A DNA stretch of 64,000 nucleotides, taken from IMG/VR virus record IMGVR_UViG_3300046616_000242, positions 1 to 64,000 of that record. One strand, given 5' to 3'. This DNA is from a virus. Within the stretch, counting starts at the first letter, position 1; each line of letters opens with the position of its first letter. Positions 1 to 64,000 of this stretch are shown here, in pieces. Position numbers and translations under genes: made by a program. The notes beneath the pieces were generated by a model. That model saw only the letters and a program-made list of their open reading frames with translations, was not told where the DNA came from and made no database searches.

Positions 1-631
1 CCTTGTCGAGGCGCAACTCGGTGCTTTCTTCCGCCACCACCCGCGCCGCGTCGGATCCCTCCCGCAACTGCCGGATCGCCCACTCGGTGCCGTCCAGGTT
101 CTCCCGCATCAGCAGCACACGGAGCGCGGAGTCGAACTGCGACCGCTGCGGGCTGACCTCCTTGACCGGCTCGCGCAGCGCAACCGGCACCGAGCCGAGC
201 ACGTCCTCCAGCACCTTGCGCGTCGGCTGGAGTCCGAGGTTCGAGTTCAGTCGGTTGTTGAGTTCGTAGACCTGCTTATCCGTAAGGGGGCCCCCGCGAT
301 CGGCACCCAGTCGGCGCGGCACCTCCTGATTGATCAGTTCGACCAGCCAGTCCGGGCCCTCGAACTCCCCGTCGTCGTGCGGGCCCGAGTACATCCGCTC
401 GTCCCACCGCTCCCCGACAGTGTTGTCCTTGCGGTAGAGGCGCCCCTTCACGGAGGCGGTGCCCACGACCCAGTTGCCGTTCTCCTGGTTGACGTTGAGC
501 CACACCTGCTCCGGCCAGATCTCCTTCGCGGAGTTGATCCTGACGCGCTCGCCCTCCTCCGGATCCAGGGGCAGCCACATCTTGACCGCGCCCTCAACCT
601 GGAACTCGCCGTCGTCCTTCAGCTTGGCCAT
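1..631 (-). CDS. Hypothetical protein, runs off the left edge (MAKLKDDGEFQVEGAVKMWLPLD...)
   Basis: Open minus-strand frame from ATG 631 to window edge, GGGAGG upstream, GC3-rich codons; missing from the ORF track because it has no stop. Confidence 0.75.
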   Translation of the reverse strand, partial: MAKLKDDGEFQVEGAVKMWLPLDPEEGERVRINSAKEIWPEQVWLNVNQENGNWVVGTASVKGRLYRKDNTVGERWDERMYSGPHDDGEFEGPDWLVELINQEVPRRLGADRGGPLTDKQVYELNNRLNSNLGLQPTRKVLEDVLGSVPVALREPVKEVSPQRSQFDSALRVLLMRENLDGTEWAIRQLREGSDAARVVAEESTELRLDK

Positions 632-683
632 CTTCCAAACCCTCCCCGCCATTTTTAAATGCTCGAAATTCGCCGGCTTGCAC

Positions 684-881
684 CTACAGGTCGCGCAATT
701 CCCCAGGTCTCACCGGGTGGTACGGCGGAGGTGCTACGGACATTCTGCCGGTGATCGACCGCCCCGGTACGCGCTTCGCGCTCCCCCCGCCGTACGCATC
801 TCCGTACAGCTCGCGGAAGGACTTCGCCTTGGCGGCCTGGCGCAGCAACTTGTCCTCGATCGTTCGCCAGTCGACGTTCAC
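684..881 (-). CDS. Hypothetical protein (VNVDWRTIEDK...)
   Basis: GTGA overlap with stop of upstream gene. Confidence 0.6.
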   Translation of the reverse strand: MNVDWRTIEDKLLRQAAKAKSFRELYGDAYGGGSAKRVPGRSITGRMSVAPPPYHPVRPGELRDL

Positions 882-1147
882 TCGGAAGCCTCCAGGACTG
901 GCACCTTGTCGATGTAGTAACCGCTCTTGTTCCACCGGCCGGTGTCCTTGGAGAGGTAGCGGAGCAGCAGGCGTTCGGTCCAGCCGGTGTACTTGTCGCG
1001 CTCCCACTTGAACTCGGAGGCGTGCCACTCCTCCTTCTTCTCAGCACGTCGCTTGAGCAGTTCCAAGTCCGTGCTCACGGCGTCCGGACCGACGCTCAGC
1101 GCCAGGACGTACACCTCGGCGCTCCGCGCCTCCGCCGACTCGCTCAC
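878..1147 (-). CDS. Hypothetical protein
   Basis: 89 aa ORF, translationally coupled overlaps. Confidence 0.7.
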   Translation of the reverse strand: MSESAEARSAEVYVLALSVGPDAVSTDLELLKRRAEKKEEWHASEFKWERDKYTGWTERLLLRYLSKDTGRWNKSGYYIDKVPVLEASE

Positions 1148-1350
1148 TTCTCCGCCCCCCGGAACATCGCTTCCTCACGCTCGTTCATCAGCCGGTACTG
1201 CTCCTGGGCAGGGCTCCTGATGTCGAAGCCGGACCCCGGGCAGTCGACGCCGCCCTCGTACTTGTGCTTACGGATCGCCGACTTCTTCGGACCGACCAGC
1301 AGGACGTTCTCCTGACAGAACCGGTACGGGCACCGCCAGCGCTCTTTCAT
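1144..1350 (-). CDS. Small Cys/His (zinc-finger-like) protein
   Basis: CPYRFC...RKH...CPGSG pattern; ATGA overlap. Confidence 0.6.
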   Translation of the reverse strand: MKERWRCPYRFCQENVLLVGPKKSAIRKHKYEGGVDCPGSGFDIRSPAQEQYRLMNEREEAMFRGAEK

Positions 1351-1583
1351 CCCAGGACCCGCCACTTACGGACCTCCTTCTTGATCTTCTGGACAGCCGG
1401 GGAGTTCGCGTCCCGCGTCATGACGATGCTTCGATCACCGTCCACGGTCCGGCGCTCCAGCCGCTCCCAGACCTCCTCCCAGTCGACGATTCCCGTGGGG
1501 AAGTAGCCCGTAATGATGTCCTGGACGTATTCCAGAACTAGGGGGGTGACATCCGCAGCCGTCCGTACCTCGAAGTCCGCCAT
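1347..1583 (-). CDS. Hypothetical protein
   Basis: 78 aa ORF, TAATG overlap. Confidence 0.7.
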   Translation of the reverse strand: MADFEVRTAADVTPLVLEYVQDIITGYFPTGIVDWEEVWERLERRTVDGDRSIVMTRDANSPAVQKIKKEVRKWRVLG

Positions 1584-1750
1584 TACTTCGCCCCCTCCAG
1601 CTTGCTCGTCATGACCGGCGTCCAGCTCTGCACGTACTTCACCTTCGGCGCCTTCTCGATCGCCTTGCGGTTGGCCTCCTGGGCGGACTCGGCCTCCACC
1701 TCGATGCGCATCGCCGCGTGCCCATGCAGCCCTACCGTGTACCGCGCCAT
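1583..1750 (-). CDS. Hypothetical protein
   Basis: ATG 1750 with GGAGG upstream, downstream of promoter. Confidence 0.65.
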   Translation of the reverse strand: MARYTVGLHGHAAMRIEVEAESAQEANRKAIEKAPKVKYVQSWTPVMTSKLEGAK

Positions 1751-1784
1751 TGCCCCTACCTCCGTCGTCCTCAATTACGGGATA

Positions 1785-1813
1785 AGGCTATCGGTACCCC
1801 TCCCCCTTGTCAA
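1785..1813 (-). promoter_or_regulatory. Housekeeping-sigma (HrdB/sigma70-type) promoter
   Basis: TTGACA-N17-TAGCCT on minus strand. Confidence 0.7.
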
Positions 1814-1904
1814 GCAGTTTCATGTACCCGCTTGCGCCCTCCCCGGTTGAACGCAAAGAGCCCCCAGGGACCAGTTGCATCCCCAGGGGCCTCGCGTACG
1901 GCAG

Positions 1905-2405
1905 TTACGGTGTGGTGTCCTTCTTGAGTGTCTGCGGCAGGCTCTGCAAGCACGCCGTCATGAACGTGCCCCGGTCGATCGCGACCGTCGTGTACTGACC
2001 GCTGAGACTCGTGTACTGGTCGGAGCACGTCGTGTCGTTCGGCGTGAACACCACATTGCCCGCGCTGTCGTACTCAGCGCCCGCCTGGATCGCAGCCGAC
2101 GCGTACACCCCCATGAGCGTCGACTTCCCGAACGTCGGCACCTTCTTGGTCACCGTCTTCGTGACCACCTTCGGCGGCTGGTTCTTCAGCGCCTTCACCT
2201 CGGCCTGCGCCTTGTGCTCCGCCTTGCGCGCGGCGTTGGCCTGATTCTGCCCGTACACCCCTACTCCCACCGCAGCAGCGATGGCCAGTACCGCGACCCC
2301 GCTCGCACCCACGGCGAGCCACTTCGCCTTGCCGCCCTGCTTCTCCTCGACCTGCGGCTCCCCTATCACGAGGTCCCCGTCCACCAGCTCGTTCGTCTCG
2401 CTCAC
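1905..2405 (-). CDS. Membrane-anchored/secreted protein
   Basis: One hydrophobic segment (WLAVGASGVAVLAIAAAVGVGV) then extracellular part with Cys pair. Confidence 0.7.
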   Translation of the reverse strand: MSETNELVDGDLVIGEPQVEEKQGGKAKWLAVGASGVAVLAIAAAVGVGVYGQNQANAARKAEHKAQAEVKALKNQPPKVVTKTVTKKVPTFGKSTLMGVYASAAIQAGAEYDSAGNVVFTPNDTTCSDQYTSLSGQYTTVAIDRGTFMTACLQSLPQTLKKDTTP

Positions 2406-2466
2406 TTGCTCAACCCTCCCTGTACGACGGCTTGCTGGTGCCCCCCTGGCTCCGCCGTCGTGGCTG

Positions 2467-2495
2467 ATTTTGCATGGTCAACTACCCCTCGTCAA
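2467..2495 (-). promoter_or_regulatory. Probable sigma70-type promoter
   Basis: TTGACG-N17-CAAAAT. Confidence 0.5.
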
Positions 2496-2520
2496 GCGCG
2501 TTGACCTTCCCGCTTGATAT

Positions 2521-2560
2521 CCCAATTCCCCGAATCTCCGCTCCCCCAATTCCCCGAATC
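2521..2560. repeat. 16-bp direct repeat CCCAATTCCCCGAATC x2 in a lower-GC non-coding gap
   Basis: Copies at 2521-2536 and 2545-2560. Confidence 0.85.
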
Positions 2561-3170
2561 CCCCGGCCACTGTGACACTGTCCGATCCCACCAATCGTTG
2601 CGCTGCGCGGCTGTCTAGGCCCTTTGCTTCCGCAAATTTGCACTTAAGGGTAGGGGGTCGAATATTTATTCATTGGCCTTACACTATTGACATCCGCTCC
2701 GTCAACCCCTTGAGCTGGGCAATATCAAGCCTCGCGCTTCCTCTCGGTATCTGCACCCTTGCTTTTGGTGTGAGCTGCGCCACCCCCAGCCCCCATACAC
2801 ACCTCCTAGGGCCTGTCAACCCCTGGGCACGACGCATATTATGCATGGCAATTCGGCGTTATTCACGAGGCCACTACCCCAATTCGCTGATTTACGTTGC
2901 TGCAAATATGCCCCGACATATGGAGGGGTGGCGTTCGCTGTAGCAACTCGACAACCAGGGGGGCCAGGGAGTTACGGCGTATTGGCTGTGAGCCTGGCGA
3001 CCGCATGGCCGTGCGTGTCGTAGTGCTGTGTCCCTGGGTGTGGTCAGCAGTGGGGAGCCTTCCCCCGGCCCCGAATTGGGCGACCAGGACCACGGGCGGC
3101 CGTGCGGTCATGCGGGGCGCTGCGTGGACGTGTGGGGGCGCTGTAGGGCGTCCATGGGGGTAAACACGAG

Positions 3171-3209
3171 AAAGCCCCCCACCGGCCCGGGATTGGGCGG
3201 TGAGGGGCT
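3171..3209 (-). terminator. Hairpin terminator (related to 6112-6150 and 7952-7991)
   Basis: AGCCCCCCACCG...CGGTGAGGGGCT inverted repeat just downstream of a stop codon. Confidence 0.6.
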
Positions 3210-3227
3210 GTCGTGGCCCTGCTGTGG

Positions 3228-3842
3228 CTAGGCGGTGCGGGCGGCGCCCACGAACGCGCGTACGGCGTCCCGGTCGGCCAGGTCGGGCAGGTCGACGCCG
3301 TAGACCAGGGCGTAACGCTTGACCTCCCACACCATGCCTACCGTGACGTACGGGTAGGCGGTGCCGGTGTGATCCCACTCGGCCAGCAGCCCGTCACGCG
3401 CGTTGTCGCGGTCCAGGTCCTCACCCGTGGGCGTCTCCTCGTCGGGGGCGAACTCAACAGACACGGGGGCGTCTCCCTTCGGCGCGGTGTTCTGGCCGGA
3501 CTGTACGCGGGCGGCGGTGCCGTCCTCACGGCCCAGGGTCAGGGAGTTGGACAGCTCCGGCCGGTACGCCAGTTCGCGGAGCAGGTCGGCCAGGAACTGG
3601 ACGCGGTCGAATGCGGCCCCGTCGGTGTAGGCGTCCACGGCGCCGAGCATGTACGCGATGGCCTGGCGTCCCTCGTTGCGCGCGGAATCCCACGTGAGCT
3701 GACGCGCGAGCGGGGATGCGGCGACGGTCACGCGGTACCCCTTGCCGTCGCGGCCGGTGCCGACCTGAACGGACACGCGCTCATGGGTGAGGGCGCCGAG
3801 GTGGGCGGCGACCATGGCGGCGGTGGTGTGGGTGATGCGCAT
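3228..3842 (-). CDS. Hypothetical protein
   Basis: 204 aa ORF, CAGGAGG RBS within conserved leader. Confidence 0.8.
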   Translation of the reverse strand: MRITHTTAAMVAAHLGALTHERVSVQVGTGRDGKGYRVTVAASPLARQLTWDSARNEGRQAIAYMLGAVDAYTDGAAFDRVQFLADLLRELAYRPELSNSLTLGREDGTAARVQSGQNTAPKGDAPVSVEFAPDEETPTGEDLDRDNARDGLLAEWDHTGTAYPYVTVGMVWEVKRYALVYGVDLPDLADRDAVRAFVGAARTA

Positions 3843-3895
3843 GGGGTTACCTCCTGATGTGGGGCGGGTGTTGGGGGGTGCGGTGGGGCGGTTGC

Positions 3896-4069
3896 TCAGA
3901 CGGTCGGCGGGATGATCAGCTTCGCGTCAGCGACGGGGATCATGCACTCGGGATAGAACGGCTTGTCGTCGCGGGTGACGTCGAGCAGGCGCAGGAACGG
4001 GCCCTCCACTTTGATCTCAGCCGCATGCAGCCAGCCCCAGTGACCGGAATTGATCTTGTAGACGTTCAT
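3896..4069 (-). CDS. Hypothetical protein (MNVYKINSGHWGW..., 57 aa)
   Basis: ATG with GGGAGG RBS; below ORF-track cutoff. Confidence 0.6.
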   Translation of the reverse strand: MNVYKINSGHWGWLHAAEIKVEGPFLRLLDVTRDDKPFYPECMIPVADAKLIIPPTV

Positions 4070-4141
4070 GGTGTGCCCTCCCTGGGCGGTGGTGGGAGGG
4101 GGCCGGAGCGTTTCCCCGGCCCCCGTGGTGTGGGGCGGGTG

Positions 4142-4885
4142 CTACTCGGCGAGGCCCTGCGCGGCGTGCATCTTCTGCGCCTGCTTGAACGTGGCGCGGT
4201 ACTCCGCGAGGGAGGACGGGCGGACGGCTTCGAACTGCCGCGCCCAGTGCGGCATAACGGCGACCTTCTGCGTCTGGAAGACGCCACCGGCCGCGATCAT
4301 CGCGTGATTCTGCGCGCGGGTCTCCGTGGCCAGCGCCTTACGGGCGAGCGGGGAGAACATCAGGGAGTGCTTACGGAAGGCCGCTTCCTCCCCGTGGCGG
4401 TCGACGCCGCGCCCGGTGCCGCAGTGGCCGAACACGTCGTGTACGGCGCGGAACTGGTCGTTCGTGTCGTCGTCGAAGAAGAAGTGACCACCCGTGGCGG
4501 CCGTCGACAGGATGCGCATCCGGCCGTTGCGGACGTCCTCGAAGAACGCGCGGGTGCCCTGCTTGTCCATGTCGTACGGGTCGGCGTCCTCGACGCTCAC
4601 GGCGATGCCCAGGCCACCGCGCGACGCGGGGGCGGTCATGAACTCGTACTGACGCTTGACCCCCTCGGCCATGGCGCGCCACGCAGCCGGGGCGGCGTTG
4701 TCGATGAACGGGAGAGCGGCGTACGCGTCGGCGATCTTCTCGACGGCCGACGGGGCGACGATCACGCGGGAGTAGTCCCAGTGGTCGCGGGTGGACAGTC
4801 CGGCCTTGGCGCAGAAGTTGCGCGAGCCCTCGACGATGGCGCGGATGGGCGAGACGGTCAGGGCGGGGATGTTGGCGGTGCGCAT
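4142..4885 (-). CDS. Conserved phage protein with NDxFRAVHDxFGH...GEE motif (possible zincin-like metalloprotein)
   Basis: FRAVHDVFGH, HGEEAAF..H, ATETRAQN motifs; leader/RBS at 4891. Confidence 0.6.
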   Translation of the reverse strand: MRTANIPALTVSPIRAIVEGSRNFCAKAGLSTRDHWDYSRVIVAPSAVEKIADAYAALPFIDNAAPAAWRAMAEGVKRQYEFMTAPASRGGLGIAVSVEDADPYDMDKQGTRAFFEDVRNGRMRILSTAATGGHFFFDDDTNDQFRAVHDVFGHCGTGRGVDRHGEEAAFRKHSLMFSPLARKALATETRAQNHAMIAAGGVFQTQKVAVMPHWARQFEAVRPSSLAEYRATFKQAQKMHAAQGLAE

Positions 4886-5001
4886 TGCGGCCTCCTGTTG
4901 CGGGGCGGTTGGTGTGTGTTGTTGTGTTGCCAACGTACCCCGATTACGGCTTGTAAAGCCAGTTTCGGGGATCGCTGGACAAGTCTTTATAGAGATGTGA
5001 C

Positions 5002-5955
5002 CTAGGCGGTGGGGTCGGTGGGGGCGTCCAGTTCGGCCAGGTCGACGGCCAGCCGCTCCGCGTCCGTGAGCGGGCCCAGCAGGGACAGCAGCTCATCCGT
5101 GGTCACGATGGGCAGGGGAAGGCCGGAGACGGGCGCGGGGGCGTCCTCCTGCGGCTCCTGGGGGGCCTCCTCGGCGAAGCGGCCGACGGCGTGCACGACG
5201 GTGCGCACGTCGGTCCAGTTGCGGCCGACCGTGTCGAAGTGCTCCGGGGTGCGGTCCGTACGGATCACCTCACCGGCGCCGACCGTGTCGACGATGCCCC
5301 GGCAGTACGCTTCGGCGCTCTTGCCGGTGGCGGCGAACTCCGCGTCGGAGTACGGGCCCACGACGTACCCGGCGTGGTTGCGGTAGCTCCACAGCGTGCG
5401 GTACTCAGCGGCCCACACGTACCCGGTGGCGTACTGGCGAACCCAGGTGCTCACGTCGCCGTCACCCGTGATGCCCGTGGGCATGTCGCCGTCGTAAATG
5501 GTCTCGGTACCGAGGAAGACGTAAAGGTCCTGCCCGTCATTCTCGACGATGGCGGAGACCCGGCGGCCGTCCAACCACAGCGGCACAGCGTCACGCCAGC
5601 CACGCGCGCCAGCCTCGGCCGGGTAGTACGTGCCGTCGCTCGGCCGCGCCTGCTCCTCGGCCGCCATGGTGTCTTCCTCGGCCGCAGCGGCAACGATGTT
5701 GGCGACCGTGTCCAGGCGGGGCAGGTACGCGGGCAGATCAGTGATGGCGCGGACGGTCTCCCCGGCGCGGGTGAGTACGTACTGCCCGTTCAGCTCCTCG
5801 GCCAGGCCCAGGCGGACCAGGGCGGCACAGGTGTTGGTGCGGGCGCTGACCACGTAGCGGGAGCGCAGCGCGTCGTTAGGCGTCAGCAGCTCTTCCGGCA
5901 GCCAGTCGGCGTTGCGGAGGGCGATTCCCTGGGGGCGGGTGATCGTGCGGCTCAT
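5002..5955 (-). CDS. Hypothetical protein
   Basis: 317 aa ORF, AAGGAG RBS, TTGACA at 6017-6022. Confidence 0.8.
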   Translation of the reverse strand: MSRTITRPQGIALRNADWLPEELLTPNDALRSRYVVSARTNTCAALVRLGLAEELNGQYVLTRAGETVRAITDLPAYLPRLDTVANIVAAAAEEDTMAAEEQARPSDGTYYPAEAGARGWRDAVPLWLDGRRVSAIVENDGQDLYVFLGTETIYDGDMPTGITGDGDVSTWVRQYATGYVWAAEYRTLWSYRNHAGYVVGPYSDAEFAATGKSAEAYCRGIVDTVGAGEVIRTDRTPEHFDTVGRNWTDVRTVVHAVGRFAEEAPQEPQEDAPAPVSGLPLPIVTTDELLSLLGPLTDAERLAVDLAELDAPTDPTA

Positions 5956-6111
5956 GTCGTCTGCTCCTTCGTGCGGGTGTGTTGGGAGCGCTGACTTTTC
6001 CGTAGGGGGAACCCCTTGTCAAGCCCTTTGAGCACATGGATTTACAAGGCGTTATGAAGCTGTGATCAGCGGCCGGGCGGGGGCGTGTTCTCCTGGGGGC
6101 CGGACACAACA

Positions 6112-6150
6112 GGGCCCCCACCGGCCAGCGGGACGCGGTGGGGGCCTTTT
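6112..6150. terminator. Hairpin terminator
   Basis: GGCCCCCACCG...CGGTGGGGGCC followed by TTTT on +. Confidence 0.7.
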
Positions 6151-6162
6151 GCATGCCCGGGG

Positions 6163-7842
6163 TCAGACGGTGGCGGCCTCGGCGGCCTGGCCGATGGCCA
6201 GCAGCAGCCCGCCCCAGTTGGCGGCGTCGATGCCGACCCCGTCGACCCACTCGGCGCCCTCGGCGTATGCCTGGGCCATCAGGTCGAAGGCATCCGCCAT
6301 GGACATCAGCTCGACGTCCTCACCGAGCCGGACCCACATCTGACGGGAATCCATCCGGGCTCGGAAGTTGGATTCCTCCTCGGCGTTGTCGGCGATCGAG
6401 CGGACGAACCCGTCCGCGCCGCCCGCGTAGTACGCCAGGCGATTCTGGTCGTCGTTCGCGGTGGTGTCCGCGACAGAATCCGATGTGGTTTCCTGCGGGG
6501 TCTCCTCGGCGATTTCCGGGGCGATCTCCTCGACTACGGGCGCGGGGGCCGGGGCCTCCTCGACGGGGGCCGGAGCGGGCGCAGCAGCGGCCTTCTTGCG
6601 CGGGGTGCGCTTCTTGGCGGGGGCGTCGATCTCATACGGCTTGGGCTCGGTGACGTTGTCCTCGACCAGGGTGCAGCGGGTAAGGACGGTGGCCTTGTTG
6701 CCCTTGTAGTCGTCGTGCTCCTTGACGGTGCCCCGGAGGGTGACGCGCACGCCCGTGTCCTCGCCGAGCGCGTTGGTGGACGCGAACCACTTCACGACGA
6801 CGCCGGAGTCCTCGGCGCGCACCTGGTAGAGGGTGGTCGAGCTATAGAAGCCGTCGATGTAGCGGATGGACTCCACGATGCCGGTGAAGGTGATACGCGA
6901 GCCCTTGACCCCGGCGGCCTTGTCGGGCGCGGTGCCGATCCACTCCGACGGCTTGCCCTCGCGCTGCTTGCGGATGAGGGTCTGCTCGTTGAAGCGGGCC
7001 CAGGCCTGCGGGGCGGAGACGAGGATGCCGAAGTTGCGCGAGGAGACCATCTTGGCGCCCGCGATGGCCTTCAGGTTGGTGACGTACTCCGAGGTGCCGG
7101 AGAAGTCATCGGAGAGGATGAACGCGCGGATCTCGGCGGCCTTGCCCTTGGCCTCCCCGGCCAGCGGCGCCATCTTCTCGGCGAACTTCTTGTCACGCCG
7201 GGAGCGGGAGGGGCTGATCGCGTTGCGCACGAGGTGCACGGTGGGGGTGGCGTGGTAGTCCTGGCTGCGGACGAAGCCGAACGCCTTGACGCAGGCCCAG
7301 GCGTAGGCCAGGACGGTCTCGGTGGACACGTCGCGGTCCCCGCCGCCCATGCCGTAGAACTCCTTCTCCTCGTCGTCGTCGGCGGGGCTGGTGGGCCAGG
7401 CGACGGTGGTGTCCCAGCCGAGGAAGTCCTTGATGCAGGAGCGCCCGATCTGCTTCTCCTCGCCGGTCTCCTCGTGCTTGACGAGGAAGGTCTCGCGGCG
7501 CATGCGGTCCTTGTTGCAGTGGTCGCATGCACCCTCGCGCAGGCCCTCGCGGTCGACGGAGTGGACTCCGGGAGCGGTGCGCACGATCAGGCCCGCGTTC
7601 GGGTCCCAGTCCAGGGTCGCGAGGAACACCCAGCCGTCGTGCTTGGGCGCCTCGCCCGTGAAGAAGACGTCGTACAGGATCTCGACGACCTCGAAGCCCA
7701 GGTCGTCCTTGGTCTTCACCTCGACCTCGGTCACGTCCAGGTCCAGGCGGCCGGACAGGCCCTTTTTGGCCGCGCGCTCGTTGATCTTCTCGATCTTCGC
7801 GAGGGTGGTGGCGAGCTGGTAGCTGTCGATTCGCGCGGACAT
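6163..7842 (-). CDS. Phage protein with Cys (CDHC...C) motif and probable OB-fold; putative nucleic-acid binding
   Basis: CDHCNKDRMR...QIGRSCIKDFLG; beta-rich segment ending ATVLTRC; Pro/Ala/Glu linker. Confidence 0.6.
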   Translation of the reverse strand: MSARIDSYQLATTLAKIEKINERAAKKGLSGRLDLDVTEVEVKTKDDLGFEVVEILYDVFFTGEAPKHDGWVFLATLDWDPNAGLIVRTAPGVHSVDREGLREGACDHCNKDRMRRETFLVKHEETGEEKQIGRSCIKDFLGWDTTVAWPTSPADDDEEKEFYGMGGGDRDVSTETVLAYAWACVKAFGFVRSQDYHATPTVHLVRNAISPSRSRRDKKFAEKMAPLAGEAKGKAAEIRAFILSDDFSGTSEYVTNLKAIAGAKMVSSRNFGILVSAPQAWARFNEQTLIRKQREGKPSEWIGTAPDKAAGVKGSRITFTGIVESIRYIDGFYSSTTLYQVRAEDSGVVVKWFASTNALGEDTGVRVTLRGTVKEHDDYKGNKATVLTRCTLVEDNVTEPKPYEIDAPAKKRTPRKKAAAAPAPAPVEEAPAPAPVVEEIAPEIAEETPQETTSDSVADTTANDDQNRLAYYAGGADGFVRSIADNAEEESNFRARMDSRQMWVRLGEDVELMSMADAFDLMAQAYAEGAEWVDGVGIDAANWGGLLLAIGQAAEAATV

Positions 7843-7881
7843 GCGGGCCTCCTGATGCGGGGCGGGTTGTTGACGTGCATG

Positions 7882-7910
7882 ACATTACGGCTTCCGGAAG
7901 CCGTTGTCTA
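7882..7910 (-). promoter_or_regulatory. Promoter overlapped by an inverted pair of ATTACGGCTT boxes
   Basis: TAGACA-N17-TAATGT; ATTACGGCTT-ccgg-AAGCCGTT. Confidence 0.7.
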
Positions 7911-7951
7911 CCCGTTTGCCTCAGCGGCTTGCGCGTGTTCTCATGGACGCC

Positions 7952-7991
7952 GAAGGCCCCCACCGGCCAGCTCGATTCGGTGGGGGCCTTC
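7952..7991. terminator. Hairpin terminator
   Basis: GAAGGCCCCCACCG...CGGTGGGGGCCTTC. Confidence 0.7.
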
Positions 7992-8004
7992 GTCATGTCC
8001 GGGA

Positions 8005-8466
8005 CTACTCGGCCGGGCGGAGCGCTCCGATGATGTTGCGCCGCAGCAGCCGGTACAGGTGGGCCCAGCCGGTCTTCTTGTCCGGCGGGGCAGCCATCCC
8101 ATGGTCCTGCTCCCAGTAGTGCTGGACCCTGCGCAGCAGCGCCGACCACTGGTTGGTGTCGATCAGTAGGGCGCAGTTTCCGCAGGCCATCCAGTCGCCC
8201 TCGTAGCCCTGCATCTTGCCGCTGACCGGGTGCCGTCCCGCCACGAAATCCGCCACCGGCAGGACGAACTTTTCCGCCCCGAGATCCAGGTTGCAGAAGT
8301 CGCAGCGCCCGTGGACTTTTCCGTCCTCGGGTTCCACGGGAATTGGCTTGTGCCCGGAGAGGGAATCCTGTTCGTGATGCCGCCAGGATTCCTCCCCCGT
8401 ACCCGCTTCGATGTGGCGCTCAAGGGGACGCTTGCAGGTCTTGCAGACCAAGGGGGGCGTGCTCAC
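8005..8466 (-). CDS. Cys-rich (three CxxC) hypothetical protein
   Basis: CKTC, CDFC, CGNC; GTG start overlapping upstream stop. Confidence 0.7.
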   Translation of the reverse strand: MSTPPLVCKTCKRPLERHIEAGTGEESWRHHEQDSLSGHKPIPVEPEDGKVHGRCDFCNLDLGAEKFVLPVADFVAGRHPVSGKMQGYEGDWMACGNCALLIDTNQWSALLRRVQHYWEQDHGMAAPPDKKTGWAHLYRLLRRNIIGALRPAE

Positions 8467-8870
8467 CGGGTGATCTCCTGACCGGGCTTGAGGATGCGGT
8501 ACTCGGTGCCGTCCTCGGCCGACAGAACGTCGCCGTTCTCCATGTCGGCGATGTGCGCGGCCAGCTCGCCGTAGCGGAGGTGACGGCGCTGCATGTCGTC
8601 GGTGAGGGCTCCCCATGCCGCGTCGTGGCCGCTCTTGTCGGAGGTACCGACCGTGCGCCATCCGGCGCCCTCGTGGCTGTCCTTGATCTGCGCCCAGAAG
8701 GACGTGGCCTTGTCGGTGCTGTTGTCCAGGTACCAGGTCTTGAGGTCGGCGAAGAAGCCAACCGTGGCGTCTGAGCTGTCCAGGGTGGGGAACTTCTGCG
8801 CGTTCCCGTCGACCAGCAGGGCGACGACCTGTGCGCGGGTGAGGGTGACGTTGAACGTCGGCTCGCTCAT
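8463..8870 (-). CDS. Hypothetical protein
   Basis: 135 aa ORF, AAGGAG RBS, TTGACA-N18-TAGCTT at 8912-8941. Confidence 0.75.
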   Translation of the reverse strand: MSEPTFNVTLTRAQVVALLVDGNAQKFPTLDSSDATVGFFADLKTWYLDNSTDKATSFWAQIKDSHEGAGWRTVGTSDKSGHDAAWGALTDDMQRRHLRYGELAAHIADMENGDVLSAEDGTEYRILKPGQEITR

Positions 8871-8955
8871 CCTTCGCTCCTTATTCGGGCGGGGTGGTTG
8901 GTGACAGGACGAAGCTAGTCGTCATCGTTACGCGTTGTCAAGTAGTCTCAGGAAC

Positions 8956-9168
8956 TTACTTGACTGCGGTGTGCCTGCGCTGGACGATGCGCCCCTTGGG
9001 CTGCTGCTCGAACGTCCAGTTGGGCGGGAAGACGGGGACGACCGAGACGTTGGTCATGTCGGCCCGCAGCTCCTCGGCCCGGCGGTCGGCGCTGGTCTTG
9101 TCGTAGCTCACGACAGATACGTGCGCGTGTCCGTTGGTGTCGGTCCACAGGACCTTGAAGTTCTCCAC
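8956..9168 (-). CDS. Hypothetical protein
   Basis: GTG start, coding-like composition. Confidence 0.55.
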   Translation of the reverse strand: MENFKVLWTDTNGHAHVSVVSYDKTSADRRAEELRADMTNVSVVPVFPPNWTFEQQPKGRIVQRRHTAVK

Positions 9169-9172
9169 AGCG

Positions 9173-10027
9173 TCAGCCCTTCCCCTGCTTCCACCGGTCG
9201 ATCGTAGGCAGGTTGTCGTTGCCCACATTGCACACCGTGCGCACGGCCATCTCCAGGTTGTAGCCACCCCGGAGCGACTGGTCGAGCATGTCGATGGTCT
9301 TACGTGCGGTGTCCTGGTCCCGGTAGCGCCAGCCCAGGACCCCGAACTCGTGGTCGTGCTCGGGGTCCACCACGGAGGCTCCCCAGCACGTCATGGAGAC
9401 GGTCTTTCCGTCCACGACGGTCTGCTCGTTGTCGTACCGCTTGACGTTCACACGTACGCCACCGGCAACCGTCACCGTGTCGACGGTCTCACCGCGCACC
9501 ATGTCCCCGAACGACATCTCCTCCATGCTGGCGTACCCGAAGATCGCATAGAACGGCGGCAGCCCCTCCAGCAGGCCACGCCTCCACCGCGCGCGCCGGA
9601 GGTCGCCCATGGAGTGCCAGAGCGACAGCTCCCCTAGCAACTGGTCGGTGAGGTCATAGTGCCCCACCTTGACGACCCGGTTGTCGGTGACCTTGCCCTT
9701 GCGCTTCGATGTGAGCGCAGCGCGACCGTCCTGGCCGTTGTCAGTGCGGAAGACGGCGGACCTCTCGGTGATGTTCGTGACGATCTTCCGACGGCTCCAG
9801 TTCGGGTACCGCTCCTCGATGATGTCGCCGACGACCAGCTCGCGCACGGGCACCTCGCCGGGCTTGAGAACGGGCTGCTTCTTCGCTGCCATCTGTTCCT
9901 GCTGGCGGATACGCGGGGCGAGGAAGTCGAACCACATGCGGGACTGCGCTTCCGCCTTGGGCCTGCTCCAGCCGTGCTGGACCATGTACGCGCGCAGCTC
10001 TTCGATGACCTCTTCATCGGTGGCCAT
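9173..10027 (-). CDS. Hypothetical protein
   Basis: 284 aa ORF with GAGGAG RBS. Confidence 0.8.
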   Translation of the reverse strand: MATDEEVIEELRAYMVQHGWSRPKAEAQSRMWFDFLAPRIRQQEQMAAKKQPVLKPGEVPVRELVVGDIIEERYPNWSRRKIVTNITERSAVFRTDNGQDGRAALTSKRKGKVTDNRVVKVGHYDLTDQLLGELSLWHSMGDLRRARWRRGLLEGLPPFYAIFGYASMEEMSFGDMVRGETVDTVTVAGGVRVNVKRYDNEQTVVDGKTVSMTCWGASVVDPEHDHEFGVLGWRYRDQDTARKTIDMLDQSLRGGYNLEMAVRTVCNVGNDNLPTIDRWKQGKG

Positions 10028-10040
10028 GGTGTGCTACTCC

Positions 10041-10283
10041 TCAGACTCGGGTGGTGGCGTTGTCAACGCGCGGGCATCCCTGGGCAATGTAGTCCTGCCA
10101 ACTGACAAGGCTGTTGCGCGTCGCCTGGATGCGGGTCATGAGGATGCGCTGGCGGGCTGCCCTGGACTCCTTGCGCCAGCGGCTCTCCAGGACTTTCAGC
10201 GATTTCTCGCGCTGCCTGATCAGCTCGTCGGCGGCCTCCTGGCGCTCGGCCAGCAGTACGGATCGGAACGGACTGCCTGCCAT
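10041..10283 (-). CDS. Small basic coiled-coil protein
   Basis: 80 aa ORF, GGAGGAG RBS, TTGACA at 10343-10348. Confidence 0.7.
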   Translation of the reverse strand: MAGSPFRSVLLAERQEAADELIRQREKSLKVLESRWRKESRAARQRILMTRIQATRNSLVSWQDYIAQGCPRVDNATTRV

Positions 10284-10372
10284 CTGCTCCTCCTGGTGTG
10301 GGGTGCGTTGTCAGACAACAGTTAAGGGGACCGCTCGACAGTTGTCAAGCGATCCCCTCAAAGTGCTTGCGA

Positions 10373-10615
10373 TCAGTAGTCCTCGTCCCAGCGCTCGCCC
10401 GCGTACGTCGGGTCGAAGCCGGTCGGCGGGACGTCGGAGAACGGCGCGTACCGGGCGACGATCTCCTCCTGCTTCTTCAGCCGTGCCGACCAGTGGGCGG
10501 CGCAGCGCGGGAAGGACTTGCCCGTACCGGACAGCGGGTCACGGAACTCCACGGGGCCGCTGCACGCGCCCGTGTTGTCCTCCAGGCACTTCAGCTCTTC
10601 GGGCTGCTCGGTCAT
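10373..10615 (-). CDS. Small Cys/His actinophage-type protein
   Basis: CLE...CSGPVE...SGTGKSFPRCAAH; C-terminal FDPTYAGERWDEDY. Confidence 0.7.
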   Translation of the reverse strand: MTEQPEELKCLEDNTGACSGPVEFRDPLSGTGKSFPRCAAHWSARLKKQEEIVARYAPFSDVPPTGFDPTYAGERWDEDY

Positions 10616-10632
10616 GACGTGCTCCTCGTGGG

Positions 10633-10983
10633 TCAGACGCTGAGTTCCAGGGAGTCCGGCGAGGTCGGCGCGGGCTCCTTCGGGCGGAAGTGCTCGACGA
10701 CGTCCCTCACCCACTGCGGGGTGTCGTCGTTCTCCAGGGAGAAGGAGGTCAGGTGCTCAACCTGTCCCGGCGTACCGTCCTGCTTCAGCAGGACCCCGAT
10801 GACCGGCAGGGACGCGGTCGTCCACTCGCCGTTGCTCGGCCAGTAGGTCAGGTGGAACCGGACGACCTTCATCTCCTTGTCCTTGGCCCGGCCCGAGTAG
10901 GCCCCGGTGGGGATGGTCGGACCGTCCTCGACGGGGACGAAGACCTCGCGGCGGGTGGTCCAGTTGGTGGGGATGATCTTCAT
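10633..10983 (-). CDS. Hypothetical protein
   Basis: 116 aa ORF behind conserved leader. Confidence 0.75.
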   Translation of the reverse strand: MKIIPTNWTTRREVFVPVEDGPTIPTGAYSGRAKDKEMKVVRFHLTYWPSNGEWTTASLPVIGVLLKQDGTPGQVEHLTSFSLENDDTPQWVRDVVEHFRPKEPAPTSPDSLELSV

Positions 10984-11145
10984 GGTGGTGCTCCTCCTGA
11001 TGCGGGGTGGGTAGTCAGTGCTGGGGGGTAGCTGCGTCGTCCGTCGGGGCCCAGTAGTGGCCCTTGTAGACGTGGGCCGGATAGCCGTCCTGCTCGACCT
11101 TCTTGATGTGGCCCTGGTAGGTGGTGGCCCTGCACTTACACACGA

Positions 11146-11331
11146 TCAGCCCTTCTCGGTCCGGGCCAGGATCTCCTCGGCCGGGGTGTAGTCGGTCTGC
11201 TCGTCCAGCTCGCGGAAGACGCCCGCGTTGTCCAGCGCCTCGAATGAGGTGATGGCCCGCTCGCTGTTGTCGCCGTCCCAGCCCTTGCGCAGCCAGGCCA
11301 GGGCCTCGATGACCTCGTTGCTGTACGCCAT
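11146..11331 (-). CDS. Hypothetical protein (MAYSNEVIEAL...)
   Basis: ATG 11331, GAGGAG RBS. Confidence 0.65.
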   Translation of the reverse strand: MAYSNEVIEALAWLRKGWDGDNSERAITSFEALDNAGVFRELDEQTDYTPAEEILARTEKG

Positions 11332-11333
11332 GA

Positions 11334-11738
11334 TCAGTTCTCCTCGTCGATGAGTTCGATGATGTCCGTGCTGGACAGCACCTTGGTTGCCGCGTTGTGC
11401 TGGGCCAGGGCCTGCGTGCCGTAGGTTCCGGTGTTGGCGTGCCGGGAGGTGCGCAGCCATTGGGTGATCTCAGCGCGCACCTTGTGTACGGCCTTCAGGA
11501 AGTCCTCGTGGCCGACCTCCTCCAGGGGGCCCCCGGCGGTCTCGTGGATCTCCAACCAGGAGACGGCGACGGCCTCGAAGTCGATGAGGCGGTCCAGGGT
11601 GTGCGAGGAGGTGGCTCGGCTGCCCTTCGCCAGGGGCTTGACCAACTCCCTGGACAGCTCCGCGCGGACGGCGGTCGCCTCCTTGACGGCGTCGCCGATA
11701 CGGCGCTCCAGGTACTTCGCGGTGGCCTTGGCGTCCAT
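11334..11738 (-). CDS. Hypothetical protein
   Basis: 134 aa ORF with RBS. Confidence 0.75.
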   Translation of the reverse strand: MDAKATAKYLERRIGDAVKEATAVRAELSRELVKPLAKGSRATSSHTLDRLIDFEAVAVSWLEIHETAGGPLEEVGHEDFLKAVHKVRAEITQWLRTSRHANTGTYGTQALAQHNAATKVLSSTDIIELIDEEN

Positions 11739-11741
11739 GCC

Positions 11742-11888
11742 CTACTCCTGCTCTCGTATGGCTGCGTGCTTGGCAGTCTTGCGCGTGCGCTGCTTGCGGG
11801 GGCGGGAATCGTGGCCTCCGGCCGCTCCGCTGCGCCGACGCTCCTGGACGGCGCGGACATGCTCGGGGGTCTGCTGCTGGTCGTTCAC
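11742..11888 (-). CDS. Small basic protein (VNDQQQTPEHVRAVQERRRS...)
   Basis: 48 aa, GGAGG RBS, Arg/Lys-rich. Confidence 0.55.
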   Translation of the reverse strand: MNDQQQTPEHVRAVQERRRSGAAGGHDSRPRKQRTRKTAKHAAIREQE

Positions 11889-11957
11889 GGGTGCCTCCGG
11901 GGCCGTAGGGAAGATTCCAGGTTATGGCTTCTCCCCTACGGCTTCCGAGTTACGGCT

Positions 11958-12815
11958 CTACTTGCGGCGGGCCGCGCGCTTCTTGGCCTCGTCGATGACC
12001 ACCTCGGTGGTCTTGCCCTCCTTGTCCGCGACGGCCTCGGCGACCTTGTTCACGTCGCGGTGGGTGCCATCGTTGCCCCGCCACGTCTCGTACTGGTCGG
12101 CCAGCCAGGAGCGGGCGGCGGCCAGGGTCGCGATGGTCTCGAAGCGGTCGTGCGCAGGCTCGGTGACGATGCCGCTGCGGGTCTTGCGCTGACGCTCGGG
12201 GACGCGCCAGTCGAAGACCTCAAGCGGGGTGCCGTCGGGGTTGGCGATGGCCTTGGCGGCTTTCTTCGCGGCTGCCGCTGCCTTCTTGGCCTCACGCTCC
12301 AGGCGGGCGGCCTTGCGCTCCGGCGCCTCCAGCTTCGTCTTCTGCTTGAGGACGTCGACCGGGGCCCACGGGAAGCAGACGGTGCACGACTTCTCGCCCG
12401 CCAGGACGACCAGCTCCTCAGCCGACATGCCGGACTGCTCGACCAGCCACGCGTACCGGGTGGTGGGGAAGCAGGAGGCGCAGTGGGTGTCCTTGTGGAC
12501 GTGCCCGTTGGTGTTGTCGACCAGGTAGTACCGGGTCCAGCGACGCTCGTGGTACTGCGCCTCGCAGGGGTACACCTCGGCCTGAAGGATTCCCTGGATG
12601 CGCTCTTGGAGCGCTGCGATCTCGCCGACCAGCTTGGCGCGGTTCTCCGGGGAGTAGGCCGGGAGCATGGACTGGTAGGACCCGGGCTCGGCCTCGTCGA
12701 TGCGGGACACCGTGGCGGTGAGGCGGTGCTGCTGGCTGGTGAGGTCGGCGATCTTGCCGTAGGCGTTGGCGAGGACGGTGTCGACCTCGACGGGGGTGGC
12801 GGTGGTGAGGTTCAC
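11958..12815 (-). CDS. Hypothetical protein with His/Cys motifs
   Basis: GHVH...CASC...CTVCFP; leader at 12822. Confidence 0.8.
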   Translation of the reverse strand: MNLTTATPVEVDTVLANAYGKIADLTSQQHRLTATVSRIDEAEPGSYQSMLPAYSPENRAKLVGEIAALQERIQGILQAEVYPCEAQYHERRWTRYYLVDNTNGHVHKDTHCASCFPTTRYAWLVEQSGMSAEELVVLAGEKSCTVCFPWAPVDVLKQKTKLEAPERKAARLEREAKKAAAAAKKAAKAIANPDGTPLEVFDWRVPERQRKTRSGIVTEPAHDRFETIATLAAARSWLADQYETWRGNDGTHRDVNKVAEAVADKEGKTTEVVIDEAKKRAARRK

Positions 12816-12857
12816 CTGGTGCCTCCTGTTTCGGGGCGGTTGTTGCTGACAGGTAAG

Positions 12858-12886
12858 ACTCTATGGGGGCGACTACGCCTTGTCAA
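12858..12886 (-). promoter_or_regulatory. sigma70/HrdB-type promoter
   Basis: TTGACA-N17-TAGAGT. Confidence 0.75.
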
Positions 12887-13208
12887 TCGCAATCGGCGAA
12901 CCGCTTGCGTCGATGTACTGCTCGATGTCGTAGCCCATCTCCAGGGAGTTGAGGCGCTTCCTGCCGATGGCCTTGATGCGCAGTTCCAGGCGGGTGGACC
13001 AGTCGGCCACGTCGGCCGGGGAGAACGGGCCGATCTTGCACTGGCGCAGCCACAGGATGGGGTCGAAGCGGTCGCCCGTGCCGGTGAGGGCGTCGGCGAT
13101 GTTGAAGGCGATGTTGCGGCGGGCGTTGATGTCCTGGTCGTCCGAGTCGGCGATGGCGGCGGACAGGGTCTCGTAGTCGCTGCGGGACATGCTGCGGGGC
13201 GCGGGCAT
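12873..13208 (-). CDS. Hypothetical protein
   Basis: 111 aa ORF, GGAGGAG RBS. Confidence 0.75.
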   Translation of the reverse strand: MPAPRSMSRSDYETLSAAIADSDDQDINARRNIAFNIADALTGTGDRFDPILWLRQCKIGPFSPADVADWSTRLELRIKAIGRKRLNSLEMGYDIEQYIDASGSPIAIDKA

Positions 13209-13311
13209 GGCGGGCTCCTCCTGGTACGGGGATGGATGTTCGTGGGAAGGCTACGGGCCGCCCGGCTCAGGTGTCGAGTCGGACGGCCCGTACGCAGGGG
13301 GTGCGTCAGGA

Positions 13312-13542
13312 TCACGCGGCGGGGCGCTCCAGGTAGTACCACAGGCCGCTGTTCACCTGGACGGTGTAGCGGGCGCCGTCGGTGGACTCGATCAGCCGGG
13401 CCTTGGGGTAGGTCGCGAGGGCCTTCCAGGCGCGGTCGGCGTCCACGGGTACCATCTCCGTGCCGTTGTAGGCGCGGCAGTTGGTGAAGTCGGCCTTGAT
13501 GGCCTCGATCTTCTTCGTGGCGGTGCGGGCGATGGTGCGCAT
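13312..13542 (-). CDS. Hypothetical protein
   Basis: 76 aa ORF, AGGAG RBS. Confidence 0.7.
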   Translation of the reverse strand: MRTIARTATKKIEAIKADFTNCRAYNGTEMVPVDADRAWKALATYPKARLIESTDGARYTVQVNSGLWYYLERPAA

Positions 13543-13562
13543 GCTGGCGATCTCCTAGGGTC

Positions 13563-14417
13563 TCAGGCGGCGAGGGGGGTGCGCTGGCCGCCGATGGCCT
13601 TGGCGCTGCCGAGGCGGGCGGACTGGCCCGCGTTGTCACCGGCCACACGGGCGGTGGTGCTGTACGCGGTGGTGCGGCTGGAGCCCTTCCAGGAGCCCTT
13701 GGCGGTGGAGGCCTTCTCGTAGTAGGCGCCGATCTCCTTCTTCTTGTCGAAGAGGACCAGTTCGGCGGTCACCTCGATCTCGTACTCCACGCCGTTCTCA
13801 CCCGTGGTGGGCAGGGTGTAGACGTTCCCCTTGGCCGCCTCCAGGGCCTCCTGGCGGGCCTCCCACAGGCGCGAGGAGATGCGCCGGGTGAAGGCGTCGT
13901 AGAAGTTGGCTCGGGCGGTGCGGCCGTCCATCGAGCGCTCCTCCAGGTCCTTGTAGGTGCCCCAGTCGTCGCGCTTGGTCACCTGCCGCAGGACCTTCTC
14001 CTGCTTGTACTCGCCGGTCTTCAGCCAGGAGTTGGCGGCCTCGGTCATCTGGTAAAGCAGGGAGGCGTACAGGACCTCGACGACCTCGATGTCCGACGGC
14101 ATGCCGAAGGCGATGACGAAGGTGGAGTTCATCGCGATGTTGACCTTGACGTCGTTGTTGTCGGCGATGGCGATGAACAGGTTCACCAAGCGGGCGTTGT
14201 TGTTCTTGCGGGGCTGGCCGATGGTGATGTGCTTGTGGGTCGGCTGCTCGCGCTGCTCACGCTTGGCGGTGTGCTGCCGGGCCACGGCGAGGTCGATGCT
14301 GCCGAGGGTGGCCAGGGCCTGCGCCTTCTTCATGTAGGTCGCGGCCTCCTCGGGGCTGGAGGCGTTCTCGGCCTGGTTGAGGATCTTGGCCAGCTTGTCG
14401 AGCATGCGGTCAGCCAT
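13563..14417 (-). CDS. DUF2786-family protein
   Basis: N-terminal LDKLAKILNQAE...EEAATYMKKAQAL signature. Confidence 0.75.
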   Translation of the reverse strand: MADRMLDKLAKILNQAENASSPEEAATYMKKAQALATLGSIDLAVARQHTAKREQREQPTHKHITIGQPRKNNNARLVNLFIAIADNNDVKVNIAMNSTFVIAFGMPSDIEVVEVLYASLLYQMTEAANSWLKTGEYKQEKVLRQVTKRDDWGTYKDLEERSMDGRTARANFYDAFTRRISSRLWEARQEALEAAKGNVYTLPTTGENGVEYEIEVTAELVLFDKKKEIGAYYEKASTAKGSWKGSSRTTAYSTTARVAGDNAGQSARLGSAKAIGGQRTPLAA

Positions 14418-14456
14418 CGTGGGCTCCTCCTGTTGCGGGGGCGGTTGATGAGGTAG

Positions 14457-14485
14457 AACTTACGGGTTCACGAAACCCTTGTCAA
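14457..14485 (-). promoter_or_regulatory. sigma70/HrdB-type promoter
   Basis: TTGACA-N17-TAAGTT. Confidence 0.75.
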
Positions 14486-14506
14486 GCGATTTCCAGATGT
14501 TGCTTG

Positions 14507-15016
14507 CTAGGCCGCGACGAGGGCGCCGAAGGCGACACCGTTGCTGGCGAAGGCGTCGGTGAGCAGCAGGCCGACCTCGTCGCCGACCAGCTCCTTGACC
14601 AGGTGCAGGTAGGTGGAGACGAAATGCACGCCGTGGGACTCTCCGCCCCGGGCGAGGTGGTGGGCCAGCTCGTGGATGATGACCATCTCGCGCATGGCCC
14701 AGGAGATACCCTGCTTGTGGTCGGGCACCGCGATGACCCCGAGGCGGTAGGTGGCCCAGGAGGCACCCTTGCGGGCGCGGACCGTGACCGGCTGCGCGGC
14801 CTGCGTGGGCCAGGTGGCGCGTACCCAGTTCAGGCCGAGGACCTGGTCGATGTAGCGCTGGACGCCGTCGAGGTTGCCGAACTTACGCTCGTCGGGCAGG
14901 ACCAGGGTCGAGCCGTAGAAGTCGAAGGTGCGGGCGTCGGTCTTGGCGACGGTGGCCAGCACGTCCATGACGAGGTTTTCGGCGTTGTAGACCTTGCTCA
15001 TCTGGTTGTCTCGCAT
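14507..15016 (-). CDS. HExxH metallohydrolase, Rv0185/TIGR04338-like
   Basis: RDNQMSKVYNAE, LPDERKFG, WAMREMVIIHELAHH, HGVHF. Confidence 0.75.
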   Translation of the reverse strand: MRDNQMSKVYNAENLVMDVLATVAKTDARTFDFYGSTLVLPDERKFGNLDGVQRYIDQVLGLNWVRATWPTQAAQPVTVRARKGASWATYRLGVIAVPDHKQGISWAMREMVIIHELAHHLARGGESHGVHFVSTYLHLVKELVGDEVGLLLTDAFASNGVAFGALVAA

Positions 15017-15019
15017 GGC

Positions 15020-15373
15020 TCAGACCTCCTTGCCGGTGAGGGCGGCGAGGACCTTGCGCTTGGCCTCGGCGAGGCCGTGCTTGAAGCCCTCGGAGCGGAT
15101 CACGGCACCGATGCGCTCGGCTTCGCGGCGGGCGCTCCTCTCGGACATGCCCCCGTCCTCCAGCCGGACGGCGAGGTCGTTGATCTCCAACTGGGCCGTG
15201 CGGCCAGCTACGCCGACGATGGGGCGGCCCTTGTCGCGGCCCGCGTTGTAGATGTCGTCCAGTGCGCGGCGCAGGTCGTCGATGTTCAGGCCCTCTCCCT
15301 GGCCCACGAGGTTGAACACCTCGGTGTACTTCTTCTCCAGGGCGAGGTAGTCGCGGACGCTGCTGTCGGCCAT
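15020..15373 (-). CDS. Hypothetical protein
   Basis: 117 aa ORF behind conserved leader. Confidence 0.75.
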   Translation of the reverse strand: MADSSVRDYLALEKKYTEVFNLVGQGEGLNIDDLRRALDDIYNAGRDKGRPIVGVAGRTAQLEINDLAVRLEDGGMSERSARREAERIGAVIRSEGFKHGLAEAKRKVLAALTGKEV

Positions 15374-15418
15374 GGGGTGCTCCTCCTGCTGCGGGGGCGG
15401 TTGGTGTTGACAGGGAGA

Positions 15419-15483
15419 ACACTACTCCGAAAGCCGTAATCGTCAAGCCGTAATCTACATGACGTAACGAAGAAAGCCGTGAG
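15419..15483 (-). promoter_or_regulatory. Promoter at head of early region covered by four tandem AAGCCGTAAT-like boxes
   Basis: TTGACG-N16-TAGTGT; boxes at 15431, 15445, 15459, 15474. Confidence 0.7.
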
Positions 15484-15531
15484 CTGCATCACATGCGGCT
15501 CACGGCTTTCAGGTGTTGACCTTGTGGCGGA

Positions 15532-15915
15532 TTACTTGGTAGACGTTGGTGTTTCCGTCACCGTCCTCACAGGGCACGGAATCTTGACCTGCACGGAATG
15601 CGTATGTGCGAGCCCATATACAGGCGCGTACGGCGTAGCCGTGGACGTAGGTGTGACTGCGGGCGAAGGCCCGACCACTATGGACACCTTGCATGTGCCC
15701 GTGGTATCCGCCTTTGCTGGCGCCTCCGCGTAGCGGGTTACCGTGGCGACGGGCTGCGGATTGGAATCCCCCTCGGTTCTGGGAGAATCCGACTGGGAAA
15801 CTCCGGTATTAAGCCCGGCGGAATGCTGCTCGGGAATCACGGAAATTCCGATCGCAGGAATCGCGAGAAATCCGATGGCGATGAGGGCGGCCTTTACTCG
15901 GCGGAATCTGTTCAT
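15532..15915 (-). CDS. Secreted/membrane-anchored Thr/Pro-rich protein
   Basis: Signal-like N-terminus MNRFRRVKAALIAIGFLAIP. Confidence 0.6.
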   Translation of the reverse strand: MNRFRRVKAALIAIGFLAIPAIGISVIPEQHSAGLNTGVSQSDSPRTEGDSNPQPVATVTRYAEAPAKADTTGTCKVSIVVGPSPAVTPTSTATPYAPVYGLAHTHSVQVKIPCPVRTVTETPTSTK

Positions 15916-16061
15916 ACCAGCACCGTACCGTAGCCCTCGCAGGGGACACAGTCCGCTCCGTCGCGGTCCTCTCCAGTGCCGTAGCACCGCTTGCACTCGA
16001 CCTCTTCCGCCGCGCTGTCGCCGCCGTCGGCGAAAGACACTGCATGCACGTGCGCGCTCAT
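15912..16061 (-). CDS. Small DnaJ-type zinc-finger protein (49 aa)
   Basis: CKRCYGTG...CVPCEGYG. Confidence 0.65.
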   Translation of the reverse strand: MSAHVHAVSFADGGDSAAEEVECKRCYGTGEDRDGADCVPCEGYGTVLV

Positions 16062-16073
16062 GAGAAGTACTAA

Positions 16074-17612
16074 CTAACCTTCCTGGTTGTAGAAAGTTGG
16101 TACATCGACGATTTCCGCGTCGATGAATCCGCTGCCGGACTCGATCATCCGGTCCGCTGATACAGGGCGGTCGAGGGCGGTCATCTGCTCCCCGGCGTCC
16201 TTTCCGAACAGGCGACTGATCATACCGGCCTGGGCTCCGTTCCCCTTAGCCTCCAGTTTCACGGAGAAGGAATCCTGCTCCAGTTCGGTCTTCACCTTCA
16301 CCAGTTTCTGGAGCCGGTCGATCTCACCGGACAGGTTCGGATCCGCGTAGCCGCCGGTCATATCCTCGACCATCTTCATGAAGAAGACCCGCTGCGTCTG
16401 CATCTCGATGAGCGAATTCTGGAGCGAGGCCATCTGCTGCTTGCTCTTCACTTCGACCGGAATGTCGTACGCACAGTTCGCGTCCTTGTCGAAGGCCGGG
16501 CACTTCTGGGCCAGGAAGCACGCCGAGCACACCCGCATGGACTGCGAGCGGACGGTCACCAGCGGGACGTCGCGCTCCTTGTTCACGCCGTCGTCGGGGT
16601 CGGTGTAGACCTCCTTCTCCTGCACCACGCCGATGACCGGCAAGTTGGTACGCGCCCGCTCCCTGCGAGGGGTGGGAGTTGTTACGCCGTTGACCAGTTC
16701 TCCGGTGGTCGTATCAACTGTGCCCCCCTGCGTTTGAGAGAAAGCGGAGAGTATCCCTGAAGCGGAAGTAGTAACTGGATCGGCCTCGGGCGCACGGTGT
16801 TGCTCGATGGAGGCCGCGAGTTGCTGCCACGACCAGATGGTGAAGCGCAGTACCTCGTTGTTGTCGCCGTCCTCGATCTTGTCCGGGTCGAAGCCTGCTT
16901 CCTGGAAAAGAGTGCGGTGCCGCTTTCGGGCCTGGTCCTTGTATTTCTTCGGGTACCGCTTCAATTCCCGGCCGGTCCACACGATGGTGTCACCGTACTG
17001 CGAGGGGGAAATCCAGGAGGTGGACGCGACGGAATCCCAGGTGACCGCCGCCATTTCCGCAGGCTTCGTCATTGCGACGCCGTGGAGAAGGGTTCCGTAT
17101 TTCCGGGTGATCTCGTTTAGAACGGGAGCGAGATTCCGTCCGTCCAAATCCGTCTGAGTAATTCCGACACGCTTGTAGCGTTGCGCGAGGCGGTCGAGTT
17201 CATCGACGCCCCATTCCGCGTGCCAGATAGGAAGGAACTTGTCCTCCGGCAGGTCCTCCCAGAAATCCTCGCGCCGGGCCTCTATCCATTCCCGTCCGAG
17301 AACGACCGCGTCGAACTCGGACACCATATTAAGCGAGTCGATGTTCTGCTGGACGAAGGCTTCGTAGTGCGCGGCGATTTCCTTGAGTTCACCTATCGAG
17401 TACTTGTCGTCCTCGGCCTTGTTCACGGTGTAGGCACCGGAGTCGAGGAAAACCTTCTGGCCCTCCAGGTAGTGGTCCTCGATGAGCCACGGCCGGGAGA
17501 ACTTGGTGCGCCTCCGCAGCCCCATGTAGGACAGGGAGACGTTCTCGACGCCTTCCTCGGCCAGCATCTTGCGCCAGCCGGGGATCTCGGATCCGCCGAA
17601 GTACAGTTCCAC
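16074..17612 (-). CDS. TGT/DpdA-like TIM-barrel protein fused to C-terminal Cys-cluster/helical domain
   Basis: VFLDSGAYT, FLPIWH, LLHGVAMT, DSVASTSW...YG; CSACFLAQKCP...C. Confidence 0.6.
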   Translation of the reverse strand: MELYFGGSEIPGWRKMLAEEGVENVSLSYMGLRRRTKFSRPWLIEDHYLEGQKVFLDSGAYTVNKAEDDKYSIGELKEIAAHYEAFVQQNIDSLNMVSEFDAVVLGREWIEARREDFWEDLPEDKFLPIWHAEWGVDELDRLAQRYKRVGITQTDLDGRNLAPVLNEITRKYGTLLHGVAMTKPAEMAAVTWDSVASTSWISPSQYGDTIVWTGRELKRYPKKYKDQARKRHRTLFQEAGFDPDKIEDGDNNEVLRFTIWSWQQLAASIEQHRAPEADPVTTSASGILSAFSQTQGGTVDTTTGELVNGVTTPTPRRERARTNLPVIGVVQEKEVYTDPDDGVNKERDVPLVTVRSQSMRVCSACFLAQKCPAFDKDANCAYDIPVEVKSKQQMASLQNSLIEMQTQRVFFMKMVEDMTGGYADPNLSGEIDRLQKLVKVKTELEQDSFSVKLEAKGNGAQAGMISRLFGKDAGEQMTALDRPVSADRMIESGSGFIDAEIVDVPTFYNQEG

Positions 17613-17642
17613 GGGTTGTTTCTCCGAATCTGAATTGGTGGT

Positions 17643-18617
17643 CTAGAAGAGCGAGCCCTGGCCGGGGGCCGGGGGCTTCTTCGACTTCTTGCGCTCATTG
17701 ACGGAGTCGGTGAGCATCGAGTGCCACTCACTCGCCGAAGGAGCCTTGGGAGCGGCCTTCTTACGCGCCGCGCTCGGCTTGGGCGTCAGGTCGTCGAACG
17801 ACATCTGGCCCTTGCCTGGCCCCGGCTGGACCGGCTTGTCCTCCCGCTGCCGGACGGCCTTGACCTTCGGCCCGGACTCGCCCGGGGGGAACAGGCCGCG
17901 CTGTACGCCCTTGCCGACACCACCGGCAGAAGGCTGGGGGGCCGCCTGCACCACAGGGGTGGAGTTCGTACGCGCCGGGCGGGGAGCAGCCTTGGCGGCC
18001 GGAGCGAAGTTGCCCTGGCTGAACTGCTGCGGGCTCTGGACCGGGGACACCTCGGCGGGCGAGGCACCTCCCGGCTTGGGCCGGATGCCGATCTTGCGGG
18101 CGCCGCGCGAGCCGTCGGGGTTGTAGGTCGGGTAGGTGCGGATCTGGTGACCCTGGCCGTGGTCTCGCCACTCCGCCTGGCCGCCGGGCGCCGGGGACGG
18201 GCTGGCGGTCGACTTGGCACCCGCGCCGAAGGTGTCGTTGTAGGCGGCCCAGCCACCGGACTCCGACGGCTTCTTCTGCGCCTGGATGGCGTCCATGCGC
18301 TGGTTGAAGGTGTGCAGCAGGTCGGTCCCAGCGGTGGAGTGCTGCGCGTGCCAGCCGTAGGAGTCCGAGACGTGGTCCTCGCCGACGCGCTTGATCTCCT
18401 CGCGGGCGGCCGGAGACGCCTGCGGGGCGGGCGCCTGGCTCTTCTGGCCCTTGACGCGGATCTTGATGCGGGAGTTGGCGGGCTGCTGGCCCTGCTTGGC
18501 GTTCTCCAGGTCGTCCAGGCGCTGCTCGACGGAGCGGTGGGCGCCGGGGAACTGGAGCGGGCTCAGCCAGCGCTCCTTGAACTTGCTGGTGATCGCGTGT
18601 ATGCCATCGACGCTCAT
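17643..18617 (-). CDS. Low-complexity Pro/Ala/Lys-rich protein with QxxLF-like motifs
   Basis: ATG 18617; QRGLF, QMSF, C-terminal QGSLF. Confidence 0.7.
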   Translation of the reverse strand: MSVDGIHAITSKFKERWLSPLQFPGAHRSVEQRLDDLENAKQGQQPANSRIKIRVKGQKSQAPAPQASPAAREEIKRVGEDHVSDSYGWHAQHSTAGTDLLHTFNQRMDAIQAQKKPSESGGWAAYNDTFGAGAKSTASPSPAPGGQAEWRDHGQGHQIRTYPTYNPDGSRGARKIGIRPKPGGASPAEVSPVQSPQQFSQGNFAPAAKAAPRPARTNSTPVVQAAPQPSAGGVGKGVQRGLFPPGESGPKVKAVRQREDKPVQPGPGKGQMSFDDLTPKPSAARKKAAPKAPSASEWHSMLTDSVNERKKSKKPPAPGQGSLF

Positions 18618-18904
18618 GGTCGTGTGTCCCTTCGGACGAAGTAGAGGTAGCGGTGCGCGGCGAGGAGGGAGAAGAGGAAGCCGACGTTGATCCAGGACCG
18701 GCCGGACGAGGGCGAGGTCCAGAAGACGGCGCAGAAGACGGCGACGTTGGCGCTGTAGAGGAACAGGGCGGCGGACAGCCACTTCTCTGCGGCGCCGAGC
18801 TGGCGCCAGACGGGGATGGAGGCCCGCAGCAGCAGGGCCGAGAACGCGGCGCCGACGGCCGCGTTGAGGATGCGGGTAATAGTGATCACCAGGGCGACGG
18901 TCAC
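18614..18904 (-). CDS. Small three-TM membrane protein
   Basis: Three hydrophobic segments, GTGA overlap. Confidence 0.65.
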   Translation of the reverse strand: MTVALVITITRILNAAVGAAFSALLLRASIPVWRQLGAAEKWLSAALFLYSANVAVFCAVFWTSPSSGRSWINVGFLFSLLAAHRYLYFVRRDTRP

Positions 18905-19395
18905 AGGATCTCCATGTGTGGTCTCGGGTCTTCTTCGCGTAGTGCTCGTTGCCGCTCGACCTCGCCGACCAGTTCGGACCAGGGCGTGACGGTGTCGCGG
19001 TAGTCCGGCCGGAAGCGCGGGGAGGAGTAGTTGGGGTGCAGGTAGTTGAGGACCCCGACGCCCTGGGACATGACGTGCGCGGCGATCTGCGGATTGGGTT
19101 CGACCAGCAGCTCGACGTTGCATCCGGCCTGCCGAAGGCGTCCGATCTGCCGCATGCGGCGCTCGGCGGGGTCCTCGGGGTCCAGGGGGTTGGCGGGGAT
19201 CAGGTAGGGGTGCTTGTTGAAGCCGTTGACCTTCAGCCAGTACTGGACCGGCTCGATGTCCTCGCGGTCGCTGATGAGGGCGACCTTGTAGGACTCCATC
19301 AGGCCCCAGTACAGGCGCTGGCCCTGGTGGATGACGGCTTCTCCGACCTCGCGGGAGAGCACACCTTCGATGACGATGGCGACGGTTGCAGACAT
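18901..19395 (-). CDS. HAD-fold-like protein with degenerate motif I
   Basis: VAIVIEGVL in place of DxDGVL; ALISDR, WLKVNG, LLVEPNP. Confidence 0.5.
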   Translation of the reverse strand: MSATVAIVIEGVLSREVGEAVIHQGQRLYWGLMESYKVALISDREDIEPVQYWLKVNGFNKHPYLIPANPLDPEDPAERRMRQIGRLRQAGCNVELLVEPNPQIAAHVMSQGVGVLNYLHPNYSSPRFRPDYRDTVTPWSELVGEVERQRALREEDPRPHMEIL

Positions 19396-19402
19396 GGCGC
19401 CG

Positions 19403-20233
19403 TCACCCGTGCTCGTGCTCGTGGAGGCCGGTTCGGTGCTCGGTCTCGTGCGTCTGGAAGGCGTTCTTGGCGTTCATGTTCGGGCTGTAGCCGTGGTGCT
19501 TGACCAGGTGCTCGACGACGTCCTCGGGTGCCGACTTCTTCTTGATCTTCGGCAGTTGCTCGGCCTTGAACTGGTCGAGGTTGAGCACCTGGGCGCCGAC
19601 GTGGGTGTCTCCCCGGCCGCGCGCTTCAGCGAGCCGGTGGTGTGCGTCCGCGACGTACGGTGTACCGCCCTGGACGACCACCTTGACGTGCGGGTGGTCG
19701 GGATCGAGCGGGCCGGTGATGTAGGAGTGGGAGCCGGTCTCGAACGCGGTCTGGCCGGTGTGCAGCACCGAGCTGGTGCTGATGCTCTGGAACTTGGCGT
19801 GCTTGTTCCAGAACGCCTCGTTGCCGTGGCTCATCTGCGGGCCGTGCTTCTCGTACCAGCGGTCACCGATCTTGGGGTCGACGACGTTGCCGTGGCCGTC
19901 CAGGTGCCCGAACTGCTGCGGGTTGTGCGGCGGGCCCATGACCATCTGCCCCTCGGACTGGGGGTAGCTGGTGCGCTCCTCGTCGTGGATCAGGTCGTGG
20001 TCGCGCGGGGAGCCGATGGCGGTGACCTTGGTGTGCATCCCGCCCGGGTTGGGGGTGGGATGCGGGATATTAAGCGCGCCGGGTTTGTAGTGCGTTTGAA
20101 GGTGCAGCGGGGTGTCGCGCGTCAGGTGGTACTGGGCGCGCAGTGCGTTCTGCTTCTTCGCCTGCGGGGACTTGGTGTCCAGCGGGACCGGCAGTGCGGT
20201 CTGCTCGAACTGCGGCCCGAGGGGGTTGGCCAT
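19403..20233 (-). CDS. His-rich protein with ParB/Srx-like domain
   Basis: VKVVVQGGTPYVADAHHRLAEARGRG resembles ParB-N DGHHR. Confidence 0.55.
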   Translation of the reverse strand: MANPLGPQFEQTALPVPLDTKSPQAKKQNALRAQYHLTRDTPLHLQTHYKPGALNIPHPTPNPGGMHTKVTAIGSPRDHDLIHDEERTSYPQSEGQMVMGPPHNPQQFGHLDGHGNVVDPKIGDRWYEKHGPQMSHGNEAFWNKHAKFQSISTSSVLHTGQTAFETGSHSYITGPLDPDHPHVKVVVQGGTPYVADAHHRLAEARGRGDTHVGAQVLNLDQFKAEQLPKIKKKSAPEDVVEHLVKHHGYSPNMNAKNAFQTHETEHRTGLHEHEHG

Positions 20234-21225
20234 CACGACCTCCGGTAGGGGGTGTTCCAAAGAGCCGCCTTCGCGAGCGCGGTGGCGGCGTCATCGAGTG
20301 GAGCCCCGTAGAGGTCGGTCTCCTGCGCCTTGTGGGCCTCGACGTCCGTTGTGGCCAGGGAGTTCAGGGCCTGGACCGTGCCTGCCTGCTTGTGTGCCTG
20401 CCAGCGGAAGTTGTAGTAGTCGCCGTAGCCGGATCCCCCGGGGCCGAAGGCTTGCTTGCGGCCGATGTGGATGTCGTCGAAGAGGGCCTTGGCCTGCTCG
20501 ACGACGATCTTCTGGGAGGCCAGGGAGTTGTGCCACGTGGCCGAGTTCGGGGAGGCGCTGGAGGCCGTCGAGCGCAGGTGGCTGTAGCGCTCGATCAGCG
20601 TGCGGGCGTGGGCCTCTTCCGTCTGCACGGCGTCCCACCAGTGCTTCGGGTACAGGCTGTGGGGGTCGGTGGGCAGGGACGGCGGCCGGATGTCCCAGCG
20701 GTCACGGGTGAGGTTGTAGGCGGCGTAGGGGTTGATGGCCGCGATGGAATTCGACGTGGTTCCGGGGTTCAGGTAGTACGTGACCTCGTAGACCTGGCCA
20801 TGAAAATCGGTGATCGCGGTGTGCGGCCACAGGTTCTTCTTCAGGTCCGAGTTCATCAGGTCGGAGAATTCGGCTTCGGAGATTCCCTGGTAGGTGGGGT
20901 TCATCTCGTAGAACTTCGGGAAGTCGATTCCGAATAGGACGTCGAGGTCGCCGTTTCCACGGTCTCCGGCCCACTGGAAGGAGATGCCGGATCCGGCCAG
21001 CCAGGCGGCCAGCCAGGTGCGTACGCCCTGGTAGTGGCCGTCGAGGTAGGTATTAAGGACGCCGAGGATGTGGTCGCGGACGTCCGGCTTGATGTGGTCG
21101 CCGTCGAAGATGTGCGGGTCGAGCCCTGCCTGGGGTGTGCTGAAATACCCGGAGGCGCCCGTGTGAATGTCGGGCTGCTGTCCCTGGGTGATTGCGCGAT
21201 TGAGGTAGAACTCGTATCCGGCCAT
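20233..21225 (-). CDS. Pol-beta superfamily nucleotidyltransferase
   Basis: LAGSGISFQW...GDLDVLFG and later YEVTYY. Confidence 0.7.
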   Translation of the reverse strand: MAGYEFYLNRAITQGQQPDIHTGASGYFSTPQAGLDPHIFDGDHIKPDVRDHILGVLNTYLDGHYQGVRTWLAAWLAGSGISFQWAGDRGNGDLDVLFGIDFPKFYEMNPTYQGISEAEFSDLMNSDLKKNLWPHTAITDFHGQVYEVTYYLNPGTTSNSIAAINPYAAYNLTRDRWDIRPPSLPTDPHSLYPKHWWDAVQTEEAHARTLIERYSHLRSTASSASPNSATWHNSLASQKIVVEQAKALFDDIHIGRKQAFGPGGSGYGDYYNFRWQAHKQAGTVQALNSLATTDVEAHKAQETDLYGAPLDDAATALAKAALWNTPYRRS

Positions 21226-21250
21226 GCCTTCGATTCTAGCTGGAATAGGG

Positions 21251-21297
21251 AAAGCCCCCAGAATCCAATCCGATATGGAGGGAGACTGGGGGCTTTC
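21251..21297. terminator. Hairpin terminator
   Basis: AAAGCCCCCAG...CTGGGGGCTTT. Confidence 0.65.
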
Positions 21298-21312
21298 TAG
21301 TTGCTATTTCGT

Positions 21313-21702
21313 TCAGAGTTTCAGGCGGGAGCGCAGCGCGGCTTCCTGCTGCTGTTGCTGCATGGCCTGGCCCATCATCATCATCGCCTGCTGGGTCCTG
21401 GAGGCGGTCTCCATGACCTCAAGGTCCTTCAGCACGACGGAGGCCGCACCGTAGATGTCGTCGGGGGTGGCGCCGCGCCGGGGGACGAACTGCTGGGTGA
21501 GGTCGGAGGTGGCCACGACCGCACCGTCCAGGCCGACAGCGACGAGGAACGCCGTGGTGACGGGGGTGCCGATCTCGTCCTCGGAGGGCGGGTTCTCCTC
21601 GGCCATCCTGGCCAGGGTCTCGCGCTGCTCGGGGGTGAGGTCGTCGGTATTAAGCGGCTTGTCGGCGCTGCTGGTCTGGCCGAGGATCGGGATGTTGGGC
21701 AT
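21313..21702 (-). CDS. Hypothetical protein
   Basis: 129 aa ORF, GGAG RBS. Confidence 0.75.
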   Translation of the reverse strand: MPNIPILGQTSSADKPLNTDDLTPEQRETLARMAEENPPSEDEIGTPVTTAFLVAVGLDGAVVATSDLTQQFVPRRGATPDDIYGAASVVLKDLEVMETASRTQQAMMMMGQAMQQQQQEAALRSRLKL

Positions 21703-21731
21703 GTAGTGCTCCAGATGTGGTTCGGGTGGGG

Positions 21732-22217
21732 TTACTTGTACATTCCGGCCTTGCGGCGCGCGGCAGTTACGACCAGGGAGTGCACGGGGCAGAACTCGCA
21801 GAGGTAGCGGTCCTGGGCGCTGCTGTACTTCGGCATACCTGCCGCCTTGCGCTCTGCGGCGGTGTCCGGCGTGAGCCGCTTGGAGGCGGTCTTGTAGTCG
21901 TTGCAGCCGGGGTTGCGCAGGTGCTTCTGCCAGCAGGCGTGGGCGTCTTCCTGGAAGGTGTTCTTGGCGTTGTAGAACGCCGGGTCGAAGCCGGTGTGTC
22001 CCGTGTTCTCGCGGATCTTGGCGATGATCGTGTCGCGGGTGGAGGGGCTGTCCCAGTGCTTCTTCTCCACGCGCAGCAGCGGGTGGGCGATGTGGTCGGG
22101 GTGCTTCTGGACCAGGGCTTCGAGGAGGAAGTCCCTGCGCGGGTCGCCCTCGTAGTCGGGCAGTTCTTCGAGGCTGCCGCAGGTCTTACAGAGCAGGAGC
22201 CGTACGTGCTCGGCCAT
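21732..22217 (-). CDS. Zinc-binding hypothetical protein
   Basis: CKTC, H..H, C...H...C, CEFCPVH. Confidence 0.7.
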   Translation of the reverse strand: MAEHVRLLLCKTCGSLEELPDYEGDPRRDFLLEALVQKHPDHIAHPLLRVEKKHWDSPSTRDTIIAKIRENTGHTGFDPAFYNAKNTFQEDAHACWQKHLRNPGCNDYKTASKRLTPDTAAERKAAGMPKYSSAQDRYLCEFCPVHSLVVTAARRKAGMYK

Positions 22218-22309
22218 GGTGTCCTTCCTCAAGGGGCTGTTCAGGGACCAAACATAGCATCCCCACTACGCCTTTGGAAGACGTAATGGGGATGCCGTAA
22301 CGAAGTGGG

Positions 22310-23287
22310 TTACTTGCCGGTCGCCAGGTAGCGGCCGAGCAGCACGTAGGAGTCACCGGCCGTGGCGCCCTGGACGGACACCTTCTTGCCGGAGACGGCC
22401 ACCGTGCCGGATTTCGCGTGCGCGTAGCCGAGGGCTGCATTGGCCGGACCGCCGACCGCGACGACGACGTCACCGGCAGCCAGAGCGGCCTTGGCCACGT
22501 CCAGACGGCCAGTGGCGACGGCACCCTTGGGCTGGAACGCGTCAGTGGCCGCCGCAGCGGTCATGGAGTCGATGTTCTCGCCGAAGATCACCATCGTGTA
22601 CGCCTTCGCAGGGGTTGGAGCAGGAGGAGGAGTTGGCTTGGACGGAGCCGGAGGCGCGGGCGGCGCGGGCGGCTTGACGACCTTGGCCGGGATGGCCAGG
22701 GCCTTCCAGGTATTAAGGTCCCCGTTCAGCAGGTTCTGGTCGAGGCCGCCGACGATGCCGTACTGGTGCACGGTCCACGTCGCCCAGCCCTCGGTCAGCG
22801 GGTGCCCGGCCGGGTTGTTCGGGTCGGCTACCCACAGCGGGTAGGACCGCAGTTCCTTCTTCTGCGCGTCCGAAGCCACACCGAGCAGGCCGGTGAGGTA
22901 GGAGGTGTAGGTGTACAGGAGAGGGGACGCCTTCGTCTGCGCCTTCACGTACGCCAGGAACTTCAGGGCGTAGTTCAGACGCTGGCTCCAGGAGCCCTCG
23001 GACGCCTCCAGGTCGAGCGCCAGGACCTCGCCCGCCTGGGCGCCCGCAGCAGACAGGAAGTGCTTGGCCTCGCTCACCGCGTCCTGGGTCGGGTGAGCGA
23101 AGTGGTAGTGGCCCAGGGGCTTCTTCGCGGCCCGGGTGGCCTTCACGATGCTGGCGTGCCGCGTGTCGCCCGTGTGCTCGCCCTCGGACGCCTTGGCGAT
23201 GATGAAGGCGTTGTTCTTGCTGGCGATGGCCGACGCGATGTGCGCGGCGTCGTTGTTGTTGGAGAGGTCGACTCCGTGGAGGGACAT
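22310..23287 (-). CDS. Endolysin, GH25 muramidase plus Pro-rich linker and cell-wall-binding domain
   Basis: GVDLSNNN, IAKASEG, GHYHFA, LALDLE, LWVA, HQY, LDQN. Confidence 0.85.
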   Translation of the reverse strand: MSLHGVDLSNNNDAAHIASAIASKNNAFIIAKASEGEHTGDTRHASIVKATRAAKKPLGHYHFAHPTQDAVSEAKHFLSAAGAQAGEVLALDLEASEGSWSQRLNYALKFLAYVKAQTKASPLLYTYTSYLTGLLGVASDAQKKELRSYPLWVADPNNPAGHPLTEGWATWTVHQYGIVGGLDQNLLNGDLNTWKALAIPAKVVKPPAPPAPPAPSKPTPPPAPTPAKAYTMVIFGENIDSMTAAAATDAFQPKGAVATGRLDVAKAALAAGDVVVAVGGPANAALGYAHAKSGTVAVSGKKVSVQGATAGDSYVLLGRYLATGK

Positions 23288-23292
23288 CAGAC

Positions 23293-23541
23293 TCAGAATC
23301 CTGCCTGGCTCGGTGGGGTCTGGACGTAGTTGGGGGTGTGCACGGCCTTGCCGTCGGGGCGGACCTTGACCTCGTCCTCGTGGCGGCCGTACCAGACGTC
23401 GTTGAGGTCGACGCGGTGGCGCACGGTGGCCGAGTTGGCAACACCCAGGCCGCCACGGTCGACGACGATCTTCTTGTACTTGCCGTCGGTGGCGCCCTCG
23501 TTCAGTTCCGCGTTCATCGAACGCGAGGGTGCGTACGCCAT
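23293..23541 (-). CDS. Hypothetical protein
   Basis: 82 aa ORF, TAATG overlap. Confidence 0.7.
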   Translation of the reverse strand: MAYAPSRSMNAELNEGATDGKYKKIVVDRGGLGVANSATVRHRVDLNDVWYGRHEDEVKVRPDGKAVHTPNYVQTPPSQAGF

Positions 23542-23705
23542 TACTTCGCTCGCTTTCCGTTGCCGTTCTTACCGTCACGCCGGTCGTTGAAAATCGCCAG
23601 CGGCCTGGCGGAACCGGTTGATCCCGCCTGCGCCTTCCAGCGCACGTTGTCCGACATTCCGGCGCGGCGCTTGTCGTCGGCGCGGTGCGTCTTGTGTTTG
23701 GACAT
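23541..23705 (-). CDS. Small basic protein (MSKHKTHRADDKRR...)
   Basis: 54 aa, TAATG overlaps at both ends. Confidence 0.6.
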   Translation of the reverse strand: MSKHKTHRADDKRRAGMSDNVRWKAQAGSTGSARPLAIFNDRRDGKNGNGKRAK

Positions 23706-24001
23706 TAAAAGCCCCCGATGGTTGGCCTTGAACTACCAGAGTATCCGCCTTGAGTTCCCGTATAGGAGTTCGTCGAGGGCGAGGGATACACCTTGTCTAC
23801 CTGGAGCACGTCCTGAATTCCCAGGGCCGTGTCCCTGTATCCGAACCTCGGAGGGAAAAGAGGCCGGACGACCGGGGGCGGTGCGCTCTGGAGTGCGAGC
23901 ACATCGCCCGGGATGTTTGCGACGGAAAGCGCATCCGTGAGAATCCGCTCAGGGAGGGAATCCCACGGATGCGTCCTGTCGTAGACGGAATCCGCTGGCA
24001 C
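23705..24001 (-). CDS. Hypothetical protein
   Basis: 98 aa ORF. Confidence 0.65.
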   Translation of the reverse strand: MPADSVYDRTHPWDSLPERILTDALSVANIPGDVLALQSAPPPVVRPLFPPRFGYRDTALGIQDVLQVDKVYPSPSTNSYTGTQGGYSGSSRPTIGGF

Positions 24002-24002
24002 C

Positions 24003-25358
24003 TCAGTGCTCCGGCAGCGTGAACTGGGTGGCGTTCAACTTGTTCGGGTACGGATTTCCCCGATCCGCCTTCGGACGGTCGTACCAGCCGCCCTTCGGGG
24101 CTTCGTGATCCGGATCCGGGTGTCCGACACCCTGGGTATTAAGCCCGCTGCCCTTGCCGTAGGTATTAAGCGACGCGTCGTGCTTGTCGCCCCGTCGCCG
24201 CTTCTCCTCCGACCACTGCGCGGACTGCATGTTCGTGAGGCTGTTGAGACCCCGCTCGGACATGACGTTCCGGGCGACGTGGTCGTGGAACGCGTGGATG
24301 CCCTTGATGCCCATGTAGGCCTGCTGACTCCCGGGACCCTTCTTGGCCTCCAGGTGCGGAGCGAAGGCACCACCACCGCTGTGCGTGTCCGACACCCAGA
24401 ACTGCGAGGAGCCATGGGGGTCGACCCACGAGTTGTGATAGGCCGAGACCTTCTCACCGGCCGTCGGCTTCCACGCGTTCGACAACTGCTTGCCGTTGAG
24501 CACCTGGTGCGTCACGTCGATGGCGAGCGCGTGGTTACGCGGGTAGCCGTTGACCGGGTAGGCGCGGTTGTCGCCTTCCTTCTTCACCAGTTCCGTGGAC
24601 TTCTGGCCCGTCTTCGAGGTGACGGTCTTCTCGACCTTGTCCTCGCGTGGCACGTGGTAGTCCGGGTGGTAGTGGTAGTCGTCGCCGGTCTTGCCGGACT
24701 TCGCCCACTGGATCGCGTGGCTGGCCGCCTCGTCGTTGGGGTAGACGGCCTTGCCGGTCTCCTTGTCCGGCCGCACGAAGACGTTCTGCGGGGACGTGAT
24801 CGCGTTCGCAGCGGCCTGGACGCCGAAGGGGACGCCGTTCTCCTTGGCCGACACCTTCAGGCGCGCACGCGGGCTCAGGGAACCATCGCGGGTGTGGTCC
24901 TCGGCCGGGCTGTAGAACGAGTCGTGGTGCCCGCCCTCGTGGGCGTAGGCGCGGTCGACCTGGGCACCCAGCGCGCGGTGCGCCGAGTCGGGGGTGACGC
25001 CGAACTTCGCGGCCGAGCGCAGCACGCGGGCCTGCTCGTGCGGGGAGTAGTCCTCCCAGCGCCGGTTGACCGGCATCATGTCCTTGACCGGGGCCATGGT
25101 GTGCTGCCCGTGCCAGACGTCGGATCCCTCGGGGCCCGCGAGTTCCATCTGGCCGTGCAGGTTCGGCGCCTTGTCGGTGTTCCCCATCAGGGAGTACGAC
25201 TGCCGTGGCGTGCGACCGGCACCGGGCTGGTCCTGGATGGTCTTGAACCGCTCGGGGTTGGACGCCTCGAACGTCTCGCGCTTGGTGGTGGCGGCCTTCA
25301 CTTCGCTGTTGTACTTGCGCGTGTCCGCGCCCTTCTGGGCCGGAGTCTTTCCTGCCAT
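24003..25358 (-). CDS. Protein with possible HhH-GPD/EndoIII glycosylase-like fold
   Basis: AITSPQ, KVSAYHNSWVDP, WVSDTH (cf. VDTH), MQSAQW. Confidence 0.45.
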   Translation of the reverse strand: MAGKTPAQKGADTRKYNSEVKAATTKRETFEASNPERFKTIQDQPGAGRTPRQSYSLMGNTDKAPNLHGQMELAGPEGSDVWHGQHTMAPVKDMMPVNRRWEDYSPHEQARVLRSAAKFGVTPDSAHRALGAQVDRAYAHEGGHHDSFYSPAEDHTRDGSLSPRARLKVSAKENGVPFGVQAAANAITSPQNVFVRPDKETGKAVYPNDEAASHAIQWAKSGKTGDDYHYHPDYHVPREDKVEKTVTSKTGQKSTELVKKEGDNRAYPVNGYPRNHALAIDVTHQVLNGKQLSNAWKPTAGEKVSAYHNSWVDPHGSSQFWVSDTHSGGGAFAPHLEAKKGPGSQQAYMGIKGIHAFHDHVARNVMSERGLNSLTNMQSAQWSEEKRRRGDKHDASLNTYGKGSGLNTQGVGHPDPDHEAPKGGWYDRPKADRGNPYPNKLNATQFTLPEH

Positions 25359-25473
25359 TACGACGAACCTGCTCCCTGGGTCTTCTGCGCGTCGCGTTCG
25401 GACTGCGCCGGGCTCTTGGGGGTGGCCTTCTTGATCGCCTGGATCTGGCCCCGGAACTCCTGAGTGCGCACAC

Positions 25474-26031
25474 TCACCTCCACTGGTCGGGCGAGTTGTA
25501 CGGCGACGCGGACGGCAGCAGCTTCTTCAGCCGCTCGCTGCGGACCGGGTCGATGTCGGCCATGACCTCGGAGATGCCGTATTTCTGCTGAAGGGCGCCC
25601 ATCTCGGCCGGGGAGAGCGCCTGGTTCTTGCCCATGTGGGCCAGCCGCTCGGTGACGTCGCCCTTCTGCGTCCACTTCAGGCCCTGGGCCTCGTAGACGA
25701 GACCGGCCTGCGGGTTGACCCCGCCCACGTCCGGCCAGAAGTAGTCGGAGCGGTCGATGACGTCGCCCTTGTGGACACCGCGCTGATAGCTGCGGTCGGT
25801 CAGGCGCTTCTGAACGCCCTCCATGACGCGGTCGCGTCGTCTGTCGTTGATCGTGCCGAGGTAGCCGTCGGGGTAGTCCGCTGAAGGCGTGCGAGCGCCC
25901 ATAGCAGCGCGCCGGGCGTCCAGTCCGTCGCGGAAGGAGAGAGCATCTGTTCCTGCTCCACCATTCGCGCGCACTGGAGCGCCCGGCTGTCCGATGGCGT
26001 ACGGCGTGTTGTACGACCAGTTGCTGGACAT
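25474..26031 (-). CDS. Hypothetical protein
   Basis: 185 aa ORF, YPDGYLGTI..RR motif. Confidence 0.75.
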   Translation of the reverse strand: MSSNWSYNTPYAIGQPGAPVRANGGAGTDALSFRDGLDARRAAMGARTPSADYPDGYLGTINDRRRDRVMEGVQKRLTDRSYQRGVHKGDVIDRSDYFWPDVGGVNPQAGLVYEAQGLKWTQKGDVTERLAHMGKNQALSPAEMGALQQKYGISEVMADIDPVRSERLKKLLPSASPYNSPDQWR

Positions 26032-26042
26032 GGCTGCCTACG

Positions 26043-26381
26043 TCACGCGCCCTGTCGGTACTGGCGCCGGAGATAAAAGTCCCGGTTGCCGACGGCGCTC
26101 GGGACGGTCACGACGTTGCGCTGGACGACCCCGGACTCAGCCGCGTTGGCCTGGTACAGGATCGCGGTCGGCCGCAGCGAGGCGCCGTTGCGCTCCATGA
26201 TGTTGGGACGGTGCGAGGCCGTCGCCGACTCCAGGAAGCCGCCCTTGGACTGGTTCTTCTTCGGGACGGACCGGCCCTTGATCGGCTTGGCCACGTTGCC
26301 GAGACGGGAGGCGTCGGTGCCCATGGTCGGACGCAGCGACGGGTTGTCCGTCGTCACGATGTTGTCCTTCTTCTTCGCCAC
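26043..26381 (-). CDS. Basic hypothetical protein
   Basis: GTG 26381 with AAGGAG RBS. Confidence 0.7.
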   Translation of the reverse strand: MAKKKDNIVTTDNPSLRPTMGTDASRLGNVAKPIKGRSVPKKNQSKGGFLESATASHRPNIMERNGASLRPTAILYQANAAESGVVQRNVVTVPSAVGNRDFYLRRQYRQGA

Positions 26382-26395
26382 TGCTGGCTCCTTGG

Positions 26396-26674
26396 TTAGC
26401 CGCCGAGGGTGCGGTACGGGTTCTTGTCGATCCACAACCGGCTGTCGTAGGTCTGCGACGAAGCGCCGTTGAGCGAAGGAGCGAAACCGCCGCCGATGCG
26501 CTTTCGGTCGTAGTCCTCAGAGCCCAGACCGTTTGCGGAGCCGCGCACCTGCTTCTCGTCGAAGACAGACGTCGGGGTAAAGCGCTGCGTACGGATCGGC
26601 TGTGCGGACGGGAACTTTGTTTCCATTGCGCCCGTCGAAAACGAGCCGTTGCGCCCGTCCGAAACACCATTCAT
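26396..26674 (-). CDS. Hypothetical protein
   Basis: 92 aa ORF, GGAGG RBS. Confidence 0.7.
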   Translation of the reverse strand: MNGVSDGRNGSFSTGAMETKFPSAQPIRTQRFTPTSVFDEKQVRGSANGLGSEDYDRKRIGGGFAPSLNGASSQTYDSRLWIDKNPYRTLGG

Positions 26675-26730
26675 TTCGCCTCCACTGGATCAAACCCAGT
26701 GTAAAGACGGAAAGGCAGCAGATTAGAACT

Positions 26731-27030
26731 TCAGTGGACCAAGATCCGCAGCAGGATCGCGCTGATTTCCCCGGCATCGGGGGTGTTCACCGTAGTGAAC
26801 CCAGGCCGAGTATCGAGAACGATTCCCCGGGGCGCGACGAAACTGTTGGCGATGGCGATTGCCTTGACGCCCTGATTTACGGCTCCGGCGCCGATGGCCC
26901 GTAGAGTGACACGCTTGCCGTCGTAGACGGCGTGCGAGATGGCGCTGGCCACACTGGCGGCGGACGACGAACTCTTGACCCGGAGGATGACCTCGTTACT
27001 GGCCTCCTCGCCGTCGTACTGAACTCCCAT
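26731..27030 (-). CDS. spoVS: SpoVS-family (Alba-like) protein
   Basis: LRVKSSSSAASVASAI...LRAIGAGAVNQGVKAIAIANSFVAPRG...PGF matches SpoVS. Confidence 0.85.
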   Translation of the reverse strand: MGVQYDGEEASNEVILRVKSSSSAASVASAISHAVYDGKRVTLRAIGAGAVNQGVKAIAIANSFVAPRGIVLDTRPGFTTVNTPDAGEISAILLRILVH

Positions 27031-27153
27031 TGGTGACTCCTATGTGTCCGATTCTCGTCACAATTCGAGAATACGGAGACGCAGGAATCTTGTGTTAATG
27101 ACAACAGGCCCAGGGGCGTCGTCCTCACCCTGGGCCTGCCGCGTGCGGAGTTG

Positions 27154-27492
27154 CTACTCTTTGGGATAGACGAGGTCAAGGAACGCGCCGACAGTCATCG
27201 TCGCGTACTGCTCTCTGGGGTCCGTAGTACCCCTCTTCTTGTGGAAGACGACTCCGTGCGGGACTCCCGCATTGGTGGCCTCGGTGGCGGCTTCCTTCAG
27301 CCAGCCGGATAGGCCCATCTCCTTGTGGTTCTTCGCCTCGATGACGAAGCGGTCCTCACCGGGGATGTAGAAGTCGCCCTTGTCCTGCTTGCCTTCCAGG
27401 GCGCGGCGCTCGGCCAGCGGCTGCTTTTCCTTGATGGCCGGGAGGACGGAGGACTCGAAACTCGTCCCCTTCTGCTTCGACCGGTTCGTCAT
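27154..27492 (-). CDS. Holliday junction resolvase-like PD-(D/E)xK nuclease
   Basis: KQKGTSFES, DKGD, VIEAKN. Confidence 0.75.
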   Translation of the reverse strand: MTNRSKQKGTSFESSVLPAIKEKQPLAERRALEGKQDKGDFYIPGEDRFVIEAKNHKEMGLSGWLKEAATEATNAGVPHGVVFHKKRGTTDPREQYATMTVGAFLDLVYPKE

Positions 27493-28091
27493 GCGAGCCT
27501 CAGGATCTCGCGGACCTTGGTATTAAGGTCCTCGATCGTGCCGTCGTTGACGATCGAGGCGTCGAACCACTGGTCCGGCAGTCCCTTGTCGCTCTTGTGG
27601 TCGTTGACGGGGCCGACGCCGGGCCGGTCTATCTTGACCAGCAGGCCGAGGCGGCTGTCGATGGCCTGGTGCTCGTTGACGAAGCGAACGTCGGTGAAGA
27701 CGTACTTCTTGTCCTCTTCGAGGGCCTTGAAGACGGAGTTGACCCACACGTTCTGGTCGATCATCTCCCGGCCGACCTCGGTGCCCAGGACCTGGAGCAG
27801 CCTGCGAACCTCGGGGGAGTTCCGCTTGACGGAGTCCCACCCGTACTTGTCCACGAGGTACTGGACGCGGTACTCGACGCCGCCGTATCCCTCCTCGACG
27901 AGGGGGTTGAGGACGTACAGGGCCTCGCGCAACTTGTCGCCGAACGCGACGCGGGTGTAGCCGTACTTCTCCAGGATCTTGGCGACGGTGTCCTTACCGG
28001 CCCCGGCGAAGCCATGGAGGCCGATGTACTGCGGGAGCCAGGATTCGACGATCTCGGTGTCGTCGTCAACGGGGGCGGTGGTGGTGTTCAC
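27489..28091 (-). CDS. Deoxynucleoside monophosphate kinase
   Basis: IGLHGFAGAGKDT, FGDKLR, RRLLQVLGTE, DVRFVNE. Confidence 0.85.
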   Translation of the reverse strand: MNTTTAPVDDDTEIVESWLPQYIGLHGFAGAGKDTVAKILEKYGYTRVAFGDKLREALYVLNPLVEEGYGGVEYRVQYLVDKYGWDSVKRNSPEVRRLLQVLGTEVGREMIDQNVWVNSVFKALEEDKKYVFTDVRFVNEHQAIDSRLGLLVKIDRPGVGPVNDHKSDKGLPDQWFDASIVNDGTIEDLNTKVREILRLA

Positions 28092-28447
28092 TTGGTATCT
28101 CCGGAGAAGTTGGTGTGGGTGGCTATGTGGTCGCGGACGAGGGGGATGTCCCACAGGGCCCGGCGGGCCTCGACGACCTTGACGTTGCGGTTGGCCTCCA
28201 GGCGCTGGAGGGTGTTGAACTGGCCATGCCAGCGGCCGGTCATCCAGTCGGTCTGCTCGATCAGCGGGGTGACCTTCTCGACGAGCGCGAGGGCCTGCTT
28301 CTCGGTCCTGCGGCGCCGCTCGCGCTCCATGGCGAGTTCGTCGATCTTGCGGTCGAGTTGGGTGCGGAGGTTGATCAGGGCCCAGGCCATGAACATCATG
28401 AGGCCGACCCAGACCACGATGATCGCGAGGACGAGGGCTGTGTTCAT
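28088..28447 (-). CDS. Membrane-anchored coiled-coil protein
   Basis: N-terminal TM then charged helix. Confidence 0.65.
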   Translation of the reverse strand: MNTALVLAIIVVWVGLMMFMAWALINLRTQLDRKIDELAMERERRRRTEKQALALVEKVTPLIEQTDWMTGRWHGQFNTLQRLEANRNVKVVEARRALWDIPLVRDHIATHTNFSGDTK

Positions 28448-28605
28448 CGGTGCATCAGGCACCGCGCGGGCGCCTCTCCGGCCGTAGCGAACTTCCAGAG
28501 GCCGCAGGGAGCGGATGTCCATGACCAGAAGGACAGGCTGATCAGCAGGGCCAGGAGGGTGAGGGCCACGATCGTCGTGGGCCGGTCATCGTTGCGTCTG
28601 GTCAC
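28444..28605 (-). CDS. Small membrane protein
   Basis: 53 aa, one TM, overlaps both neighbours. Confidence 0.5.
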   Translation of the reverse strand: MTRRNDDRPTTIVALTLLALLISLSFWSWTSAPCGLWKFATAGEAPARCLMHR

Positions 28606-29336
28606 GGGGCGACCCTTCCGTTGTCGAGGAACGCTTCCCAGGTGAGCGGAAAGTGCTCGGCGAAAGCGGCTTCCATGTACATGGCCACCCGCTCGATCTC
28701 CTCCTGGGGGAAGGAGGGGAACGTGGCGAACTCGCTCTGTGTGCGCAGGCCCAGGAAGTGCATCAGGGACCGGGGGTTGCAGGTGGCGTAGAACGAGGTG
28801 TACATGCCGACCGGAAGGACGCTGCGGGCGACCTCGCGGGCGACTCCGTCCTTCAGCATCTGCTGGTAGTGGCTGTAGGCGGCGCGGTAGATGACGCCGA
28901 AGGAGTGCTCGACGGACAGGTACTGCTCCTGGGTGCCGTGCTCGAAGCGATAACGACCCGGCTTGCCTGTCTGAGTCAGCGGGCGGTGCGCCGAAGGCAT
29001 GTAGAAGACCGGCTCCAACTCCCTGTACCTGCCACTGGTTTCGTTATAAGACCAGCCGACCCTGTGGCGCATGAACTCGCGGGCGACGAAGATCGGGGCC
29101 TCCACGAGGAAGGACAACTGCCCGTGCTCGAAGGGGCTGCCGTGGCGGTCCCGCATCAGGTAGTTGATCAGGCCCTTGGCCTCCTTGGTTTCCGCCGCAG
29201 CCGTCCCGACGGTGGAGACGCGGGCTGCCTGGCAGATCTTCGCGTCGGACCCGGCGAGGTTGTCCACGTCGAGCGTCGCGGTGATCTCGGAGCGGAGGGT
29301 GACGTCCGTGATGGTCGCCTCGGTATTAAGCGTCAT
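28602..29336 (-). CDS. thyX: Flavin-dependent thymidylate synthase
   Basis: HGSPFEH, REFMRHR...SYNETSGRY, REVARSVLP. Confidence 0.95.
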   Translation of the reverse strand: MTLNTEATITDVTLRSEITATLDVDNLAGSDAKICQAARVSTVGTAAAETKEAKGLINYLMRDRHGSPFEHGQLSFLVEAPIFVAREFMRHRVGWSYNETSGRYRELEPVFYMPSAHRPLTQTGKPGRYRFEHGTQEQYLSVEHSFGVIYRAAYSHYQQMLKDGVAREVARSVLPVGMYTSFYATCNPRSLMHFLGLRTQSEFATFPSFPQEEIERVAMYMEAAFAEHFPLTWEAFLDNGRVAP

Positions 29337-29344
29337 GGTGGTGG

Positions 29345-29770
29345 TCAGTCCCCTTCGTAGGACGAGTAAGCGCTGAGTGGGATTCCGAAGCGGGGGCCGT
29401 CGGGGGTATCAACCTCTCCTCCGGCCGCCAGCGCTTCCTTCTTGGAGATACGAAACACCATCTCTCGATGGTTGTCAACGTACTCAATCCAATCCGTTGA
29501 CAACCTGATTAGGGGTATCTCGTAATCCAGGTCATACAGGACGTAGCCATCCCACCGGACGGACTTCTCCGAGACGCCGACGTGCTGGTACAGCCTCAGC
29601 ATCCAGTCGAACTGGCCGACCTTGAAGACGTGCTCACCGCTGCGGATGTAGACCGGGTCCCGGTAGGAAGACAGGCACGTGCGGGGCGCCCCGGCCCGGA
29701 AGGAGGGTCGCCACTCCCACGGCGGCCGGGGCTGCTCCATGCGCGTCACCTTGCGGCGTACGGTCCTCAC
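29345..29770 (-). CDS. Hypothetical protein
   Basis: 141 aa ORF. Confidence 0.65.
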   Translation of the reverse strand: MRTVRRKVTRMEQPRPPWEWRPSFRAGAPRTCLSSYRDPVYIRSGEHVFKVGQFDWMLRLYQHVGVSEKSVRWDGYVLYDLDYEIPLIRLSTDWIEYVDNHREMVFRISKKEALAAGGEVDTPDGPRFGIPLSAYSSYEGD

Positions 29771-30276
29771 GCGCTCATCCGTCCGGCACGGGCCTCGCGG
29801 TCACCACGGCCGACCCGGCGGGTCAGTTCACGGCTCAGCAGGGTGTTGCGCAGTTCGGCGGAGGAGTGCAGGGCCTGGACCATCTTGCGGTAGGCGTAGG
29901 CGGCCGTCTTGGCCTCCTGGGCCTCGATGTACTCCGGGTCCTCGTACGCCTTCGCCTTTGCCTGCGTCACTGTCTTCTGGCCCGCATTGCGGACGGCGGA
30001 TAGGGCCTTATGTGCTTCGAGTGTGTCGACGCACGACTTTTCGTCCACCTCCGCCGCTGCCAGTCGGCTGCCCGTGTACTCCACCCACGCCGTTGTCCTG
30101 GCGAACAAACTCATCAGTTCGCTGTCGTCGAGTTCGGTGGGATCCGCTGGCAGTTCGGGCGCGTCGCCCTCCGGCTTCGGAGGCAGGTACAGGTCGTCCC
30201 GCTCCAGCCGTCGTACTGCCTTCTGGCTCGGGGTCTGGACTGCTTCCCAGCCCCTCCGTGCTACCGCTCTGCTCAT
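29767..30276 (-). CDS. Helical protein, possible UvsY-like recombination mediator
   Basis: Helical pattern (AKAYEDPEY...LSRELTRR); location in RecA/Cas4 module. Confidence 0.4.
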   Translation of the reverse strand: MSRAVARRGWEAVQTPSQKAVRRLERDDLYLPPKPEGDAPELPADPTELDDSELMSLFARTTAWVEYTGSRLAAAEVDEKSCVDTLEAHKALSAVRNAGQKTVTQAKAKAYEDPEYIEAQEAKTAAYAYRKMVQALHSSAELRNTLLSRELTRRVGRGDREARAGRMSA

Positions 30277-31270
30277 CGGTGGTGGTCTCCCAGCAGGTAT
30301 TGAAGAAGGGACACTCTTTACAGGTCTTCTTGTCCTGGCCGCAGAATTCCGGCCGGGGTGGTGGCTTGCCCTTCTTCAGGGCGTATTTGATGTCGAGCGC
30401 GGTCTCGAACAGCGGCTCGGCGATCTCCGGGTTGTACTTGACGACGAATTCCTTGTGGGCCTGCGTCGCCTTGTACTCGTAGAGGAAGATGACCTTGTCG
30501 AACGGCAGGCCCATCTCCTGGCAGAGCCGCAGGTATATCTGGGTCTGCCGTATGTGGCTGCCGAACGGGCGCCGGAGCCCCTTCCACAGGCCGTCCAGGT
30601 CGATGACTGTCTTGCCGTCCAGGGTCTTCACCGTGTATTCGCGCAGCAGCTCGGGCTGATCGAAACGCACGGTGCCGATGCCGATGGACTTGATCTCCAC
30701 CAGGGCGCTCAGGTCCTCGATGGCGCCGTCCTCGTGCCCGGCGATCAGGAACTCGGACTCGGCGTGCACCGGCACCTCGGCGTACTCCAGGTAGACCGGG
30801 TAGCCCGCGCTGTCGGTGCGGTTGCGGCACGACTGGCAGGTCTTGCGTCCGCCCGTGCCCATCTCCCAGTAGTCGCACACCGGGCACTTCCACTTGCCCC
30901 ACAGCCGGTCCATGTCCTGGAGCCACTTCTGCCACTTCGCGTGGATCATGTGGCCCTCGGCGAAGACGCCCTCCAGTTGGGCGGAGAACGAGCGGCCCTT
31001 CTCGGGGGAAGCCCCCGCCAGCCTGTAGTAGGTCTGACGGGGGCACCAGTCGCTCTTGGCCATCTCGCTGGGGTGGATGATGTCCTGCCGCCGGTCGGTC
31101 GGCTTGTCGTGCTGGTCGAGCAAGTGCTTGTGGATGTCGCCGAGGAGGACGGACTTACTCTTCTTCGCCTCCGCCAGCGCTGCCATCTTCCCCGTCGTCT
31201 TCGTCGTCGAGGTCTTCCGGCGCGACCCGGTCCGGCCAGACGCGGAGGAGGTCTTCGCGGGTCGGGGCAT
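30008..31270 (-). CDS. Cas4-like PD-(D/E)xK exonuclease (start may be 31186)
   Basis: HPSE...CPR, GHMIH, GHEDG, VEIKS, QTQIY, CKECPF...C. Confidence 0.8.
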   Translation of the reverse strand: MPRPAKTSSASGRTGSRRKTSTTKTTGKMAALAEAKKSKSVLLGDIHKHLLDQHDKPTDRRQDIIHPSEMAKSDWCPRQTYYRLAGASPEKGRSFSAQLEGVFAEGHMIHAKWQKWLQDMDRLWGKWKCPVCDYWEMGTGGRKTCQSCRNRTDSAGYPVYLEYAEVPVHAESEFLIAGHEDGAIEDLSALVEIKSIGIGTVRFDQPELLREYTVKTLDGKTVIDLDGLWKGLRRPFGSHIRQTQIYLRLCQEMGLPFDKVIFLYEYKATQAHKEFVVKYNPEIAEPLFETALDIKYALKKGKPPPRPEFCGQDKKTCKECPFFNTCWETTTDEQSGSTEGLGSSPDPEPEGSTTAGAGRPVPASEAGGRRARTASGSHRTRRQRTDEFVRQDNGVGGVHGQPTGSGGGGRKVVRRHTRST

Positions 31271-31574
31271 TCTCGAAACTCCAGTCTTCCTTGGGGACGA
31301 ACCTCCTGATGTAGGCCCGCTCCAGGACGGTGAGTCCGCCCCAGACGCCGTAGTGCTCGTTGTTGACCAGAGCGAATTGGAGACACTGTTCGCGCAGCGG
31401 GCACACCTGGTCGGTATAGGTGCCGTTGCATATGTGCTTCGCCTCGGACTCCTCTCCGGTACCGTCTCCGAAGAAGTCGTCATGTTCTCTGGTCGGCCGG
31501 AACTTCCGGCAGGAGGCTTCCTTGTCCGGATTCCCTCCGCCGTCCCATTCGGGGGCGTTGATCCGCAGGTGCAT
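31155..31574 (-). CDS. whiB: WhiB-family transcription factor
   Basis: C...FF...AKHIC...CPLREQCL...GVWGGLT..ER. Confidence 0.9.
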   Translation of the reverse strand: MHLRINAPEWDGGGNPDKEASCRKFRPTREHDDFFGDGTGEESEAKHICNGTYTDQVCPLREQCLQFALVNNEHYGVWGGLTVLERAYIRRFVPKEDWSFENAPTREDLLRVWPDRVAPEDLDDEDDGEDGSAGGGEEE

Positions 31575-31918
31575 TACCACGACAGCACCTCGTCGGGGTC
31601 GACCTCCGGGAACGCCTTGGTATTAAGCGTGAGGAAAGTTTCCTCGGACATCACGATCCAGGTCCTTCCGCTGTCCATCTGGATCCCGAAGAGCATTTCC
31701 CTGCCGTCGAGGAGGGCCTGTTTCTCTGCGGTCTGGAGTTCTGCGTCTTTGAGGGCGTACTGCTTCTTGCCGGTGACCTTGTATTCGACGGAGTACTCCG
31801 GGGTCCGTACGTCGTTCTTCCGGACCCAGCCGTTTCCACTACCCGCGTTCACCGTCCCGCCGAGGAGTTCCGCCCCCCGCCTCTCCTGCTTCTGGGACTT
31901 CTTCAGCATGTCCGCCAT
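31574..31918 (-). CDS. Small PD-(D/E)xK nuclease (resolvase-like)
   Basis: QERR...GSGNG..KND...VEYK. Confidence 0.65.
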   Translation of the reverse strand: MADMLKKSQKQERRGAELLGGTVNAGSGNGWVRKNDVRTPEYSVEYKVTGKKQYALKDAELQTAEKQALLDGREMLFGIQMDSGRTWIVMSEETFLTLNTKAFPEVDPDEVLSW

Positions 31919-32051
31919 AGGACTTCTCCAGGAGGTAGGTGAGGACGAGGAACTTGCGGTGGGCGCGGCCCTGGCGCCGGGAGTACCGGGCGCCGAGGAC
32001 CACGATGTAGAGGGCTGCTACAGCCAGGAGTGTCGAGAGCAGGGCCACCAT
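31839..32051 (-). CDS. Small membrane protein
   Basis: N-terminal TM; TGATG overlap with recA stop. Confidence 0.5.
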   Translation of the reverse strand: MVALLSTLLAVAALYIVVLGARYSRRQGRAHRKFLVLTYLLEKSYGGHAEEVPEAGEAGGGTPRRDGERG

Positions 32052-33253
32052 CAGGCGGCCTCGGTATTAAGCGCCTCGTCCTCGGCCTTGGGCCGTCGGC
32101 TGACCTTCTTGGTCCCGGCCGTCTCGGCGGCGTCCAGGTCCTCTTCGGAGATGGACCGCTCGTCGACCTTCTTGGAGGCGATGAGGATCTTCTCGTACAG
32201 GGACTCCTGGAGGTCCAGGTCCTGGCGGACGTGGTCGAGCATGGGGTCCTTGCCCTGCCAGCGCAGGACCGGCTTGCCCTTGTCGTCGTACTCCCCGTTG
32301 TCGATCTGGAAGTAGGCGCCCTTGCGCTGGATGACGTCGAAGAGGATCCCCATGATCATGATCTCCTTCACGGTGTCGAAGTCACCGCGAGCGAAGTTCA
32401 GGAACGGGGCGGAGCGGAAGTAGAAGTCGATGGTGGCGGTCTGCTGCGGGGCGGCCGACTTGTTCTTGATGGTCTTGACCTTGATGACCTGGCCGACGTT
32501 GACCTTGCCCTTGCCGGGCCGGGCCTCCTGGATCCACTCGTCGCGCCGGACCTCGACGCGGGTGTAGAACGCGTAGTTCTTGGCGTTGCCGCCCGGGGTC
32601 GTGGTCGGGGTGCCGTGCGGGGAGAACTTGCCGATGGCGTCGCGGTACTGGTTGATCACGATGCCGAGCAGCGGCCGGTCGTCGGTGTCCGTCATGGATC
32701 GCTTGGTGGCCGCCCCGCTCTTGCGGAAGAACTTGCCGGTGAGGCGGGCACCGAGTGCCATGACGGCCTCGTCCATGTCCTTCTCCGACTCCTCGTCGGC
32801 GATGAGCGCCGGGTAGGAGTCGAGGACGATCATGTCGACGGACCGGCTGGCGGCGAAGTCGAGCATGGTCTGGTAGGCGAACTCCATGGCCTGGGTGGGG
32901 ACGACCAGGACGCGCTCGTTGTCGACGCCGAGGGCTTCGGCCTGGTCGACGTCGTAGTGCTCTGCGGCGATCCACAGGCAGGTGAAGTTCGGGTCCTTCT
33001 TCTGGTTGGCCGAGAGGGTCTTGTAGACGATGGCGGTCTTGCCGTGGGACTCGCGGCCGATGACCTCGACCCACTGGTTGCCCGGCCAGCCGCCGCCGAG
33101 GGCGATGTCCAGGCTCAGGGAGCCGGAGGTGAACCGCTTGGGGATGCGCATCTCGGAGGCGAAACAGACTGCGCCCGGGTGTTCCTTGTTGATCTTTGCG
33201 ATGAGCGCGAGGGCTTCCTTGTCGGGGCCGCCCGCGCAGGTATTAAGTGCCAT
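32051..33253 (-). CDS. recA: RecA/UvsX-like recombinase
   Basis: SGSLSLDIALGGG, GRESHGKT, IVLDS, INQYR, TPGG. Confidence 0.92.
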   Translation of the reverse strand: MALNTCAGGPDKEALALIAKINKEHPGAVCFASEMRIPKRFTSGSLSLDIALGGGWPGNQWVEVIGRESHGKTAIVYKTLSANQKKDPNFTCLWIAAEHYDVDQAEALGVDNERVLVVPTQAMEFAYQTMLDFAASRSVDMIVLDSYPALIADEESEKDMDEAVMALGARLTGKFFRKSGAATKRSMTDTDDRPLLGIVINQYRDAIGKFSPHGTPTTTPGGNAKNYAFYTRVEVRRDEWIQEARPGKGKVNVGQVIKVKTIKNKSAAPQQTATIDFYFRSAPFLNFARGDFDTVKEIMIMGILFDVIQRKGAYFQIDNGEYDDKGKPVLRWQGKDPMLDHVRQDLDLQESLYEKILIASKKVDERSISEEDLDAAETAGTKKVSRRPKAEDEALNTEAA

Positions 33254-33270
33254 GTGTGGTGTGTCTTCCA

Positions 33271-33322
33271 ATCCCGTAATGCCGAAGCCGTAAAGCAGAA
33301 CCGGTAGTCCCAATACCGTAAT
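33271..33322. promoter_or_regulatory. Four AAGCCGTAAT-like boxes at 14-bp period upstream of recA
   Basis: ATCCCGTAAT 33271, AAGCCGTAAA 33285, AACCGGTAGT 33299, ATACCGTAAT 33313. Confidence 0.7.
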
Positions 33323-33384
33323 CGGTGAGGGACTACCGGTCCAGCTACGTATCAACTAGTCAGAGCAAGATCTTTTGATGAATT

Positions 33385-35343
33385 TCAGGTGGTCACGAGG
33401 TCGACGACCTCACACACGCCCGCGACGCAGGCCAGTTCCTGCGACCCCACGGTCTGGTCGTATGTCTCGTAGAACGCCAGGTCCGACCACTCCACGCGGT
33501 GCTCCTTGGACGCCAGAGCCTCGTACTCCTCCTGCGTGATCTCCTCGTACGGCGCCTGGACGTACGTGTGCTCGCTGAAGGGCAGGAAGGAGACACCAGA
33601 GATCTCGGCCAGGTGCTCCCACACCCACTCGCCGACCTGCTCCCACTCGTGCTCGCGGACGCTGATGGTCACCGACGGCTTGTGCTCGCACCAGTGCCTC
33701 TGGAAGGCCAACCACAATTCCAGGTGCTCGATGGCGCTCACGTCGTCACGTACCAGGGCGTCCTCGCCTGCCTTCTGCGGGAAGGTGAACACCCACGCGG
33801 CGGCGTTGTAGGAGTCCTCCTCGTACGGCAGGCCCGAGTCGATGAGCACGAACGCGATCGGGTCCTTCTTGTCCACCCGCACCCGCCGCTTGTAGAACTT
33901 CGCGTGCTTCTGGTGCAGGCCGGACTCACAGTCGACCAACTGGGAGACCGTGCCGGACGGCTTGACGCAGGTGGTCGCAGCCGACGCCTGGATGCCGATG
34001 CGTGCAGCCTCGGCCGCGTTGGCCTCCACCACACTCCCGCGCAGGTCTGCCAGCAGCACCTCGGTCGTCTTCAGGTTGACCGTGCCGTTGGTCCAGCGGT
34101 TGCCGTAGACCCCGGTGAGGGAGACACCCAGCAGGCGCTCCTCTTCCGCGTTCTTACGCCACTCCTCGCGCAGGTAGGGATAGTCGGTCAGCGTGCTCTG
34201 CCAGGTGCCCAGGACGGACGCCAGGCGCACCTTGCGGTACAAGTCCTCGGGGGTGTCCTCCGGCCGCACGACGACCTCGGAGAGATTGCAGAACGAGAAC
34301 GGCCGCAGAATGATCTCGCTACAGGGGTTGGTCCCGTAGTCGGTGTCCTCCTCCCGGCGCCCGAACTTCGCGGCCTGCCTCTGCGCCGCCCCACGGTGGA
34401 AGATGCCGCGCTCGCCCGAGCCGCTGGCTACGAGGGAGTCCCACTCGGTGTGGAAGTCCTCGTAGCGCATGCCGTCGGTGTAGACGGCCGAGTTGTTCGC
34501 CAGGGCGCGGTAGGGGTGCTCGACCCACCACTCCCCGCTCTTGGCCTCGGCCATCTCGCGGTCGTCCAGGTCGGACAGGGAGATCATCGCCGACCGGCGG
34601 ACACCACCGACGACCACTACGGACGCGATCTTGCAGGCGATGTCGTGGACCTCGATCGGCCGGAAGTTGCGACCGGCGGCCTCGTGGAACTTCTGCACGG
34701 TGAAGGTGAACAGGTCGTCCAGCGGACCCGGGCCGGAGGCTCGCCCTCCGAAGGTATTAAGACGTGCGCCCGCCGGTCGCACCTGGGACAGGTCCCAGTG
34801 ACGCACCTCGCCCTGCCACAGGCCCTCCAGCAGGGACCGGAACGCGTAACCCCAGCCCTCCTTGGAGTCCTCGACCACGATCACGTCAGCAGCCGCACGC
34901 AGGACGGCCGGAACGGCAGGCAACTGGTCGGTGTACTGCTTCTCGACCGAGTAACCCACGCCCGTGCCGTTCATGAGGACGTACAGCAGCTCGTCCAGAG
35001 CGCGGGCGTCCTTCAGCGGGAGGTACGAACAGTTGAAGCCCGCGATGTTCGAGCGGTCCAGGGCGGGCCCGGCCGTCATAACGGCGCGCATGGACGGCAT
35101 GACCTCGTGGTTGAGGATGGCCGCGTGGATCTCGTCGACCACGGCCGGGTCGGGGGTGTAGTCGTGCTTGTCCTTCAACTGGCCGAGCATGAACGTCACG
35201 TAGCGGGCGACGGTCTCGGACCAGGTCTCGCGCCGGTTGTCCTCTTCGATCCACCTGGAGTATCGCGACTTTGCGATGAAGGAGCGGTAAGGGTCGGCAA
35301 GGTCACCGGCGGGGGTGAGCAGGGAGGTCACCAGTAATTCCAT
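33385..35343 (-). CDS. nrdJ: Class II (adenosylcobalamin-dependent) ribonucleotide reductase
   Basis: FNCSY, GGVRRSA, TNPCSEI, CNLSE, VKPSGT, C-terminal CVAGVC. Confidence 0.92.
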   Translation of the reverse strand: MELLVTSLLTPAGDLADPYRSFIAKSRYSRWIEEDNRRETWSETVARYVTFMLGQLKDKHDYTPDPAVVDEIHAAILNHEVMPSMRAVMTAGPALDRSNIAGFNCSYLPLKDARALDELLYVLMNGTGVGYSVEKQYTDQLPAVPAVLRAAADVIVVEDSKEGWGYAFRSLLEGLWQGEVRHWDLSQVRPAGARLNTFGGRASGPGPLDDLFTFTVQKFHEAAGRNFRPIEVHDIACKIASVVVVGGVRRSAMISLSDLDDREMAEAKSGEWWVEHPYRALANNSAVYTDGMRYEDFHTEWDSLVASGSGERGIFHRGAAQRQAAKFGRREEDTDYGTNPCSEIILRPFSFCNLSEVVVRPEDTPEDLYRKVRLASVLGTWQSTLTDYPYLREEWRKNAEEERLLGVSLTGVYGNRWTNGTVNLKTTEVLLADLRGSVVEANAAEAARIGIQASAATTCVKPSGTVSQLVDCESGLHQKHAKFYKRRVRVDKKDPIAFVLIDSGLPYEEDSYNAAAWVFTFPQKAGEDALVRDDVSAIEHLELWLAFQRHWCEHKPSVTISVREHEWEQVGEWVWEHLAEISGVSFLPFSEHTYVQAPYEEITQEEYEALASKEHRVEWSDLAFYETYDQTVGSQELACVAGVCEVVDLVTT

Positions 35344-35374
35344 TCAGTAGTGATGCGTCAGGGAGGAGTGGGCG

Positions 35375-35821
35375 CTAGACCGAGCCGTCGGCCCTGATGA
35401 TGGCGCCCGGGTTGTAGTTGCTCCGGCCTCCCAGACCGCCGGACGCGATCTGCTTGGCTGGGGTGGCGGGACCGTCTCCTCCGCTGCCGGACGGCAGTCC
35501 GGCGGTGCTCTGCTGGAAGCGCGGGTTGTAGCCGCACTCGTAGCACTGAGCCATCGCGTTCATCATTCCCACGGGGCGGAAGTAGTTCGTGCCTTGGCAC
35601 TCCGGGCAGTGGGTGTCCTGCTTGGCCACCATCGCGCGGGCCGGAGCCTTCTGCTGTGGTTCTGGCACTGTCTGCTGGACTACCTGCTGCGGGGGGTAGG
35701 GCTGCTGTTGCGGGGTGGCCCACCACGGGCCGCCGACCTGCTGCTGCTGGACCGGCGCCGGGGCCGGGGCCGGGGCGGCCGGTCGGGCCGCCCCCAGTTT
35801 GTTAGCCCAGAAGTTGGTCAC
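35375..35821 (-). CDS. Zinc-ribbon protein with Pro/Gln-rich N-terminus
   Basis: CPECQGTNY...CYECGY. Confidence 0.7.
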   Translation of the reverse strand: MTNFWANKLGAARPAAPAPAPAPVQQQQVGGPWWATPQQQPYPPQQVVQQTVPEPQQKAPARAMVAKQDTHCPECQGTNYFRPVGMMNAMAQCYECGYNPRFQQSTAGLPSGSGGDGPATPAKQIASGGLGGRSNYNPGAIIRADGSV

Positions 35822-36269
35822 CGAACTGCACTCCATCCGCGTAACTGATGATTCCCATATCGAGGAGATTGGCGAGGACCGCCACTACTCCGGCGCGGAC
35901 GACTACGGAATGATGCCGCTGGAGAACTGCTGCGGTTTCCTCGTCCATGGAATTGCCAGAGTTAACCAGCATAGCCGAGGCAGTAATGCCAGAAACTAGC
36001 GGGATGAGCAGCGCTAGCATTTCCCTCAGCGGTGTGAGTTGGTCGATTCGGTCGTGACTGGCCTGGTGCTCCATTTCGGAGACGTCCTGGCTGTCCGGGG
36101 TGAGGTTCATGAGCGGGATCAGTGCCTCGACCTGGCTGCACGGGACGATGTCCCAGAGCAGCCGCTTGGTCAGCATTTGCGGGGTGTAGAGGTCGACCTG
36201 GAGGTCTTCCTCCTCGGTATTAAGCCCGTCGGGCACTTCGTCGTCCTTCTTCCAACTGAAGAGTCCCAT
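35802..36269 (-). CDS. Hypothetical protein
   Basis: ATG 36269 in TAATG overlap with polymerase stop. Confidence 0.7.
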   Translation of the reverse strand: MGLFSWKKDDEVPDGLNTEEEDLQVDLYTPQMLTKRLLWDIVPCSQVEALIPLMNLTPDSQDVSEMEHQASHDRIDQLTPLREMLALLIPLVSGITASAMLVNSGNSMDEETAAVLQRHHSVVVRAGVVAVLANLLDMGIISYADGVQFGDQLLG

Positions 36270-38248
36270 TACTTTGCCTCCGACCAGCGGTCCACGATCT
36301 TCACGTCCGAAGAGAGCGGAACCTTGAGCAGTTTCTGGATTCCTTCGCCCAGCATGGCTTCCTTCACCAGCGCGGCACATTCCTCGGCCCGGTCCTCCGG
36401 CGCGAGCGTCACGAGTTCGTCGTGCACGGAGAGGATCAGGCGCATATCGTCCGGCAGGGCGTTGTTCAGCCGGATCATCGCCAACTTGATCAGGTCGGCC
36501 GCGCTCCCCTGGATCAGGGAGTTCACCGCCTGGCGCTCGGCACCCATCCGCAGGCCGTTGTTCTGGCTGAGGATGAGCGGCAGGCGCCGCTTGCGGCCGA
36601 GCAGGGTGCGGATGTGCGGAGGCCGACGCGACCGGCAGACCCGTACCACTTCCTCCTTGAAGCGGTAGACCTCCGGGAACATCTTCTGGTGCATCTCCAT
36701 GAAGCGCTTGGCTTCCTTCACGGTGATGCCTGCCATCGAGGCGACCTTGTCCGGGCCCGCGCCGTACACGACGGCGAAGTTGATGCCCTTGGCGACCTGG
36801 CGGAAGTCGATACAGGTGCGGTCGCCTTCCTTGACCCGCCGCATGAACTCCTGCGGGTCCACGCCCATGAGCGCGGCGGCCGTCGCCGAGTGCGGGTCGA
36901 CTCCGTTGTGGAACCCCTTGTAGAGGTCACCACGACCGATGAAGTGCGCGAGCACGACGAGTTCGATCTGCCCGTAGTCCGCGACGACCAGCTTGTAGCC
37001 GGGCGGTGCGACGAACAGGCCACGGATCCGCTTACCGAGGTCGGTGTCGGGTCGGGGGATGTTCTGGAGGTTGGGTTCGCGGCAGGAGAACCGGCCGGTC
37101 ACCGTTCCGTACTGGACGAAGTCGGCGTGGATCCGGCCGTCGAAGATCCGGCACGGCTTCTTCGGGTCGCCCTCCACACCGAGGTACGCGATGGGGTAGT
37201 CGAGCAGCTTGCTGACTTCCGCGTACTCCAGCAGCTTCTTGACGACCGCGTTGTTCTCGTGCTTCTCCAGGCTGTCGGAGTCGGTGCTGAAGTCCTTCCA
37301 CTCCAGCGCCTGGCCCGTGTCCCGCTTCTTCTTCCCACCGTCGGTGGGCTTCATCGGCTTGAGGCCCTGACCGCCCTCGCTCTTGGGGGCGTACAGCACC
37401 TCGGCCTTCTGCGCCGGGGCGTTGAGGTTGAACTGCTTGCCTGCGGCCCGGTAGATGTCCGCCTCGATGTCGACCAGCCGGGCGGACATGTCCGTGACCA
37501 GCTCGCGCATCGCGGCCTCGTCGACCGGCGCCCCGGTGATGCCCATGTCGAGCAGCACCCCCAGGACGTCCTCCTCCAGCCGCCGGACGTGGGTCAGGCC
37601 CTGCTCCTGGATCTGCCGCTGGAACCGCTTCCACAGCAGCCAGGTGTACTTGGCGTCCATGTAGGCGTAGTGCGCGACCTTGGAGAACGGGTGGGCCTCG
37701 ACCTGCTTGCCGACGTTCTCGGTGTCGTAGTCGACCTTGTAGTAGCGCTTGACGAGTTCCTTGAGGCCCTTCTGCTTCATGTTCTCGTCGCACAACCACT
37801 GAAGGACGATCGTGTCGGAGTACTCCGGCGGTGCGATCTCGCCCCAGTACTTCGCCGTGGAGATCAGGTCGAATGTGGCGTTGTGCGCGATCTTGATCTT
37901 GTCTTCGGCGAAGAACAGCGGCTTGAGGATGCTGAACACTTCGGACGGGAGCATCTGCTCCGGCGGGGCGTCGTAGACGGCCGGGATGGCGTCGAACTTG
38001 CCTGTCAGCCGGTTCTTCTTGCGGGTGGCCTTGCTCACCAGGACGTCGCCGTTGGGGTGGCCGAAGGGGATGGCGTAGGCCATGCCGTCGGCGGCCAGGG
38101 AGACCCAGTTGGCGACGTTCTGCGTCGGGACGTTCCGGAAGGCGCCGAACGTCTCGATGTCGAAGGTGAAGGCCGGGCGCTCCATGAAGCGCTCGACCAC
38201 GGTATTAAGCCGGTCGGGGGTGAGGATGACGGAGTTGCGGATCTGCAC
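36269..38248 (-). CDS. polA: Family A DNA polymerase with 3'-5' exonuclease
   Basis: FDIET, HNATFD, TGRFS..PNLQNIP, ADYGQIE, KGINFAVVYG, IQGSAAD, VHDE. Confidence 0.95.
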   Translation of the reverse strand: MQIRNSVILTPDRLNTVVERFMERPAFTFDIETFGAFRNVPTQNVANWVSLAADGMAYAIPFGHPNGDVLVSKATRKKNRLTGKFDAIPAVYDAPPEQMLPSEVFSILKPLFFAEDKIKIAHNATFDLISTAKYWGEIAPPEYSDTIVLQWLCDENMKQKGLKELVKRYYKVDYDTENVGKQVEAHPFSKVAHYAYMDAKYTWLLWKRFQRQIQEQGLTHVRRLEEDVLGVLLDMGITGAPVDEAAMRELVTDMSARLVDIEADIYRAAGKQFNLNAPAQKAEVLYAPKSEGGQGLKPMKPTDGGKKKRDTGQALEWKDFSTDSDSLEKHENNAVVKKLLEYAEVSKLLDYPIAYLGVEGDPKKPCRIFDGRIHADFVQYGTVTGRFSCREPNLQNIPRPDTDLGKRIRGLFVAPPGYKLVVADYGQIELVVLAHFIGRGDLYKGFHNGVDPHSATAAALMGVDPQEFMRRVKEGDRTCIDFRQVAKGINFAVVYGAGPDKVASMAGITVKEAKRFMEMHQKMFPEVYRFKEEVVRVCRSRRPPHIRTLLGRKRRLPLILSQNNGLRMGAERQAVNSLIQGSAADLIKLAMIRLNNALPDDMRLILSVHDELVTLAPEDRAEECAALVKEAMLGEGIQKLLKVPLSSDVKIVDRWSEAK

Positions 38249-38327
38249 GGCGGGCTCCGGTGGTGGTGGATGGGAAAGCTGAGGGGAGGCCCCAGCGCGG
38301 TGCTGGAACCTCCCCGTGGGAGGCAGG

Positions 38328-39140
38328 TCAGTCGTTCAGGATTTCCCGGACGATGGTCTTGAGTTCGCTGCGACGGGTGACCTGGAGGATGTCCGCGTCG
38401 TACGCCTTGGCGTCGAACGTCTCCAGGTCCTCCTCGGTCAGGGGCTCGATGTCCCAGTCGTCGAGGAGGTCACGTTCCTTGACCGGCGTGATGTAGTAGT
38501 TGGTCTTCTTGTTCTTGGTCTCCTTGCGGACGGAGAAGTAGAGGTCGTCCCGGTTGATCGGGGCGGTCTTCTTGTCCTTGGAGTAGTTCTTCAGGATGTC
38601 CGCGACCATCGGGCCGACCTGCCAGACCTTGACCTGCGGGTCCTCGGGGTCGGTGAAGTCGATGACGTTGAAGGAGATCTGCTGGCTGGGCTTATCACCC
38701 GCGTCGTCGCACAGCGGGCACTTGCTCTCCAGGCAGGTGAAGGACTTCTTGCCCGAGCGCTCGATCCAGTGCTGGAGGAAGACCAGGAACGGTTCCTCGT
38801 CCAGGATCTTCACGATCACGGACTCGCTGCCCGCCTTGAAGTTGTCCGGGAAGCCGGAGGACGCCTGCTTGGTCTTCTCGTACGAGCCCCAGCCACGGCC
38901 GCCGACCTTCGGCGCGGGCTCGTCGTCCTCGTCGTCGTCCTCGTCACGCGAGGCACGGCGCGAGCGTCGGGAGGTGTCGGCCTCCTCGGTATTAAGCGAC
39001 CGGCGCGAGCCACGGCGGGAGCCACGGGCCGGAGCCTCGTCCTCTTCCTCCGCGTAGCCCTTCTCGTCCTCCGGCTCGTCGGCCGGGGAGTACGCCTCGG
39101 TGTCGCGGGCGGTGCGGCGGCGGGTAAGGGTGCGGGGCAT
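38328..39140 (-). CDS. Probable single-stranded DNA-binding protein (gp32-like)
   Basis: QHW...FTCL...CPLC core, acidic tail, next to polymerase. Confidence 0.6.
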   Translation of the reverse strand: MPRTLTRRRTARDTEAYSPADEPEDEKGYAEEEDEAPARGSRRGSRRSLNTEEADTSRRSRRASRDEDDDEDDEPAPKVGGRGWGSYEKTKQASSGFPDNFKAGSESVIVKILDEEPFLVFLQHWIERSGKKSFTCLESKCPLCDDAGDKPSQQISFNVIDFTDPEDPQVKVWQVGPMVADILKNYSKDKKTAPINRDDLYFSVRKETKNKKTNYYITPVKERDLLDDWDIEPLTEEDLETFDAKAYDADILQVTRRSELKTIVREILND

Positions 39141-39377
39141 TCAGTTCTCCTGCTGGTAGAGATGGACGTACGAGGATGCTTCGCCCGTGTTCAGCCGGGC
39201 TTCCTCGATGTCGGCCGCGAGGGCCTTGGTGATCTGGTCGGTGGCGACCTTGTCCAGGTCGTCGAGGGTGCGTGCCTTGGGGAAGTCGTCGGTGGAGATG
39301 TCGACCTCGTAGCCGAACTCCACCCACTCGAAGTTCCCCATGGACACGTGGTGCTTCTGGCTCTTGACGATCCTCAC
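39141..39377 (-). CDS. Hypothetical protein
   Basis: GTG start overlapping upstream stop. Confidence 0.65.
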   Translation of the reverse strand: MRIVKSQKHHVSMGNFEWVEFGYEVDISTDDFPKARTLDDLDKVATDQITKALAADIEEARLNTGEASSYVHLYQQEN

Positions 39378-39844
39378 TCGTCGCCCGCCAGGACCTTGAA
39401 GAGGTCGACGATGCGCTCGGTGAAGCGGGTGCCCTTGATCGGCTTCTGGTGGGAGACGAGGACGCCTTCCTCGTAGGCGATGCGCACCATGCCCTCGACC
39501 TGCTGGCGGGTGTACAGGCGGCGTCGGCCGCGTACATCTCCGTCCTTGCCCGGCGACTGGTAGGTGGACTTGGGGATGACCCCTTCCCGTTCCCACTTCC
39601 GGATCGTCACAGGCTGCCGTCCCAGCGCCTTGGCGAGGTCGCCGACGGTGAAGAACTCCGTCTCGACTCCGGCCACGACGTACTTACGGGGCTTGGCGTC
39701 CCATGATCCGGGATCGGCCGCCGACGGGGCGGCCTCGGTATTAAGCCGGTTGCGGTGACGTACCAGGGGGCGCGTCGATCCGGGGTAGAACTGCTCACCG
39801 ATCTCGGCGAAGGCCTTGTCGATGGTGTCGGCGATGGTGTTCAT
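39374..39844 (-). CDS. MerR/BldC-like HTH DNA-binding protein
   Basis: FTVGDLAKALGRQPVTIRKWEREGVIP...RRLYT. Confidence 0.8.
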   Translation of the reverse strand: MNTIADTIDKAFAEIGEQFYPGSTRPLVRHRNRLNTEAAPSAADPGSWDAKPRKYVVAGVETEFFTVGDLAKALGRQPVTIRKWEREGVIPKSTYQSPGKDGDVRGRRRLYTRQQVEGMVRIAYEEGVLVSHQKPIKGTRFTERIVDLFKVLAGDE

Positions 39845-39859
39845 GTGGTGGTGCTCCTA

Positions 39860-40336
39860 TCAGCCACGGATGGGCTTGAACGCGAAGGACTCGGTCTCGA
39901 CGAACAGGCCGTCCAGTTCCTCGTCGCTGAGGACGCCTTCCTGGTTGAGGACGTACAACTCGTCCTGGTCCAGGACCTCGGTGGTGACTTCCTTGAAGAC
40001 CCGGTCGCGGATGCCCTTGGCGACGGCCAGTTCCTCGGCCTTCTCGGCGTCCAGGCTCACGCTGACGCGGCGCTCGCGCTTGACCTCGGTGAACTTCTGG
40101 CCGTTGACCTCGATGGGAGGGTCCAACTTCCAGAACTTGCTGCCCTTCTCGTCGATGTCGCCGTTGGCGTCCACGTGGACGCTGACCTCGTCGCGCAACT
40201 TGTTCTTGCGGGTGACGATCTCGGTCTCCTGGAACTTCAGGGCCAGGAACTGGCGGGTCTTCTCCCAGGGCGCGGACTGGGTGAGGGAGATAGGGCGCTC
40301 GATGCGCTGGGTTGCTCGTCTCTGCACGGTAGCCAT
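39860..40336 (-). CDS. Hypothetical protein
   Basis: 158 aa ORF. Confidence 0.75.
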   Translation of the reverse strand: MATVQRRATQRIERPISLTQSAPWEKTRQFLALKFQETEIVTRKNKLRDEVSVHVDANGDIDEKGSKFWKLDPPIEVNGQKFTEVKRERRVSVSLDAEKAEELAVAKGIRDRVFKEVTTEVLDQDELYVLNQEGVLSDEELDGLFVETESFAFKPIRG

Positions 40337-40385
40337 AGAGCGGGGCTCTCTTTCTACGGAGTAGTAGGTCGGTTGAGCAGGTCCG

Positions 40386-40444
40386 ACTCTACATTACGTC
40401 TTCGAGATTGTCCATATTGGATTACGTCTTCTTGAAGCCGTTAC
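40386..40444 (-). promoter_or_regulatory. Promoter with ATTACG(T/G)CTT box array
   Basis: TGGACA-N17-TAGAGT; ATTACGTCTT at 40393 and 40421, inverted AAGCCGTTAC at 40435. Confidence 0.7.
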
Positions 40445-40788
40445 TTGCAGCCGAGACCGGAGTGGCCCTTGGCGTAGCGCTGCGCGTCGGCGTCGGTCTG
40501 GTCGGTGCGGAGAGTGGTCTCGGCGACGTCCTGGTAGACGGTGATGACGCGGTGGTCGGCCGGGTCGACGACGGCGACGATGTCGCCTCGGACGTGGCGC
40601 CACTGGCCGGGGAACCGGCTGGACGGGGAGGTGTGCTGCGGCCGGTCGGCGGCCTCCAGGACCTGCGCGCTGCTCCAGCCCTTCAGGGCGGCCTGCTTCT
40701 GCGCGTGGTAGGTCAGCCGGTACTCCGGGGAGTCGGTGGCTCTGTTGCTCCCCCAGGTGATGCCGAGCGCTTCCGCGATGGTGGTCAC
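40441..40788 (-). CDS. DUF4258-like (RelE/BrnT-fold) small protein
   Basis: LTYHAQKQ...GWS..QV...P...VAVVDP...VITVY; own promoter TTGACA-N17-TAGAGT at 40844-40872. Confidence 0.55.
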   Translation of the reverse strand: MTTIAEALGITWGSNRATDSPEYRLTYHAQKQAALKGWSSAQVLEAADRPQHTSPSSRFPGQWRHVRGDIVAVVDPADHRVITVYQDVAETTLRTDQTDADAQRYAKGHSGLGCK

Positions 40789-41099
40789 GATGTCCTCCTG
40801 CGAGCTGTTCGATCCTTCGTTCGATTAACGCTTCGTGAGGACGACTCTACGTTTGGCATATGCGGATGTCAACAGATTCCGCCGAACTGCTTTACAAGGT
40901 CACCAGCGGTCGGCTGGGGCACCTCGGAGCGCCAGGCGGACGGGGGTCAGATCCCAGTCCTCTCGCTCCTCGGGTGGGCTTATGACGTCCCCAATCCCCT
41001 CACGGAGCAGGACGTCGAGTGGTTCTTCTCGCATGCCTTGATGGTGCCATGCGATTACGGCTTTAGAACCACTCGACGTCCGTCGTGCGATCCTGGAAG

Positions 41100-42740
41100 T
41101 TACGCCTCCAGGCACTGCGTCAGGGTCTGGACGTCGTTCTCGATCCGACCCTTCTCGTCGGCCCCGCGCCCGTCTGTGATGGCGCTGCCCACCCTCCGCT
41201 TGTGCGCCAGCATCGCTAGCTTGCGCGGCTCGGTGGTGCCCTGGGTGACGGCGTTCAGGATGTAGATGTCCTTGAACTGGCTGCTCGCGCGGTTGTGCCG
41301 GGCGTTGATCTGGTCCTGCTTCCCGGCCGACCAGGCGAGGTCGTAGTTGATCAAGTAATTGGCCATGTACAGGTCGGTGCCGAACGCCCCCGCGTGGGAG
41401 GACAGGAACACCTGACACTGTCCGTCGGTCTCGAACCGCTGGGCGGCATAGGCCTTGGCTGCCGAGGACATCCGGCCGGTGTAGGTGACGAACGAGCCCT
41501 CCGGCAGCCGGTCACCGAGCAGGTCCAGCATGTCGGGGTTGACGCTGAACACGATGATCTTGTTGCCGGGCACCGCCATGATGTCCTCGACCGCTGCCGC
41601 CACGGCGTCCAGTTTCGGGGCCGTGGTGACGTCATCGAGCAGGCCGGACTGCCACACCTCGTAGGCGTACTTCGAGCCCGGCCACACCTTCTTCTCGGCG
41701 CCGCGCGAGCGTGCCTCCTGGCTCTCCTCGTAACTCTGCCCGGACATGACGATCAGGTCCGGGTGGTTCAGCAGCATGTCGAGCGCCTGCATGCGGCTCA
41801 TGATCTTGCCCTGCTGGCTGTTCTCGTTGGCCGCCTCTCCCCCGTGGTAGTGCGCGAACAGATCGAAGTCACCCATCGTCGGCCCGGCTGCCCGCAGCTC
41901 GGCGAGCAGGTCGGCCGCGATGGCCCGGTACGCCTTCTTCGTCTTCGCGTCCAGGACGACCGGGATGACGGACTCCTGCACCTCGGGCAGGTACGGCCGG
42001 ACGTCTTCGTCCAGCCGCGTCTTGCGGACCATGACGTCGGCCAGCTTGGCGTGCAGCACCGGCAGGTTCCTGTAGTTCTGCACCCCGCCGAAGCGGTTGC
42101 GCACGATGTACGTCTTGTCGAACAGGTCGAAACGGCCCAGGACCTGGTCGTCGACCCACTGCATGATCGAGAACAGTTCCTCGGGCTTCCCGTTCTCGAC
42201 CGGGGTGCCGGTCATGCCGAAGCGGAACGGCGCCGTGAGCCTCTTGATCTTCCGCGTGCGCTGGGCCCGGAAGGTCTTGATGGCCGTGCACTCGTCCAGG
42301 ACGATGCACTCCGGCTTGATCCTCCTGACGTAGTTCCAGTCGTTGACGACGTTCTCGTAGCCGAGGATCACGTAGTCCGGCCGGAGCGTCTTGACCTTGG
42401 CGTACAGCCCGGCTCGCTTCTTCGCGTCGCCGTCGATCAGGACGCAGTACTCCTCCGTCGGGACGGTGATCTCCTGCTTCAGCCCGTCCTCGCGCACCGT
42501 GACCACGCGGGTCGGCACGTCGGTGAGGCGGGCGAGGGACTTGGCCCACTGGTACTTCAGGTTGGCCGGGACCACGATGACGGCGGTCTCGACCTCCCCC
42601 TTCTCCAGCAGCTCCTCAATGGCGGCCAGGGCGATGACGGTCTTGCCCAGGCCCATCTCGTACGCGATCAGGAGAGAGCCGCGCTCCACAGCGCGGTCGA
42701 CCGCCGACTCCTGATAGCCGTGCAGGTCGACCGTCAGCAC
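41100..42740 (-). CDS. SNF2/SF2 helicase
   Basis: EMGLGKT, LDECT, MTGTPVEN, GTDL, QINARHNR. Confidence 0.9.
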   Translation of the reverse strand: MLTVDLHGYQESAVDRAVERGSLLIAYEMGLGKTVIALAAIEELLEKGEVETAVIVVPANLKYQWAKSLARLTDVPTRVVTVREDGLKQEITVPTEEYCVLIDGDAKKRAGLYAKVKTLRPDYVILGYENVVNDWNYVRRIKPECIVLDECTAIKTFRAQRTRKIKRLTAPFRFGMTGTPVENGKPEELFSIMQWVDDQVLGRFDLFDKTYIVRNRFGGVQNYRNLPVLHAKLADVMVRKTRLDEDVRPYLPEVQESVIPVVLDAKTKKAYRAIAADLLAELRAAGPTMGDFDLFAHYHGGEAANENSQQGKIMSRMQALDMLLNHPDLIVMSGQSYEESQEARSRGAEKKVWPGSKYAYEVWQSGLLDDVTTAPKLDAVAAAVEDIMAVPGNKIIVFSVNPDMLDLLGDRLPEGSFVTYTGRMSSAAKAYAAQRFETDGQCQVFLSSHAGAFGTDLYMANYLINYDLAWSAGKQDQINARHNRASSQFKDIYILNAVTQGTTEPRKLAMLAHKRRVGSAITDGRGADEKGRIENDVQTLTQCLEA

Positions 42741-43030
42741 TGTGAGTACTGCCGAGCGAACTGACTCCGCGACCGGGGGCGCCGGGCGTACGGCGTCCCC
42801 ATGTCGAAGTGCCCGTCCTGGATGTGGTCCGGGTTGGCACACATCCGGCGCCTGCACGCGCGGTGCTTCTGTCGGCCGTCCCCGCCGGTCAGGAAGGACA
42901 GCAGGGTCTTGCCCTGGTAGTACGGGCGCGTCGCGGTGGACTGGAAGATGAGGCAGTCGGTGTCCGGGTCCGGCTCGACGCGGGCCCAGAAGTCCTCACC
43001 CAGGTGCTCGTAGCCCTCGGGTGCCTTCAT
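42734..43030 (-). CDS. HNH-endonuclease-like protein (degenerate)
   Basis: FWARV...CLIF...HRACRRRMCANPDHI. Confidence 0.55.
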   Translation of the reverse strand: MKAPEGYEHLGEDFWARVEPDPDTDCLIFQSTATRPYYQGKTLLSFLTGGDGRQKHRACRRRMCANPDHIQDGHFDMGTPYARRPRSRSQFARQYSQC

Positions 43031-43080
43031 CGGTGGTCCCCCTTGCGGGGGCAGGTATTAAGCCGGGTCATGGTGATCTC

Positions 43081-44046
43081 CTAGAAGCGAGCGAGGATGG
43101 ACGAGTAGGCGCCGCGTACAGCGGCCTTGATCTGGTCAGCGTTCATGTCGCCGGGGTCCTTGGCGTGAGGGGCCACGGAGTAGTCGAGGAACTTCAGGGT
43201 CAGGCCCCGGCCGGTCCACTCCTCCAGCAGCCGCTTGCACGCCTCCGCCCCGGCGTCGTCGTTGTCGAGGGCGATGATCACGGTGTCGAAGTGGTCGCGG
43301 ATCAGGGACATCTGCGAGTCAGAAACTCCGGCGCCGTAGGAGGCCAGCCCTCCCCGGATCCCGCAGGTCCACAGACGGGCCACGTCCAGCGGCGACTCGA
43401 CCAGCACGGCCACGTCGTCGTCGTAGGTGTGCAGGCCGAAGAGCGTCTTGGACTTGGCCATGCCCGGCGGCCGGTTGCGGAAGTAGCGGGCGTTCTTCTC
43501 CTGCCAGCCCCACAGCATCCCGGTGTCCGGGTCGCGCACCGGAACGATCCACATGTCCCGGGCCGGATCCCACAGCACCCCGCACGCCTCAGCGTCCTCC
43601 GGCATGAAGAACCGCTCGGCGCAGGCGCTCAGCGGCGGCACGGTGTACAGGGCCAGCGACGCCTCATTTATCTGCTTGGTCGTGTCGACCTTGTCGGGGC
43701 GCTGCTCCTTCTTCTTCTCCAGGTACTTCCGTACCCGCTCCGCTCCTCCCCTGCGCCGGACCCAGTTCTTGGCCTCCGCGTCGGTGGCCTCCTGGATGTC
43801 CCGTACGAGGACCCAGAAAGCCCCTCGGTATCCGCAGGAGAAGCAGTTGAAATAGCCCTCGTCGAAGTTTATAGAGAAGGATGGGTGTGCGTCTTTCTTT
43901 CCGGTGCGCTGCTCGTGCATGGGGCACGGCATATGTATTTCGTCTCCCTGGACCTTGTAGTCAAGGCCGAGCGTGTCCAGGCACGCGGTCACGTTTCCAG
44001 GGACGGGGTTTCCGATTGCGTCCCATCCGGCTTTTGCTCGGGGCAC
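43081..44046 (-). CDS. DNA primase (CHC2 zinc finger + TOPRIM)
   Basis: CPMH...FNCFSC, LVESPLD, ALDNDDAG, KDPGD. Confidence 0.9.
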   Translation of the reverse strand: MPRAKAGWDAIGNPVPGNVTACLDTLGLDYKVQGDEIHMPCPMHEQRTGKKDAHPSFSINFDEGYFNCFSCGYRGAFWVLVRDIQEATDAEAKNWVRRRGGAERVRKYLEKKKEQRPDKVDTTKQINEASLALYTVPPLSACAERFFMPEDAEACGVLWDPARDMWIVPVRDPDTGMLWGWQEKNARYFRNRPPGMAKSKTLFGLHTYDDDVAVLVESPLDVARLWTCGIRGGLASYGAGVSDSQMSLIRDHFDTVIIALDNDDAGAEACKRLLEEWTGRGLTLKFLDYSVAPHAKDPGDMNADQIKAAVRGAYSSILARF

Positions 44047-44291
44047 TGGTATCTCCTCTCCAGGTATGTCAGGTAACTCTTCATTTCCCAGGCGTCGCGG
44101 CGCCAGTACCAAGTTCCGTACGTTATGAATCGGACTGGCCCGAGGCCGCGCAGCCGGTGCATTTCGCTGGCGTAGATCAGATTCCGGTCACGGGGATTGC
44201 GGTTGTTCTCCCGGCACCAGAACTGGAACTCCCGGAAGTTCCCGGCGAGGACCACCAGCCGGGGCTCAGAAGGAGGAGCCGACATAGCCAT
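43989..44291 (-). CDS. Hypothetical protein
   Basis: ORF between dnaB and primase. Confidence 0.5.
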   Translation of the reverse strand: MAMSAPPSEPRLVVLAGNFREFQFWCRENNRNPRDRNLIYASEMHRLRGLGPVRFITYGTWYWRRDAWEMKSYLTYLERRYQCPEQKPDGTQSETPSLET

Positions 44292-45534
44292 CGGTGTTCA
44301 CCTCGTCCATGGCGAACGGGTCCTCGTTCAGTTCCTCGAACTTGCCCGTCTCCCAGTCCCACTGGCAGTACGTCTCGATGGGCGGGCAGTTACGGGCCAG
44401 GACGACCTTGATCTTGTTGATGTTCGCGTCGTCCGTGGACTCGACACCGAGAATCACGTCGGAGTCCTGGGCGAAGGAGGACGAATATCCGATGGAGTCG
44501 GAGGTGATGCCCTTCTTCTTGTTCATCTTCCATTCCAGGACCTGCGTGGAAATGACGATCGGGAGTTGCAGGTTCTTCGCCATGCGCTTGAACCCTCGGG
44601 TGAGGTTCGTAAGCGCCTGGCTGGATCCCTGAGCCTCGCCGAGTTCGTCCTGCATCATGTAGATGCCGTCCACGAATACGATCGTCGGCCGGATGTGGTC
44701 GATCTTCGACTGCACACCGGTAAGCGTCGTCGCATTCATGGAGTCCGAGGACAGGAAGAACGAAGGCATAGCCTCCAGTTCCCGCAGGGCCCTTTCGAGT
44801 TTGTCCCACTCGGCCTTCTTGAGTGTTCCGTTTCTCAGCCGGGCGTGGGAAATCCCCGCGCGGATGGCGTCGAAACGTTCCTCCTGCTCCTCATTGCTCA
44901 TCTCGAAGCCAATAAAAAGCGGACGCTCCCCGTGCAGGTGGGCGGCCATGGCAGCGAGCAACAACAGCGTCGACTTACCGGCCTTCGGCGGGCCGACGAA
45001 GGTGACCAGTTGCTCTTTCTGGAGGCCCTGGGTGGCCCTGTCGATCGTCGTGAAGCCGGTTGGTATGCCCCGGAGCCCGTCGGGCAGGTCCTTGAGCGTG
45101 AGGTACCGCGCGAGGCGTTCGTGGCCCGTCTCGGTCAGGTCGGTGTCGCGGGCGTTGGGAACCGCCGAGGCGATGTCCGCGAGGGTCTTGTGTAGCGCTG
45201 CCATGGCGGCCAGCGCGTTGCCCTCCTCGTGGGCGTCGACCGAGTCGGCCAGGCCCTGCTCCAGCAGGTCCAGGGTGTGCTGCTCGCGGAGCCGGTCGGT
45301 CAGCACCAGCATGCTGTCCTCGACCTTGACGAACTTGTACGTGGGGAAGTCGGTCTTGATGGTGGCGAGGCTGGGGATCTCGCCGTACGTGGCCTTGTGC
45401 CGCAGGATGGCCTTGAAGACGGCCTTGTTGTCCGGGTCGCCGAAGAACTCGGCGGTGATGCCCGCTTCCGCGACGTCGTTCAGGTCCTTGTCCTGGATGA
45501 CGCGGGACACGAGCAAGCGCTCGAAGTCAGCCAC
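44266..45534 (-). CDS. dnaB: Replicative DnaB-like helicase
   Basis: GIPTGF, GPPKAGKS, FEMS, VDGIYMM, QDSD, ARN. Confidence 0.92.
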   Translation of the reverse strand: MADFERLLVSRVIQDKDLNDVAEAGITAEFFGDPDNKAVFKAILRHKATYGEIPSLATIKTDFPTYKFVKVEDSMLVLTDRLREQHTLDLLEQGLADSVDAHEEGNALAAMAALHKTLADIASAVPNARDTDLTETGHERLARYLTLKDLPDGLRGIPTGFTTIDRATQGLQKEQLVTFVGPPKAGKSTLLLLAAMAAHLHGERPLFIGFEMSNEEQEERFDAIRAGISHARLRNGTLKKAEWDKLERALRELEAMPSFFLSSDSMNATTLTGVQSKIDHIRPTIVFVDGIYMMQDELGEAQGSSQALTNLTRGFKRMAKNLQLPIVISTQVLEWKMNKKKGITSDSIGYSSSFAQDSDVILGVESTDDANINKIKVVLARNCPPIETYCQWDWETGKFEELNEDPFAMDEVNTDGYVGSSF

Positions 45535-45993
45535 TTACAGTGCTCCGATCAAGGTGGTGGGAGCAGCGGGCAGAGAGCGTCCCTTGCTGCCGAAGATCAG
45601 GTGGTGTTCGTTGTCGAAGATCGCGGCTACGTCCGGCATGTAGGGCAGGCGTCTGGCCAGCCGCTCCGGGGTCGTGGACCACACCCGGCCGATGGGAAGT
45701 CCCTCGGCGTCCAGGCGGGCCTCCAGGGGCTCGACAGCGTCGTCCCCGAGGTAGGTGACGACGTCGACCGAGTACTTGAAGCGCCAGACGGTGTCCCAGA
45801 TGACCCGGGCCAGCGCGTCGTTGATCTCGTACGCGTCCACGGTCCGCTTGGCCATGCGAGCGCGGCGCCCGAACTTGCGGGCAACCAGCTCGTGCACGTA
45901 TCCATCGGGCTTCTCCGGCAGGACGCCGAGCATGCCCTCGTAGGCGATGACCAAGCGGGGGACGACCTCGTTGGAGATGTCGCCGCCCTGCAT
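45535..45993 (-). CDS. Hypothetical protein, possible degenerate HAD fold
   Basis: RLVIAYEGMLG; VDVVTY; AAIFD. Confidence 0.55.
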   Translation of the reverse strand: MQGGDISNEVVPRLVIAYEGMLGVLPEKPDGYVHELVARKFGRRARMAKRTVDAYEINDALARVIWDTVWRFKYSVDVVTYLGDDAVEPLEARLDAEGLPIGRVWSTTPERLARRLPYMPDVAAIFDNEHHLIFGSKGRSLPAAPTTLIGAL

Positions 45994-46226
45994 CAGGTGC
46001 GCTCCGCTTCCGCGCGGAGCGAGATATTAAGCGTGTCGCCCTCCCACTTCTGGAACCGGCGGGTGCGCACGAGGTCGAAGCCGAGGTGCTTAGCGCGGCT
46101 GCGGACGGTCCACTCCAGGGAGGCCCAGTGCTCGGGGAGGCGATGGTCCGGCACTTCCCGTTTGTAGAGAATCACCAAAACCTCGTCCTCGAACGGGAGG
46201 GGCGTCTGCTCGTATTCAGGCTGCAC
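45993..46226 (-). CDS. Hypothetical protein
   Basis: 77 aa ORF, coupled overlap. Confidence 0.6.
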   Translation of the reverse strand: MQPEYEQTPLPFEDEVLVILYKREVPDHRLPEHWASLEWTVRSRAKHLGFDLVRTRRFQKWEGDTLNISLRAEAERT

Positions 46227-46875
46227 GGCGGTCCTCTCCGATCAACTTGACGTGTGTGAAGGCCTGCTGGATGAAGGAGCCCATCGTGGGGTTGTAGACG
46301 GCGCCCCACTCCCGGGGCGGGAGGTTCGAGGTGACGATCGTGGGCCGGGCCTCGCGGTGACGCTGGCGCAGCAGGGTGTCCAGCAGTCCCTCGGCGTAGC
46401 CGGTCTTGGTCCGGTGCTCCTTGCCGACGTCGTCCAGGACGAGGACGGGGGCCTTCTCGGCCGCCACGATCTTGTCCTGGATGTCCCACCACCGGGCGAC
46501 GGCTTCGGGCTCGGCCCGGTCCTGAAGGCCCATCTTCTCGATGGAGTCCTTCACGAAGTCGGCGTAGGCCAGCCAGTGCACCGGGAGGCGGTGGGCGTAG
46601 TAGACCTCCAGCAGGGTGGCCGTGGCGAGGGTCGTCTTGCCGGTCCCGGGCGGGCCGACGAGCAGCAGGCCCTTACCGATCTGGGACCAGTCCTCGGGGT
46701 ACTCCGTGAGGGGCCGCTTGTCGGTGACGTAGTGGTCGCGCAGTTCGTCGAGCCAGGTACGGCAGGCGGCGGACTCATCGGTGTCCGCCACGGTATTAAG
46801 CCGCAGGTGACGGTAGTGCGCGGGGATGCCGTACTCCTTGAGCCGCAAGGCGTGGACCCGGGGGTCTGTCGCCAC
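46216..46875 (-). CDS. DnaC/IstB-like AAA+ helicase loader
   Basis: GLLLVGPPGTGKT, LVLDDVGKE, PTIVTSN. Confidence 0.85.
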   Translation of the reverse strand: MATDPRVHALRLKEYGIPAHYRHLRLNTVADTDESAACRTWLDELRDHYVTDKRPLTEYPEDWSQIGKGLLLVGPPGTGKTTLATATLLEVYYAHRLPVHWLAYADFVKDSIEKMGLQDRAEPEAVARWWDIQDKIVAAEKAPVLVLDDVGKEHRTKTGYAEGLLDTLLRQRHREARPTIVTSNLPPREWGAVYNPTMGSFIQQAFTHVKLIGEDRRAA

Positions 46876-46997
46876 GGTTGCCTCCTTGTGTGGTGGTGGT
46901 TCAACGCTCAGGAGGCTACCACAGATTACGGCTTTCTGAATACGCCTTTGGGAAAACGTAAGGGGCGGACCGCCGTAGCAGCCCGCCCCTGGTGGCA

Positions 46998-48011
46998 TCA
47001 GTCCCAGAAGGACTCGTCGTGCCGGTGCTTCTCCATCGTGTTGTCGACCTTGCCCAGCCGCTCCGTCAGCAGCCCACGGGCGCCGAGGAAGTCCTTCCAG
47101 GCCGGGTGGTTCTCCGACCGGTTCCAGGAGGACGACCAGTAGGTGATGATCATCTGCCGGATGGTCTCCCGTTCCAGGCCCTGGGCCATCCACCGGCCGA
47201 AGTTCCCGTAGAGGGCGCTGAGGTTGGTGGCGCCGGGTACCGGGTGGCCTACCTCCTCGGCCCGCTTCCCGAAGAACTCGGCCAGTTCCTCCGACGGCCT
47301 CTTGGAGCGCTTCTCACGAGGTCGCCGGACCGGAGGGGCCAGGTCGTCGTCCGAAGCCGGGAGACGGCCAGCGGGGCTGCTTCCTGGATCTTCCTCGCCG
47401 AGGGTCTGGGCCACGACGTACGCCGGGTCGAGTTCCTTCTCCGCCAGGGCGGCCTCCTCCGCCTGCTGCTTCCGGGTCTTCTTCCGACCGCCACGCTTGG
47501 GAGCCGCAACCGCATTCCAGCCCCGAGCACCCGGCCTCACAGGGATCTCCTCGGCCTCGCCGGGATTGGACCGTGCCGACCGGCGCGGTGGAAGAAACGT
47601 AGTTTCTTCTATATCTCTAACTTCTAGTTGGTTATTGGGGTTGGGTGAAAACTTCGACACCTGTGCGGATTCTGCACCCTCAGAGAGGGGTGCGGATTCT
47701 GCACCCTTGGAAGGCTCCGGGAGCCATTCCGATACCGGAAGTACCCGGCGCACCACGGACTTGTACCGCTCGGCCTCGGCAGGCTTCTCCGCGTCCGGGA
47801 CGTGCTCGACGACGCGGCGTTCCTCCAGGGTCGCCAGCGCGGTGAACACCTGGCGCCGCGAGACTCTGGCCTTGGCCGCGATGGTGTCGACGGACTCCCA
47901 GCACATGCGGTGGGAGTCGTTGGCGGCGTCCGCCAGCGCGAGCAGAACCAGGCGCGTGGCCAGGCGGGTGTCGGACTGCGTGAAGACTTCCGACATGATC
48001 ATGATGCTCAC
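46998..48011 (-). CDS. Replication initiator with N-terminal winged HTH
   Basis: RLVLLALADAAND...CWESVDTIAAKARVSRRQVFTALATLE; directly upstream of the DnaC-like gene. Confidence 0.75.
   Translation of the reverse strand: MSIMIMSEVFTQSDTRLATRLVLLALADAANDSHRMCWESVDTIAAKARVSRRQVFTALATLEERRVVEHVPDAEKPAEAERYKSVVRRVLPVSEWLPEPSKGAESAPLSEGAESAQVSKFSPNPNNQLEVRDIEETTFLPPRRSARSNPGEAEEIPVRPGARGWNAVAAPKRGGRKKTRKQQAEEAALAEKELDPAYVVAQTLGEEDPGSSPAGRLPASDDDLAPPVRRPREKRSKRPSEELAEFFGKRAEEVGHPVPGATNLSALYGNFGRWMAQGLERETIRQMIITYWSSSWNRSENHPAWKDFLGARGLLTERLGKVDNTMEKHRHDESFWD
47592..47707. other. Candidate replication origin inside initiator gene
   Basis: GTGCGGATTCTGCACCCT at 47663 and 47690, degenerate copy near 47643, adjacent AT-rich 47592-47636. 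Confidence 0.55.
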
Positions 48012-48106
48012 TCGGCGGCTCCGAATCCGCCGTTGATATTAAGTCGGCTCGACATGTTAGGTTCTTCCCATCTCGGGGTTTGTGGTGGGCCTCGGGGTGT
48101 GGTGGG

Positions 48107-48162
48107 CAAAAGCCCCCGGCAGTGAATTGAGGTCTCGAACCTCTTCAGCGCCGGGGGCTTTT
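48107..48162. terminator. Hairpin terminator
   Basis: AAAAGCCCCCGGC...GCCGGGGGCTTTT. Confidence 0.65.
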
Positions 48163-48169
48163 GCGTTAC

Positions 48170-49477
48170 TCACTCCGAGTCGAGTTCGAGGCCCTTCTCC
48201 TCGATCTCCGCCCGGGTCAGGTGTACGACGGTCTGTCCGGCCGGGATACGGCCACGGCCGCGACGGCTGTAGTTGCCCTCGTCGTCGACCAGGAAGGCGA
48301 ACGTCTTGCTCTCGTCGCGCGGACGTCCACGGCGACGGCGTCCGGAGGTCTGCTCCTCCTCCGGCTCCTCGGCCTTCTTCTCGGCCGGGCGCTCCTGCTC
48401 CTCGGCCTCCTTGTCGTGGACCGAGTCGGCCACGATATTAAGCGCCTTGGCCAGCAGTTCGGTCAGCGGCCGGAGGCGTACCTCGGCCTGGTTGATGACC
48501 GCGTTGCGCTCGTCCTCCAGGCGGAAGGCGTTGTAGGCACCCTCCAAAGCGTTGCCGATGAGGATGAGGTCGATCTCCTTGTCGGGGACCGGGGTGGCCT
48601 CACGCTGGATCTTCTGCGCGGCGCGGTTGACCTCCTGCTCCAGGTCCTCCTGCTGCTCCTGGATGTCCTGCTCGACCGGGTGCTCCTCGGGCTCCGGCTC
48701 GACCTTGCGACCGCGACGGCCGCGCTTCGGCTCCTCCTGCTTGGGCTCCTCCGGCGCGTCCTCCTCGGTCAGCGGCTCCTCCTCCGGCTCGGCCTCCTCG
48801 GGCTCGGAGCGGCGGCCACGACGGCGACCGCGCTTGGGGGCCTCCGGCTCGGGCTCCGGCTCGGGTTCCGGCTGGGGCTCCTCCTCGGGCTCCTCGGCCT
48901 GCGGCTGCTCGCCGAAGGAGATGTCGTCGAGTCCGGCGGTGAGGTCCTTGGCCTTGAAGCCCGCCTGGTCGGCGGCGTCCAGGAGGAGTTCGGCCTGCTC
49001 GCTGCCCTCGTCGCCCCACAGGAGGATGACGTGGACCTCGTCGCCCACACTGTCGGCCTTCTTCAGCAGGTCGACCACACCGGCCGTGACGTTGGCGACG
49101 TGGACGGTCTCCTCGGCGTCCTTGAGGATCTGCTCGGTGGCGCGGCTGCGCTTGTTGTCGGCCACGGCGACGTAGGGGAGGTCGGCCTTCTCGGCCCAGC
49201 CGAGGACCGCTTCCAGGCCGTCGGACAGGTGCTCCCGGGTGACCGGGAAGATGAGGTTGATCTCGCGGTCGCTCGGCTCGAAGAAGCCGTCCTTGTCCTC
49301 GTCGCCGAAGCCGAGCCAGTCGTTGAGCAGGTCCTTGACGTTCTCGGGGTCGATGTCGGCGGAACCAGCGAAGGCCAGGGTGATGGGCTGCTTGCTCAAG
49401 TCTGCTCCAGTGTTGTGGTGGTCGCTGCCGTGGTTGGCAACAAGGAAGACCTTAGCCATTACGGCTTCTAAAAGCAA
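48170..49477 (-). CDS. Acidic protein with RGR/AT-hook and Lsr2-like RGRIPA motifs (true start may be TTG 49399)
   Basis: Glu/Pro-rich linker, KRGRRRGRR, KRGRRGRK, RRRRGRPR, RRGRGRIPAG. Confidence 0.7.
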   Translation of the reverse strand: MLLEAVMAKVFLVANHGSDHHNTGADLSKQPITLAFAGSADIDPENVKDLLNDWLGFGDEDKDGFFEPSDREINLIFPVTREHLSDGLEAVLGWAEKADLPYVAVADNKRSRATEQILKDAEETVHVANVTAGVVDLLKKADSVGDEVHVILLWGDEGSEQAELLLDAADQAGFKAKDLTAGLDDISFGEQPQAEEPEEEPQPEPEPEPEPEAPKRGRRRGRRSEPEEAEPEEEPLTEEDAPEEPKQEEPKRGRRGRKVEPEPEEHPVEQDIQEQQEDLEQEVNRAAQKIQREATPVPDKEIDLILIGNALEGAYNAFRLEDERNAVINQAEVRLRPLTELLAKALNIVADSVHDKEAEEQERPAEKKAEEPEEEQTSGRRRRGRPRDESKTFAFLVDDEGNYSRRGRGRIPAGQTVVHLTRAEIEEKGLELDSE

Positions 49478-49508
49478 GAAAACCCCGCTTGTCTAGCGGG
49501 GTTTTGCT
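49478..49508. terminator. Terminator ending structural/lysis transcript
   Basis: AAAACCCCGCT...AGCGGGGTTTT. Confidence 0.7.
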
Positions 49509-49520
49509 TGTGCTTGACAA

Positions 49521-49808
49521 TCAGGGGAGGTCGGGGACTCTCCGCCCGGTGTTCGGGTGCCTGCGCGGCAGGCGCAGAGAGGTCGTCTCAGCCCCGCTGC
49601 CCCGTACCTGCGCGTGCAGTACCGCCACGACTCCAGCAGCCGCCCCAGCGGCCAGCCACGGGCCGGGAACACGCTGCACCTCGTAGGCCAGCCCCACGAC
49701 CACGGGCGGCTGAAGGGCGGCCGGGATAGCGACAGGCAGGACGTCGCGCAGCCACTCCCACGCGGTGAAGGTGGCGAAGGCGATCAGCAGCAGCCGGAAC
49801 CAGTCCAT
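49521..49808 (-). CDS. Small membrane protein (lysis-associated?)
   Basis: Hydrophobic segments; follows holin-like gene. Confidence 0.6.
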   Translation of the reverse strand: MDWFRLLLIAFATFTAWEWLRDVLPVAIPAALQPPVVVGLAYEVQRVPGPWLAAGAAAGVVAVLHAQVRGSGAETTSLRLPRRHPNTGRRVPDLP

Positions 49809-49810
49809 GG

Positions 49811-50422
49811 TCAGATCGCCCTCGGACCCAGGCCGCCAGGCTGCACAGCGACGGCAGGTGTGGAGTTCTCGACGACCGGCGCCGCGACCGCCTCCACGGC
49901 CGTAACGATGGCCGGGACCGCGACCGTCTCGAAGCGCTGGACGACCGTGCCGACGACGGGGATCTCCTCGGCCGCCTTGACGGCCTCCTCCACGCCGGAC
50001 TGAACCACGTCGGTGCTCAAGGGGAAGTCGTTGGTGATGCCCTGTGCGTCCTCGGCCAGCTCGGCCGCCTGCGCCACCTCGAAGTACCGCTCGACGTCGG
50101 CGCCGTGGGTATTAAGACGGCTCTCGACCTCGGACACGAACAGGTTCTGGAGCGCACCGAACCAGGAGTACTTCTTCAGCAGGGAGTGGTAGAACGCGGT
50201 GCCGGACAGCCAGGCCAGGAACGCGGCGATCACAGCGGGCGCCCACACGAAGTTCGACGGGTCGGCCTTGTAGGTGGCCAGGGAGCCGGTGGCGAGGGCC
50301 AGGACGGCGTGCGCGAAGCCCTTGACGGTGGGGTTGGTCGACGGCTTGGTGAACACCGCCACGATGGCGGGCAGGACCAGGCCGACGGCGAGGGCCGCCA
50401 CGTCGGCGTAGTTGGTAAGCAT
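49811..50422 (-). CDS. Holin-like membrane protein
   Basis: Three N-terminal TM segments, acidic C-terminus, end of tail module. Confidence 0.55.
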   Translation of the reverse strand: MLTNYADVAALAVGLVLPAIVAVFTKPSTNPTVKGFAHAVLALATGSLATYKADPSNFVWAPAVIAAFLAWLSGTAFYHSLLKKYSWFGALQNLFVSEVESRLNTHGADVERYFEVAQAAELAEDAQGITNDFPLSTDVVQSGVEEAVKAAEEIPVVGTVVQRFETVAVPAIVTAVEAVAAPVVENSTPAVAVQPGGLGPRAI

Positions 50423-50443
50423 GGGGATCCTTACGGGTCGTGG

Positions 50444-51670
50444 TTACTGGGTCGGCAGAACGGCGTACTGAGGTACGGCCGCCGTGATTCCCAGAGGAAC
50501 ATTCTCTTCGAGCAGGGTGCGGATCAGGTAACTGCGCTCGACGTAGTTCTCGTAGAAGTACGAGCGGGCCAGGTTGGGGCTGCCCCCCTGCTCCCACAGG
50601 TAGTCCGATCCCATCGAGCCGTCGAAGTAGTCGCGGACGGAGGTACCTTCCTCGACCAGGACGCCGTCGGCCCAGAAGATGCTCGCCGTGCCCGGGGTCA
50701 TGGTGGGCTTCAGGACGTTCATGCCGACGTACAGCGAGGACGACGGCGTCGTGAAGGTGACGTACAGCGTGCGCCACCGCTTCTGGGCCGGGTCCCTGCG
50801 GTTGGCTGCCTGCGTCCACTTCACCGCGTCCAACTGCACTGCCCCCGCGCCGGACCAGGGGGCGATGTCCCCGCAGCCCTGGGCGATGGCCACGCGGGCG
50901 CTCATGGTGTACGTACGGCCAGGGATCATGCCGGACACCTGGAAGGACAGGCCGCTGTCCTGTGTGGCCGTGGTGGGCACGGTGACCTTGAGAGCCTGGG
51001 TGCCCCGCCAGGAGAAGGAGTCCAGCGCATGGGTGGCCTGGCCGGTCGGACCGTAGCCGGTCAGCCCGCTCTCGAAGTTGGGGTTGGTCGCGTAGTTCAG
51101 CCGGGACGGCTTGATGATGGCCTGGATCTCGCGGGCGTTCTGGTATGTGCTGGGGCCGGTTGAGCCCACCGGCAGCGCCTCGAACTGGACCGCATCCAAA
51201 ATCTGGTGTTTGTTCGCCGACATGCTCGCGAACTTGAACCCGACAGAGGCGTACGCGGCCCGCTTCCAGGCGTAGCCGCCACCGGATACCGGGTAGTCCA
51301 CCGGGCCGGTGAACGCGGCGTAGGCGCGGCTGTAGGAGCCAGCGGGAGCCGACTGAAGCGCGCCGGAGTTGATACCGGTCCACGCCATGGCCGGGTCGAC
51401 GCCCGCGTACGGGTAGTGGGCGAAGTCCTTGAACGCTGCGGCGGGCGCCTTGATTCCGGCCGAGAGGTGACCCTGGAAGGAGATCTGCCCGGCCTCGGGG
51501 GCTAGCGGCTGCGGGCGTGGGATCTTGATGGCCAGCGTGCCGTCGAGGGTGACCTGGCCGCCGAGCGTGGGACCGAACACCCTGAACCGGCGGCCGACGA
51601 TGCTGCCGGAGAAGGAGACGACCGGGGCGAAGTCGTCGTCGTTGACGAAGGTGAGGTTGTGCGTGGTCAT
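50444..51670 (-). CDS. Tail/baseplate protein with carbohydrate-binding-like domain
   Basis: LNYATNPNFE, jelly-roll pattern, YFDGS. Confidence 0.65.
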   Translation of the reverse strand: MTTHNLTFVNDDDFAPVVSFSGSIVGRRFRVFGPTLGGQVTLDGTLAIKIPRPQPLAPEAGQISFQGHLSAGIKAPAAAFKDFAHYPYAGVDPAMAWTGINSGALQSAPAGSYSRAYAAFTGPVDYPVSGGGYAWKRAAYASVGFKFASMSANKHQILDAVQFEALPVGSTGPSTYQNAREIQAIIKPSRLNYATNPNFESGLTGYGPTGQATHALDSFSWRGTQALKVTVPTTATQDSGLSFQVSGMIPGRTYTMSARVAIAQGCGDIAPWSGAGAVQLDAVKWTQAANRRDPAQKRWRTLYVTFTTPSSSLYVGMNVLKPTMTPGTASIFWADGVLVEEGTSVRDYFDGSMGSDYLWEQGGSPNLARSYFYENYVERSYLIRTLLEENVPLGITAAVPQYAVLPTQ

Positions 51671-53652
51671 CAGGTCACCACCATTCCGACCTTGGTGGCC
51701 GTGCTGAACGTCGAGTTAGTAAGGGTGAGCACCTGGGTTCCGTTCCTCTGCACGGTGATGTTGCTCCCGGAGAAGGCGACCGTGATGCGGTCCCCGTCCA
51801 GGAAGGTCTGGGAGTAGGCGTAGGTGGCGACCCAGGATCCGGCCTCGATGCGGTGGAGTCCTGTGCGGCCCGCTCGCCAGTAGTTGGAGGCGTCCTGGAG
51901 CCGGAACACCACTCCCTGCCGCAGGGTGTTCGACGGGCTGGTGAGGAACGTTGCTGCCACTGTCCCGTCGGCGTGGCCGGGAACGGTGGCGATGGACGCC
52001 GTGGCGCCTACCGGGTAGGCCGATCCTCCTGCGTAGCCGCCGGAGGTCCACTGGCCCAGCGTCTCGGTCCAGGAGGCGCCGCCCAGGTCCGTGGTGCGGG
52101 TGGTCCAGTCGACCCAGCCCTGGCTGAAGGAGTCGAGCACGGTGTAGGCCGGGACGGTGTCGGAGTACAGAGAGGTGATCAGCGCGCCGTGGGCGTCGTA
52201 GTACTCGACGAACGGGTACACGTTGACCTGCTCGCCGGAGTACGCCTGCGCGTAGCCGGACAGGCACATCTGCACACGGTCGTCGTAACCCAGCGGCGTC
52301 CACTGGGCGTTGGCCGTCGGGGTGGTCGGTGGTGAGACGTTCAGGGACGCGGTGAGCGCCTGGTAGATGCGGCCGTGGAAGACGACCATGTCACCGGGCT
52401 GGTAGTCGGTGTTGTTGTCCCACGCCTGCCAGGTGTACGGGATGGGGACGCCGAACAGGACTGGCTGCTGCGGGTCCATCGTCGACTGGCCGGACAGGCG
52501 GCCGACGGAGCGCACACCCATCGTGGCGACCGAGCCGCCGGAGTTGGTGTTGCGCACCCACAGCGCGTTGCCCGCCTTGTCGTTGGGGTCGGTCGGGTTC
52601 TGCACGCCGATGCCCACCAGGACGCCGTTGGTGCCTGGGGTGACGCCTGCGGTGAAGGAGATCTCTTCCCAGCCCGCCACGTGTCCGTTGGCGTCGACCA
52701 GGGTGGAGTCGGTGCCGTACGAGACGACGGTCCAGTACGCGTTGGAGGCGTTGGTGCCGGTGGGTGCCTGGGCCTGTCCGTACGCACCGGAGGAGCCTGC
52801 CTGGTACAGGTACGAGCCGAACTCCACCTTCTCCCCGGAGGCGTAGTTCACACCCGAGTCCCACTGCGGGAACGTCGGGTGGTCGAAGTCGGCCTGGTCG
52901 TCGGAGAGCATCAGGTTGTCGCCGATGCTCAGGTCGGCGTCGTATCCGGTGGTCTCGGAGATGATCGAGCGGATCTGCTCCAGGGTGCCCTTCTGGCGGC
53001 CGAGAGTGGCCGCGTCCCGCACGCGCTGGCGGAAGAGGTAGGCCGGGGCGCTGGCCTCGTACTGGATCCCGAACTGGTTGGCCAACTGGGCGATGTTGTC
53101 GAAGCGCGTGCGCATCGCGTCGTTGGTGTACCGGTTGGAGTCGTAGTAGCTCTTCACGATGTCGAACCCGAACCCGAAGATCGACAGGAACGGGGTCAGG
53201 TAGGGGTTGAGCGTGTTGGAGTCGTCGGTGACGTTGTTGCCCGGCTGGACGTCGACCTTGTACTGGTCGGGGATCAGGTCGTACAGCAGCTCGGTGTAGC
53301 CGTTGTTCTTCGGCATCAGGCACGAGATGGTTCCCGCCCGGGACCACTGGCCGGACGCGGAGATGAAGATCGTGTAGTACAGCCAGTGCCCGCCGACCAC
53401 GCCCTTGTCGGAGAACGAGGTCGCGGCGTGGGTCTGGTCGAGCAGGATCTCGCCATCGTTCTCGTTGACCGCCCAGCCGTACCGGTTGCGGATCAGCCGC
53501 AGGGAGTCCCACGTACCCGCCGGGGCCTTCCAGTCCAGCAGCACGGTGGAGTAGTCCACGGGCGTGGCTGTGAACGGGCTGACGTCGAAGTCGGGATGGA
53601 TGTCCGTCCCGTATTTCGACAGCCCGTACAGGGAAACGCCGTACGTTCCCAC
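51670..53652 (-). CDS. Baseplate wedge (P2 gpI-like) protein with CBM5/12-like modules
   Basis: LYDLIP..Y, LANQFG, QKGT; WDSGVNY..GEKV and WDNNTDYQPGDMVVFHGRIYQA. Confidence 0.7.
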   Translation of the reverse strand: MGTYGVSLYGLSKYGTDIHPDFDVSPFTATPVDYSTVLLDWKAPAGTWDSLRLIRNRYGWAVNENDGEILLDQTHAATSFSDKGVVGGHWLYYTIFISASGQWSRAGTISCLMPKNNGYTELLYDLIPDQYKVDVQPGNNVTDDSNTLNPYLTPFLSIFGFGFDIVKSYYDSNRYTNDAMRTRFDNIAQLANQFGIQYEASAPAYLFRQRVRDAATLGRQKGTLEQIRSIISETTGYDADLSIGDNLMLSDDQADFDHPTFPQWDSGVNYASGEKVEFGSYLYQAGSSGAYGQAQAPTGTNASNAYWTVVSYGTDSTLVDANGHVAGWEEISFTAGVTPGTNGVLVGIGVQNPTDPNDKAGNALWVRNTNSGGSVATMGVRSVGRLSGQSTMDPQQPVLFGVPIPYTWQAWDNNTDYQPGDMVVFHGRIYQALTASLNVSPPTTPTANAQWTPLGYDDRVQMCLSGYAQAYSGEQVNVYPFVEYYDAHGALITSLYSDTVPAYTVLDSFSQGWVDWTTRTTDLGGASWTETLGQWTSGGYAGGSAYPVGATASIATVPGHADGTVAATFLTSPSNTLRQGVVFRLQDASNYWRAGRTGLHRIEAGSWVATYAYSQTFLDGDRITVAFSGSNITVQRNGTQVLTLTNSTFSTATKVGMVVT

Positions 53653-53653
53653 C

Positions 53654-54289
53654 TCACGCCTCCCGGATCATGACCGCGCTCAGGTGCAGGTTCTGGAGTT
53701 GCAGGGTCTTGGTGGCCAGCGGGTGGTAGAGGGTGAGGTCGATGGCCTTGCCTGCGGTGACCCATCCCTGCCAGCCGATGTGCATGTGGGAGTTTCCGTC
53801 GGTGATCGGTTGGAGGTCCTGGGACATCACCTGACCGCCGCCGACTGCGATGTTGATCTGCCGGTCGGCGCCCGTGGCGTTCGAGCCGGTGGCGTTGGCC
53901 CACATGACTCGGCCGAAGACGATCCACCAGCCGGTGCGGTTGGCCGTGATCGAGTGCCCGTTGAACAGTCCCTCGGGGTCCTGGGCCGCCGACGGCCGGG
54001 AGAAGGAGATCGTCTTGGTCGCGCCTCCCTTGACGGTGTCAGACGTCTTGGACACGTAGCACGCGGGTATGCCGTGGCCGCGCTGGATGGCGTCGAGCCG
54101 GGCCGCGACGGAGGCGTAGGTGTTGGTCTTCATCTTCAGGCCGGTGTCCTGGTGCGGCAGGATGCCCAGGGTCTGCTGAAGGGCCAGCACCTCGTCCTGG
54201 AGGTTGTTGACGTGGGATGCGTCGATGTCCTCCACCAGGTTCTTGTGCACGGTGAAGGACTTGTACTGCTTCGGGTAGACGGCGGCCAT
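53654..54289 (-). CDS. Minor tail protein
   Basis: IDASHVNNLQDEVLALQ; position after baseplate J. Confidence 0.65.
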   Translation of the reverse strand: MAAVYPKQYKSFTVHKNLVEDIDASHVNNLQDEVLALQQTLGILPHQDTGLKMKTNTYASVAARLDAIQRGHGIPACYVSKTSDTVKGGATKTISFSRPSAAQDPEGLFNGHSITANRTGWWIVFGRVMWANATGSNATGADRQINIAVGGGQVMSQDLQPITDGNSHMHIGWQGWVTAGKAIDLTLYHPLATKTLQLQNLHLSAVMIREA

Positions 54290-55761
54290 CAGCCGATACC
54301 TCCGGTCATGGTGATGTTGGCGATGTTGCCGACCGTGGGGATTTCCCAGGCGCGCATGACGATGTCGGCGGTCCCGGTCTGGGCCGCGTCGGCGCGGGCA
54401 ATCAGGGGGATGTCGACGTAGCGGACTCCCTCCACGTCCAGGATCGTTTTGTAGAAGTCGGAGAGGGTCAGGCGCATGCCGAAGTCGACGTTCGCGAAGG
54501 AGAGCATCGTCTTCAGCGCCTGCTGCACGTCGTAGAGGACGGAGGCCCGGGAGTAGCGGGGCCAGCACTCGACGGTGATCGGGTTCGAGGAGTTGCCCAC
54601 GTTCACCTTGACCGTGGTCGGGCCGGACACAGTGACCGTGGTGCCTGCCAGGGCCTTGGCCTGGAGGCTGGTTTGCACGTTCTGGAGGGTGGTCGTGCTC
54701 GGGGTTCCTCCGGCGGAGCCGATGACGAACACCGAGATCGAGGTGTAGGTCGACGCGATGGCGTTGGCCCGGACGATGCCGGGGATGGTCAGCGCGAGGT
54801 CGGAGAAGTCGGCCAGGGTGACGCAGCGGTCCTGGGTGCGGAAGATGCGCGGGGCGTTGGCGCGGATCTGGTCGTTGGTCTCCGGGTCAGCCCCGCCGGT
54901 CATGACGGAAGAGATCGCATTGCCGCTGGAGTCCTGCGAGAAGGTGACACCAGGCAGGGTGGAGTCCGCGATGGCGTTGACCACGCCCGCGTTCACGTTG
55001 CCGACCGTCCCGCCGCCCACTCGGTAGGTGGCGTAGATGGTCAGGTTGGTGGTCGGGATGGCGCCGTTGATGTTGTCGCCGAAGCGGATCCACGTGGCAC
55101 CCGCCTCGTCCAGGTAGGTGCTGAAGACGCGGTCGCTCGGGTCGGCGTCCACGATGTAGTCGATGTACGTCCACTCGGTGAGGGTGTCGACGTCGTCCAC
55201 GTACACGCGGACCGTGCCGCCGATGACAGGCACGTCGGGCAGCCGGAACTCCTGCACCGGCAGGCCCGAGCTGGTGCCGACGTTGACCTGGGTGCGGGTG
55301 ACTCCCTGGGTGACGGAGACAGTCGCGGTGCCACCGTTCTTGGGCACGGTGACGTCCGTGTCGGTCTCGTACGTGATCGGCGAGTCGATGGTGTCGATGT
55401 AGTCGGTGACGACCTGGGTGCCCGCAGGCACGGTGACGGCCGGGCCCGGGTTGGACGTCTGGAAGGTGACAGTTCCGGTAGCCGGTACGCCGTTGGACGG
55501 CTGGTAGCCGAGCAGGTCGGAGATCTGGAGCAGGGACAGCCGCTGCGTCGCGGTGGGCAGGAAGGACTCCTGCTGGAGCCGGTCGCCGTAGTAGGAGAGG
55601 CTGTCCCCGAGGTAGGAGAACAGCTCGACCAGGAGCACGCCGAAGTCGCCCTCGGAGGAGGGCACCCACTGGGGGAAGGCACGCGAGGCGAAGTCGAGCA
55701 GGGACGACTTGAAGCCCTCGTAGTCGCGTGAGGTGTAGTCGATCGCGGGAACGTCAGCCAC
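54289..55761 (-). CDS. Baseplate J-like protein
   Basis: IDYTSRDYE, DFGVLLVEL, FGDNING, GGADPET, RCVTLADF. Confidence 0.9.
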   Translation of the reverse strand: MADVPAIDYTSRDYEGFKSSLLDFASRAFPQWVPSSEGDFGVLLVELFSYLGDSLSYYGDRLQQESFLPTATQRLSLLQISDLLGYQPSNGVPATGTVTFQTSNPGPAVTVPAGTQVVTDYIDTIDSPITYETDTDVTVPKNGGTATVSVTQGVTRTQVNVGTSSGLPVQEFRLPDVPVIGGTVRVYVDDVDTLTEWTYIDYIVDADPSDRVFSTYLDEAGATWIRFGDNINGAIPTTNLTIYATYRVGGGTVGNVNAGVVNAIADSTLPGVTFSQDSSGNAISSVMTGGADPETNDQIRANAPRIFRTQDRCVTLADFSDLALTIPGIVRANAIASTYTSISVFVIGSAGGTPSTTTLQNVQTSLQAKALAGTTVTVSGPTTVKVNVGNSSNPITVECWPRYSRASVLYDVQQALKTMLSFANVDFGMRLTLSDFYKTILDVEGVRYVDIPLIARADAAQTGTADIVMRAWEIPTVGNIANITMTGGIG

Positions 55762-56173
55762 TGATGACCTCGCTTACGGTGCCGCCGACCCGGACGACTG
55801 CTGTGTTGGACTGGAGAGCCAGGCTGGAAGGGGACGCCCCGTCCTCGCGGCGGATGTAGTCGACCTCGATACGAGCGAGGGACATCTGCGTGGAGTCCGG
55901 GATAGGGGTCGCCTTCTGGAGGACCACACCGGGCTCGTACGTATTGAAAGCCGTGGTTACGGCACGGCTGATCTCCTGCGCGACAAAGGACGCGTCAGGG
56001 TCGAACAGCAGATCAGCCACGGGAACCCCGTAATCCGGGAGCATGACCCGCTCCCCCGGCTGCGTGCCGATGAGCGCATTCACATGCTGGGCGATCTGCC
56101 TGTCCGGATTCGTCTCGACGGCGATAGTGCCGTCGGACGCTAGGCGAAACGGAAATGCAATCTCGGTAGGCAT
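55754..56173 (-). CDS. gp25/GPW-like baseplate wedge protein
   Basis: TQPGERVMLPDYG..LLF...YEP. Confidence 0.9.
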   Translation of the reverse strand: MPTEIAFPFRLASDGTIAVETNPDRQIAQHVNALIGTQPGERVMLPDYGVPVADLLFDPDASFVAQEISRAVTTAFNTYEPGVVLQKATPIPDSTQMSLARIEVDYIRREDGASPSSLALQSNTAVVRVGGTVSEVISG

Positions 56174-56223
56174 GCTTGCATTCTCCCAGGAATGCCTACC
56201 GAGATTGCACTTACGGTTCTACG

Positions 56224-56526
56224 TCAGATTCCGGGGAACGCGACCTGGGAATCCGCGAGGACCTGGTTGTTCTGCGCCTGGATGTCGGCGTCGACCGCCT
56301 GCCGTGCGACGTTGTAGTCCTCGGCGACCTGGTTGTAGCGCGGAGCCCCAGCGTTCGAGTTAGTCGCCTGCTCGGTGCTGACCCAGATGTCTCGGATGTA
56401 GGACTTGGCGGCCAACTGAACGAGGTCCACGTCCGGAGTGTCGACGTTGTTCGGGTAGCAGACGTGGAACGCGGCAGCGACGCGCGGCCAGACGTCGTCA
56501 GGAACCGTGACGGTAATGTCAGGCAT
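56224..56526 (-). CDS. Hypothetical protein (possible tail chaperone)
   Basis: 100 aa ORF after spike/fibre gene. Confidence 0.6.
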   Translation of the reverse strand: MPDITVTVPDDVWPRVAAAFHVCYPNNVDTPDVDLVQLAAKSYIRDIWVSTEQATNSNAGAPRYNQVAEDYNVARQAVDADIQAQNNQVLADSQVAFPGI

Positions 56527-56538
56527 TAAGTGACTTCC

Positions 56539-59500
56539 TCACTTGGTGTACGTGATCTTAAGTTGCGGAGGGTGGGAATCCCCGACACCGGAAAAGTACC
56601 CGTAGTAGGTCTTGTCGGTGCTGGATCCAAGATCCGCACCTAGCGTAATTCCACGATACGGGGTGGTCGCGTTCCAAGTTGAATTCCAGGACGACGGCAG
56701 GGTTACCCACTTTCCGGCGCCAACGGGCCACGAGGAAACGGTGAGGTTCACTCCGCTACCACCGAAAGACGTCGGCTCGGTGGTTCCGGTGAATGCACCG
56801 ATGTGCGCCGTGCCACCCCCGTTGTAGTACCAGTGGTTGTTGTAGAGGTAGATCTCGACCTTGGAGACCTTCGCCGTGGAACCCATGTCTGTGAAGGGCT
56901 GGGTGCCGAAGTAGATCATCGACTTCTGCGTGCCCCAGGTGCTGGAGTAGTAGCCCTGGTACACGGTGCCGTCGGTGTATCCGGCGTTGCCGTACCGGCG
57001 GGACCACACCGCGTTGTACGTCTTGGTGTACGTCTTGGTGGCCGTCACGGCCGCGCCACCCGTGTTGTACACACCGTTCTCGGGCACGGCCGGACCGATG
57101 TCCTCGACGTAAAAGTCCGAGGATTGCGCGGGGATGTAGTTGCGCAATCCCCAGCCGGTGGCGTTGCCTGCGTGCTGCGTCGCAGTCCAGAGGAGCCTGT
57201 GGTCGCCTGGCGCCAGTGCCGTGGTGCTGCTGTACAGGCCGCCCGCGTCGGAGGAGCAGACGATGATGCCTTCCACGGCGGTGGTGCCGTCGGTCCCTCC
57301 GCCGTCGTAGTACATCCCGAAGCAGCGGGCGATGATCTGGTCCGTCACCCTTGGGCTGGCACCGGTCGGGTTCATTAGCGTGCACCCGTTGACGGACGTC
57401 GTCGTGGCGGCGACGTTGATGCGGTTCTCCAATACTTGGTTACCTGTACCGCCGTTGAAGTCGAACTGGGATCGGGCCACGATGCGGTACATGCGGCCCT
57501 CGACGGCTGTGAAGGCCAACTCGATGAGTCCGGTTTCGGTGGTGTAGTAAGTCGACGAGGTCGGCTTGTTCGTCCAGCCGCGCTCGTAGGTGACCATGCC
57601 CCACGGCATGTTCCACAGCAGCGCTCCCAGTTCCTGTCCCTGGTACCAGATCTGTCCGGTCGGGTCATCGGAGGGTGCCCCCGCCGGGCGCTGCGGGGTG
57701 AAGATCGACTTGAAGGTGCCCACGCCGTTGGGGTCGATGCTCGCTGCTCCGCCCGCGAAGGTGGCGTAGGCGTTGGACGTGGTCAGTTCCGTGCCGAGTG
57801 ATCCGTCCGGCCCGAACAGCCGGACACCGGCGGCCGAGATGTCCGTGGCGCCGTAGCCCTCGCGCATGACGAGGACGTCGTCCACGCAGATGTAGGAGAA
57901 CGACGAGGTGGACAGCCCATACGAGCCGGGGTTCAACTGCTGGAAGGTGACCCGGCCCCATAGTGCCCCGGTGGGCGCCGTCATCTCGAAGATGTCCTCG
58001 GTGTACGCCGCAGCGTTGTAGGTGACGTCGTTGACCCCAGCCATCTGGTCGGTCCAGGTGACCTTGTCCGGGCTGGTCTCGAAGGTGACGTGCAGGTGCC
58101 CGATGCCGTAGTACCAGTACCGGAACATGTACGTCTGCCCGGCGACGACTGGGAAGGGGTCGCTGGTCGCGGTAGCGGTGCCGGTGTTGTTGACCCCCAG
58201 GGTCGCCTTGCCCTGACCGGAGCGTGCCGGGTACCCGCCTTGAGCGATCTCGATCTTGGCGACCGTTGTGGCCAGCGTGCTGTCGCTCTGGGTCAGGGTC
58301 CAGCCGACGCGGGAGGCATCCTCGAAGCCCGGGTTGGTGACCATGTTGCCGGTCACGGAACCCAGGGAGAGGTGCGAGGCGTTGACGTTGCCGAGGTTGA
58401 TGTTGGCCGAGTTGACCTGGCCGGTCTCGACGACCTCGATGGTGAACATGTCCATCTCGGCCGCACCGGATCCGCCGTTGTAGTTCATGTAGAGGCAGGG
58501 GCTGATGTACTTCACGTTCTGGTGCAGCGTGGCCGGGGCGGTCGGGTTGTTGGCCGGGTTGCCTCCCGTGGGGGTGGCGGAGGATCCCTTGATGTAGCCG
58601 GTGTAGGTGACCCATGCACCACCAGTGGTGAGAGGCACTCCCTTGGCCGCGACGTAGTGCTGGTTGGAGACGGCGTTGGCTCCGGTGGTGCTGACCAGGG
58701 TCACGCCGTCGGACGCGATGCCGGTGACGCCCGCGTAGAAGTTCTGGTTGGTGCCTGGGGTGGAGTTGTCAGAGACCTGGCGGACCCGGCAGGTCACGCG
58801 GTAGGTGACGGTCGGGTCGAAGGGTATGAGCAGGTCCGGGCGGTAAGCGCCCTGGACGTACCCGGCGCAGCGCATGACGAAGCCTCCGGAGGCCGCGTCG
58901 GTCTTGGATACCGAGGTTATGGTGCCGCCCGCACCTGCGGCGTTAAGCCACTTCGAGGCGCTGGTGCCGAAGTCGTAGAACTTCTGGCCCACCAGACCCT
59001 GAAGACCTGCGGAGAACTTGTCGACGGTAAGCGTTCCGGCCTTGATGCTGCTGGCGTCCAGGTTGGTGATGCTGGCCAGGCTCGCGTCGATCGTGCCTGT
59101 CTTGATCGAGCCACCGTTGATCGTGGTCGTGGTCGGGATGGTGCCGTTGCTCAACTGCCCGGCGGGGACGCTGACGCTCGCGCCGATGGAGCCGGTGACT
59201 GTGGTAGCGCTGCCTGCGGAGGTCGCCGAGGTAGCCGTGGTCGCGGTTGTGGCGCTGGATACTGTTCCAGTGACCTGTGCGCCGGGGACGGCGACGCCCG
59301 CGCCGAGGGATCCCGTGACGGTCCCTGCGCTGCCCGCTGAAGTTGCGCTGCCTGCCGTGGTAGCGCTCGCGACCGTACCGCTCACGTTGCCGCCACCGAT
59401 GACCAAATTGGTGGCGTCGATCTGGGTTGCAGTCAACTTGCCGACGGTGATCTTGCTGGCGTCGATGCTGGCGATGACACCGCTCTGGGCCGTGATCGTT

Positions 59501-60915
59501 CCGGCCGCCATCTGGTTGGCTGTGATCGTGTTCGCCGCGATCTGGTTGGCGGTGATGGTGTTGGCTGCGAGCCGGTCGCCCGTGATCGAGCCCGCCAGGA
59601 TCTGGGTAGCCGTCAACGTCCCGGCGGTGATCTTCGAGGCGTCCAGCGATCCGGCTGCGATGCGCGCGGCGTTGAGCGTGCCGACGTTGATCTTGCCCGC
59701 GTCGAGGTCGGCGATCTTGGCGTTGTTGATGGCCGCGTCGGCGATCTGTGCGTTGCCGATGGCGCCGTTGATGATCTTCGCCGAGCCGATCGTGGCGTCG
59801 GCGAGCTGCGTGCCGGTGACCGCGTTGTTGGCGATGTTCGTGGTGCCGACGGCCAGGGCCGCCAGCTTGCCTGCCTCGACAGCCCCGTTGGCTATGTTCG
59901 CGGCCAGGACGGCGTTCGCCGCCAGCTTGGTGTTGTCGATGGCGCCGACTGCGATCTTCGCCGCCGACAGTGAGCCGTCGAGGATGTCCTGGGCGACGGC
60001 CTGCTTGGGGGTGTCCGAGTTCGAGCCGGACGGGGCCGAGGCGATGCCGACCTTGGAGTATGCGACCAGCCGGTAGTAGTAGGCGCTGGCGTAGTTCTGG
60101 ATGGAGTCGTACAGGAAGTCCGGGCCGGGCAGCGTGCCGATCACGACAGGGTTGGAGAACGCCGAGGTGGTGTCCCGCTGCACCTGCACGTGGGAGAAGA
60201 TCGCAGGCATTGCCGTGCCGGTGTTGTCCTTGCCGTCCCAGGTGACCCGCAGGCCGCCGAGTACCCCGAGGACCCCCGGCGCGGAGGGCACCGGAGGCGG
60301 GGTGGAAGCGGACGCCGTGGTGAGGTTGGCGCTCGCCCACAGGGAGGTGTTGTTGCTGGTGTCGAAGGCCGCGACCCTCACGTAGAGGGCCACGCCGGTA
60401 TTAAGTCCGTCGAGGAGGACCAGGTCCTCCGTGGTGACGAAGCCGCCGCTCCAGTTGCTGTTGTCGTAGGAGGTCTGGAGCAGGTAGTGGGACAGGTCGG
60501 TGAGGGCGGTCCCGTCCTGGTTCTCCGTGGGCGGGGTCCAGCTCGCTGTCACGCGGGCCCGGGTGGCGCCCTCGGCGGTGACGTACTGCACCGTGGTGAG
60601 GGTGAGGGCGGTGGGCTCCTTCGGCGGAAGGACATCGAGCGTCTCTCCGCTGGGCAGGTCGTCGACCTGGTCCTGAACGGCCTTGATGCCGAGCGGGGAG
60701 TAGACCGGCTTGGTGATGTCACCGCCGGAGAACTGCACCCACAGCGTCTGGCCGACCGGCGGGATCGTGTTGGTCGGGGAAGCGGGGGCGGCCCAGGCGC
60801 TTTCGGCGTTTCCGAGTACCTGCGGAATGAGCAGCGTGACGCGGGCTTCATTCAGCGGGTCCTGGTTATTGGCAACGCTCGCCCGGTACATTCCCAGCAC
60901 CGGATCAGCCGACAT
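56539..60915 (-). CDS. gp5/VgrG-type OB-fold spike fused to FN3 domains, repeat shaft and receptor-binding domains (1458 aa)
   Basis: N-terminal GMYRASVANNQDP...RVTLLIPQV...WA...WVQFSGGD..PVY; FN3 W..P motifs; ITANQIAAN repeats. Confidence 0.8.
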   Translation of the reverse strand: MSADPVLGMYRASVANNQDPLNEARVTLLIPQVLGNAESAWAAPASPTNTIPPVGQTLWVQFSGGDITKPVYSPLGIKAVQDQVDDLPSGETLDVLPPKEPTALTLTTVQYVTAEGATRARVTASWTPPTENQDGTALTDLSHYLLQTSYDNSNWSGGFVTTEDLVLLDGLNTGVALYVRVAAFDTSNNTSLWASANLTTASASTPPPVPSAPGVLGVLGGLRVTWDGKDNTGTAMPAIFSHVQVQRDTTSAFSNPVVIGTLPGPDFLYDSIQNYASAYYYRLVAYSKVGIASAPSGSNSDTPKQAVAQDILDGSLSAAKIAVGAIDNTKLAANAVLAANIANGAVEAGKLAALAVGTTNIANNAVTGTQLADATIGSAKIINGAIGNAQIADAAINNAKIADLDAGKINVGTLNAARIAAGSLDASKITAGTLTATQILAGSITGDRLAANTITANQIAANTITANQMAAGTITAQSGVIASIDASKITVGKLTATQIDATNLVIGGGNVSGTVASATTAGSATSAGSAGTVTGSLGAGVAVPGAQVTGTVSSATTATTATSATSAGSATTVTGSIGASVSVPAGQLSNGTIPTTTTINGGSIKTGTIDASLASITNLDASSIKAGTLTVDKFSAGLQGLVGQKFYDFGTSASKWLNAAGAGGTITSVSKTDAASGGFVMRCAGYVQGAYRPDLLIPFDPTVTYRVTCRVRQVSDNSTPGTNQNFYAGVTGIASDGVTLVSTTGANAVSNQHYVAAKGVPLTTGGAWVTYTGYIKGSSATPTGGNPANNPTAPATLHQNVKYISPCLYMNYNGGSGAAEMDMFTIEVVETGQVNSANINLGNVNASHLSLGSVTGNMVTNPGFEDASRVGWTLTQSDSTLATTVAKIEIAQGGYPARSGQGKATLGVNNTGTATATSDPFPVVAGQTYMFRYWYYGIGHLHVTFETSPDKVTWTDQMAGVNDVTYNAAAYTEDIFEMTAPTGALWGRVTFQQLNPGSYGLSTSSFSYICVDDVLVMREGYGATDISAAGVRLFGPDGSLGTELTTSNAYATFAGGAASIDPNGVGTFKSIFTPQRPAGAPSDDPTGQIWYQGQELGALLWNMPWGMVTYERGWTNKPTSSTYYTTETGLIELAFTAVEGRMYRIVARSQFDFNGGTGNQVLENRINVAATTTSVNGCTLMNPTGASPRVTDQIIARCFGMYYDGGGTDGTTAVEGIIVCSSDAGGLYSSTTALAPGDHRLLWTATQHAGNATGWGLRNYIPAQSSDFYVEDIGPAVPENGVYNTGGAAVTATKTYTKTYNAVWSRRYGNAGYTDGTVYQGYYSSTWGTQKSMIYFGTQPFTDMGSTAKVSKVEIYLYNNHWYYNGGGTAHIGAFTGTTEPTSFGGSGVNLTVSSWPVGAGKWVTLPSSWNSTWNATTPYRGITLGADLGSSTDKTYYGYFSGVGDSHPPQLKITYTK

Positions 60916-62056
60916 TGATGTCCTCCAGAAGACTCGATTCCCAGAACTGCCTGTTCCTCAGCACAGCCGGGACGGTGTCGAACTTGAAACGCTTGTTCGC
61001 ATCGCTTCGGAATGTTACCGCGTAGGGCTGGTCCCTTTCCGCATCGACGGTCGTGGTGAACATCAGGCCCTTGTTGTTCTTGTCCCGGTTGATAACGTGC
61101 TTGGTGCTCGTCACCATCCACCGGCCCTTGTTGTCCGACGAAACGGAACTGCCGGAGATTCCGACCAGCGTTCCAGGAGTCACTTTCGCCGTCCCGTAAA
61201 TCGTGGCCTGCATGGTGATCCATCCACGGGACGCGAGAGTGCGTGCTTCCATAAGGGCCTGCGCGTCGGCGTAGTTGTCCACGGCGCGGGCGGTGGATAT
61301 GGAATTCAGGAACGTGCCGATTCCGGTGTCCGAGGTAGAGGACGCCTTGATGACCTTCCCGGTCTTCGCATCCAGGCCGGAAATCACCGAGGTGCTGGCC
61401 GCCCCATTGCTGCGGGGAATCATCGTGCCGGTGAGAATGGAAAGGCTCTGGAGGGTGTCGTAAAGCCCAGGGGTCTGGTTCTTGGAGAACACCGGGATGT
61501 CCTGGGCCTTCTGCCCGAGCAGGAGAATGCGCGGGTCGAGGAAGTACAGGGTGGCGCCCTCCACCCAGAAGCGGAAACCGGTCTCGGCCGCGAGGTCGTT
61601 GACCAGCTTGAAGTCGCTCCCGCCGGTCTGGGCCCAGTAGGTCAGGCGCCGGGCGGACGGGGAGATGACGGTGCGCAGGCCGTTCTCCCGGCCCACTTGC
61701 CGCACGATCGACGTCGGCGAGACGTTCTTCCACGACCGGGTGCGCTGGGTGTTCATAGGCAGCGTGGTCCCGATGCAGATGTACCGCACCGTGATGTGGA
61801 GGGTGTCGGAGGAGGCGAGCGCGCTGGAGTGGTGCACGTAGCCGTTCCAGCGGACCAGGTCGTTCGGTGCGCGGCCGTAGTCGAGCACGACGGGCGTCAG
61901 TTCGCCGTAGGGGTTCTTGGACGTGGGAGGGGTGGTCACGTCGATGATGACCATCGAGTGAACGCCGTAGCCCTCGCGGACCTCCACTCGCGTGATGTAG
62001 TCCGTGATGCGGTCGGTGCCCATCGTCAGACGGGTGACCGGTGCTTGTTCAGACAC
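60905..62056 (-). CDS. Baseplate hub (gp27/late control D-like)
   Basis: RSWKNVSPTSIV, AQTGGSDFKLVNDLA..TGF.FWV. Confidence 0.75.
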   Translation of the reverse strand: MSEQAPVTRLTMGTDRITDYITRVEVREGYGVHSMVIIDVTTPPTSKNPYGELTPVVLDYGRAPNDLVRWNGYVHHSSALASSDTLHITVRYICIGTTLPMNTQRTRSWKNVSPTSIVRQVGRENGLRTVISPSARRLTYWAQTGGSDFKLVNDLAAETGFRFWVEGATLYFLDPRILLLGQKAQDIPVFSKNQTPGLYDTLQSLSILTGTMIPRSNGAASTSVISGLDAKTGKVIKASSTSDTGIGTFLNSISTARAVDNYADAQALMEARTLASRGWITMQATIYGTAKVTPGTLVGISGSSVSSDNKGRWMVTSTKHVINRDKNNKGLMFTTTVDAERDQPYAVTFRSDANKRFKFDTVPAVLRNRQFWESSLLEDINVG

Positions 62057-62321
62057 TGGGGATCCTGATGATCTGGCCGGGGGTGAGGGCAGTCCAGTCC
62101 ATGACCTCGGGGTTGGCGTCGGCGATGTGCCACCACAGGCGTGCGTCGCCGTAGAACTGGGTGGCGACCAGGTCGATGCGGTCGGCCGAGGTCCACTGGT
62201 GGTAGGTGAACTGGAAGGACCACTCGCGTTGCTGGCCCGGCACGATGGTGAGGTTGGTGCCTCGGCCGGAGGAGACGAGCGCGAGGGTGGAGTCCGCGTA
62301 GCGGGAGTTCGAGGAGATCAT
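62049..62321 (-). CDS. LysM/tail X-like baseplate protein
   Basis: DRIDLVATQFYGDARLWWHIADANP...PGQIIRIP. Confidence 0.8.
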   Translation of the reverse strand: MISSNSRYADSTLALVSSGRGTNLTIVPGQQREWSFQFTYHQWTSADRIDLVATQFYGDARLWWHIADANPEVMDWTALTPGQIIRIPSV

Positions 62322-63100
62322 CGCCCAGCCTTTCCGTTCTTGCCCAACTGCTCGGACGTCGACAGCGGGTCCCCGGAGTTAGGCAGCCGTGGGCCGATGA
62401 TCGGTGCGTACTTGTTGCCGCCCTGCGGGGTCGGCAGCAGCGTCACGGTCAACTGGACCACGCAGCGCTGGGGGATCATCTGCTGAGTCCAGTGGGTGTA
62501 CCGGACGTCCAACTGCTGGATAACGCCGTAGAAGGACAGCGTCGACCCGATGACGACGTACACCGGGGTGTAGATCATCGGGCCTGCCGGGCCGGTCGAG
62601 AAGGAGCCCTTCCGGAAGTTGTCGATGGCGGACTGCTTGTCCGTCTCCTGGTTGCCCGAGACGGTCATCGGAGTCGCAATGCCCGTGATCTTGTACAGCG
62701 ACAGGATGTCGTAAGCCACTCCGAACTCCGGAACCCATGTGAGGGCATCCCCGAACAACTTGCTGGAGTCCCACAACTCGTATGTCCGGTCGAATTGCAG
62801 GTTGAACTGCAACGTCTGCTGGAGGGGCAGGATGAACTGCCCCGCCGTGACGTCGTTCTTCAATGCTGAATTCGGGTCGGTAAGGACACCCGAGTCGATA
62901 CCGTGGGAGATGTCGAGTTCGCTAGGGTTGTACAGGAAGTTGCAGCGGTAGCGCACGCCGTTGATTGGCTTCTCCATGATGATGAAGCCGCGCGTCAACT
63001 TCTTGGTGGTGTCGAAACTGTGCCCGTCCTTCTGGAGAAACGGGATGCTCGCTATCCGGGGGTCGAAAGGACCGTTGTCTTCGATCTTGCTGGCTGCCAT
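62318..63100 (-). CDS. Tail tube initiator-like protein
   Basis: FLYNPSEL, LQFDRT, YTHWTQQMIP; between tape measure and LysM. Confidence 0.65.
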   Translation of the reverse strand: MAASKIEDNGPFDPRIASIPFLQKDGHSFDTTKKLTRGFIIMEKPINGVRYRCNFLYNPSELDISHGIDSGVLTDPNSALKNDVTAGQFILPLQQTLQFNLQFDRTYELWDSSKLFGDALTWVPEFGVAYDILSLYKITGIATPMTVSGNQETDKQSAIDNFRKGSFSTGPAGPMIYTPVYVVIGSTLSFYGVIQQLDVRYTHWTQQMIPQRCVVQLTVTLLPTPQGGNKYAPIIGPRLPNSGDPLSTSEQLGKNGKAGR

Positions 63101-64000
63101 TAGTTCCCTGCCGCGATGAGATTGATCCGGCTGTCTTCGGCGAGTGCGGTCATGAACTGCGTCGCCGCATCCCGTGCGGACGTCTGATCCATGGCGCCCT
63201 GCACCTGAACCACGACGGCCCCGGAGTGGAAGTTGAGGGTGGCCTTACCACCCGAGGTATTAAGCCCGCCAATTCCGCCCGTGAGCGGGGTATTACTCGA
63301 CAGCGCCTTTCGGATGGCGTCGGCCTGGTGCGCCGGGATAATCATTTCGCCCTTGTGGATGCGGGCGGTCTGGTCCACGTCGATATTCGTGGAGCCGACT
63401 GCGTATCCCTTATAGCCTCCGCCGTTCGACATCGACTTGATACCCGGCACATTCGCCAGGGAGCCATAGCGCGAATCCGCATACCGCACACCGGCAATAA
63501 TGTTGTCGACCGGGTTCCAAATGTTCTTGTGACCCGCCAGCGAATACGCGTTGAACGTCGAGTCGATCGTCTGGAGAATGCCCTTGGACGGGTGCCCGGC
63601 CTTGGCATTGCTGTCCCAGTTGTTCTGCGCGCGGGGGTTACCGCCGGACTCGTGCATGGCCATCGTGTTGACGTACCGCTCGTTGGAGGCGGTGTCCTTG
63701 TGCAGGATCCCGAGCGCCGACTTGATCCACGTCTTCAGGCTTCCGGAGGGCAGGGCACCGGCCGCGTTGTTGCCGTTGTCGGTGGTCTGCGACGAACCCT
63801 GTCCGGCGCCGACTCCGGAGCCCACGTTGGCCGCACCGATCGAGGAGACCCCGGCCGCGATGGCGTCGACTTCTTCGGTGGAGCCGTACGAGCCGACGTC
63901 ACCGCCGAAGCCCATGGTGGACAGTCGGTTGGAGTCGGAACCCGCAGTGTCGGAGTTGTCGTTGGTGAAGTCGCCGACGTTGCCGACCGCGCCAAGGATC
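63100..64000 (-). CDS. C-terminus of tape measure protein with SLT lytic transglycosylase domain (partial)
   Basis: HESGGNPRAQNNWDSNA..GHPSKGILQ, NPVDNIIAGVRY; frame open to right edge. Confidence 0.85.
   Translation of the reverse strand, partial: ILGAVGNVGDFTNDNSDTAGSDSNRLSTMGFGGDVGSYGSTEEVDAIAAGVSSIGAANVGSGVGAGQGSSQTTDNGNNAAGALPSGSLKTWIKSALGILHKDTASNERYVNTMAMHESGGNPRAQNNWDSNAKAGHPSKGILQTIDSTFNAYSLAGHKNIWNPVDNIIAGVRYADSRYGSLANVPGIKSMSNGGGYKGYAVGSTNIDVDQTARIHKGEMIIPAHQADAIRKALSSNTPLTGGIGGLNTSGGKATLNFHSGAVVVQVQGAMDQTSARDAATQFMTALAEDSRINLIAAGN

What the first reader, a model, noticed from the sequence alone, without database searches (positions are those of the whole stretch)
15806..63264. 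Polar AT-rich 9-mer (CTTAATAYC) written into coding sequence 26 times: candidate undescribed genome-marking system
Seen: RTATTAAG occurs 26 times on + (21 GTATTAAG, 5 ATATTAAG), 25 of them preceded by G. I found none in the reverse orientation. These account for about three quarters of the TTAA tetramers I could find. A rough base-composition expectation at about 69% GC is about 0.05 copies per strand. Every copy reads in frame as CTT-AAT-AYN (LNT/LNI/LNM), two rare codons; the other frames would give TAA stop or the bldA-dependent TTA codon. An ordinary LNT (CTG AAC ACG near 39190) shows the peptide does not force the motif. The reverse orientation could be coded as xGT-ATT-AAG but is not used. 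Distribution is zoned: none in 1-15.8 kb, 24 in 15.8-50.1 kb (about one per 1.4 kb), 2 in the tail genes. Inference: a selected, oriented protein-binding or processing site, analogous to L5 stoperators, Chi or KOPS, or an internal phage promoter or DNA modification/packaging mark. Candidate readers in the window are the AT-hook/Lsr2-like protein, MerR-like HTH, SpoVS, WhiB and the ParB/TGT cluster.
Basis: partly seen in the sequence, partly recalled or inferred. Interest (0 to 1): 0.92.

Follow-up and report, generated by a model that had tools for sequence, protein, structure and literature searches.

The report
Frame-locked nine-base word with hairpin
A temperate Streptomyces phage writes the same three rare codons (CTT-AAT-AYC), followed two bases later by a small hairpin, about 40 times into the sense strand of its genes. 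Sister phages have changed one letter at the same places, which points to an undescribed control signal, most likely read by the translating ribosome.

Summary
RTATTAAG occurs 26 times on the + strand of the window and never on the other strand, against 0.13 expected.

On the coding (minus) strand the word is (G)CTTAATAYC, and the whole 74-kb record holds 29 copies. Four features were added here.
- A GC-rich hairpin starts exactly 2 nt after the 9-mer in 50-59% of sites, against 11% in controls.
- Every copy lies in a translated ORF, including tiny leader ORFs, in the frame CTT|AAT|AYC.
- Sister phages carry CTTCATAYC at the same positions (22 of 29 sites). More than 20 proteins therefore change Leu-Asn-Thr to Leu-His-Thr together, so selection acts on the nucleic acid, not the peptide.
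- The early region, which has host-type promoters, carries none. The one reverse-strand gene that has a copy has it reversed.

The C form is ancestral and leaves the other frames open, so the frame lock is not a side effect of stop codons. With CUU in the ribosomal P site, the hairpin sits at the mRNA entry channel and the variable NAU codon in the A site.

Best reading (about 0.5): a ribosome-read pause or gating signal with an unknown lineage-specific reader. The promoter, Chi/KOPS and DNA-mark readings are not supported.

The scan met the same element earlier on sister (C-type) genomes.

The parts
63237..63264 (-). site: 9-mer 63256-63264 + hairpin 63237-63253; codon 988 of the 63100-66225 gene
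60367..60405 (-). site: 9-mer 60397-60405 + hairpin; codon 171 of the tape-measure-size gene 56539-60915
50071..50116 (-). site in gene 49811-50422 (codon 103) + hairpin
48416..48442 (-). site in acidic 429-aa gene 48170-49459 (codon 340) + hairpin
48008..48055 (-). 15-codon leader ORF (ATG TCG AGC CGA CTT AAT ATC ...TGA). It holds the 9-mer at 48035-48043 and the hairpin at 48016-32. Its stop overlaps the start of the HTH_36 gene 46998-48011. The ORF is kept in relatives although its peptide differs.
46766..46800 (-). site at codon 26 of the DnaC-like loader gene 46216-46875 + hairpin
46001..46031 (-). site 12 codons before the stop of the 77-aa ORF 45993-46226; the hairpin holds the GGAG that precedes the next start
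43027..43071 (-). 14-codon leader ORF (AGGAG-N7-ATG ACC CGG CTT AAT ACC ...TGA). It holds the 9-mer at 43054-43062. The 3' arm of hairpin 43038-43051 is the Shine-Dalgarno of gene 42734-43030, and the stop overlaps that gene's ATG.
39716..39745 (-). site at codon 34 of the MerR-like gene 39374-39844 + hairpin (7 bp, kept in 39 relatives)
38970..38996 (-). site at codon 49 of gene 38328-39140 + hairpin
38171..38209 (-). site at codon 14 of the DNA polymerase A gene 36269-38248 + 11-bp hairpin with 3 compensatory pairs among relatives
36188..36224 (-). site at codon 16 of gene 35802-36269 + hairpin
34733..34761 (-). site at codon 191 of the ribonucleotide reductase gene 33385-35331; the hairpin is built from the FGGRASG codons using rare GGA and CGA
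33205..33247 (-). site at codon 3 of the RecA gene 32051-33253 (M-A-L-N-T) + hairpin
32043..32071 (-). site 6 codons before the RecA stop; the stop and the following in-frame ATG (TGATG) lie in the hairpin loop and 3' arm. My gene caller placed the next gene start further downstream.
31581..31627 (-). site 17 codons before the stop of gene 31574-31918 + hairpin
29278..29330 (-). site at codon 3 of the ThyX gene 28602-29336 (M-T-L-N-T) + hairpin
27488..27527 (-). site 12 codons before the stop of the dNMP kinase gene 27489-28091; the hairpin spans the SD and start of gene 27154-27492
24118..24170 (-). tandem pair of sites (9-mers 24162-24170 and 24135-24143) in gene 24003-25358
22676..22717 (-). 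site at codon 191 of the GH25 lysin gene 22310-23287 + hairpin
21623..21654 (-). site at codon 17 of gene 21313-21702 (weak hairpin)
21001..21057 (-). site at codon 57 of gene 20233-21225 + 16-bp hairpin
20035..20074 (-). site (CTTAATATC) at codon 54 of gene 19403-20233 + hairpin
17294..17333 (-). site (CTTAATATG) at codon 94 of the DpdA/TGT-like gene 16074-17612 + hairpin
15763..15813 (-). site in a low-GC3 ORF for a small signal-peptide/TM-like protein (MNRFRR...GLNTGVSQ...) + hairpin; this is the last site before the motif-free early region
40441..40788 (-). candidate trans factor (inference only): a 115-aa protein of RelE/ParE/colicin-E5-like fold (weak DUF4258 match), carried by all motif-bearing lineages examined
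1..15400 (-). motif-free early region: cassettes of a TTGACA-N17/18-TAnnnT promoter, a conserved leader and small genes

Best explanation
The element is a cis-acting signal on the phage's messenger RNAs that is read by the translating ribosome.

Anatomy. It consists of three in-frame codons, CUU-NAU-AYC, then two bases, then a GC-rich stem-loop. N is A in this phage and C in the ancestral form.

Geometry. When CUU occupies the P site, the first stem pair lies 11 nt downstream of the first P-site nucleotide, at the mouth of the mRNA entry channel. [quoted passage not shown] The ribosome should therefore dwell there with the lineage-specific NAU codon in the A site.

Proposed reader and effect (inferred). 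A lineage-specific trans factor acts on this paused state and sets how much of each middle, late and lysogeny gene is made. The factor is not identified. Candidates are a RelE/colicin-E5-fold RNase encoded at 40441-40788 and, less likely, a tRNA-linked factor.

Site placement fits this effect. Sites at codons 2-20 would block re-initiation. Sites a few codons before a stop, whose hairpin holds the next gene's Shine-Dalgarno or start, would gate translational coupling.

Early genes, which are driven by host-type promoters, lack the signal. The concerted A/C switch between sister clades would then define two specificity groups, in the way operator-repressor pairs define immunity groups.

Shown: the anatomy, frame lock, sense lock, restriction to ORFs, hairpin register, concerted switch and zoning.
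For: 1. Sense-strand lock. The counts are 29/0 in this record, 40/1 in G004 and 46/1 in G001. The single opposite copy lies in a reverse-strand ORF upstream of the serine integrase. It is conserved and type-switched, and carries its own hairpin at +2.

2. Frame lock. All copies in called genes are in frame 0: 26/26, 35/35 and 40/40. Copies between called genes lie in short ORFs with an in-frame ATG or GTG 2-7 codons upstream, or at ORF ends. None of 115 copies lies in untranslated DNA, although 8-12% of the genomes is non-coding.

3. The lock is not a stop-codon artefact. The C form has no stop or TTA in the other frames. It is the ancestral form, being present in outgroups L143, L146 and L141/L147. 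Sites specific to C-type genomes arose at CTG-CAC-ACC (Leu-His-Thr) positions. Only about 6 natural LH[TI] tripeptides remain unconverted.

4. Hairpin. The +9..+48 segment folds at -14.5 kcal/mol against -10.3 in controls, z = 6-8 in three genomes; the upstream side is unstructured. The first pair lies exactly 2 nt after the 9-mer in 17/29 and 23/46 sites, against 10.6% of controls. Stems are kept among relatives with some compensatory changes and are built with rare synonymous codons.

5. Geometry. [quoted passage not shown]

6. The one position that differs between clades is the first base of the would-be A-site codon.

7. Site position. 23% of sites fall in the first 20 codons, against 9% expected. 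There is also an excess in the last 20 codons, where the hairpin covers the next SD or start.

8. Zoning by expression class.
Against: - There are no expression, footprint or cleavage data. Only assembled contigs of RNA runs were available and they were uninformative.
- The hairpins are Watson-Crick palindromes that fold equally well on either strand, so RNA cannot be told from single-stranded DNA.
- Stems have a median of 8 bp, shorter than the 11-12 bp found optimal for pausing; a 6-bp stem was much weaker in vitro (PMC8861025).
- No reader is identified.
- The phage tRNA-His tracks the C type in 7 of 7 close genomes. It is absent from a 99%-complete, more distant C-type genome.
- The RelE-fold gene also occurs in two phages without the word, and its two type-specific residues do not hold in outgroups.
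- The +1 frame behind the sites has no early stops, so there is no sign of a frameshift design.
- Why a pause should need nine exact bases is not explained.
Confidence: 0.5

Rival explanations
1. An RNA element read without the ribosome. A phage protein binds or cuts the single-stranded 9-mer presented next to a hairpin. This could be a translational operator, or a RegB-like processing or shut-off site with a 5'-hairpin that stabilises the downstream product.
For: - The copies are sense-only, including the reversed one.
- A 9-mer plus hairpin is a typical target for an RNA-binding protein.
- The specificity is clade-specific.
- The copies are zoned by expression class.
- At one locus the word is paired in cis with a downstream GGTAT(T/G) that covaries with type in 8 genomes, as if access to the word were regulated.
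Against: - It does not explain the strict frame 0 in the ancestral C form.
- It does not explain the absence from 5' leaders and other untranslated RNA.
- No RNA-binding protein was found.
Confidence: 0.17
2. A single-stranded DNA signal on the lagging-strand template. It would be a priming or primosome-loading site (ssi-like) read by the phage DnaG-type primase.
For: - The hairpins fold equally as DNA.
- Site spacing is about 1.4 kb in the replication block.
- The primase has one of the highest densities of residues fixed between A and C types (25 of 283). Neighbouring DnaB has 1 and PolA 2, and about half of the primase differences lie in or near the zinc-ribbon domain.
Against: - The reversed copy in the reverse-strand gene is conserved and type-switched.
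- Stretches of 15-18 kb have no site.
- Frame lock and ORF restriction are unexplained.
- The primase is older than the word: BRock has the primase but not the word.
- Many other proteins show comparable fixed-difference densities.
Confidence: 0.1
3. Stoperator-like double-stranded DNA sites for a phage repressor that blocks elongating RNA polymerase and defines immunity groups.
For: - The phage is temperate: it has serine and tyrosine integrases and an XRE/DUF5753 regulator, and a sister is integrated in a Streptomyces chromosome.
- There are about 40 asymmetric sites oriented with transcription, and the consensus differs between co-occurring sister clades. Stoperators show these same features (PMC6550527).
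Against: - Stoperators need no reading frame or hairpin and are described as lying throughout the genome.
- Here no site lies in non-coding DNA, and a hairpin at a fixed register is selected.
- No cognate repressor was identified. The MerR-like protein is only moderately type-specific.
Confidence: 0.08
4. Target sites of a small trans-acting phage RNA whose seed is GGUAU(U/G). The adjacent hairpin would stack on the short duplex.
For: One locus (G004 87634, not in the window) has GGTATT in A types and GGTATG in C types, 3-6 nt after a copy of the word and directly before a strong conserved hairpin. This looks like a seed-plus-terminator layout.
Against: - Only 6-7 nt are complementary, and they are already paired in cis with the upstream word.
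- No full antisense copy exists anywhere in the genomes.
- The frame lock is unexplained.
Confidence: 0.05
5. A phage-specific promoter, a site-specific nick as in T5/tf/phiKMV, or a Chi/KOPS-like polar DNA word.
For: The word is short, exact, AT-rich and polar, with about 40 copies. Five sites lie 17-30 nt upstream of a start.
Against: - Most sites lie inside long genes far from the next start, and there is no second promoter element.
- Host-type promoters are present in the same region.
- No phage RNA polymerase or sigma factor was found.
- The host genome has only background counts.
- The reversed copy follows gene direction, and the copies are frame-locked.
Confidence: 0.05

Closest known systems
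Stoperators of Cluster A mycobacteriophages (L5, Bxb1; PMC6550527)
   Same: Both are tens of asymmetric sites spread over a temperate actinophage genome and oriented with transcription. In both, the consensus differs between related phages and would define specificity groups.
   Different: Stoperators are 13-bp duplex DNA sites bound by the immunity repressor, with no requirement for a reading frame or a hairpin. Here every site is in frame 0 of a translated ORF and is followed by a hairpin at a fixed register. No repressor is known.
Frameshift-stimulating cassettes (dnaX, HIV gag-pol; PMC7282821, PMC8861025). From my own knowledge, also the +1 sites prfB CUU-UGA-C and Ty1 CUU-AGG-C.
   Same: Both have an in-frame heptamer with CUU in the P site, a 5-nt spacer after the A-site codon, and a stem-loop 11 nt from the first P-site base.
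   Different: No slippery re-pairing is possible for -1. For +1 it is plausible only in the C form. No alternative-frame product or early stop exists. There are about 40 copies per genome instead of one or two, the stems are shorter, and the word changes as a set between clades.
bldA / TTA codon gating in Streptomyces (own knowledge)
   Same: Expression of a gene set would be tied to decoding a rare codon in a high-GC host.
   Different: AAU and CAU are read by the same tRNAs as AAC and CAC, and 61 other AAT codons occur in this phage outside the word. The signal is nine bases plus a structure, not one codon. A phage tRNA-His is not required.
RelE/HigB/YoeB/YafQ A-site mRNA interferases and colicin E5-type tRNases (own knowledge; fold match)
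   Same: These are the known factors that read a codon in frame in an empty A site (RelE family) or that attack the GUN-anticodon tRNAs decoding NAU codons (colicin E5). The phage encodes a protein of this fold.
   Different: No activity, codon preference or antitoxin partner is known for the phage protein. Known family members recognise one codon, not nine bases. The gene also occurs in phages without the word.

Membership tests
Cluster A-type stoperators | [quoted passage not shown] | tested here: met
   Sense versus antisense counts are 29/0, 40/1 and 46/1. The one opposite copy lies in a reverse-strand gene.
Cluster A-type stoperators | Duplex DNA site independent of reading frame and of flanking structure | tested here: not met
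   All sites are in frame 0 of ORFs and none is in non-coding DNA. The hairpin register of +2 holds in 50-59% of sites against 10.6% of controls.
Cluster A-type stoperators | A cognate immunity repressor that binds the site | not testable with these tools
   An XRE/DUF5753 regulator and a MerR-like protein are present. No binding data can be obtained here.
Programmed frameshift cassette | Stem-loop 5-9 nt after the A-site codon (11-12 nt from the first P-site base) | tested here: met
   The first pair is at nt 12 of the element. The geometry is taken from PMC7282821.
Programmed frameshift cassette | Slippery heptamer that allows tRNA re-pairing in the new frame | tested here: not met
   By my own inspection of the sequence, G-CUU-AAU gives no -1 re-pairing. 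A +1 shift from CUU to UUA is poor for tRNA-Leu(GAG), while CUU to UUC in the C form would pair.
Programmed frameshift cassette | A functional product or a designed stop in the shifted frame | tested here: not met
   The median distance to the first +1-frame stop is 44-50 codons at sites against 30-35 in controls.
Rare-codon (bldA-like) gating | A codon served by one dedicated, regulated tRNA | tested here: not met
   The AAT and CAT codons are shared with ordinary codons of the same tRNAs. tRNA-His is absent from the C-type genome G023.
Phage or host promoter | Position upstream of transcription units, with a second element or a cognate polymerase or sigma factor | tested here: not met
   No RNA polymerase or sigma factor was found.
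Chi / KOPS-type host-read polar words | Over-represented and polar in the host chromosome | tested here: not met
   The prophage carries 40 copies, 39 of them on one strand. The remaining 10.6 Mb of Streptomyces genome holds 32 copies on both strands.
Primase recognition / ssi signals | Orientation set by the replication direction, on the lagging-strand template | tested here: inconclusive
   The replication direction is unknown. The reversed, type-switched copy argues against this. The divergence of the primase between types argues for it.
RelE/ParE superfamily (protein 40441-40788) | RelE-like alpha/beta fold | tested here: met
   The AF2 model has pLDDT 81. VIA gives Z 5-7 and rmsd 2.5-3.4 A over 63-75 residues to RelE, ParE, YoeB, YafQ, HigB, colicin E5/D, BrnT and CdiA-CT. 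Z below 8 is not decisive. The Pfam DUF4258 match has E = 1e-3, below its cut-off.
RelE/ParE superfamily (protein 40441-40788) | RNase active-site residues and ribosome-dependent cleavage | not testable with these tools
   H28, K36, R58, R64, H65, Y85 and R94 are invariant in 18 homologues. Their role is inferred only.

The most novel reading that the evidence does not exclude
A codon-addressed, RNA-level counterpart of operator-repressor immunity. About 40 entry-channel hairpins pause ribosomes with a lineage-specific NAU codon in an empty A site. A phage factor, for instance the RelE/colicin-E5-fold protein, reads that codon in frame. It silences or releases the middle, late and integrase genes.

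The 9-mer is almost absent from the host genome, so the system is orthogonal to host translation. The A and C forms would be two specificity (immunity) groups.
Probability: 0.2. Interest if true: 0.95.

Novelty: categorically new. Interest (0 to 1): 0.86.

Why it matters
If the reading holds, this would be a dispersed, frame-locked translational control code used by a virus across its whole late programme. Its address changes as a set between sister lineages. I found no description of such a system; the 9-mers occur in the held literature only as primer or construct sequences.

It would extend the idea of immunity or specificity groups from DNA operators to the ribosome. It would also give a natural example of non-slippery entry-channel hairpins used for regulation.

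It could provide an orthogonal, portable expression switch for high-GC actinobacteria such as Streptomyces.

Tried and rejected
- Promoter reading: rejected.
- Host Chi or KOPS: rejected on host genome counts.
- Abortive +1 frameshift design: there are no early +1 stops.
- Phage tRNA as the obligatory reader. tRNA-His tracks the type in 7 close genomes, but C-type G023 lacks it.
- RelE-fold protein as a proven reader. It is present in every motif-bearing lineage examined. It was not found in 8 genomes with motif-less prophage relatives, nor in BRock. However, it is also present in the motif-less L142 and L145, and its two type-fixed residues fail in outgroups.
The primase, several small ORFs, the RNA ligase and PNKP all score high, so the scan does not discriminate.
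- Sense versus antisense folding: no difference.
- RNA evidence: only assembled contigs of two root metatranscriptomes were available, with no ends or strands, so nothing could be read from them.
- Nearest named phages: BRock shows no such word, and neither do more distant Streptomyces prophages.
- Annotation: Pfam, PHROGs and NCBIfam gave nothing for most candidate small proteins.
- Literature: a search for the 9-mers found only unrelated primers.
- A possible third word, [CG]TT-CTA-G, in lineage L142. It is frame-locked in 16 of 16 copies in 20 kb. A control word is as frequent genome-wide, so this is not established.

Full report
**1. Observation.** RTATTAAG occurs 26 times on the + strand of the window and never on the - strand. 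Dinucleotide shuffles give 0.13. All genes of the window are on the minus strand. On the coding strand the word is therefore (G)CTTAATAYC, with C at position 9 in 28 of 29 copies and no conserved flanks beyond codon periodicity.

The window is part of a 73,946-bp IMG/VR virus record (65% G+C) with 29 copies, all on the coding strand. 26 of the window's 36 TTAA tetramers lie in the word. The genes of the whole 74-kb record hold 27 LN[TI] tripeptides, and 26 of them are spelled with the word, whereas a synonymous codon shuffle expects 0.10 copies.

**2. What the phage is.**
- The 15.8-50 kb block encodes PolA, DnaB, a DnaG-type primase, a DnaC-like loader, an SNF2 helicase, RecA, class II RNR, ThyX, a dNMP kinase, a Cas4-like nuclease and a GH25 lysin.
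- The nearest named phages are the Streptomyces BRock group, at about 51% PolA identity.
- Closer relatives are about 105-kb IMG/VR genomes from rhizosphere samples, plus a prophage integrated in a contig of Streptomyces sp. NPDC002088.
- A complete sister genome (G004) has a serine integrase, a tyrosine integrase and an XRE/DUF5753 regulator. It also has an RNA-repair set (RlaP nucleotidyltransferase, Rnl1-type ligase, PNKP) and a small tRNA cluster.

The phage is therefore temperate and its host is Streptomyces.

**3. Concerted switch.** Among 39 related loci the word is either CTTAATAY or CTTCATAY. The two forms are never mixed, apart from single stray copies. The counts are 40 sense and 1 antisense in G004 (A form), and 46 and 1 in G001 (C form).

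Of the 29 sites of this record, 27 are at the homologous position in G004 and 22 in G001. All 22 of the latter have C at position 4, although the flanks are only 75-90% identical. More than 20 unrelated proteins thus differ Asn/His at the same places, so selection is on the nucleic acid.

Where a site is missing in one lineage, the homologue reads CTGAACGCC or CTGAACACC. Where C types have extra sites, A types read CTGCACACC.

More distant lineages (L143, L146, L141/L147) all carry the C form, so C is ancestral and A is derived. BRock and the more distant Streptomyces prophages lack the word. The Streptomyces host of the C-type prophage has only about 3 copies per Mb, on both strands, against 0.38 per kb in the prophage.

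**4. Sense and frame lock.** Every copy inside a called gene is in frame CTT|NAT|AYN: 26/26, 35/35 and 40/40. Copies between called genes lie in short ORFs with a ribosome-binding site and an ATG or GTG 2-7 codons upstream, or in the last codons of an ORF. Two leader ORFs in the window (48008-48055 and 43027-43071) end on the start codon of the next gene. They are kept in relatives although their peptides differ.

No copy lies in untranslated DNA, although 8-12% of these genomes is non-coding by my calls.

In the A form the other frames would give TAA or the TTA codon, which these phages do not use. In the ancestral C form those frames are open (TTC-ATA-CC and xCT-TCA-TAC) and would need no rarer codons than frame 0. 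They are still never used, even by young sites. The frame lock is therefore a property of the signal.

Each complete genome has exactly one copy on the other strand. It lies in a reverse-strand ORF upstream of the serine integrase, in frame. It has switched type with the rest and has its own hairpin at the same register. Orientation follows the gene, not the genome.

**5. Hairpin.** The 40 nt after the 9-mer fold at -14.5 kcal/mol on average, against -10.3 for random in-frame positions (z = 6-8 in three genomes). The upstream side is, if anything, less structured.

With the 9-mer held unpaired, the first stem pair is exactly 2 nt after it in 17/29 and 23/46 sites, against 10.6% of controls. 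About 90% of first pairs fall within 0-4 nt. Stems have a median of 8 bp and loops are mostly 3-7 nt.

Stem sequences differ from site to site. At several homologous sites they are conserved with compensatory changes, for example three pairs at the PolA site. At other sites the stem is replaced by an unrelated one. In the RNR gene the stem is made from the conserved FGGRASG codons by using rare GGA and CGA. The stems are Watson-Crick palindromes, so folding cannot tell RNA from single-stranded DNA.

**6. Fit to the ribosome.** Count C of CTT as +1. [quoted passage not shown]

The bacterial mRNA channel holds 11 nt downstream of that nucleotide. Stem-loops placed 11-12 nt downstream hinder A-site tRNA binding and slow translocation even on non-slippery codons, and at 13 nt the effect is gone (PMC7282821). 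The only register in which the hairpin can act therefore puts the lineage-specific NAU codon in the A site.

One caveat: stems of 11-12 bp were optimal in that work and a 6-bp stem was much weaker (PMC8861025).

Site positions agree with a translational effect. 23% lie in the first 20 codons, against 9% expected. There is also an excess a few codons before a stop, where the hairpin contains the Shine-Dalgarno or start of the next gene (window 43062, 46031, 27527; at 32071 the hairpin holds the stop and an in-frame ATG).

**7. Zoning.** The motif-free 1-15.4 kb is an early region of TTGACA-N17/18-TAnnnT promoters with a shared leader. The word is dense in the replication and nucleotide-metabolism block and sparser in the structural genes. 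It recurs in the RNA-repair and tRNA region of complete genomes. G000's early region is closer to a C-type genome than to the A-type G004. Recombination therefore crosses types where no sites lie.

**8. Who reads it?** This remains unresolved.
- *Phage tRNA-His.* A phage tRNA-His (GTG; G-1, C73, long variable arm) is present in four close C-type genomes and absent from three A-type genomes. The 99%-complete, more distant C-type genome G023 has only Asn, Leu and Pro tRNAs. A phage tRNA is therefore not required.
- *RelE-fold protein.* The 115-aa product of 40441-40788 is a weak DUF4258 match. It models (pLDDT 81) as a RelE/ParE/YoeB/YafQ/HigB/colicin-E5-type fold (Z 5-7) with invariant His, Arg, Lys and Tyr residues. 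It occurs in every motif-bearing lineage examined. It was not found in eight genomes with motif-less relatives, nor in BRock. However, it also occurs in two phages without the word, and its two type-fixed residues do not hold in outgroups. It stays a candidate, no more.
- *Primase.* The primase is unusually type-specific, with 25 fixed differences against 1 in DnaB. This keeps a DNA-level rival alive, but a genome-wide scan shows many proteins with similar values.
- *DpdA/TGT-like protein.* The protein at 16074-17612 (phrog_887, E = 3e-78) has no demonstrated link to the element.

**9. A special locus.** At G004 87634, outside the window, the word ends an ORF (CTT NAT ACC TAG). It is followed by GGTATT in A types or GGTATG in C types, and then by a strong conserved hairpin. 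The T/G covaries with type in eight genomes. This shows that pairing to the word is selected there. Whether it acts in cis or as a small-RNA seed is open.

**10. Verdict.** The finding is real and the element is richer than reported. The best-supported reading is a ribosome-read pause or gating signal with a lineage-specific A-site codon (about 0.5).
- An RNA element read without the ribosome comes second (about 0.17).
- A lagging-strand DNA signal, a stoperator-like duplex site and a small-RNA target follow.
- Promoter, nick and Chi/KOPS readings are unlikely.

Earlier follow-ups of this scan on C-type sister genomes reached the same general reading. I saw those notes only after my own tests and do not count them as evidence.

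Noticed in passing
window 4943-49467 (12 places, e.g. 4943, 7884, 15431, 15445, 41054, 46925, 49458): AAGCCGTAAT / ATTACGGCTT boxes: 12 matches with at most 1 mismatch against 0.74 expected. They sit in or next to promoter-like intergenic regions, one of them in the spacer of a TTGACG-N17-TAGTGT promoter. They are probably operators of a separate regulator.
   Followed up: partly
window 1-15400: Early region made of repeated cassettes: a TTGACA-type promoter, a conserved leader (..CAACCGCCCCCGCAACAGGAGGAGC..ATG), small genes and hairpin terminators. This part of G000 is closer to the C-type G001 than to the A-type G004, so the genome is a mosaic.
   Followed up: partly
L059:2995-3129 (-), genome G001: A c-di-AMP (ydaO-type) riboswitch aptamer (Rfam RF00379, 71.9 bits, E = 1e-15) lies inside the phage tRNA cluster.
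   Followed up: no
L059:1738-1822 (-); also L061-L063: A phage tRNA-His(GTG) with an encoded G-1, C73 and an unusually long variable arm (86 nt). It is present in four close C-type genomes, absent from three A-type genomes and absent from the more distant C-type G023.
   Followed up: yes
L052:9487-13448 (G004): An RNA-repair gene set (RlaP-type nucleotidyltransferase, Rnl1-type RNA ligase, PNKP) next to the tRNA genes, with several of the 9-mer sites inside these genes.
   Followed up: partly
window 16074-17612: A 512-aa protein matches PHROG 887 'queuine tRNA-ribosyltransferase' (E = 3e-78) but no Pfam family at E <= 0.001.
   Followed up: partly
L048:1-3519 (G004): A large serine recombinase and a tyrosine integrase lie side by side in divergent orientation. 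The serine integrase is preceded by a 49-codon ORF that carries the only reverse-strand copy of the word.
   Followed up: partly
L142 (genome G025), whole 20-kb locus: [CG]TT-CTA-G occurs 16 times on the sense strand and once on the antisense strand, always in frame as (L/V)-L-x, in a phage that has the RelE-fold gene but not the 9-mer. Genome-wide the count is 45 against 9, but a control word is as frequent, so this is not established.
   Followed up: partly
L052:7634-7720 (G004 87634-87720): The word at an ORF end pairs with a downstream GGTAT(T/G) that covaries with the A/C type in 8 genomes. A strong conserved hairpin follows, upstream of a gene for a DUF2637 + HTH protein.
   Followed up: partly

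Follow-up and report, generated by a model that had tools for sequence, protein, structure and literature searches.

DpdA enzymes exchange guanine in DNA for a 7-deazaguanine; does an actinophage operon built around a DpdA-like protein do the same? The window (the whole 64,000-nucleotide stretch analysed, positions 1 to 64,000 of IMG/VR record IMGVR_UViG_3300046616_000242) derives from an incomplete (~74%) contig of a Streptomyces-type actinophage, and contains a tightly packed minus-strand gene run from 22217 to 16074. A first-pass annotation had assigned the genes at 16074–21225 to a candidate nucleic-acid modification module, and all six ORFs there are borne out, lying on the minus strand with GC3 of 0.80–0.92 and tight or overlapping junctions. 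The stop of the nucleotidyltransferase gene NT330 overlaps the ParB-like start by 1 nt, GTGA joins the HAD-like stop to the start of a small membrane-protein gene (3-TM), and ATGA joins the latter to the low-complexity gene LC324; the remaining gaps are 7–30 nt, and no terminator-like sites occur on the minus strand from 21225 to 16074. Directly upstream of the run is a GH25 endolysin gene (22310–23296, minus strand, start codon left unfixed; PF01183 E 1.5e-24, phrog_291). A minus-strand hairpin with a 19-bp stem (22256–22296), between the endolysin stop and the gene g166, may be a terminator, attenuator or processing site separating the module from the lysis gene.

The DpdA-like protein, DpdA512 (16074–17612, minus strand, 512 aa), has two domains. 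Residues 1–272 are predicted to form a TGT-type TIM barrel (pLDDT about 90), residues 274–359 a disordered linker, and the C-terminal part comprises a cysteine cluster (C362/C365/C371/C380) and a helical domain. The TGT fold proposed in the first-pass annotation thus stands: Foldseek matches the model to Zymomonas mobilis TGT (E 1e-5, probability 1.0), structural alignment by VIA gives Z 16.8 to both human TGT and ArcTGT, and DpdA from the Dpd system (PDB 7UI4) aligns with Z 15.7 (RMSD 4.0 Å over 259 residues). No TGT (PF01702) sequence-profile match was found for DpdA512, and its family members match neither Pfam TGT nor DUF6610 even at E 1; the profile match is to phrog_887 (E 3e-78). The closest characterized context is that of Bacillus phage BCD7 gp021 (YP_007005872), a two-domain DpdA inside a FolE/QueC/QueE cluster, adjoining GTP cyclohydrolase, QueC and QueE genes. 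The barrels align with hhalign (99.6%, E 1.3e-24), the Cys4/helical domain is also common to the two proteins (BLASTP E 7e-12; tblastn), and tblastn with the C-terminal domain retrieves DpdA-like proteins only. Shared motifs include DSGAYT, E-x-D, WH, HG, W200 and QYG[D/E] as well as the CxxC-x5-C-x8-C cluster and GG[YM]ADP; in BCD7, unlike in the window, some 240 inserted residues separate the domains and preQ0 synthesis genes flank the gene. By sequence comparison, DpdA512 is a true homologue of gp021 in both domains.

One difference, missed in the first-pass annotation, bears on the chemistry: in these alignments the Asp nucleophile kept by gp021 (Asp217) is absent from DpdA512, where the position is occupied by Ala196, which closes strand 8 of the model on its C-terminal side. 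The equivalence is drawn from the BCD7 alignment and the predicted model, not from residue-level structural superposition, and hhalign against bacterial TGT, which is not significant, places S199 at the nucleophile position. Of 74 viral loci, 72 have Ala or Ser at position 196, one has Thr and one Leu; none of the 44 distant representatives, which reach down to E 1e-76, has Asp there. The surrounding pocket is retained. DpdA512 has D57-S-G, E99, D101, W130-H131 and H177; [D/E]57-S-G and D101 are present in 74/74 viral loci, which with few exceptions also have E99, H131, H177 and a G-[D/E]-T hairpin. Within that hairpin, D/E208 is found in 42/44 distant representatives. Some family members carry inteins near positions 208 and 365, in P0278 exactly at the G-[D/E]-T hairpin; their placement flags the hairpin and the Cys4 cluster as sites that matter for function. 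Across the wider family, which falls into 2,391 clusters at 50% identity, about 30% of representatives show a decayed D57-S-G motif.

NT330 (20233–21225, minus strand) has a Pol-beta-type core (about residues 40–180) followed by a helical bundle (190–308). Across 40 homologues its G78-S79, D93-x-D95 and E147 never vary, bearing out the nucleotidyltransferase motif recognized earlier; fold support is modest (minimal nucleotidyltransferases 1no5, Z 6.1, and 1ylq, Z 5.8; Foldseek matches to CD-NTases and ANT at E 0.16–0.5). With all catalytic motifs present, the enzyme is apparently intact. HAD164 (18901–19395, minus strand, 164 aa) was named HAD-like from the sequence, and this stands as a lead, its fold unverified: language-model neighbours are HAD phosphatases (score 0.89), but Pfam, PDB and PHROG profile searches give no match, the first Asp of the DxD motif (the nucleophile) is absent, a loss that the first-pass annotation also missed, the second is variable and G11 is the sole invariant residue. 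Since attacking residues are missing from two of the three enzyme-like folds, a binding or scaffolding role is no less likely than the exchange of a base.

The ParB/Srx-like protein (19403–20233, minus strand, 276 aa, counted from the true start, M10 of the ORF) carries DAHHRLAEARGRGD and a His-rich tail. Its D[AG]HHRLAEARGRGD motif is invariant in 18 relatives and its language-model neighbours carry ParB_N (0.92–0.93), in keeping with the original assignment; Pfam and PDB sequences yield no match, and a protein search returns only 21 close homologues. The three hydrophobic segments of the 3-TM protein (18614–18904, minus strand) are likewise confirmed, with the upper coordinate of the gene at 18904, not 18874; its GTG start overlaps the HAD-like stop and homologues occur in close relatives only. 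LC324 (17643–18617, minus strand) is rich in Ala, Pro, Gly, Ser, Lys and Gln and ends in QGSLF. It has no match in family searches, and tblastn finds it only in close relatives (36–77% identity; 100% only in the near-identical contig L017). Upstream of NT330 are g129 (21313–21702, minus strand), a small Gln/Met-rich protein with homologues detectable only in about a third of loci, and g166 (21732–22217, minus strand), a Cys-rich protein whose C10, C13, H39, C95, C105, C140 and C143 suggest that it probably binds Zn. The first-pass annotation ended short of g166 and missed it. Among 50,697 phage records, g166 is confined to BRock-like phages.

Co-conservation, counted over the 62 loci that extend 6 kb or more upstream, separates a core from its additions. 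The DpdA-like gene is accompanied most constantly by g166 (62/62), then by the HAD-like gene, which lies upstream of the DpdA-like gene in 60/62, and by NT330, present in 48/62. In distant relatives the HAD-like stop overlaps the DpdA-like start (24 overlapping junctions), and the NT330 stop commonly overlaps the HAD-like start (ATGA). The conserved core is therefore g166, NT330, HAD164 and DpdA512. Three genes are inserts specific to the lineage: the ParB-like gene, placed between NT330 and HAD164, the 3-TM gene, and LC324, which lies between HAD164 and DpdA512. The proposed co-conserved module centred on a TGT/DpdA-fold protein holds for the core genes and fails for the ParB-like, 3-TM and low-complexity genes. 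Streptomyces phages BRock (gp36–gp42), GiJojo (gp175–181), LuckySocke, Alone3 and pSt2308 share the module and its gene order: g166, endolysin, NT330, the HAD-like gene (called 'hydrolase' in the annotation), a variable gene and the DpdA-like gene. The endolysin lies inside the run in these phages and before g166 in the window. Identities to the window proteins are 46–48% for DpdA512, 42–49% for NT330 and 36–38% for HAD164. The GC content of BRock is far lower (52%, window 65%). BRock-type phages have no detectable ParB-like or 3-TM homologues, and another variable gene occupies the LC324 site. In annotated phages, NT330 and g166 co-occur only with the nucleophile-less form of DpdA; neither has a homologue detected in BCD7 (tblastn, E 1e-3).

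Searches of the contig and of two complete relatives, BRock and GiJojo, turned up no QueC, QueD, FolE or radical-SAM genes, and in five further complete relatives neither QueC nor FolE was found. Five actinomycete genomes with related prophages all proved to be without TGT (5/5), and their QueC searches gave two marginal partial matches, neither convincing. The earlier remark that que and folE genes are missing from the window accordingly extends to complete relatives and hosts, and its suggestion that the chemistry departs from canonical DpdA was right in that no 7-deazaguanine synthesis genes accompany the module; the part given to the ParB-like gene as a conserved partner was not upheld. 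The operon is not a canonical 7-deazaguanine system. Because its DpdA relative has no attacking residue and neither the phage nor its likely hosts make the base, it probably serves a different job.

DpdA512 shares with DpdA of the bacterial Dpd system (Salmonella Montevideo, PDB 7UI4; PMC10164549) the TGT-type barrel, the general-acid Asp in a DSG-type motif and Asp/His candidates for base recognition, but has no equivalent of Asp256, and the module has no PADLOC or Pfam match, preQ0 supply or DpdC–K genes. Within the window's lineage the operon includes a ParB-fold gene that recalls DpdB, although this gene is small, reads DAHHR where DpdB has DGQQR and is confined to close relatives. TGT (PF01702) is matched in fold (Z 16–17, residues 1–277) and DSG motif but not in sequence profile or Asp280, and in place of the TGT Zn site DpdA512 has a distant Cys4 cluster behind its linker of about 85 aa.

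Which function, then, could the module serve? That DpdA512 is a canonical DpdA, inserting host-scavenged preQ0 or another 7-deazaguanine into phage DNA to escape restriction, would suit the fold, the DSG motif, GenBank names such as 'dpdA-like tRNA-guanine transglycosylase' or 'queuine tRNA-ribosyltransferase' and the filing of the BRock homologue as a DpdA-only phage (Hutinet 2019; PMC6884629 supplement). We regard this as extremely improbable, given an Asp nucleophile missing in every member examined, the absence of preQ0 genes from the contig and seven complete relatives (four families searched in two, QueC and FolE in five), the five hosts and the lack of family matches described above. 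An enzyme with altered chemistry is a more serious candidate, if still an unlikely one. DpdA512 might perform glycosyl transfer or act as a glycosylase through a relocated nucleophile (D/E208 or the Ser/Thr run S197-T198-S199) or a water-mediated mechanism, exchanging or removing a base other than 7-deazaguanine, perhaps made or activated by NT330. The near-invariance of pocket residues at C-terminal strand ends in the 74 module-bearing loci, the retention of D/E208 and the placement of the P0278 intein would all fit, and Cap10 offers a precedent, having re-paired TGT-fold catalytic residues (D248/H226; bioRxiv 10.1101/2025.04.06.647259). Against it, the Asp nucleophile is invariant in DpdA and TGT and its mutation abolishes exchange (PMC10164549), the phage has no visible donor-base pathway, about 30% of the wider family have lost even the general-acid Asp57, and D/E208 aligns, in the sole and weak collinear alignment, with a non-catalytic position after the TGT PTR motif.

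The remaining alternatives fare worse than altered chemistry. TGT is primarily a tRNA enzyme, and the barrel could bind the G34-U35 anticodon loop of phage or host GUN tRNAs to shield, mark or repair them, with the nucleotidyltransferase and HAD-like protein as RNA-end-processing partners. Five tRNAs, His(GTG) and Asn(GTT) among them, are encoded by complete close relatives of the window lineage; BRock-like phages have 29–35, along with an RNA ligase and a Ro-like protein (PMC7453282). We nevertheless judge this improbable: gp021, the nearest homologue of characterized context, is catalogued as a DNA transglycosylase and not as a tRNA enzyme (PMC6884629 supplement), GUN types are only weakly enriched at 2/5 tRNAs, the window has no tRNA gene close to the module, and neither DpdA512 nor the HAD-like protein has its catalytic Asp. 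A shade less probable is a small-terminase-like role in genome maturation or packaging, the dead barrel and Cys4/helical domain binding a specific site. Foldseek lists a 535-aa 'terminase small subunit' of Gordonia phage Jumbo among the structural neighbours (BFVD rank 21, E 2.6e-6), but its annotation is putative and the superposition poor (RMSD 28 Å). The GiJojo gene sits among resolvase and endonuclease VII genes, the part of that record consulted annotates no small terminase, and the long C-terminal helices of the model could oligomerise; yet the gene is about 75 kb from the GiJojo terminase gene, the window module is 34 kb from the nearest tail genes with no terminase gene found on the contig, and the C-terminal domain has, as noted, only DpdA-like relatives. 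Finally, the module could be an anti-defence decoy or sponge, its dead TGT fold sequestering a deazaguanylated protein or an immune ligand of the nucleobase type, much as Cap10 keeps NDG-modified CdnD inactive. Type IV CBASS Cap10–CdnD (PDB 9NTN) similarly couples a TGT-fold protein genetically to a Pol-beta-superfamily nucleotidyltransferase, Foldseek puts Cap10 (9ntn_B) near the top of its structural matches (rank 13, E 3.6e-5), and GiJojo has an ArdA-like anti-restriction gene near the module. This proposal is very doubtful: the module has no PADLOC matches, NT330 is not convincingly a CD-NTase, and the examined hosts, lacking convincing QueC-family genes, lack Cap9. The module also differs from the CBASS pair in belonging to a phage, not a defence island, and in having no QueC-like Cap9, and Cap10 itself retains a catalytic Asp.

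We tentatively favour, at somewhat less than an even chance, an accessory operon in which a DpdA-derived base or DNA binder that performs no exchange and a pseudo-HAD work with NT330 as the source of chemistry. Several points count against it. Pocket conservation in the module-bearing clade is compatible, too, with an active enzyme whose chemistry has changed, and the D57-S-G decay in the wider family means that the pocket may not be the conserved functional element. The HAD fold of HAD164 is putative. NT330 is missing from 14/62 loci and is therefore not an obligatory catalytic partner everywhere. The Ala196 equivalence, moreover, depends on alignment with BCD7 and on a predicted model.

In the accessory-operon reading, a large clade of ~100–115 kb actinomycete phages, whose cultured members BRock and GiJojo are myoviruses, would have conserved an ancestral core of g166, NT330, HAD164 and DpdA512. 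DpdA512 would descend from a BCD7-type two-domain DNA 7-deazaguanine transglycosylase that, in a lineage without a 7-deazaguanine source, lost the Asp forming the covalent glycosyl-enzyme intermediate and kept [D/E]57-S-G, E99, D101, H131, H177, the G-[D/E]-T hairpin, the Cys4 cluster and the helical domain. Homology, fold, the missing residue, the linkage of the genes and the lack of a preQ0 pathway are observed; binding without exchange, complex formation, the active role of NT330 and the target are inferred from them. DpdA512 may still dock on nucleic acid, most parsimoniously DNA, and bind a flipped guanine-like base without exchanging it, forming with the translationally coupled pseudo-HAD a recognition or scaffold complex. 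NT330, as the sole component with a complete catalytic motif set, would be the active partner, transferring a nucleotidyl group to some acceptor.

The 512-residue DpdA-like protein (DpdA512; 16074..17612, minus strand) is the only member of the module recognized by PHROGs, matching phrog_887 'queuine tRNA-ribosyltransferase' at E 3e-78; scans of every module protein with Pfam, NCBIfam and PADLOC returned no match. Sequence profiles of the DpdA512 family fail to reach TGT. Neither Pfam TGT PF01702/DUF6610 (at E 1 or better) nor PADLOC DpdA matches DpdA512 or 44 family members, our alignment profiles of the module's protein families (A1, A2, A3, A4 and A6) found nothing meaningful among PDB sequences, and hhalign of the DpdA512 family profile with E. 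coli TGT or with a set of five bacterial TGTs fell short of significance (probability 0.5–0.7%). The local alignment, on which we place no weight, is collinear and sets S199, not A196, opposite the nucleophile. Structure prediction bears out the TGT fold proposed in the first-pass annotation, a (beta/alpha)8 barrel. In an AlphaFold model based on 40 homologues, a confident barrel at residues 1–272 (pLDDT about 90) is followed by a disordered linker at 274–359 and a lower-confidence Cys4 plus helical domain. Foldseek places Z. mobilis TGT at the top (E 1e-5, probability 1.0), with Cap10 at rank 13, and VIA-align gives Z scores of 16.8 for both human TGT and ArcTGT (7nq4, 1j2b), 16.4 for Z. mobilis TGT (1q2r) and 15.7 for DpdA (7UI4), all confined to model residues 1–280 save the ArcTGT row, whose range runs to residue 499. 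Structural neighbours in BFVD are mostly phage proteins labelled queuine tRNA-ribosyltransferase.

The closest relation with a characterized gene context is gp021, a two-domain DpdA of Bacillus phage BCD7, whose gene neighbours are GTP cyclohydrolase, QueC-like and QueE-like genes. Profile A1 aligns with the gp021 barrel at 99.6% (hhalign, E 1.3e-24), the Cys4/helical domain matches gp021 by BLASTP (E 7e-12), and an invariant cysteine cluster (C362, C365, C371 and C380) is common to both proteins. This cluster lies at low pLDDT behind the disordered linker of ~85 residues; in TGT, the Zn-binding subdomain follows the barrel. The N-terminus of gp021, taken alone, also failed to align with TGT in hhalign. 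In the supplementary material of PMC6884629, BCD7 gp021 appears as a DpdA with the full pathway and the BRock homologue as that of a DpdA-only phage (BRock being a cultured Streptomyces phage that carries the module). With its homology to a DpdA encoded within a synthesis cluster, DpdA512 belongs by descent to the DpdA lineage in the broad sense. The wider DpdA-like family is large, counting 2,391 clusters (50% identity, E <= 1e-3) in a representative library; G7, W200, P325 and the four cysteines are invariant, and a G-[D/E]-T hairpin is present in 42 of 44 representatives. Insertions were noted among DpdA-like homologues (P0278, P0073, P0284, P0332 and P0400): LAGLIDADG inteins interrupt some members at one of two sites, the G-[D/E]-T hairpin (~208) or the Cys4 cluster (~365), and an HNH endonuclease is fused to the N-terminus of two others.

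In DpdA and TGT, three aspartates are invariant (DpdA numbering): the general acid/base Asp95, Asp130 for base recognition and the nucleophile Asp256, and alanine at Asp95 or Asp256 abolishes exchange (PMC10164549). The first of these is retained: D57 of the FLDSGAYT motif aligns with the DSG of BCD7 gp021 and of E. coli TGT (TGT D102, DpdA D95), and residue 57 is D or E in 74/74 viral loci, with the DSG aspartate in 31/44 wider-family representatives. The alignment with BCD7 also matches D57-S-G, E99-x-D101, W130-H131 and H177-G178 of DpdA512. The nucleophile appears to have gone. Segment W-D-S-V-A196-S-T-S-W200 pairs with F-F-T-G-D217-S-T-T-W of BCD7, so that Ala196 occupies the site of the sole aspartate that the true DpdA has in that strand, and in the model residue 196 sits at the C-terminal end of strand 8, the place of TIM-barrel catalytic residues. 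From this homology and the predicted strand, on which the equivalence is based, DpdA512 is predicted to lack the Asp nucleophile (TGT D280, DpdA D256), with Ala196 replacing BCD7 Asp217. Of 74 related viral loci (35–96% identity), 72 have A or S at position 196 and one each has T and L, and among 44 representatives down to E 1e-76 the residue is S, G, T, A and others, Asp in none. Other pocket residues are near-invariant within the module-bearing clade. We rejected D193 as the nucleophile equivalent (WDSV versus FDCV of TGT): it opens strand 8 rather than ending it, is D in 20/40 of the clade and aligns with Phe in BCD7.

A canonical exchange enzyme also needs a base to insert, and no source was found. 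The earlier observation that no que or folE genes are visible was upheld when the search was extended to the whole contig, complete relatives and hosts, with still none convincing. Neither the contig nor the complete genomes of BRock and GiJojo (a second cultured module-bearing Streptomyces phage) encode any member of the QueC, QueD (PTPS), GTP cyclohydrolase I or radical-SAM families, and five further 100%-complete close relatives lack QueC and FolE. Among five actinomycete genomes bearing related prophages, none encodes a TGT-family protein; QueC gave two matches at 23 bits, covering model positions 1–70 in ORFs of 565–712 residues, which we take to be other PP-loop enzymes. As search controls, 14 reference genomes yielded QueC, TGT and radical SAM in 13–14 and PTPS and GTP cyclohydrolase I in 10–11.

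The genes around DpdA512 are real, as first annotated, with GC3 of 0.80–0.92 and tight or overlapping junctions, and no terminator-like site was found within the run. Its extent needs revision: the first gene encodes a Cys-rich protein (g166; 21732–22217, minus strand) that had been left outside the proposed module. A hairpin with a 19-bp stem (22256–22296, minus strand) lies directly past the endolysin stop and 39 nt ahead of the g166 start; it could serve in termination, attenuation or RNA processing. The window proteins were compared by tblastn with 76 viral loci, and partners were counted in the 62 loci that extend 6 kb or more upstream. Alongside DpdA-like genes, g166 was found in 62/62, the HAD-like gene (HAD164; 18901..19395, minus strand) in 60/62 and the putative nucleotidyltransferase gene (NT330; 20233..21225, minus strand) in 48/62, the order of g166, NT330 and HAD-like genes being invariably the same. 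The co-conserved cluster claimed at first reading thus stands for the DpdA-like, HAD-like and NT330 genes, but not for the ParB-like gene (19403..20233, minus strand), the 3-TM gene (18614..18904, minus strand) or the low-complexity gene (LC324; 17643..18617, minus strand), which are lineage inserts. Stop and start codons overlap at the NT330/HAD-like and the HAD-like/DpdA-like junctions in many loci, so the tight three-gene unit is probably ancestral. Compared with such loci, the window lineage carries the ParB-like gene as an insertion separating NT330 from the HAD-like gene, and the 3-TM and low-complexity genes as insertions between the HAD-like and DpdA-like genes. A search of 50,697 phage records matched NT330 and g166 solely in the five BRock-like phages and detected neither in BCD7; they therefore go with the nucleophile-less form, not with true DpdA.

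NT330 keeps a full set of catalytic motifs. The Pol-beta superfamily motif noticed at the outset (hG[GS] x9-13 DxD plus a third carboxylate) is confirmed, with G78-S79, D93-L-D95 and E147 invariant among 40 homologues. The model (pLDDT 86) has a candidate nucleotidyltransferase core followed by a helical bundle, and this core modestly matches minimal nucleotidyltransferases (1no5_B, Z 6.1 over 96/102 residues; 1ylq_B, Z 5.8; MntA, Z 5.7). No Pfam, NCBIfam or PDB-sequence match was found for NT330, and its homologues fall in no PHROGs family. We rejected its assignment as a CD-NTase, given weak Foldseek rows (E 0.16–0.5 against CD-NTases and ANT) and poor superposition. HAD164 lacks the nucleophile Asp of HAD motif I (DxDx[TV]). 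The window has V-I-E-G-V-L at that place, and 29 homologues follow [AVL]-x-[DEWN]-G-[VI]-L (overall pattern h-h-h-x-[D/E]-G-V-L); none has the initial Asp of DxD, and G11 is the sole invariant residue. No profile recognizes HAD164; language-model similarity to NIF and acid-phosphatase-B clusters is 0.89 (such atlas searches serve as leads only), its GiJojo homologue is annotated 'hydrolase', and its homologues gave one weak PHROGs match (E 0.001), to an unannotated family. Protein g166 (161–166 residues) has invariant C10, H39, C95, C105, C140 and C143.

The inserted genes are more local. The ParB-like protein, with 21 close homologues only, has an invariant D[AG]HHRLAEARGRGD motif, a candidate for the DGxxR-type motif (DGHHR) of a ParB_N domain, and language-model neighbours that include ParB_N clusters (0.92–0.93), with no Pfam or PDB-sequence match. 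Its C-terminus (19403–19560) is a conserved His-rich tail, H..H....GLHEHEHG, and many invariant histidines run along the protein, which suggests from sequence that it binds metal. DpdB is a ParB-fold ATPase that DpdA requires (PMC10164549), a precedent that fits the initial remark on ParB-like companions, but the pairing holds only for the window's own sub-lineage. LC324 is poorly conserved (36–77% identity) and confined to close relatives; its C-terminal residues are QGSLF, and QRGLF and QMSF occur elsewhere in the sequence.

A TGT fold paired with a nucleotidyltransferase for a task not involving nucleic acid is known from Cap10–CdnD of type IV CBASS (bioRxiv 10.1101/2025.04.06.647259). The present module differs in that the QueC-like Cap9 of that system has no counterpart here, the QueC family being absent from the phage records, and in that the system uses a CD-NTase whose N-terminus can be modified, a class that NT330 resembles weakly; the module also has no PADLOC match. 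Our literature search found no paper on the nucleophile loss or on the module's conserved partners.

The parent IMG/VR virus record is 73,946 bp, ~74% complete and ~65% GC, the window being its first 64 kb. Almost every gene is encoded on the minus strand, the order running from tail and other structural genes (50 kb up) through replication genes and a GH25 endolysin (22310–23296) to the module and then small genes. Megablast against phage records gave no match. Viral contigs of 100–110 kb with direct terminal repeats carry proteins with 84–96% identity to DpdA512; remoter relatives are the Streptomyces phages BRock, GiJojo, LuckySocke, Alone3 and pSt2308, and apparently integrated ones occur in genomes of Streptomyces, Terracoccus, Nonomuraea, Kitasatospora, Saccharothrix and Herbidospora. 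A DpdA512 copy 89% identical in a Streptomyces assembly points to Streptomyces as the probable host. Phage-type relatives of ~105 kb sit within chromosome-sized contigs of 1.1 to 7.7 Mb (Streptomyces, Terracoccus; L088, L099 and L086), and one relative from IMG/VR is classified as a provirus; BRock, in contrast, is described as virulent, without lysogeny genes.

That DpdA512 is a canonical DpdA is scarcely credible, given the missing Asp nucleophile and the lack of access to 7-deazaguanine. That DpdA512 is still active through a nucleophile at another position is unlikely but a serious contender. With somewhat under an even chance of being right, we favour a recognition or scaffold role for DpdA512 on nucleic acid, the nucleotidyltransferase being the chemical actor. 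Under this recognition model, a derived branch of BCD7-type DpdA would have lost covalent base exchange, with nothing left to exchange, while remaining under selection for the pocket, hairpin and Zn/helical domain, and its coupled partners would be a pseudo-HAD, a probably Zn-binding protein and, in most loci, an apparently intact nucleotidyltransferase. A more specific version, which we regard as quite improbable in full, has two pseudo-enzymes without an Asp nucleophile (the base-flipping DpdA-derived barrel and the HAD-like protein) forming a scaffold that would bring the active Pol-beta nucleotidyltransferase to DNA guanines or to G34 of GUN tRNAs, giving a nucleotidylation-type mark or anti-defence activity of a kind so far undescribed in phages.

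We hold it very unlikely that the module is directed at tRNA. Complete close relatives share a set of five tRNAs, His(GTG), Asn(GTT), Leu(CAA), Phe(GAA) and Pro(TGG) (L101, G002:C1:101000-104000; L102, G004:C1:28500-30700), and the presence of tRNA-His(GTG) and tRNA-Asn(GTT) among them speaks for such a target; the tRNA-His call is 86 nt, and the window has no tRNA gene. We rate lower still a role in packaging recognition, raised by a BFVD neighbour (A0A1B3B0G4, E 2.6e-6), the 535-residue 'terminase small subunit' of Gordonia phage Jumbo. That neighbour is a single row with an untested annotation and poor superposition, and tblastn with the C-terminal domain returns DpdA-like proteins only, so a small-terminase tail was rejected; either the Jumbo annotation is wrong or the DpdA-like family is linked to packaging. 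That the module serves as an anti-defence decoy is a slim prospect.

DpdA is currently used as a signature of 7-deazaguanine DNA modification (PMC10516641), and GenBank and RefSeq label the BRock homologue as DpdA or queuine tRNA-ribosyltransferase. With a family uniformly lacking the nucleophile and no base supply in the lineage or hosts examined, genome-based calls of deazaguanine-modified phage DNA are probably wrong across this whole DpdA-like branch. The steady pairing with a HAD-like protein lacking its nucleophile, a probably Zn-binding protein and an apparently intact nucleotidyltransferase points to an unstudied activity, carried by phages of Streptomyces and other actinomycetes, of which BRock and GiJojo are cultured, available members.
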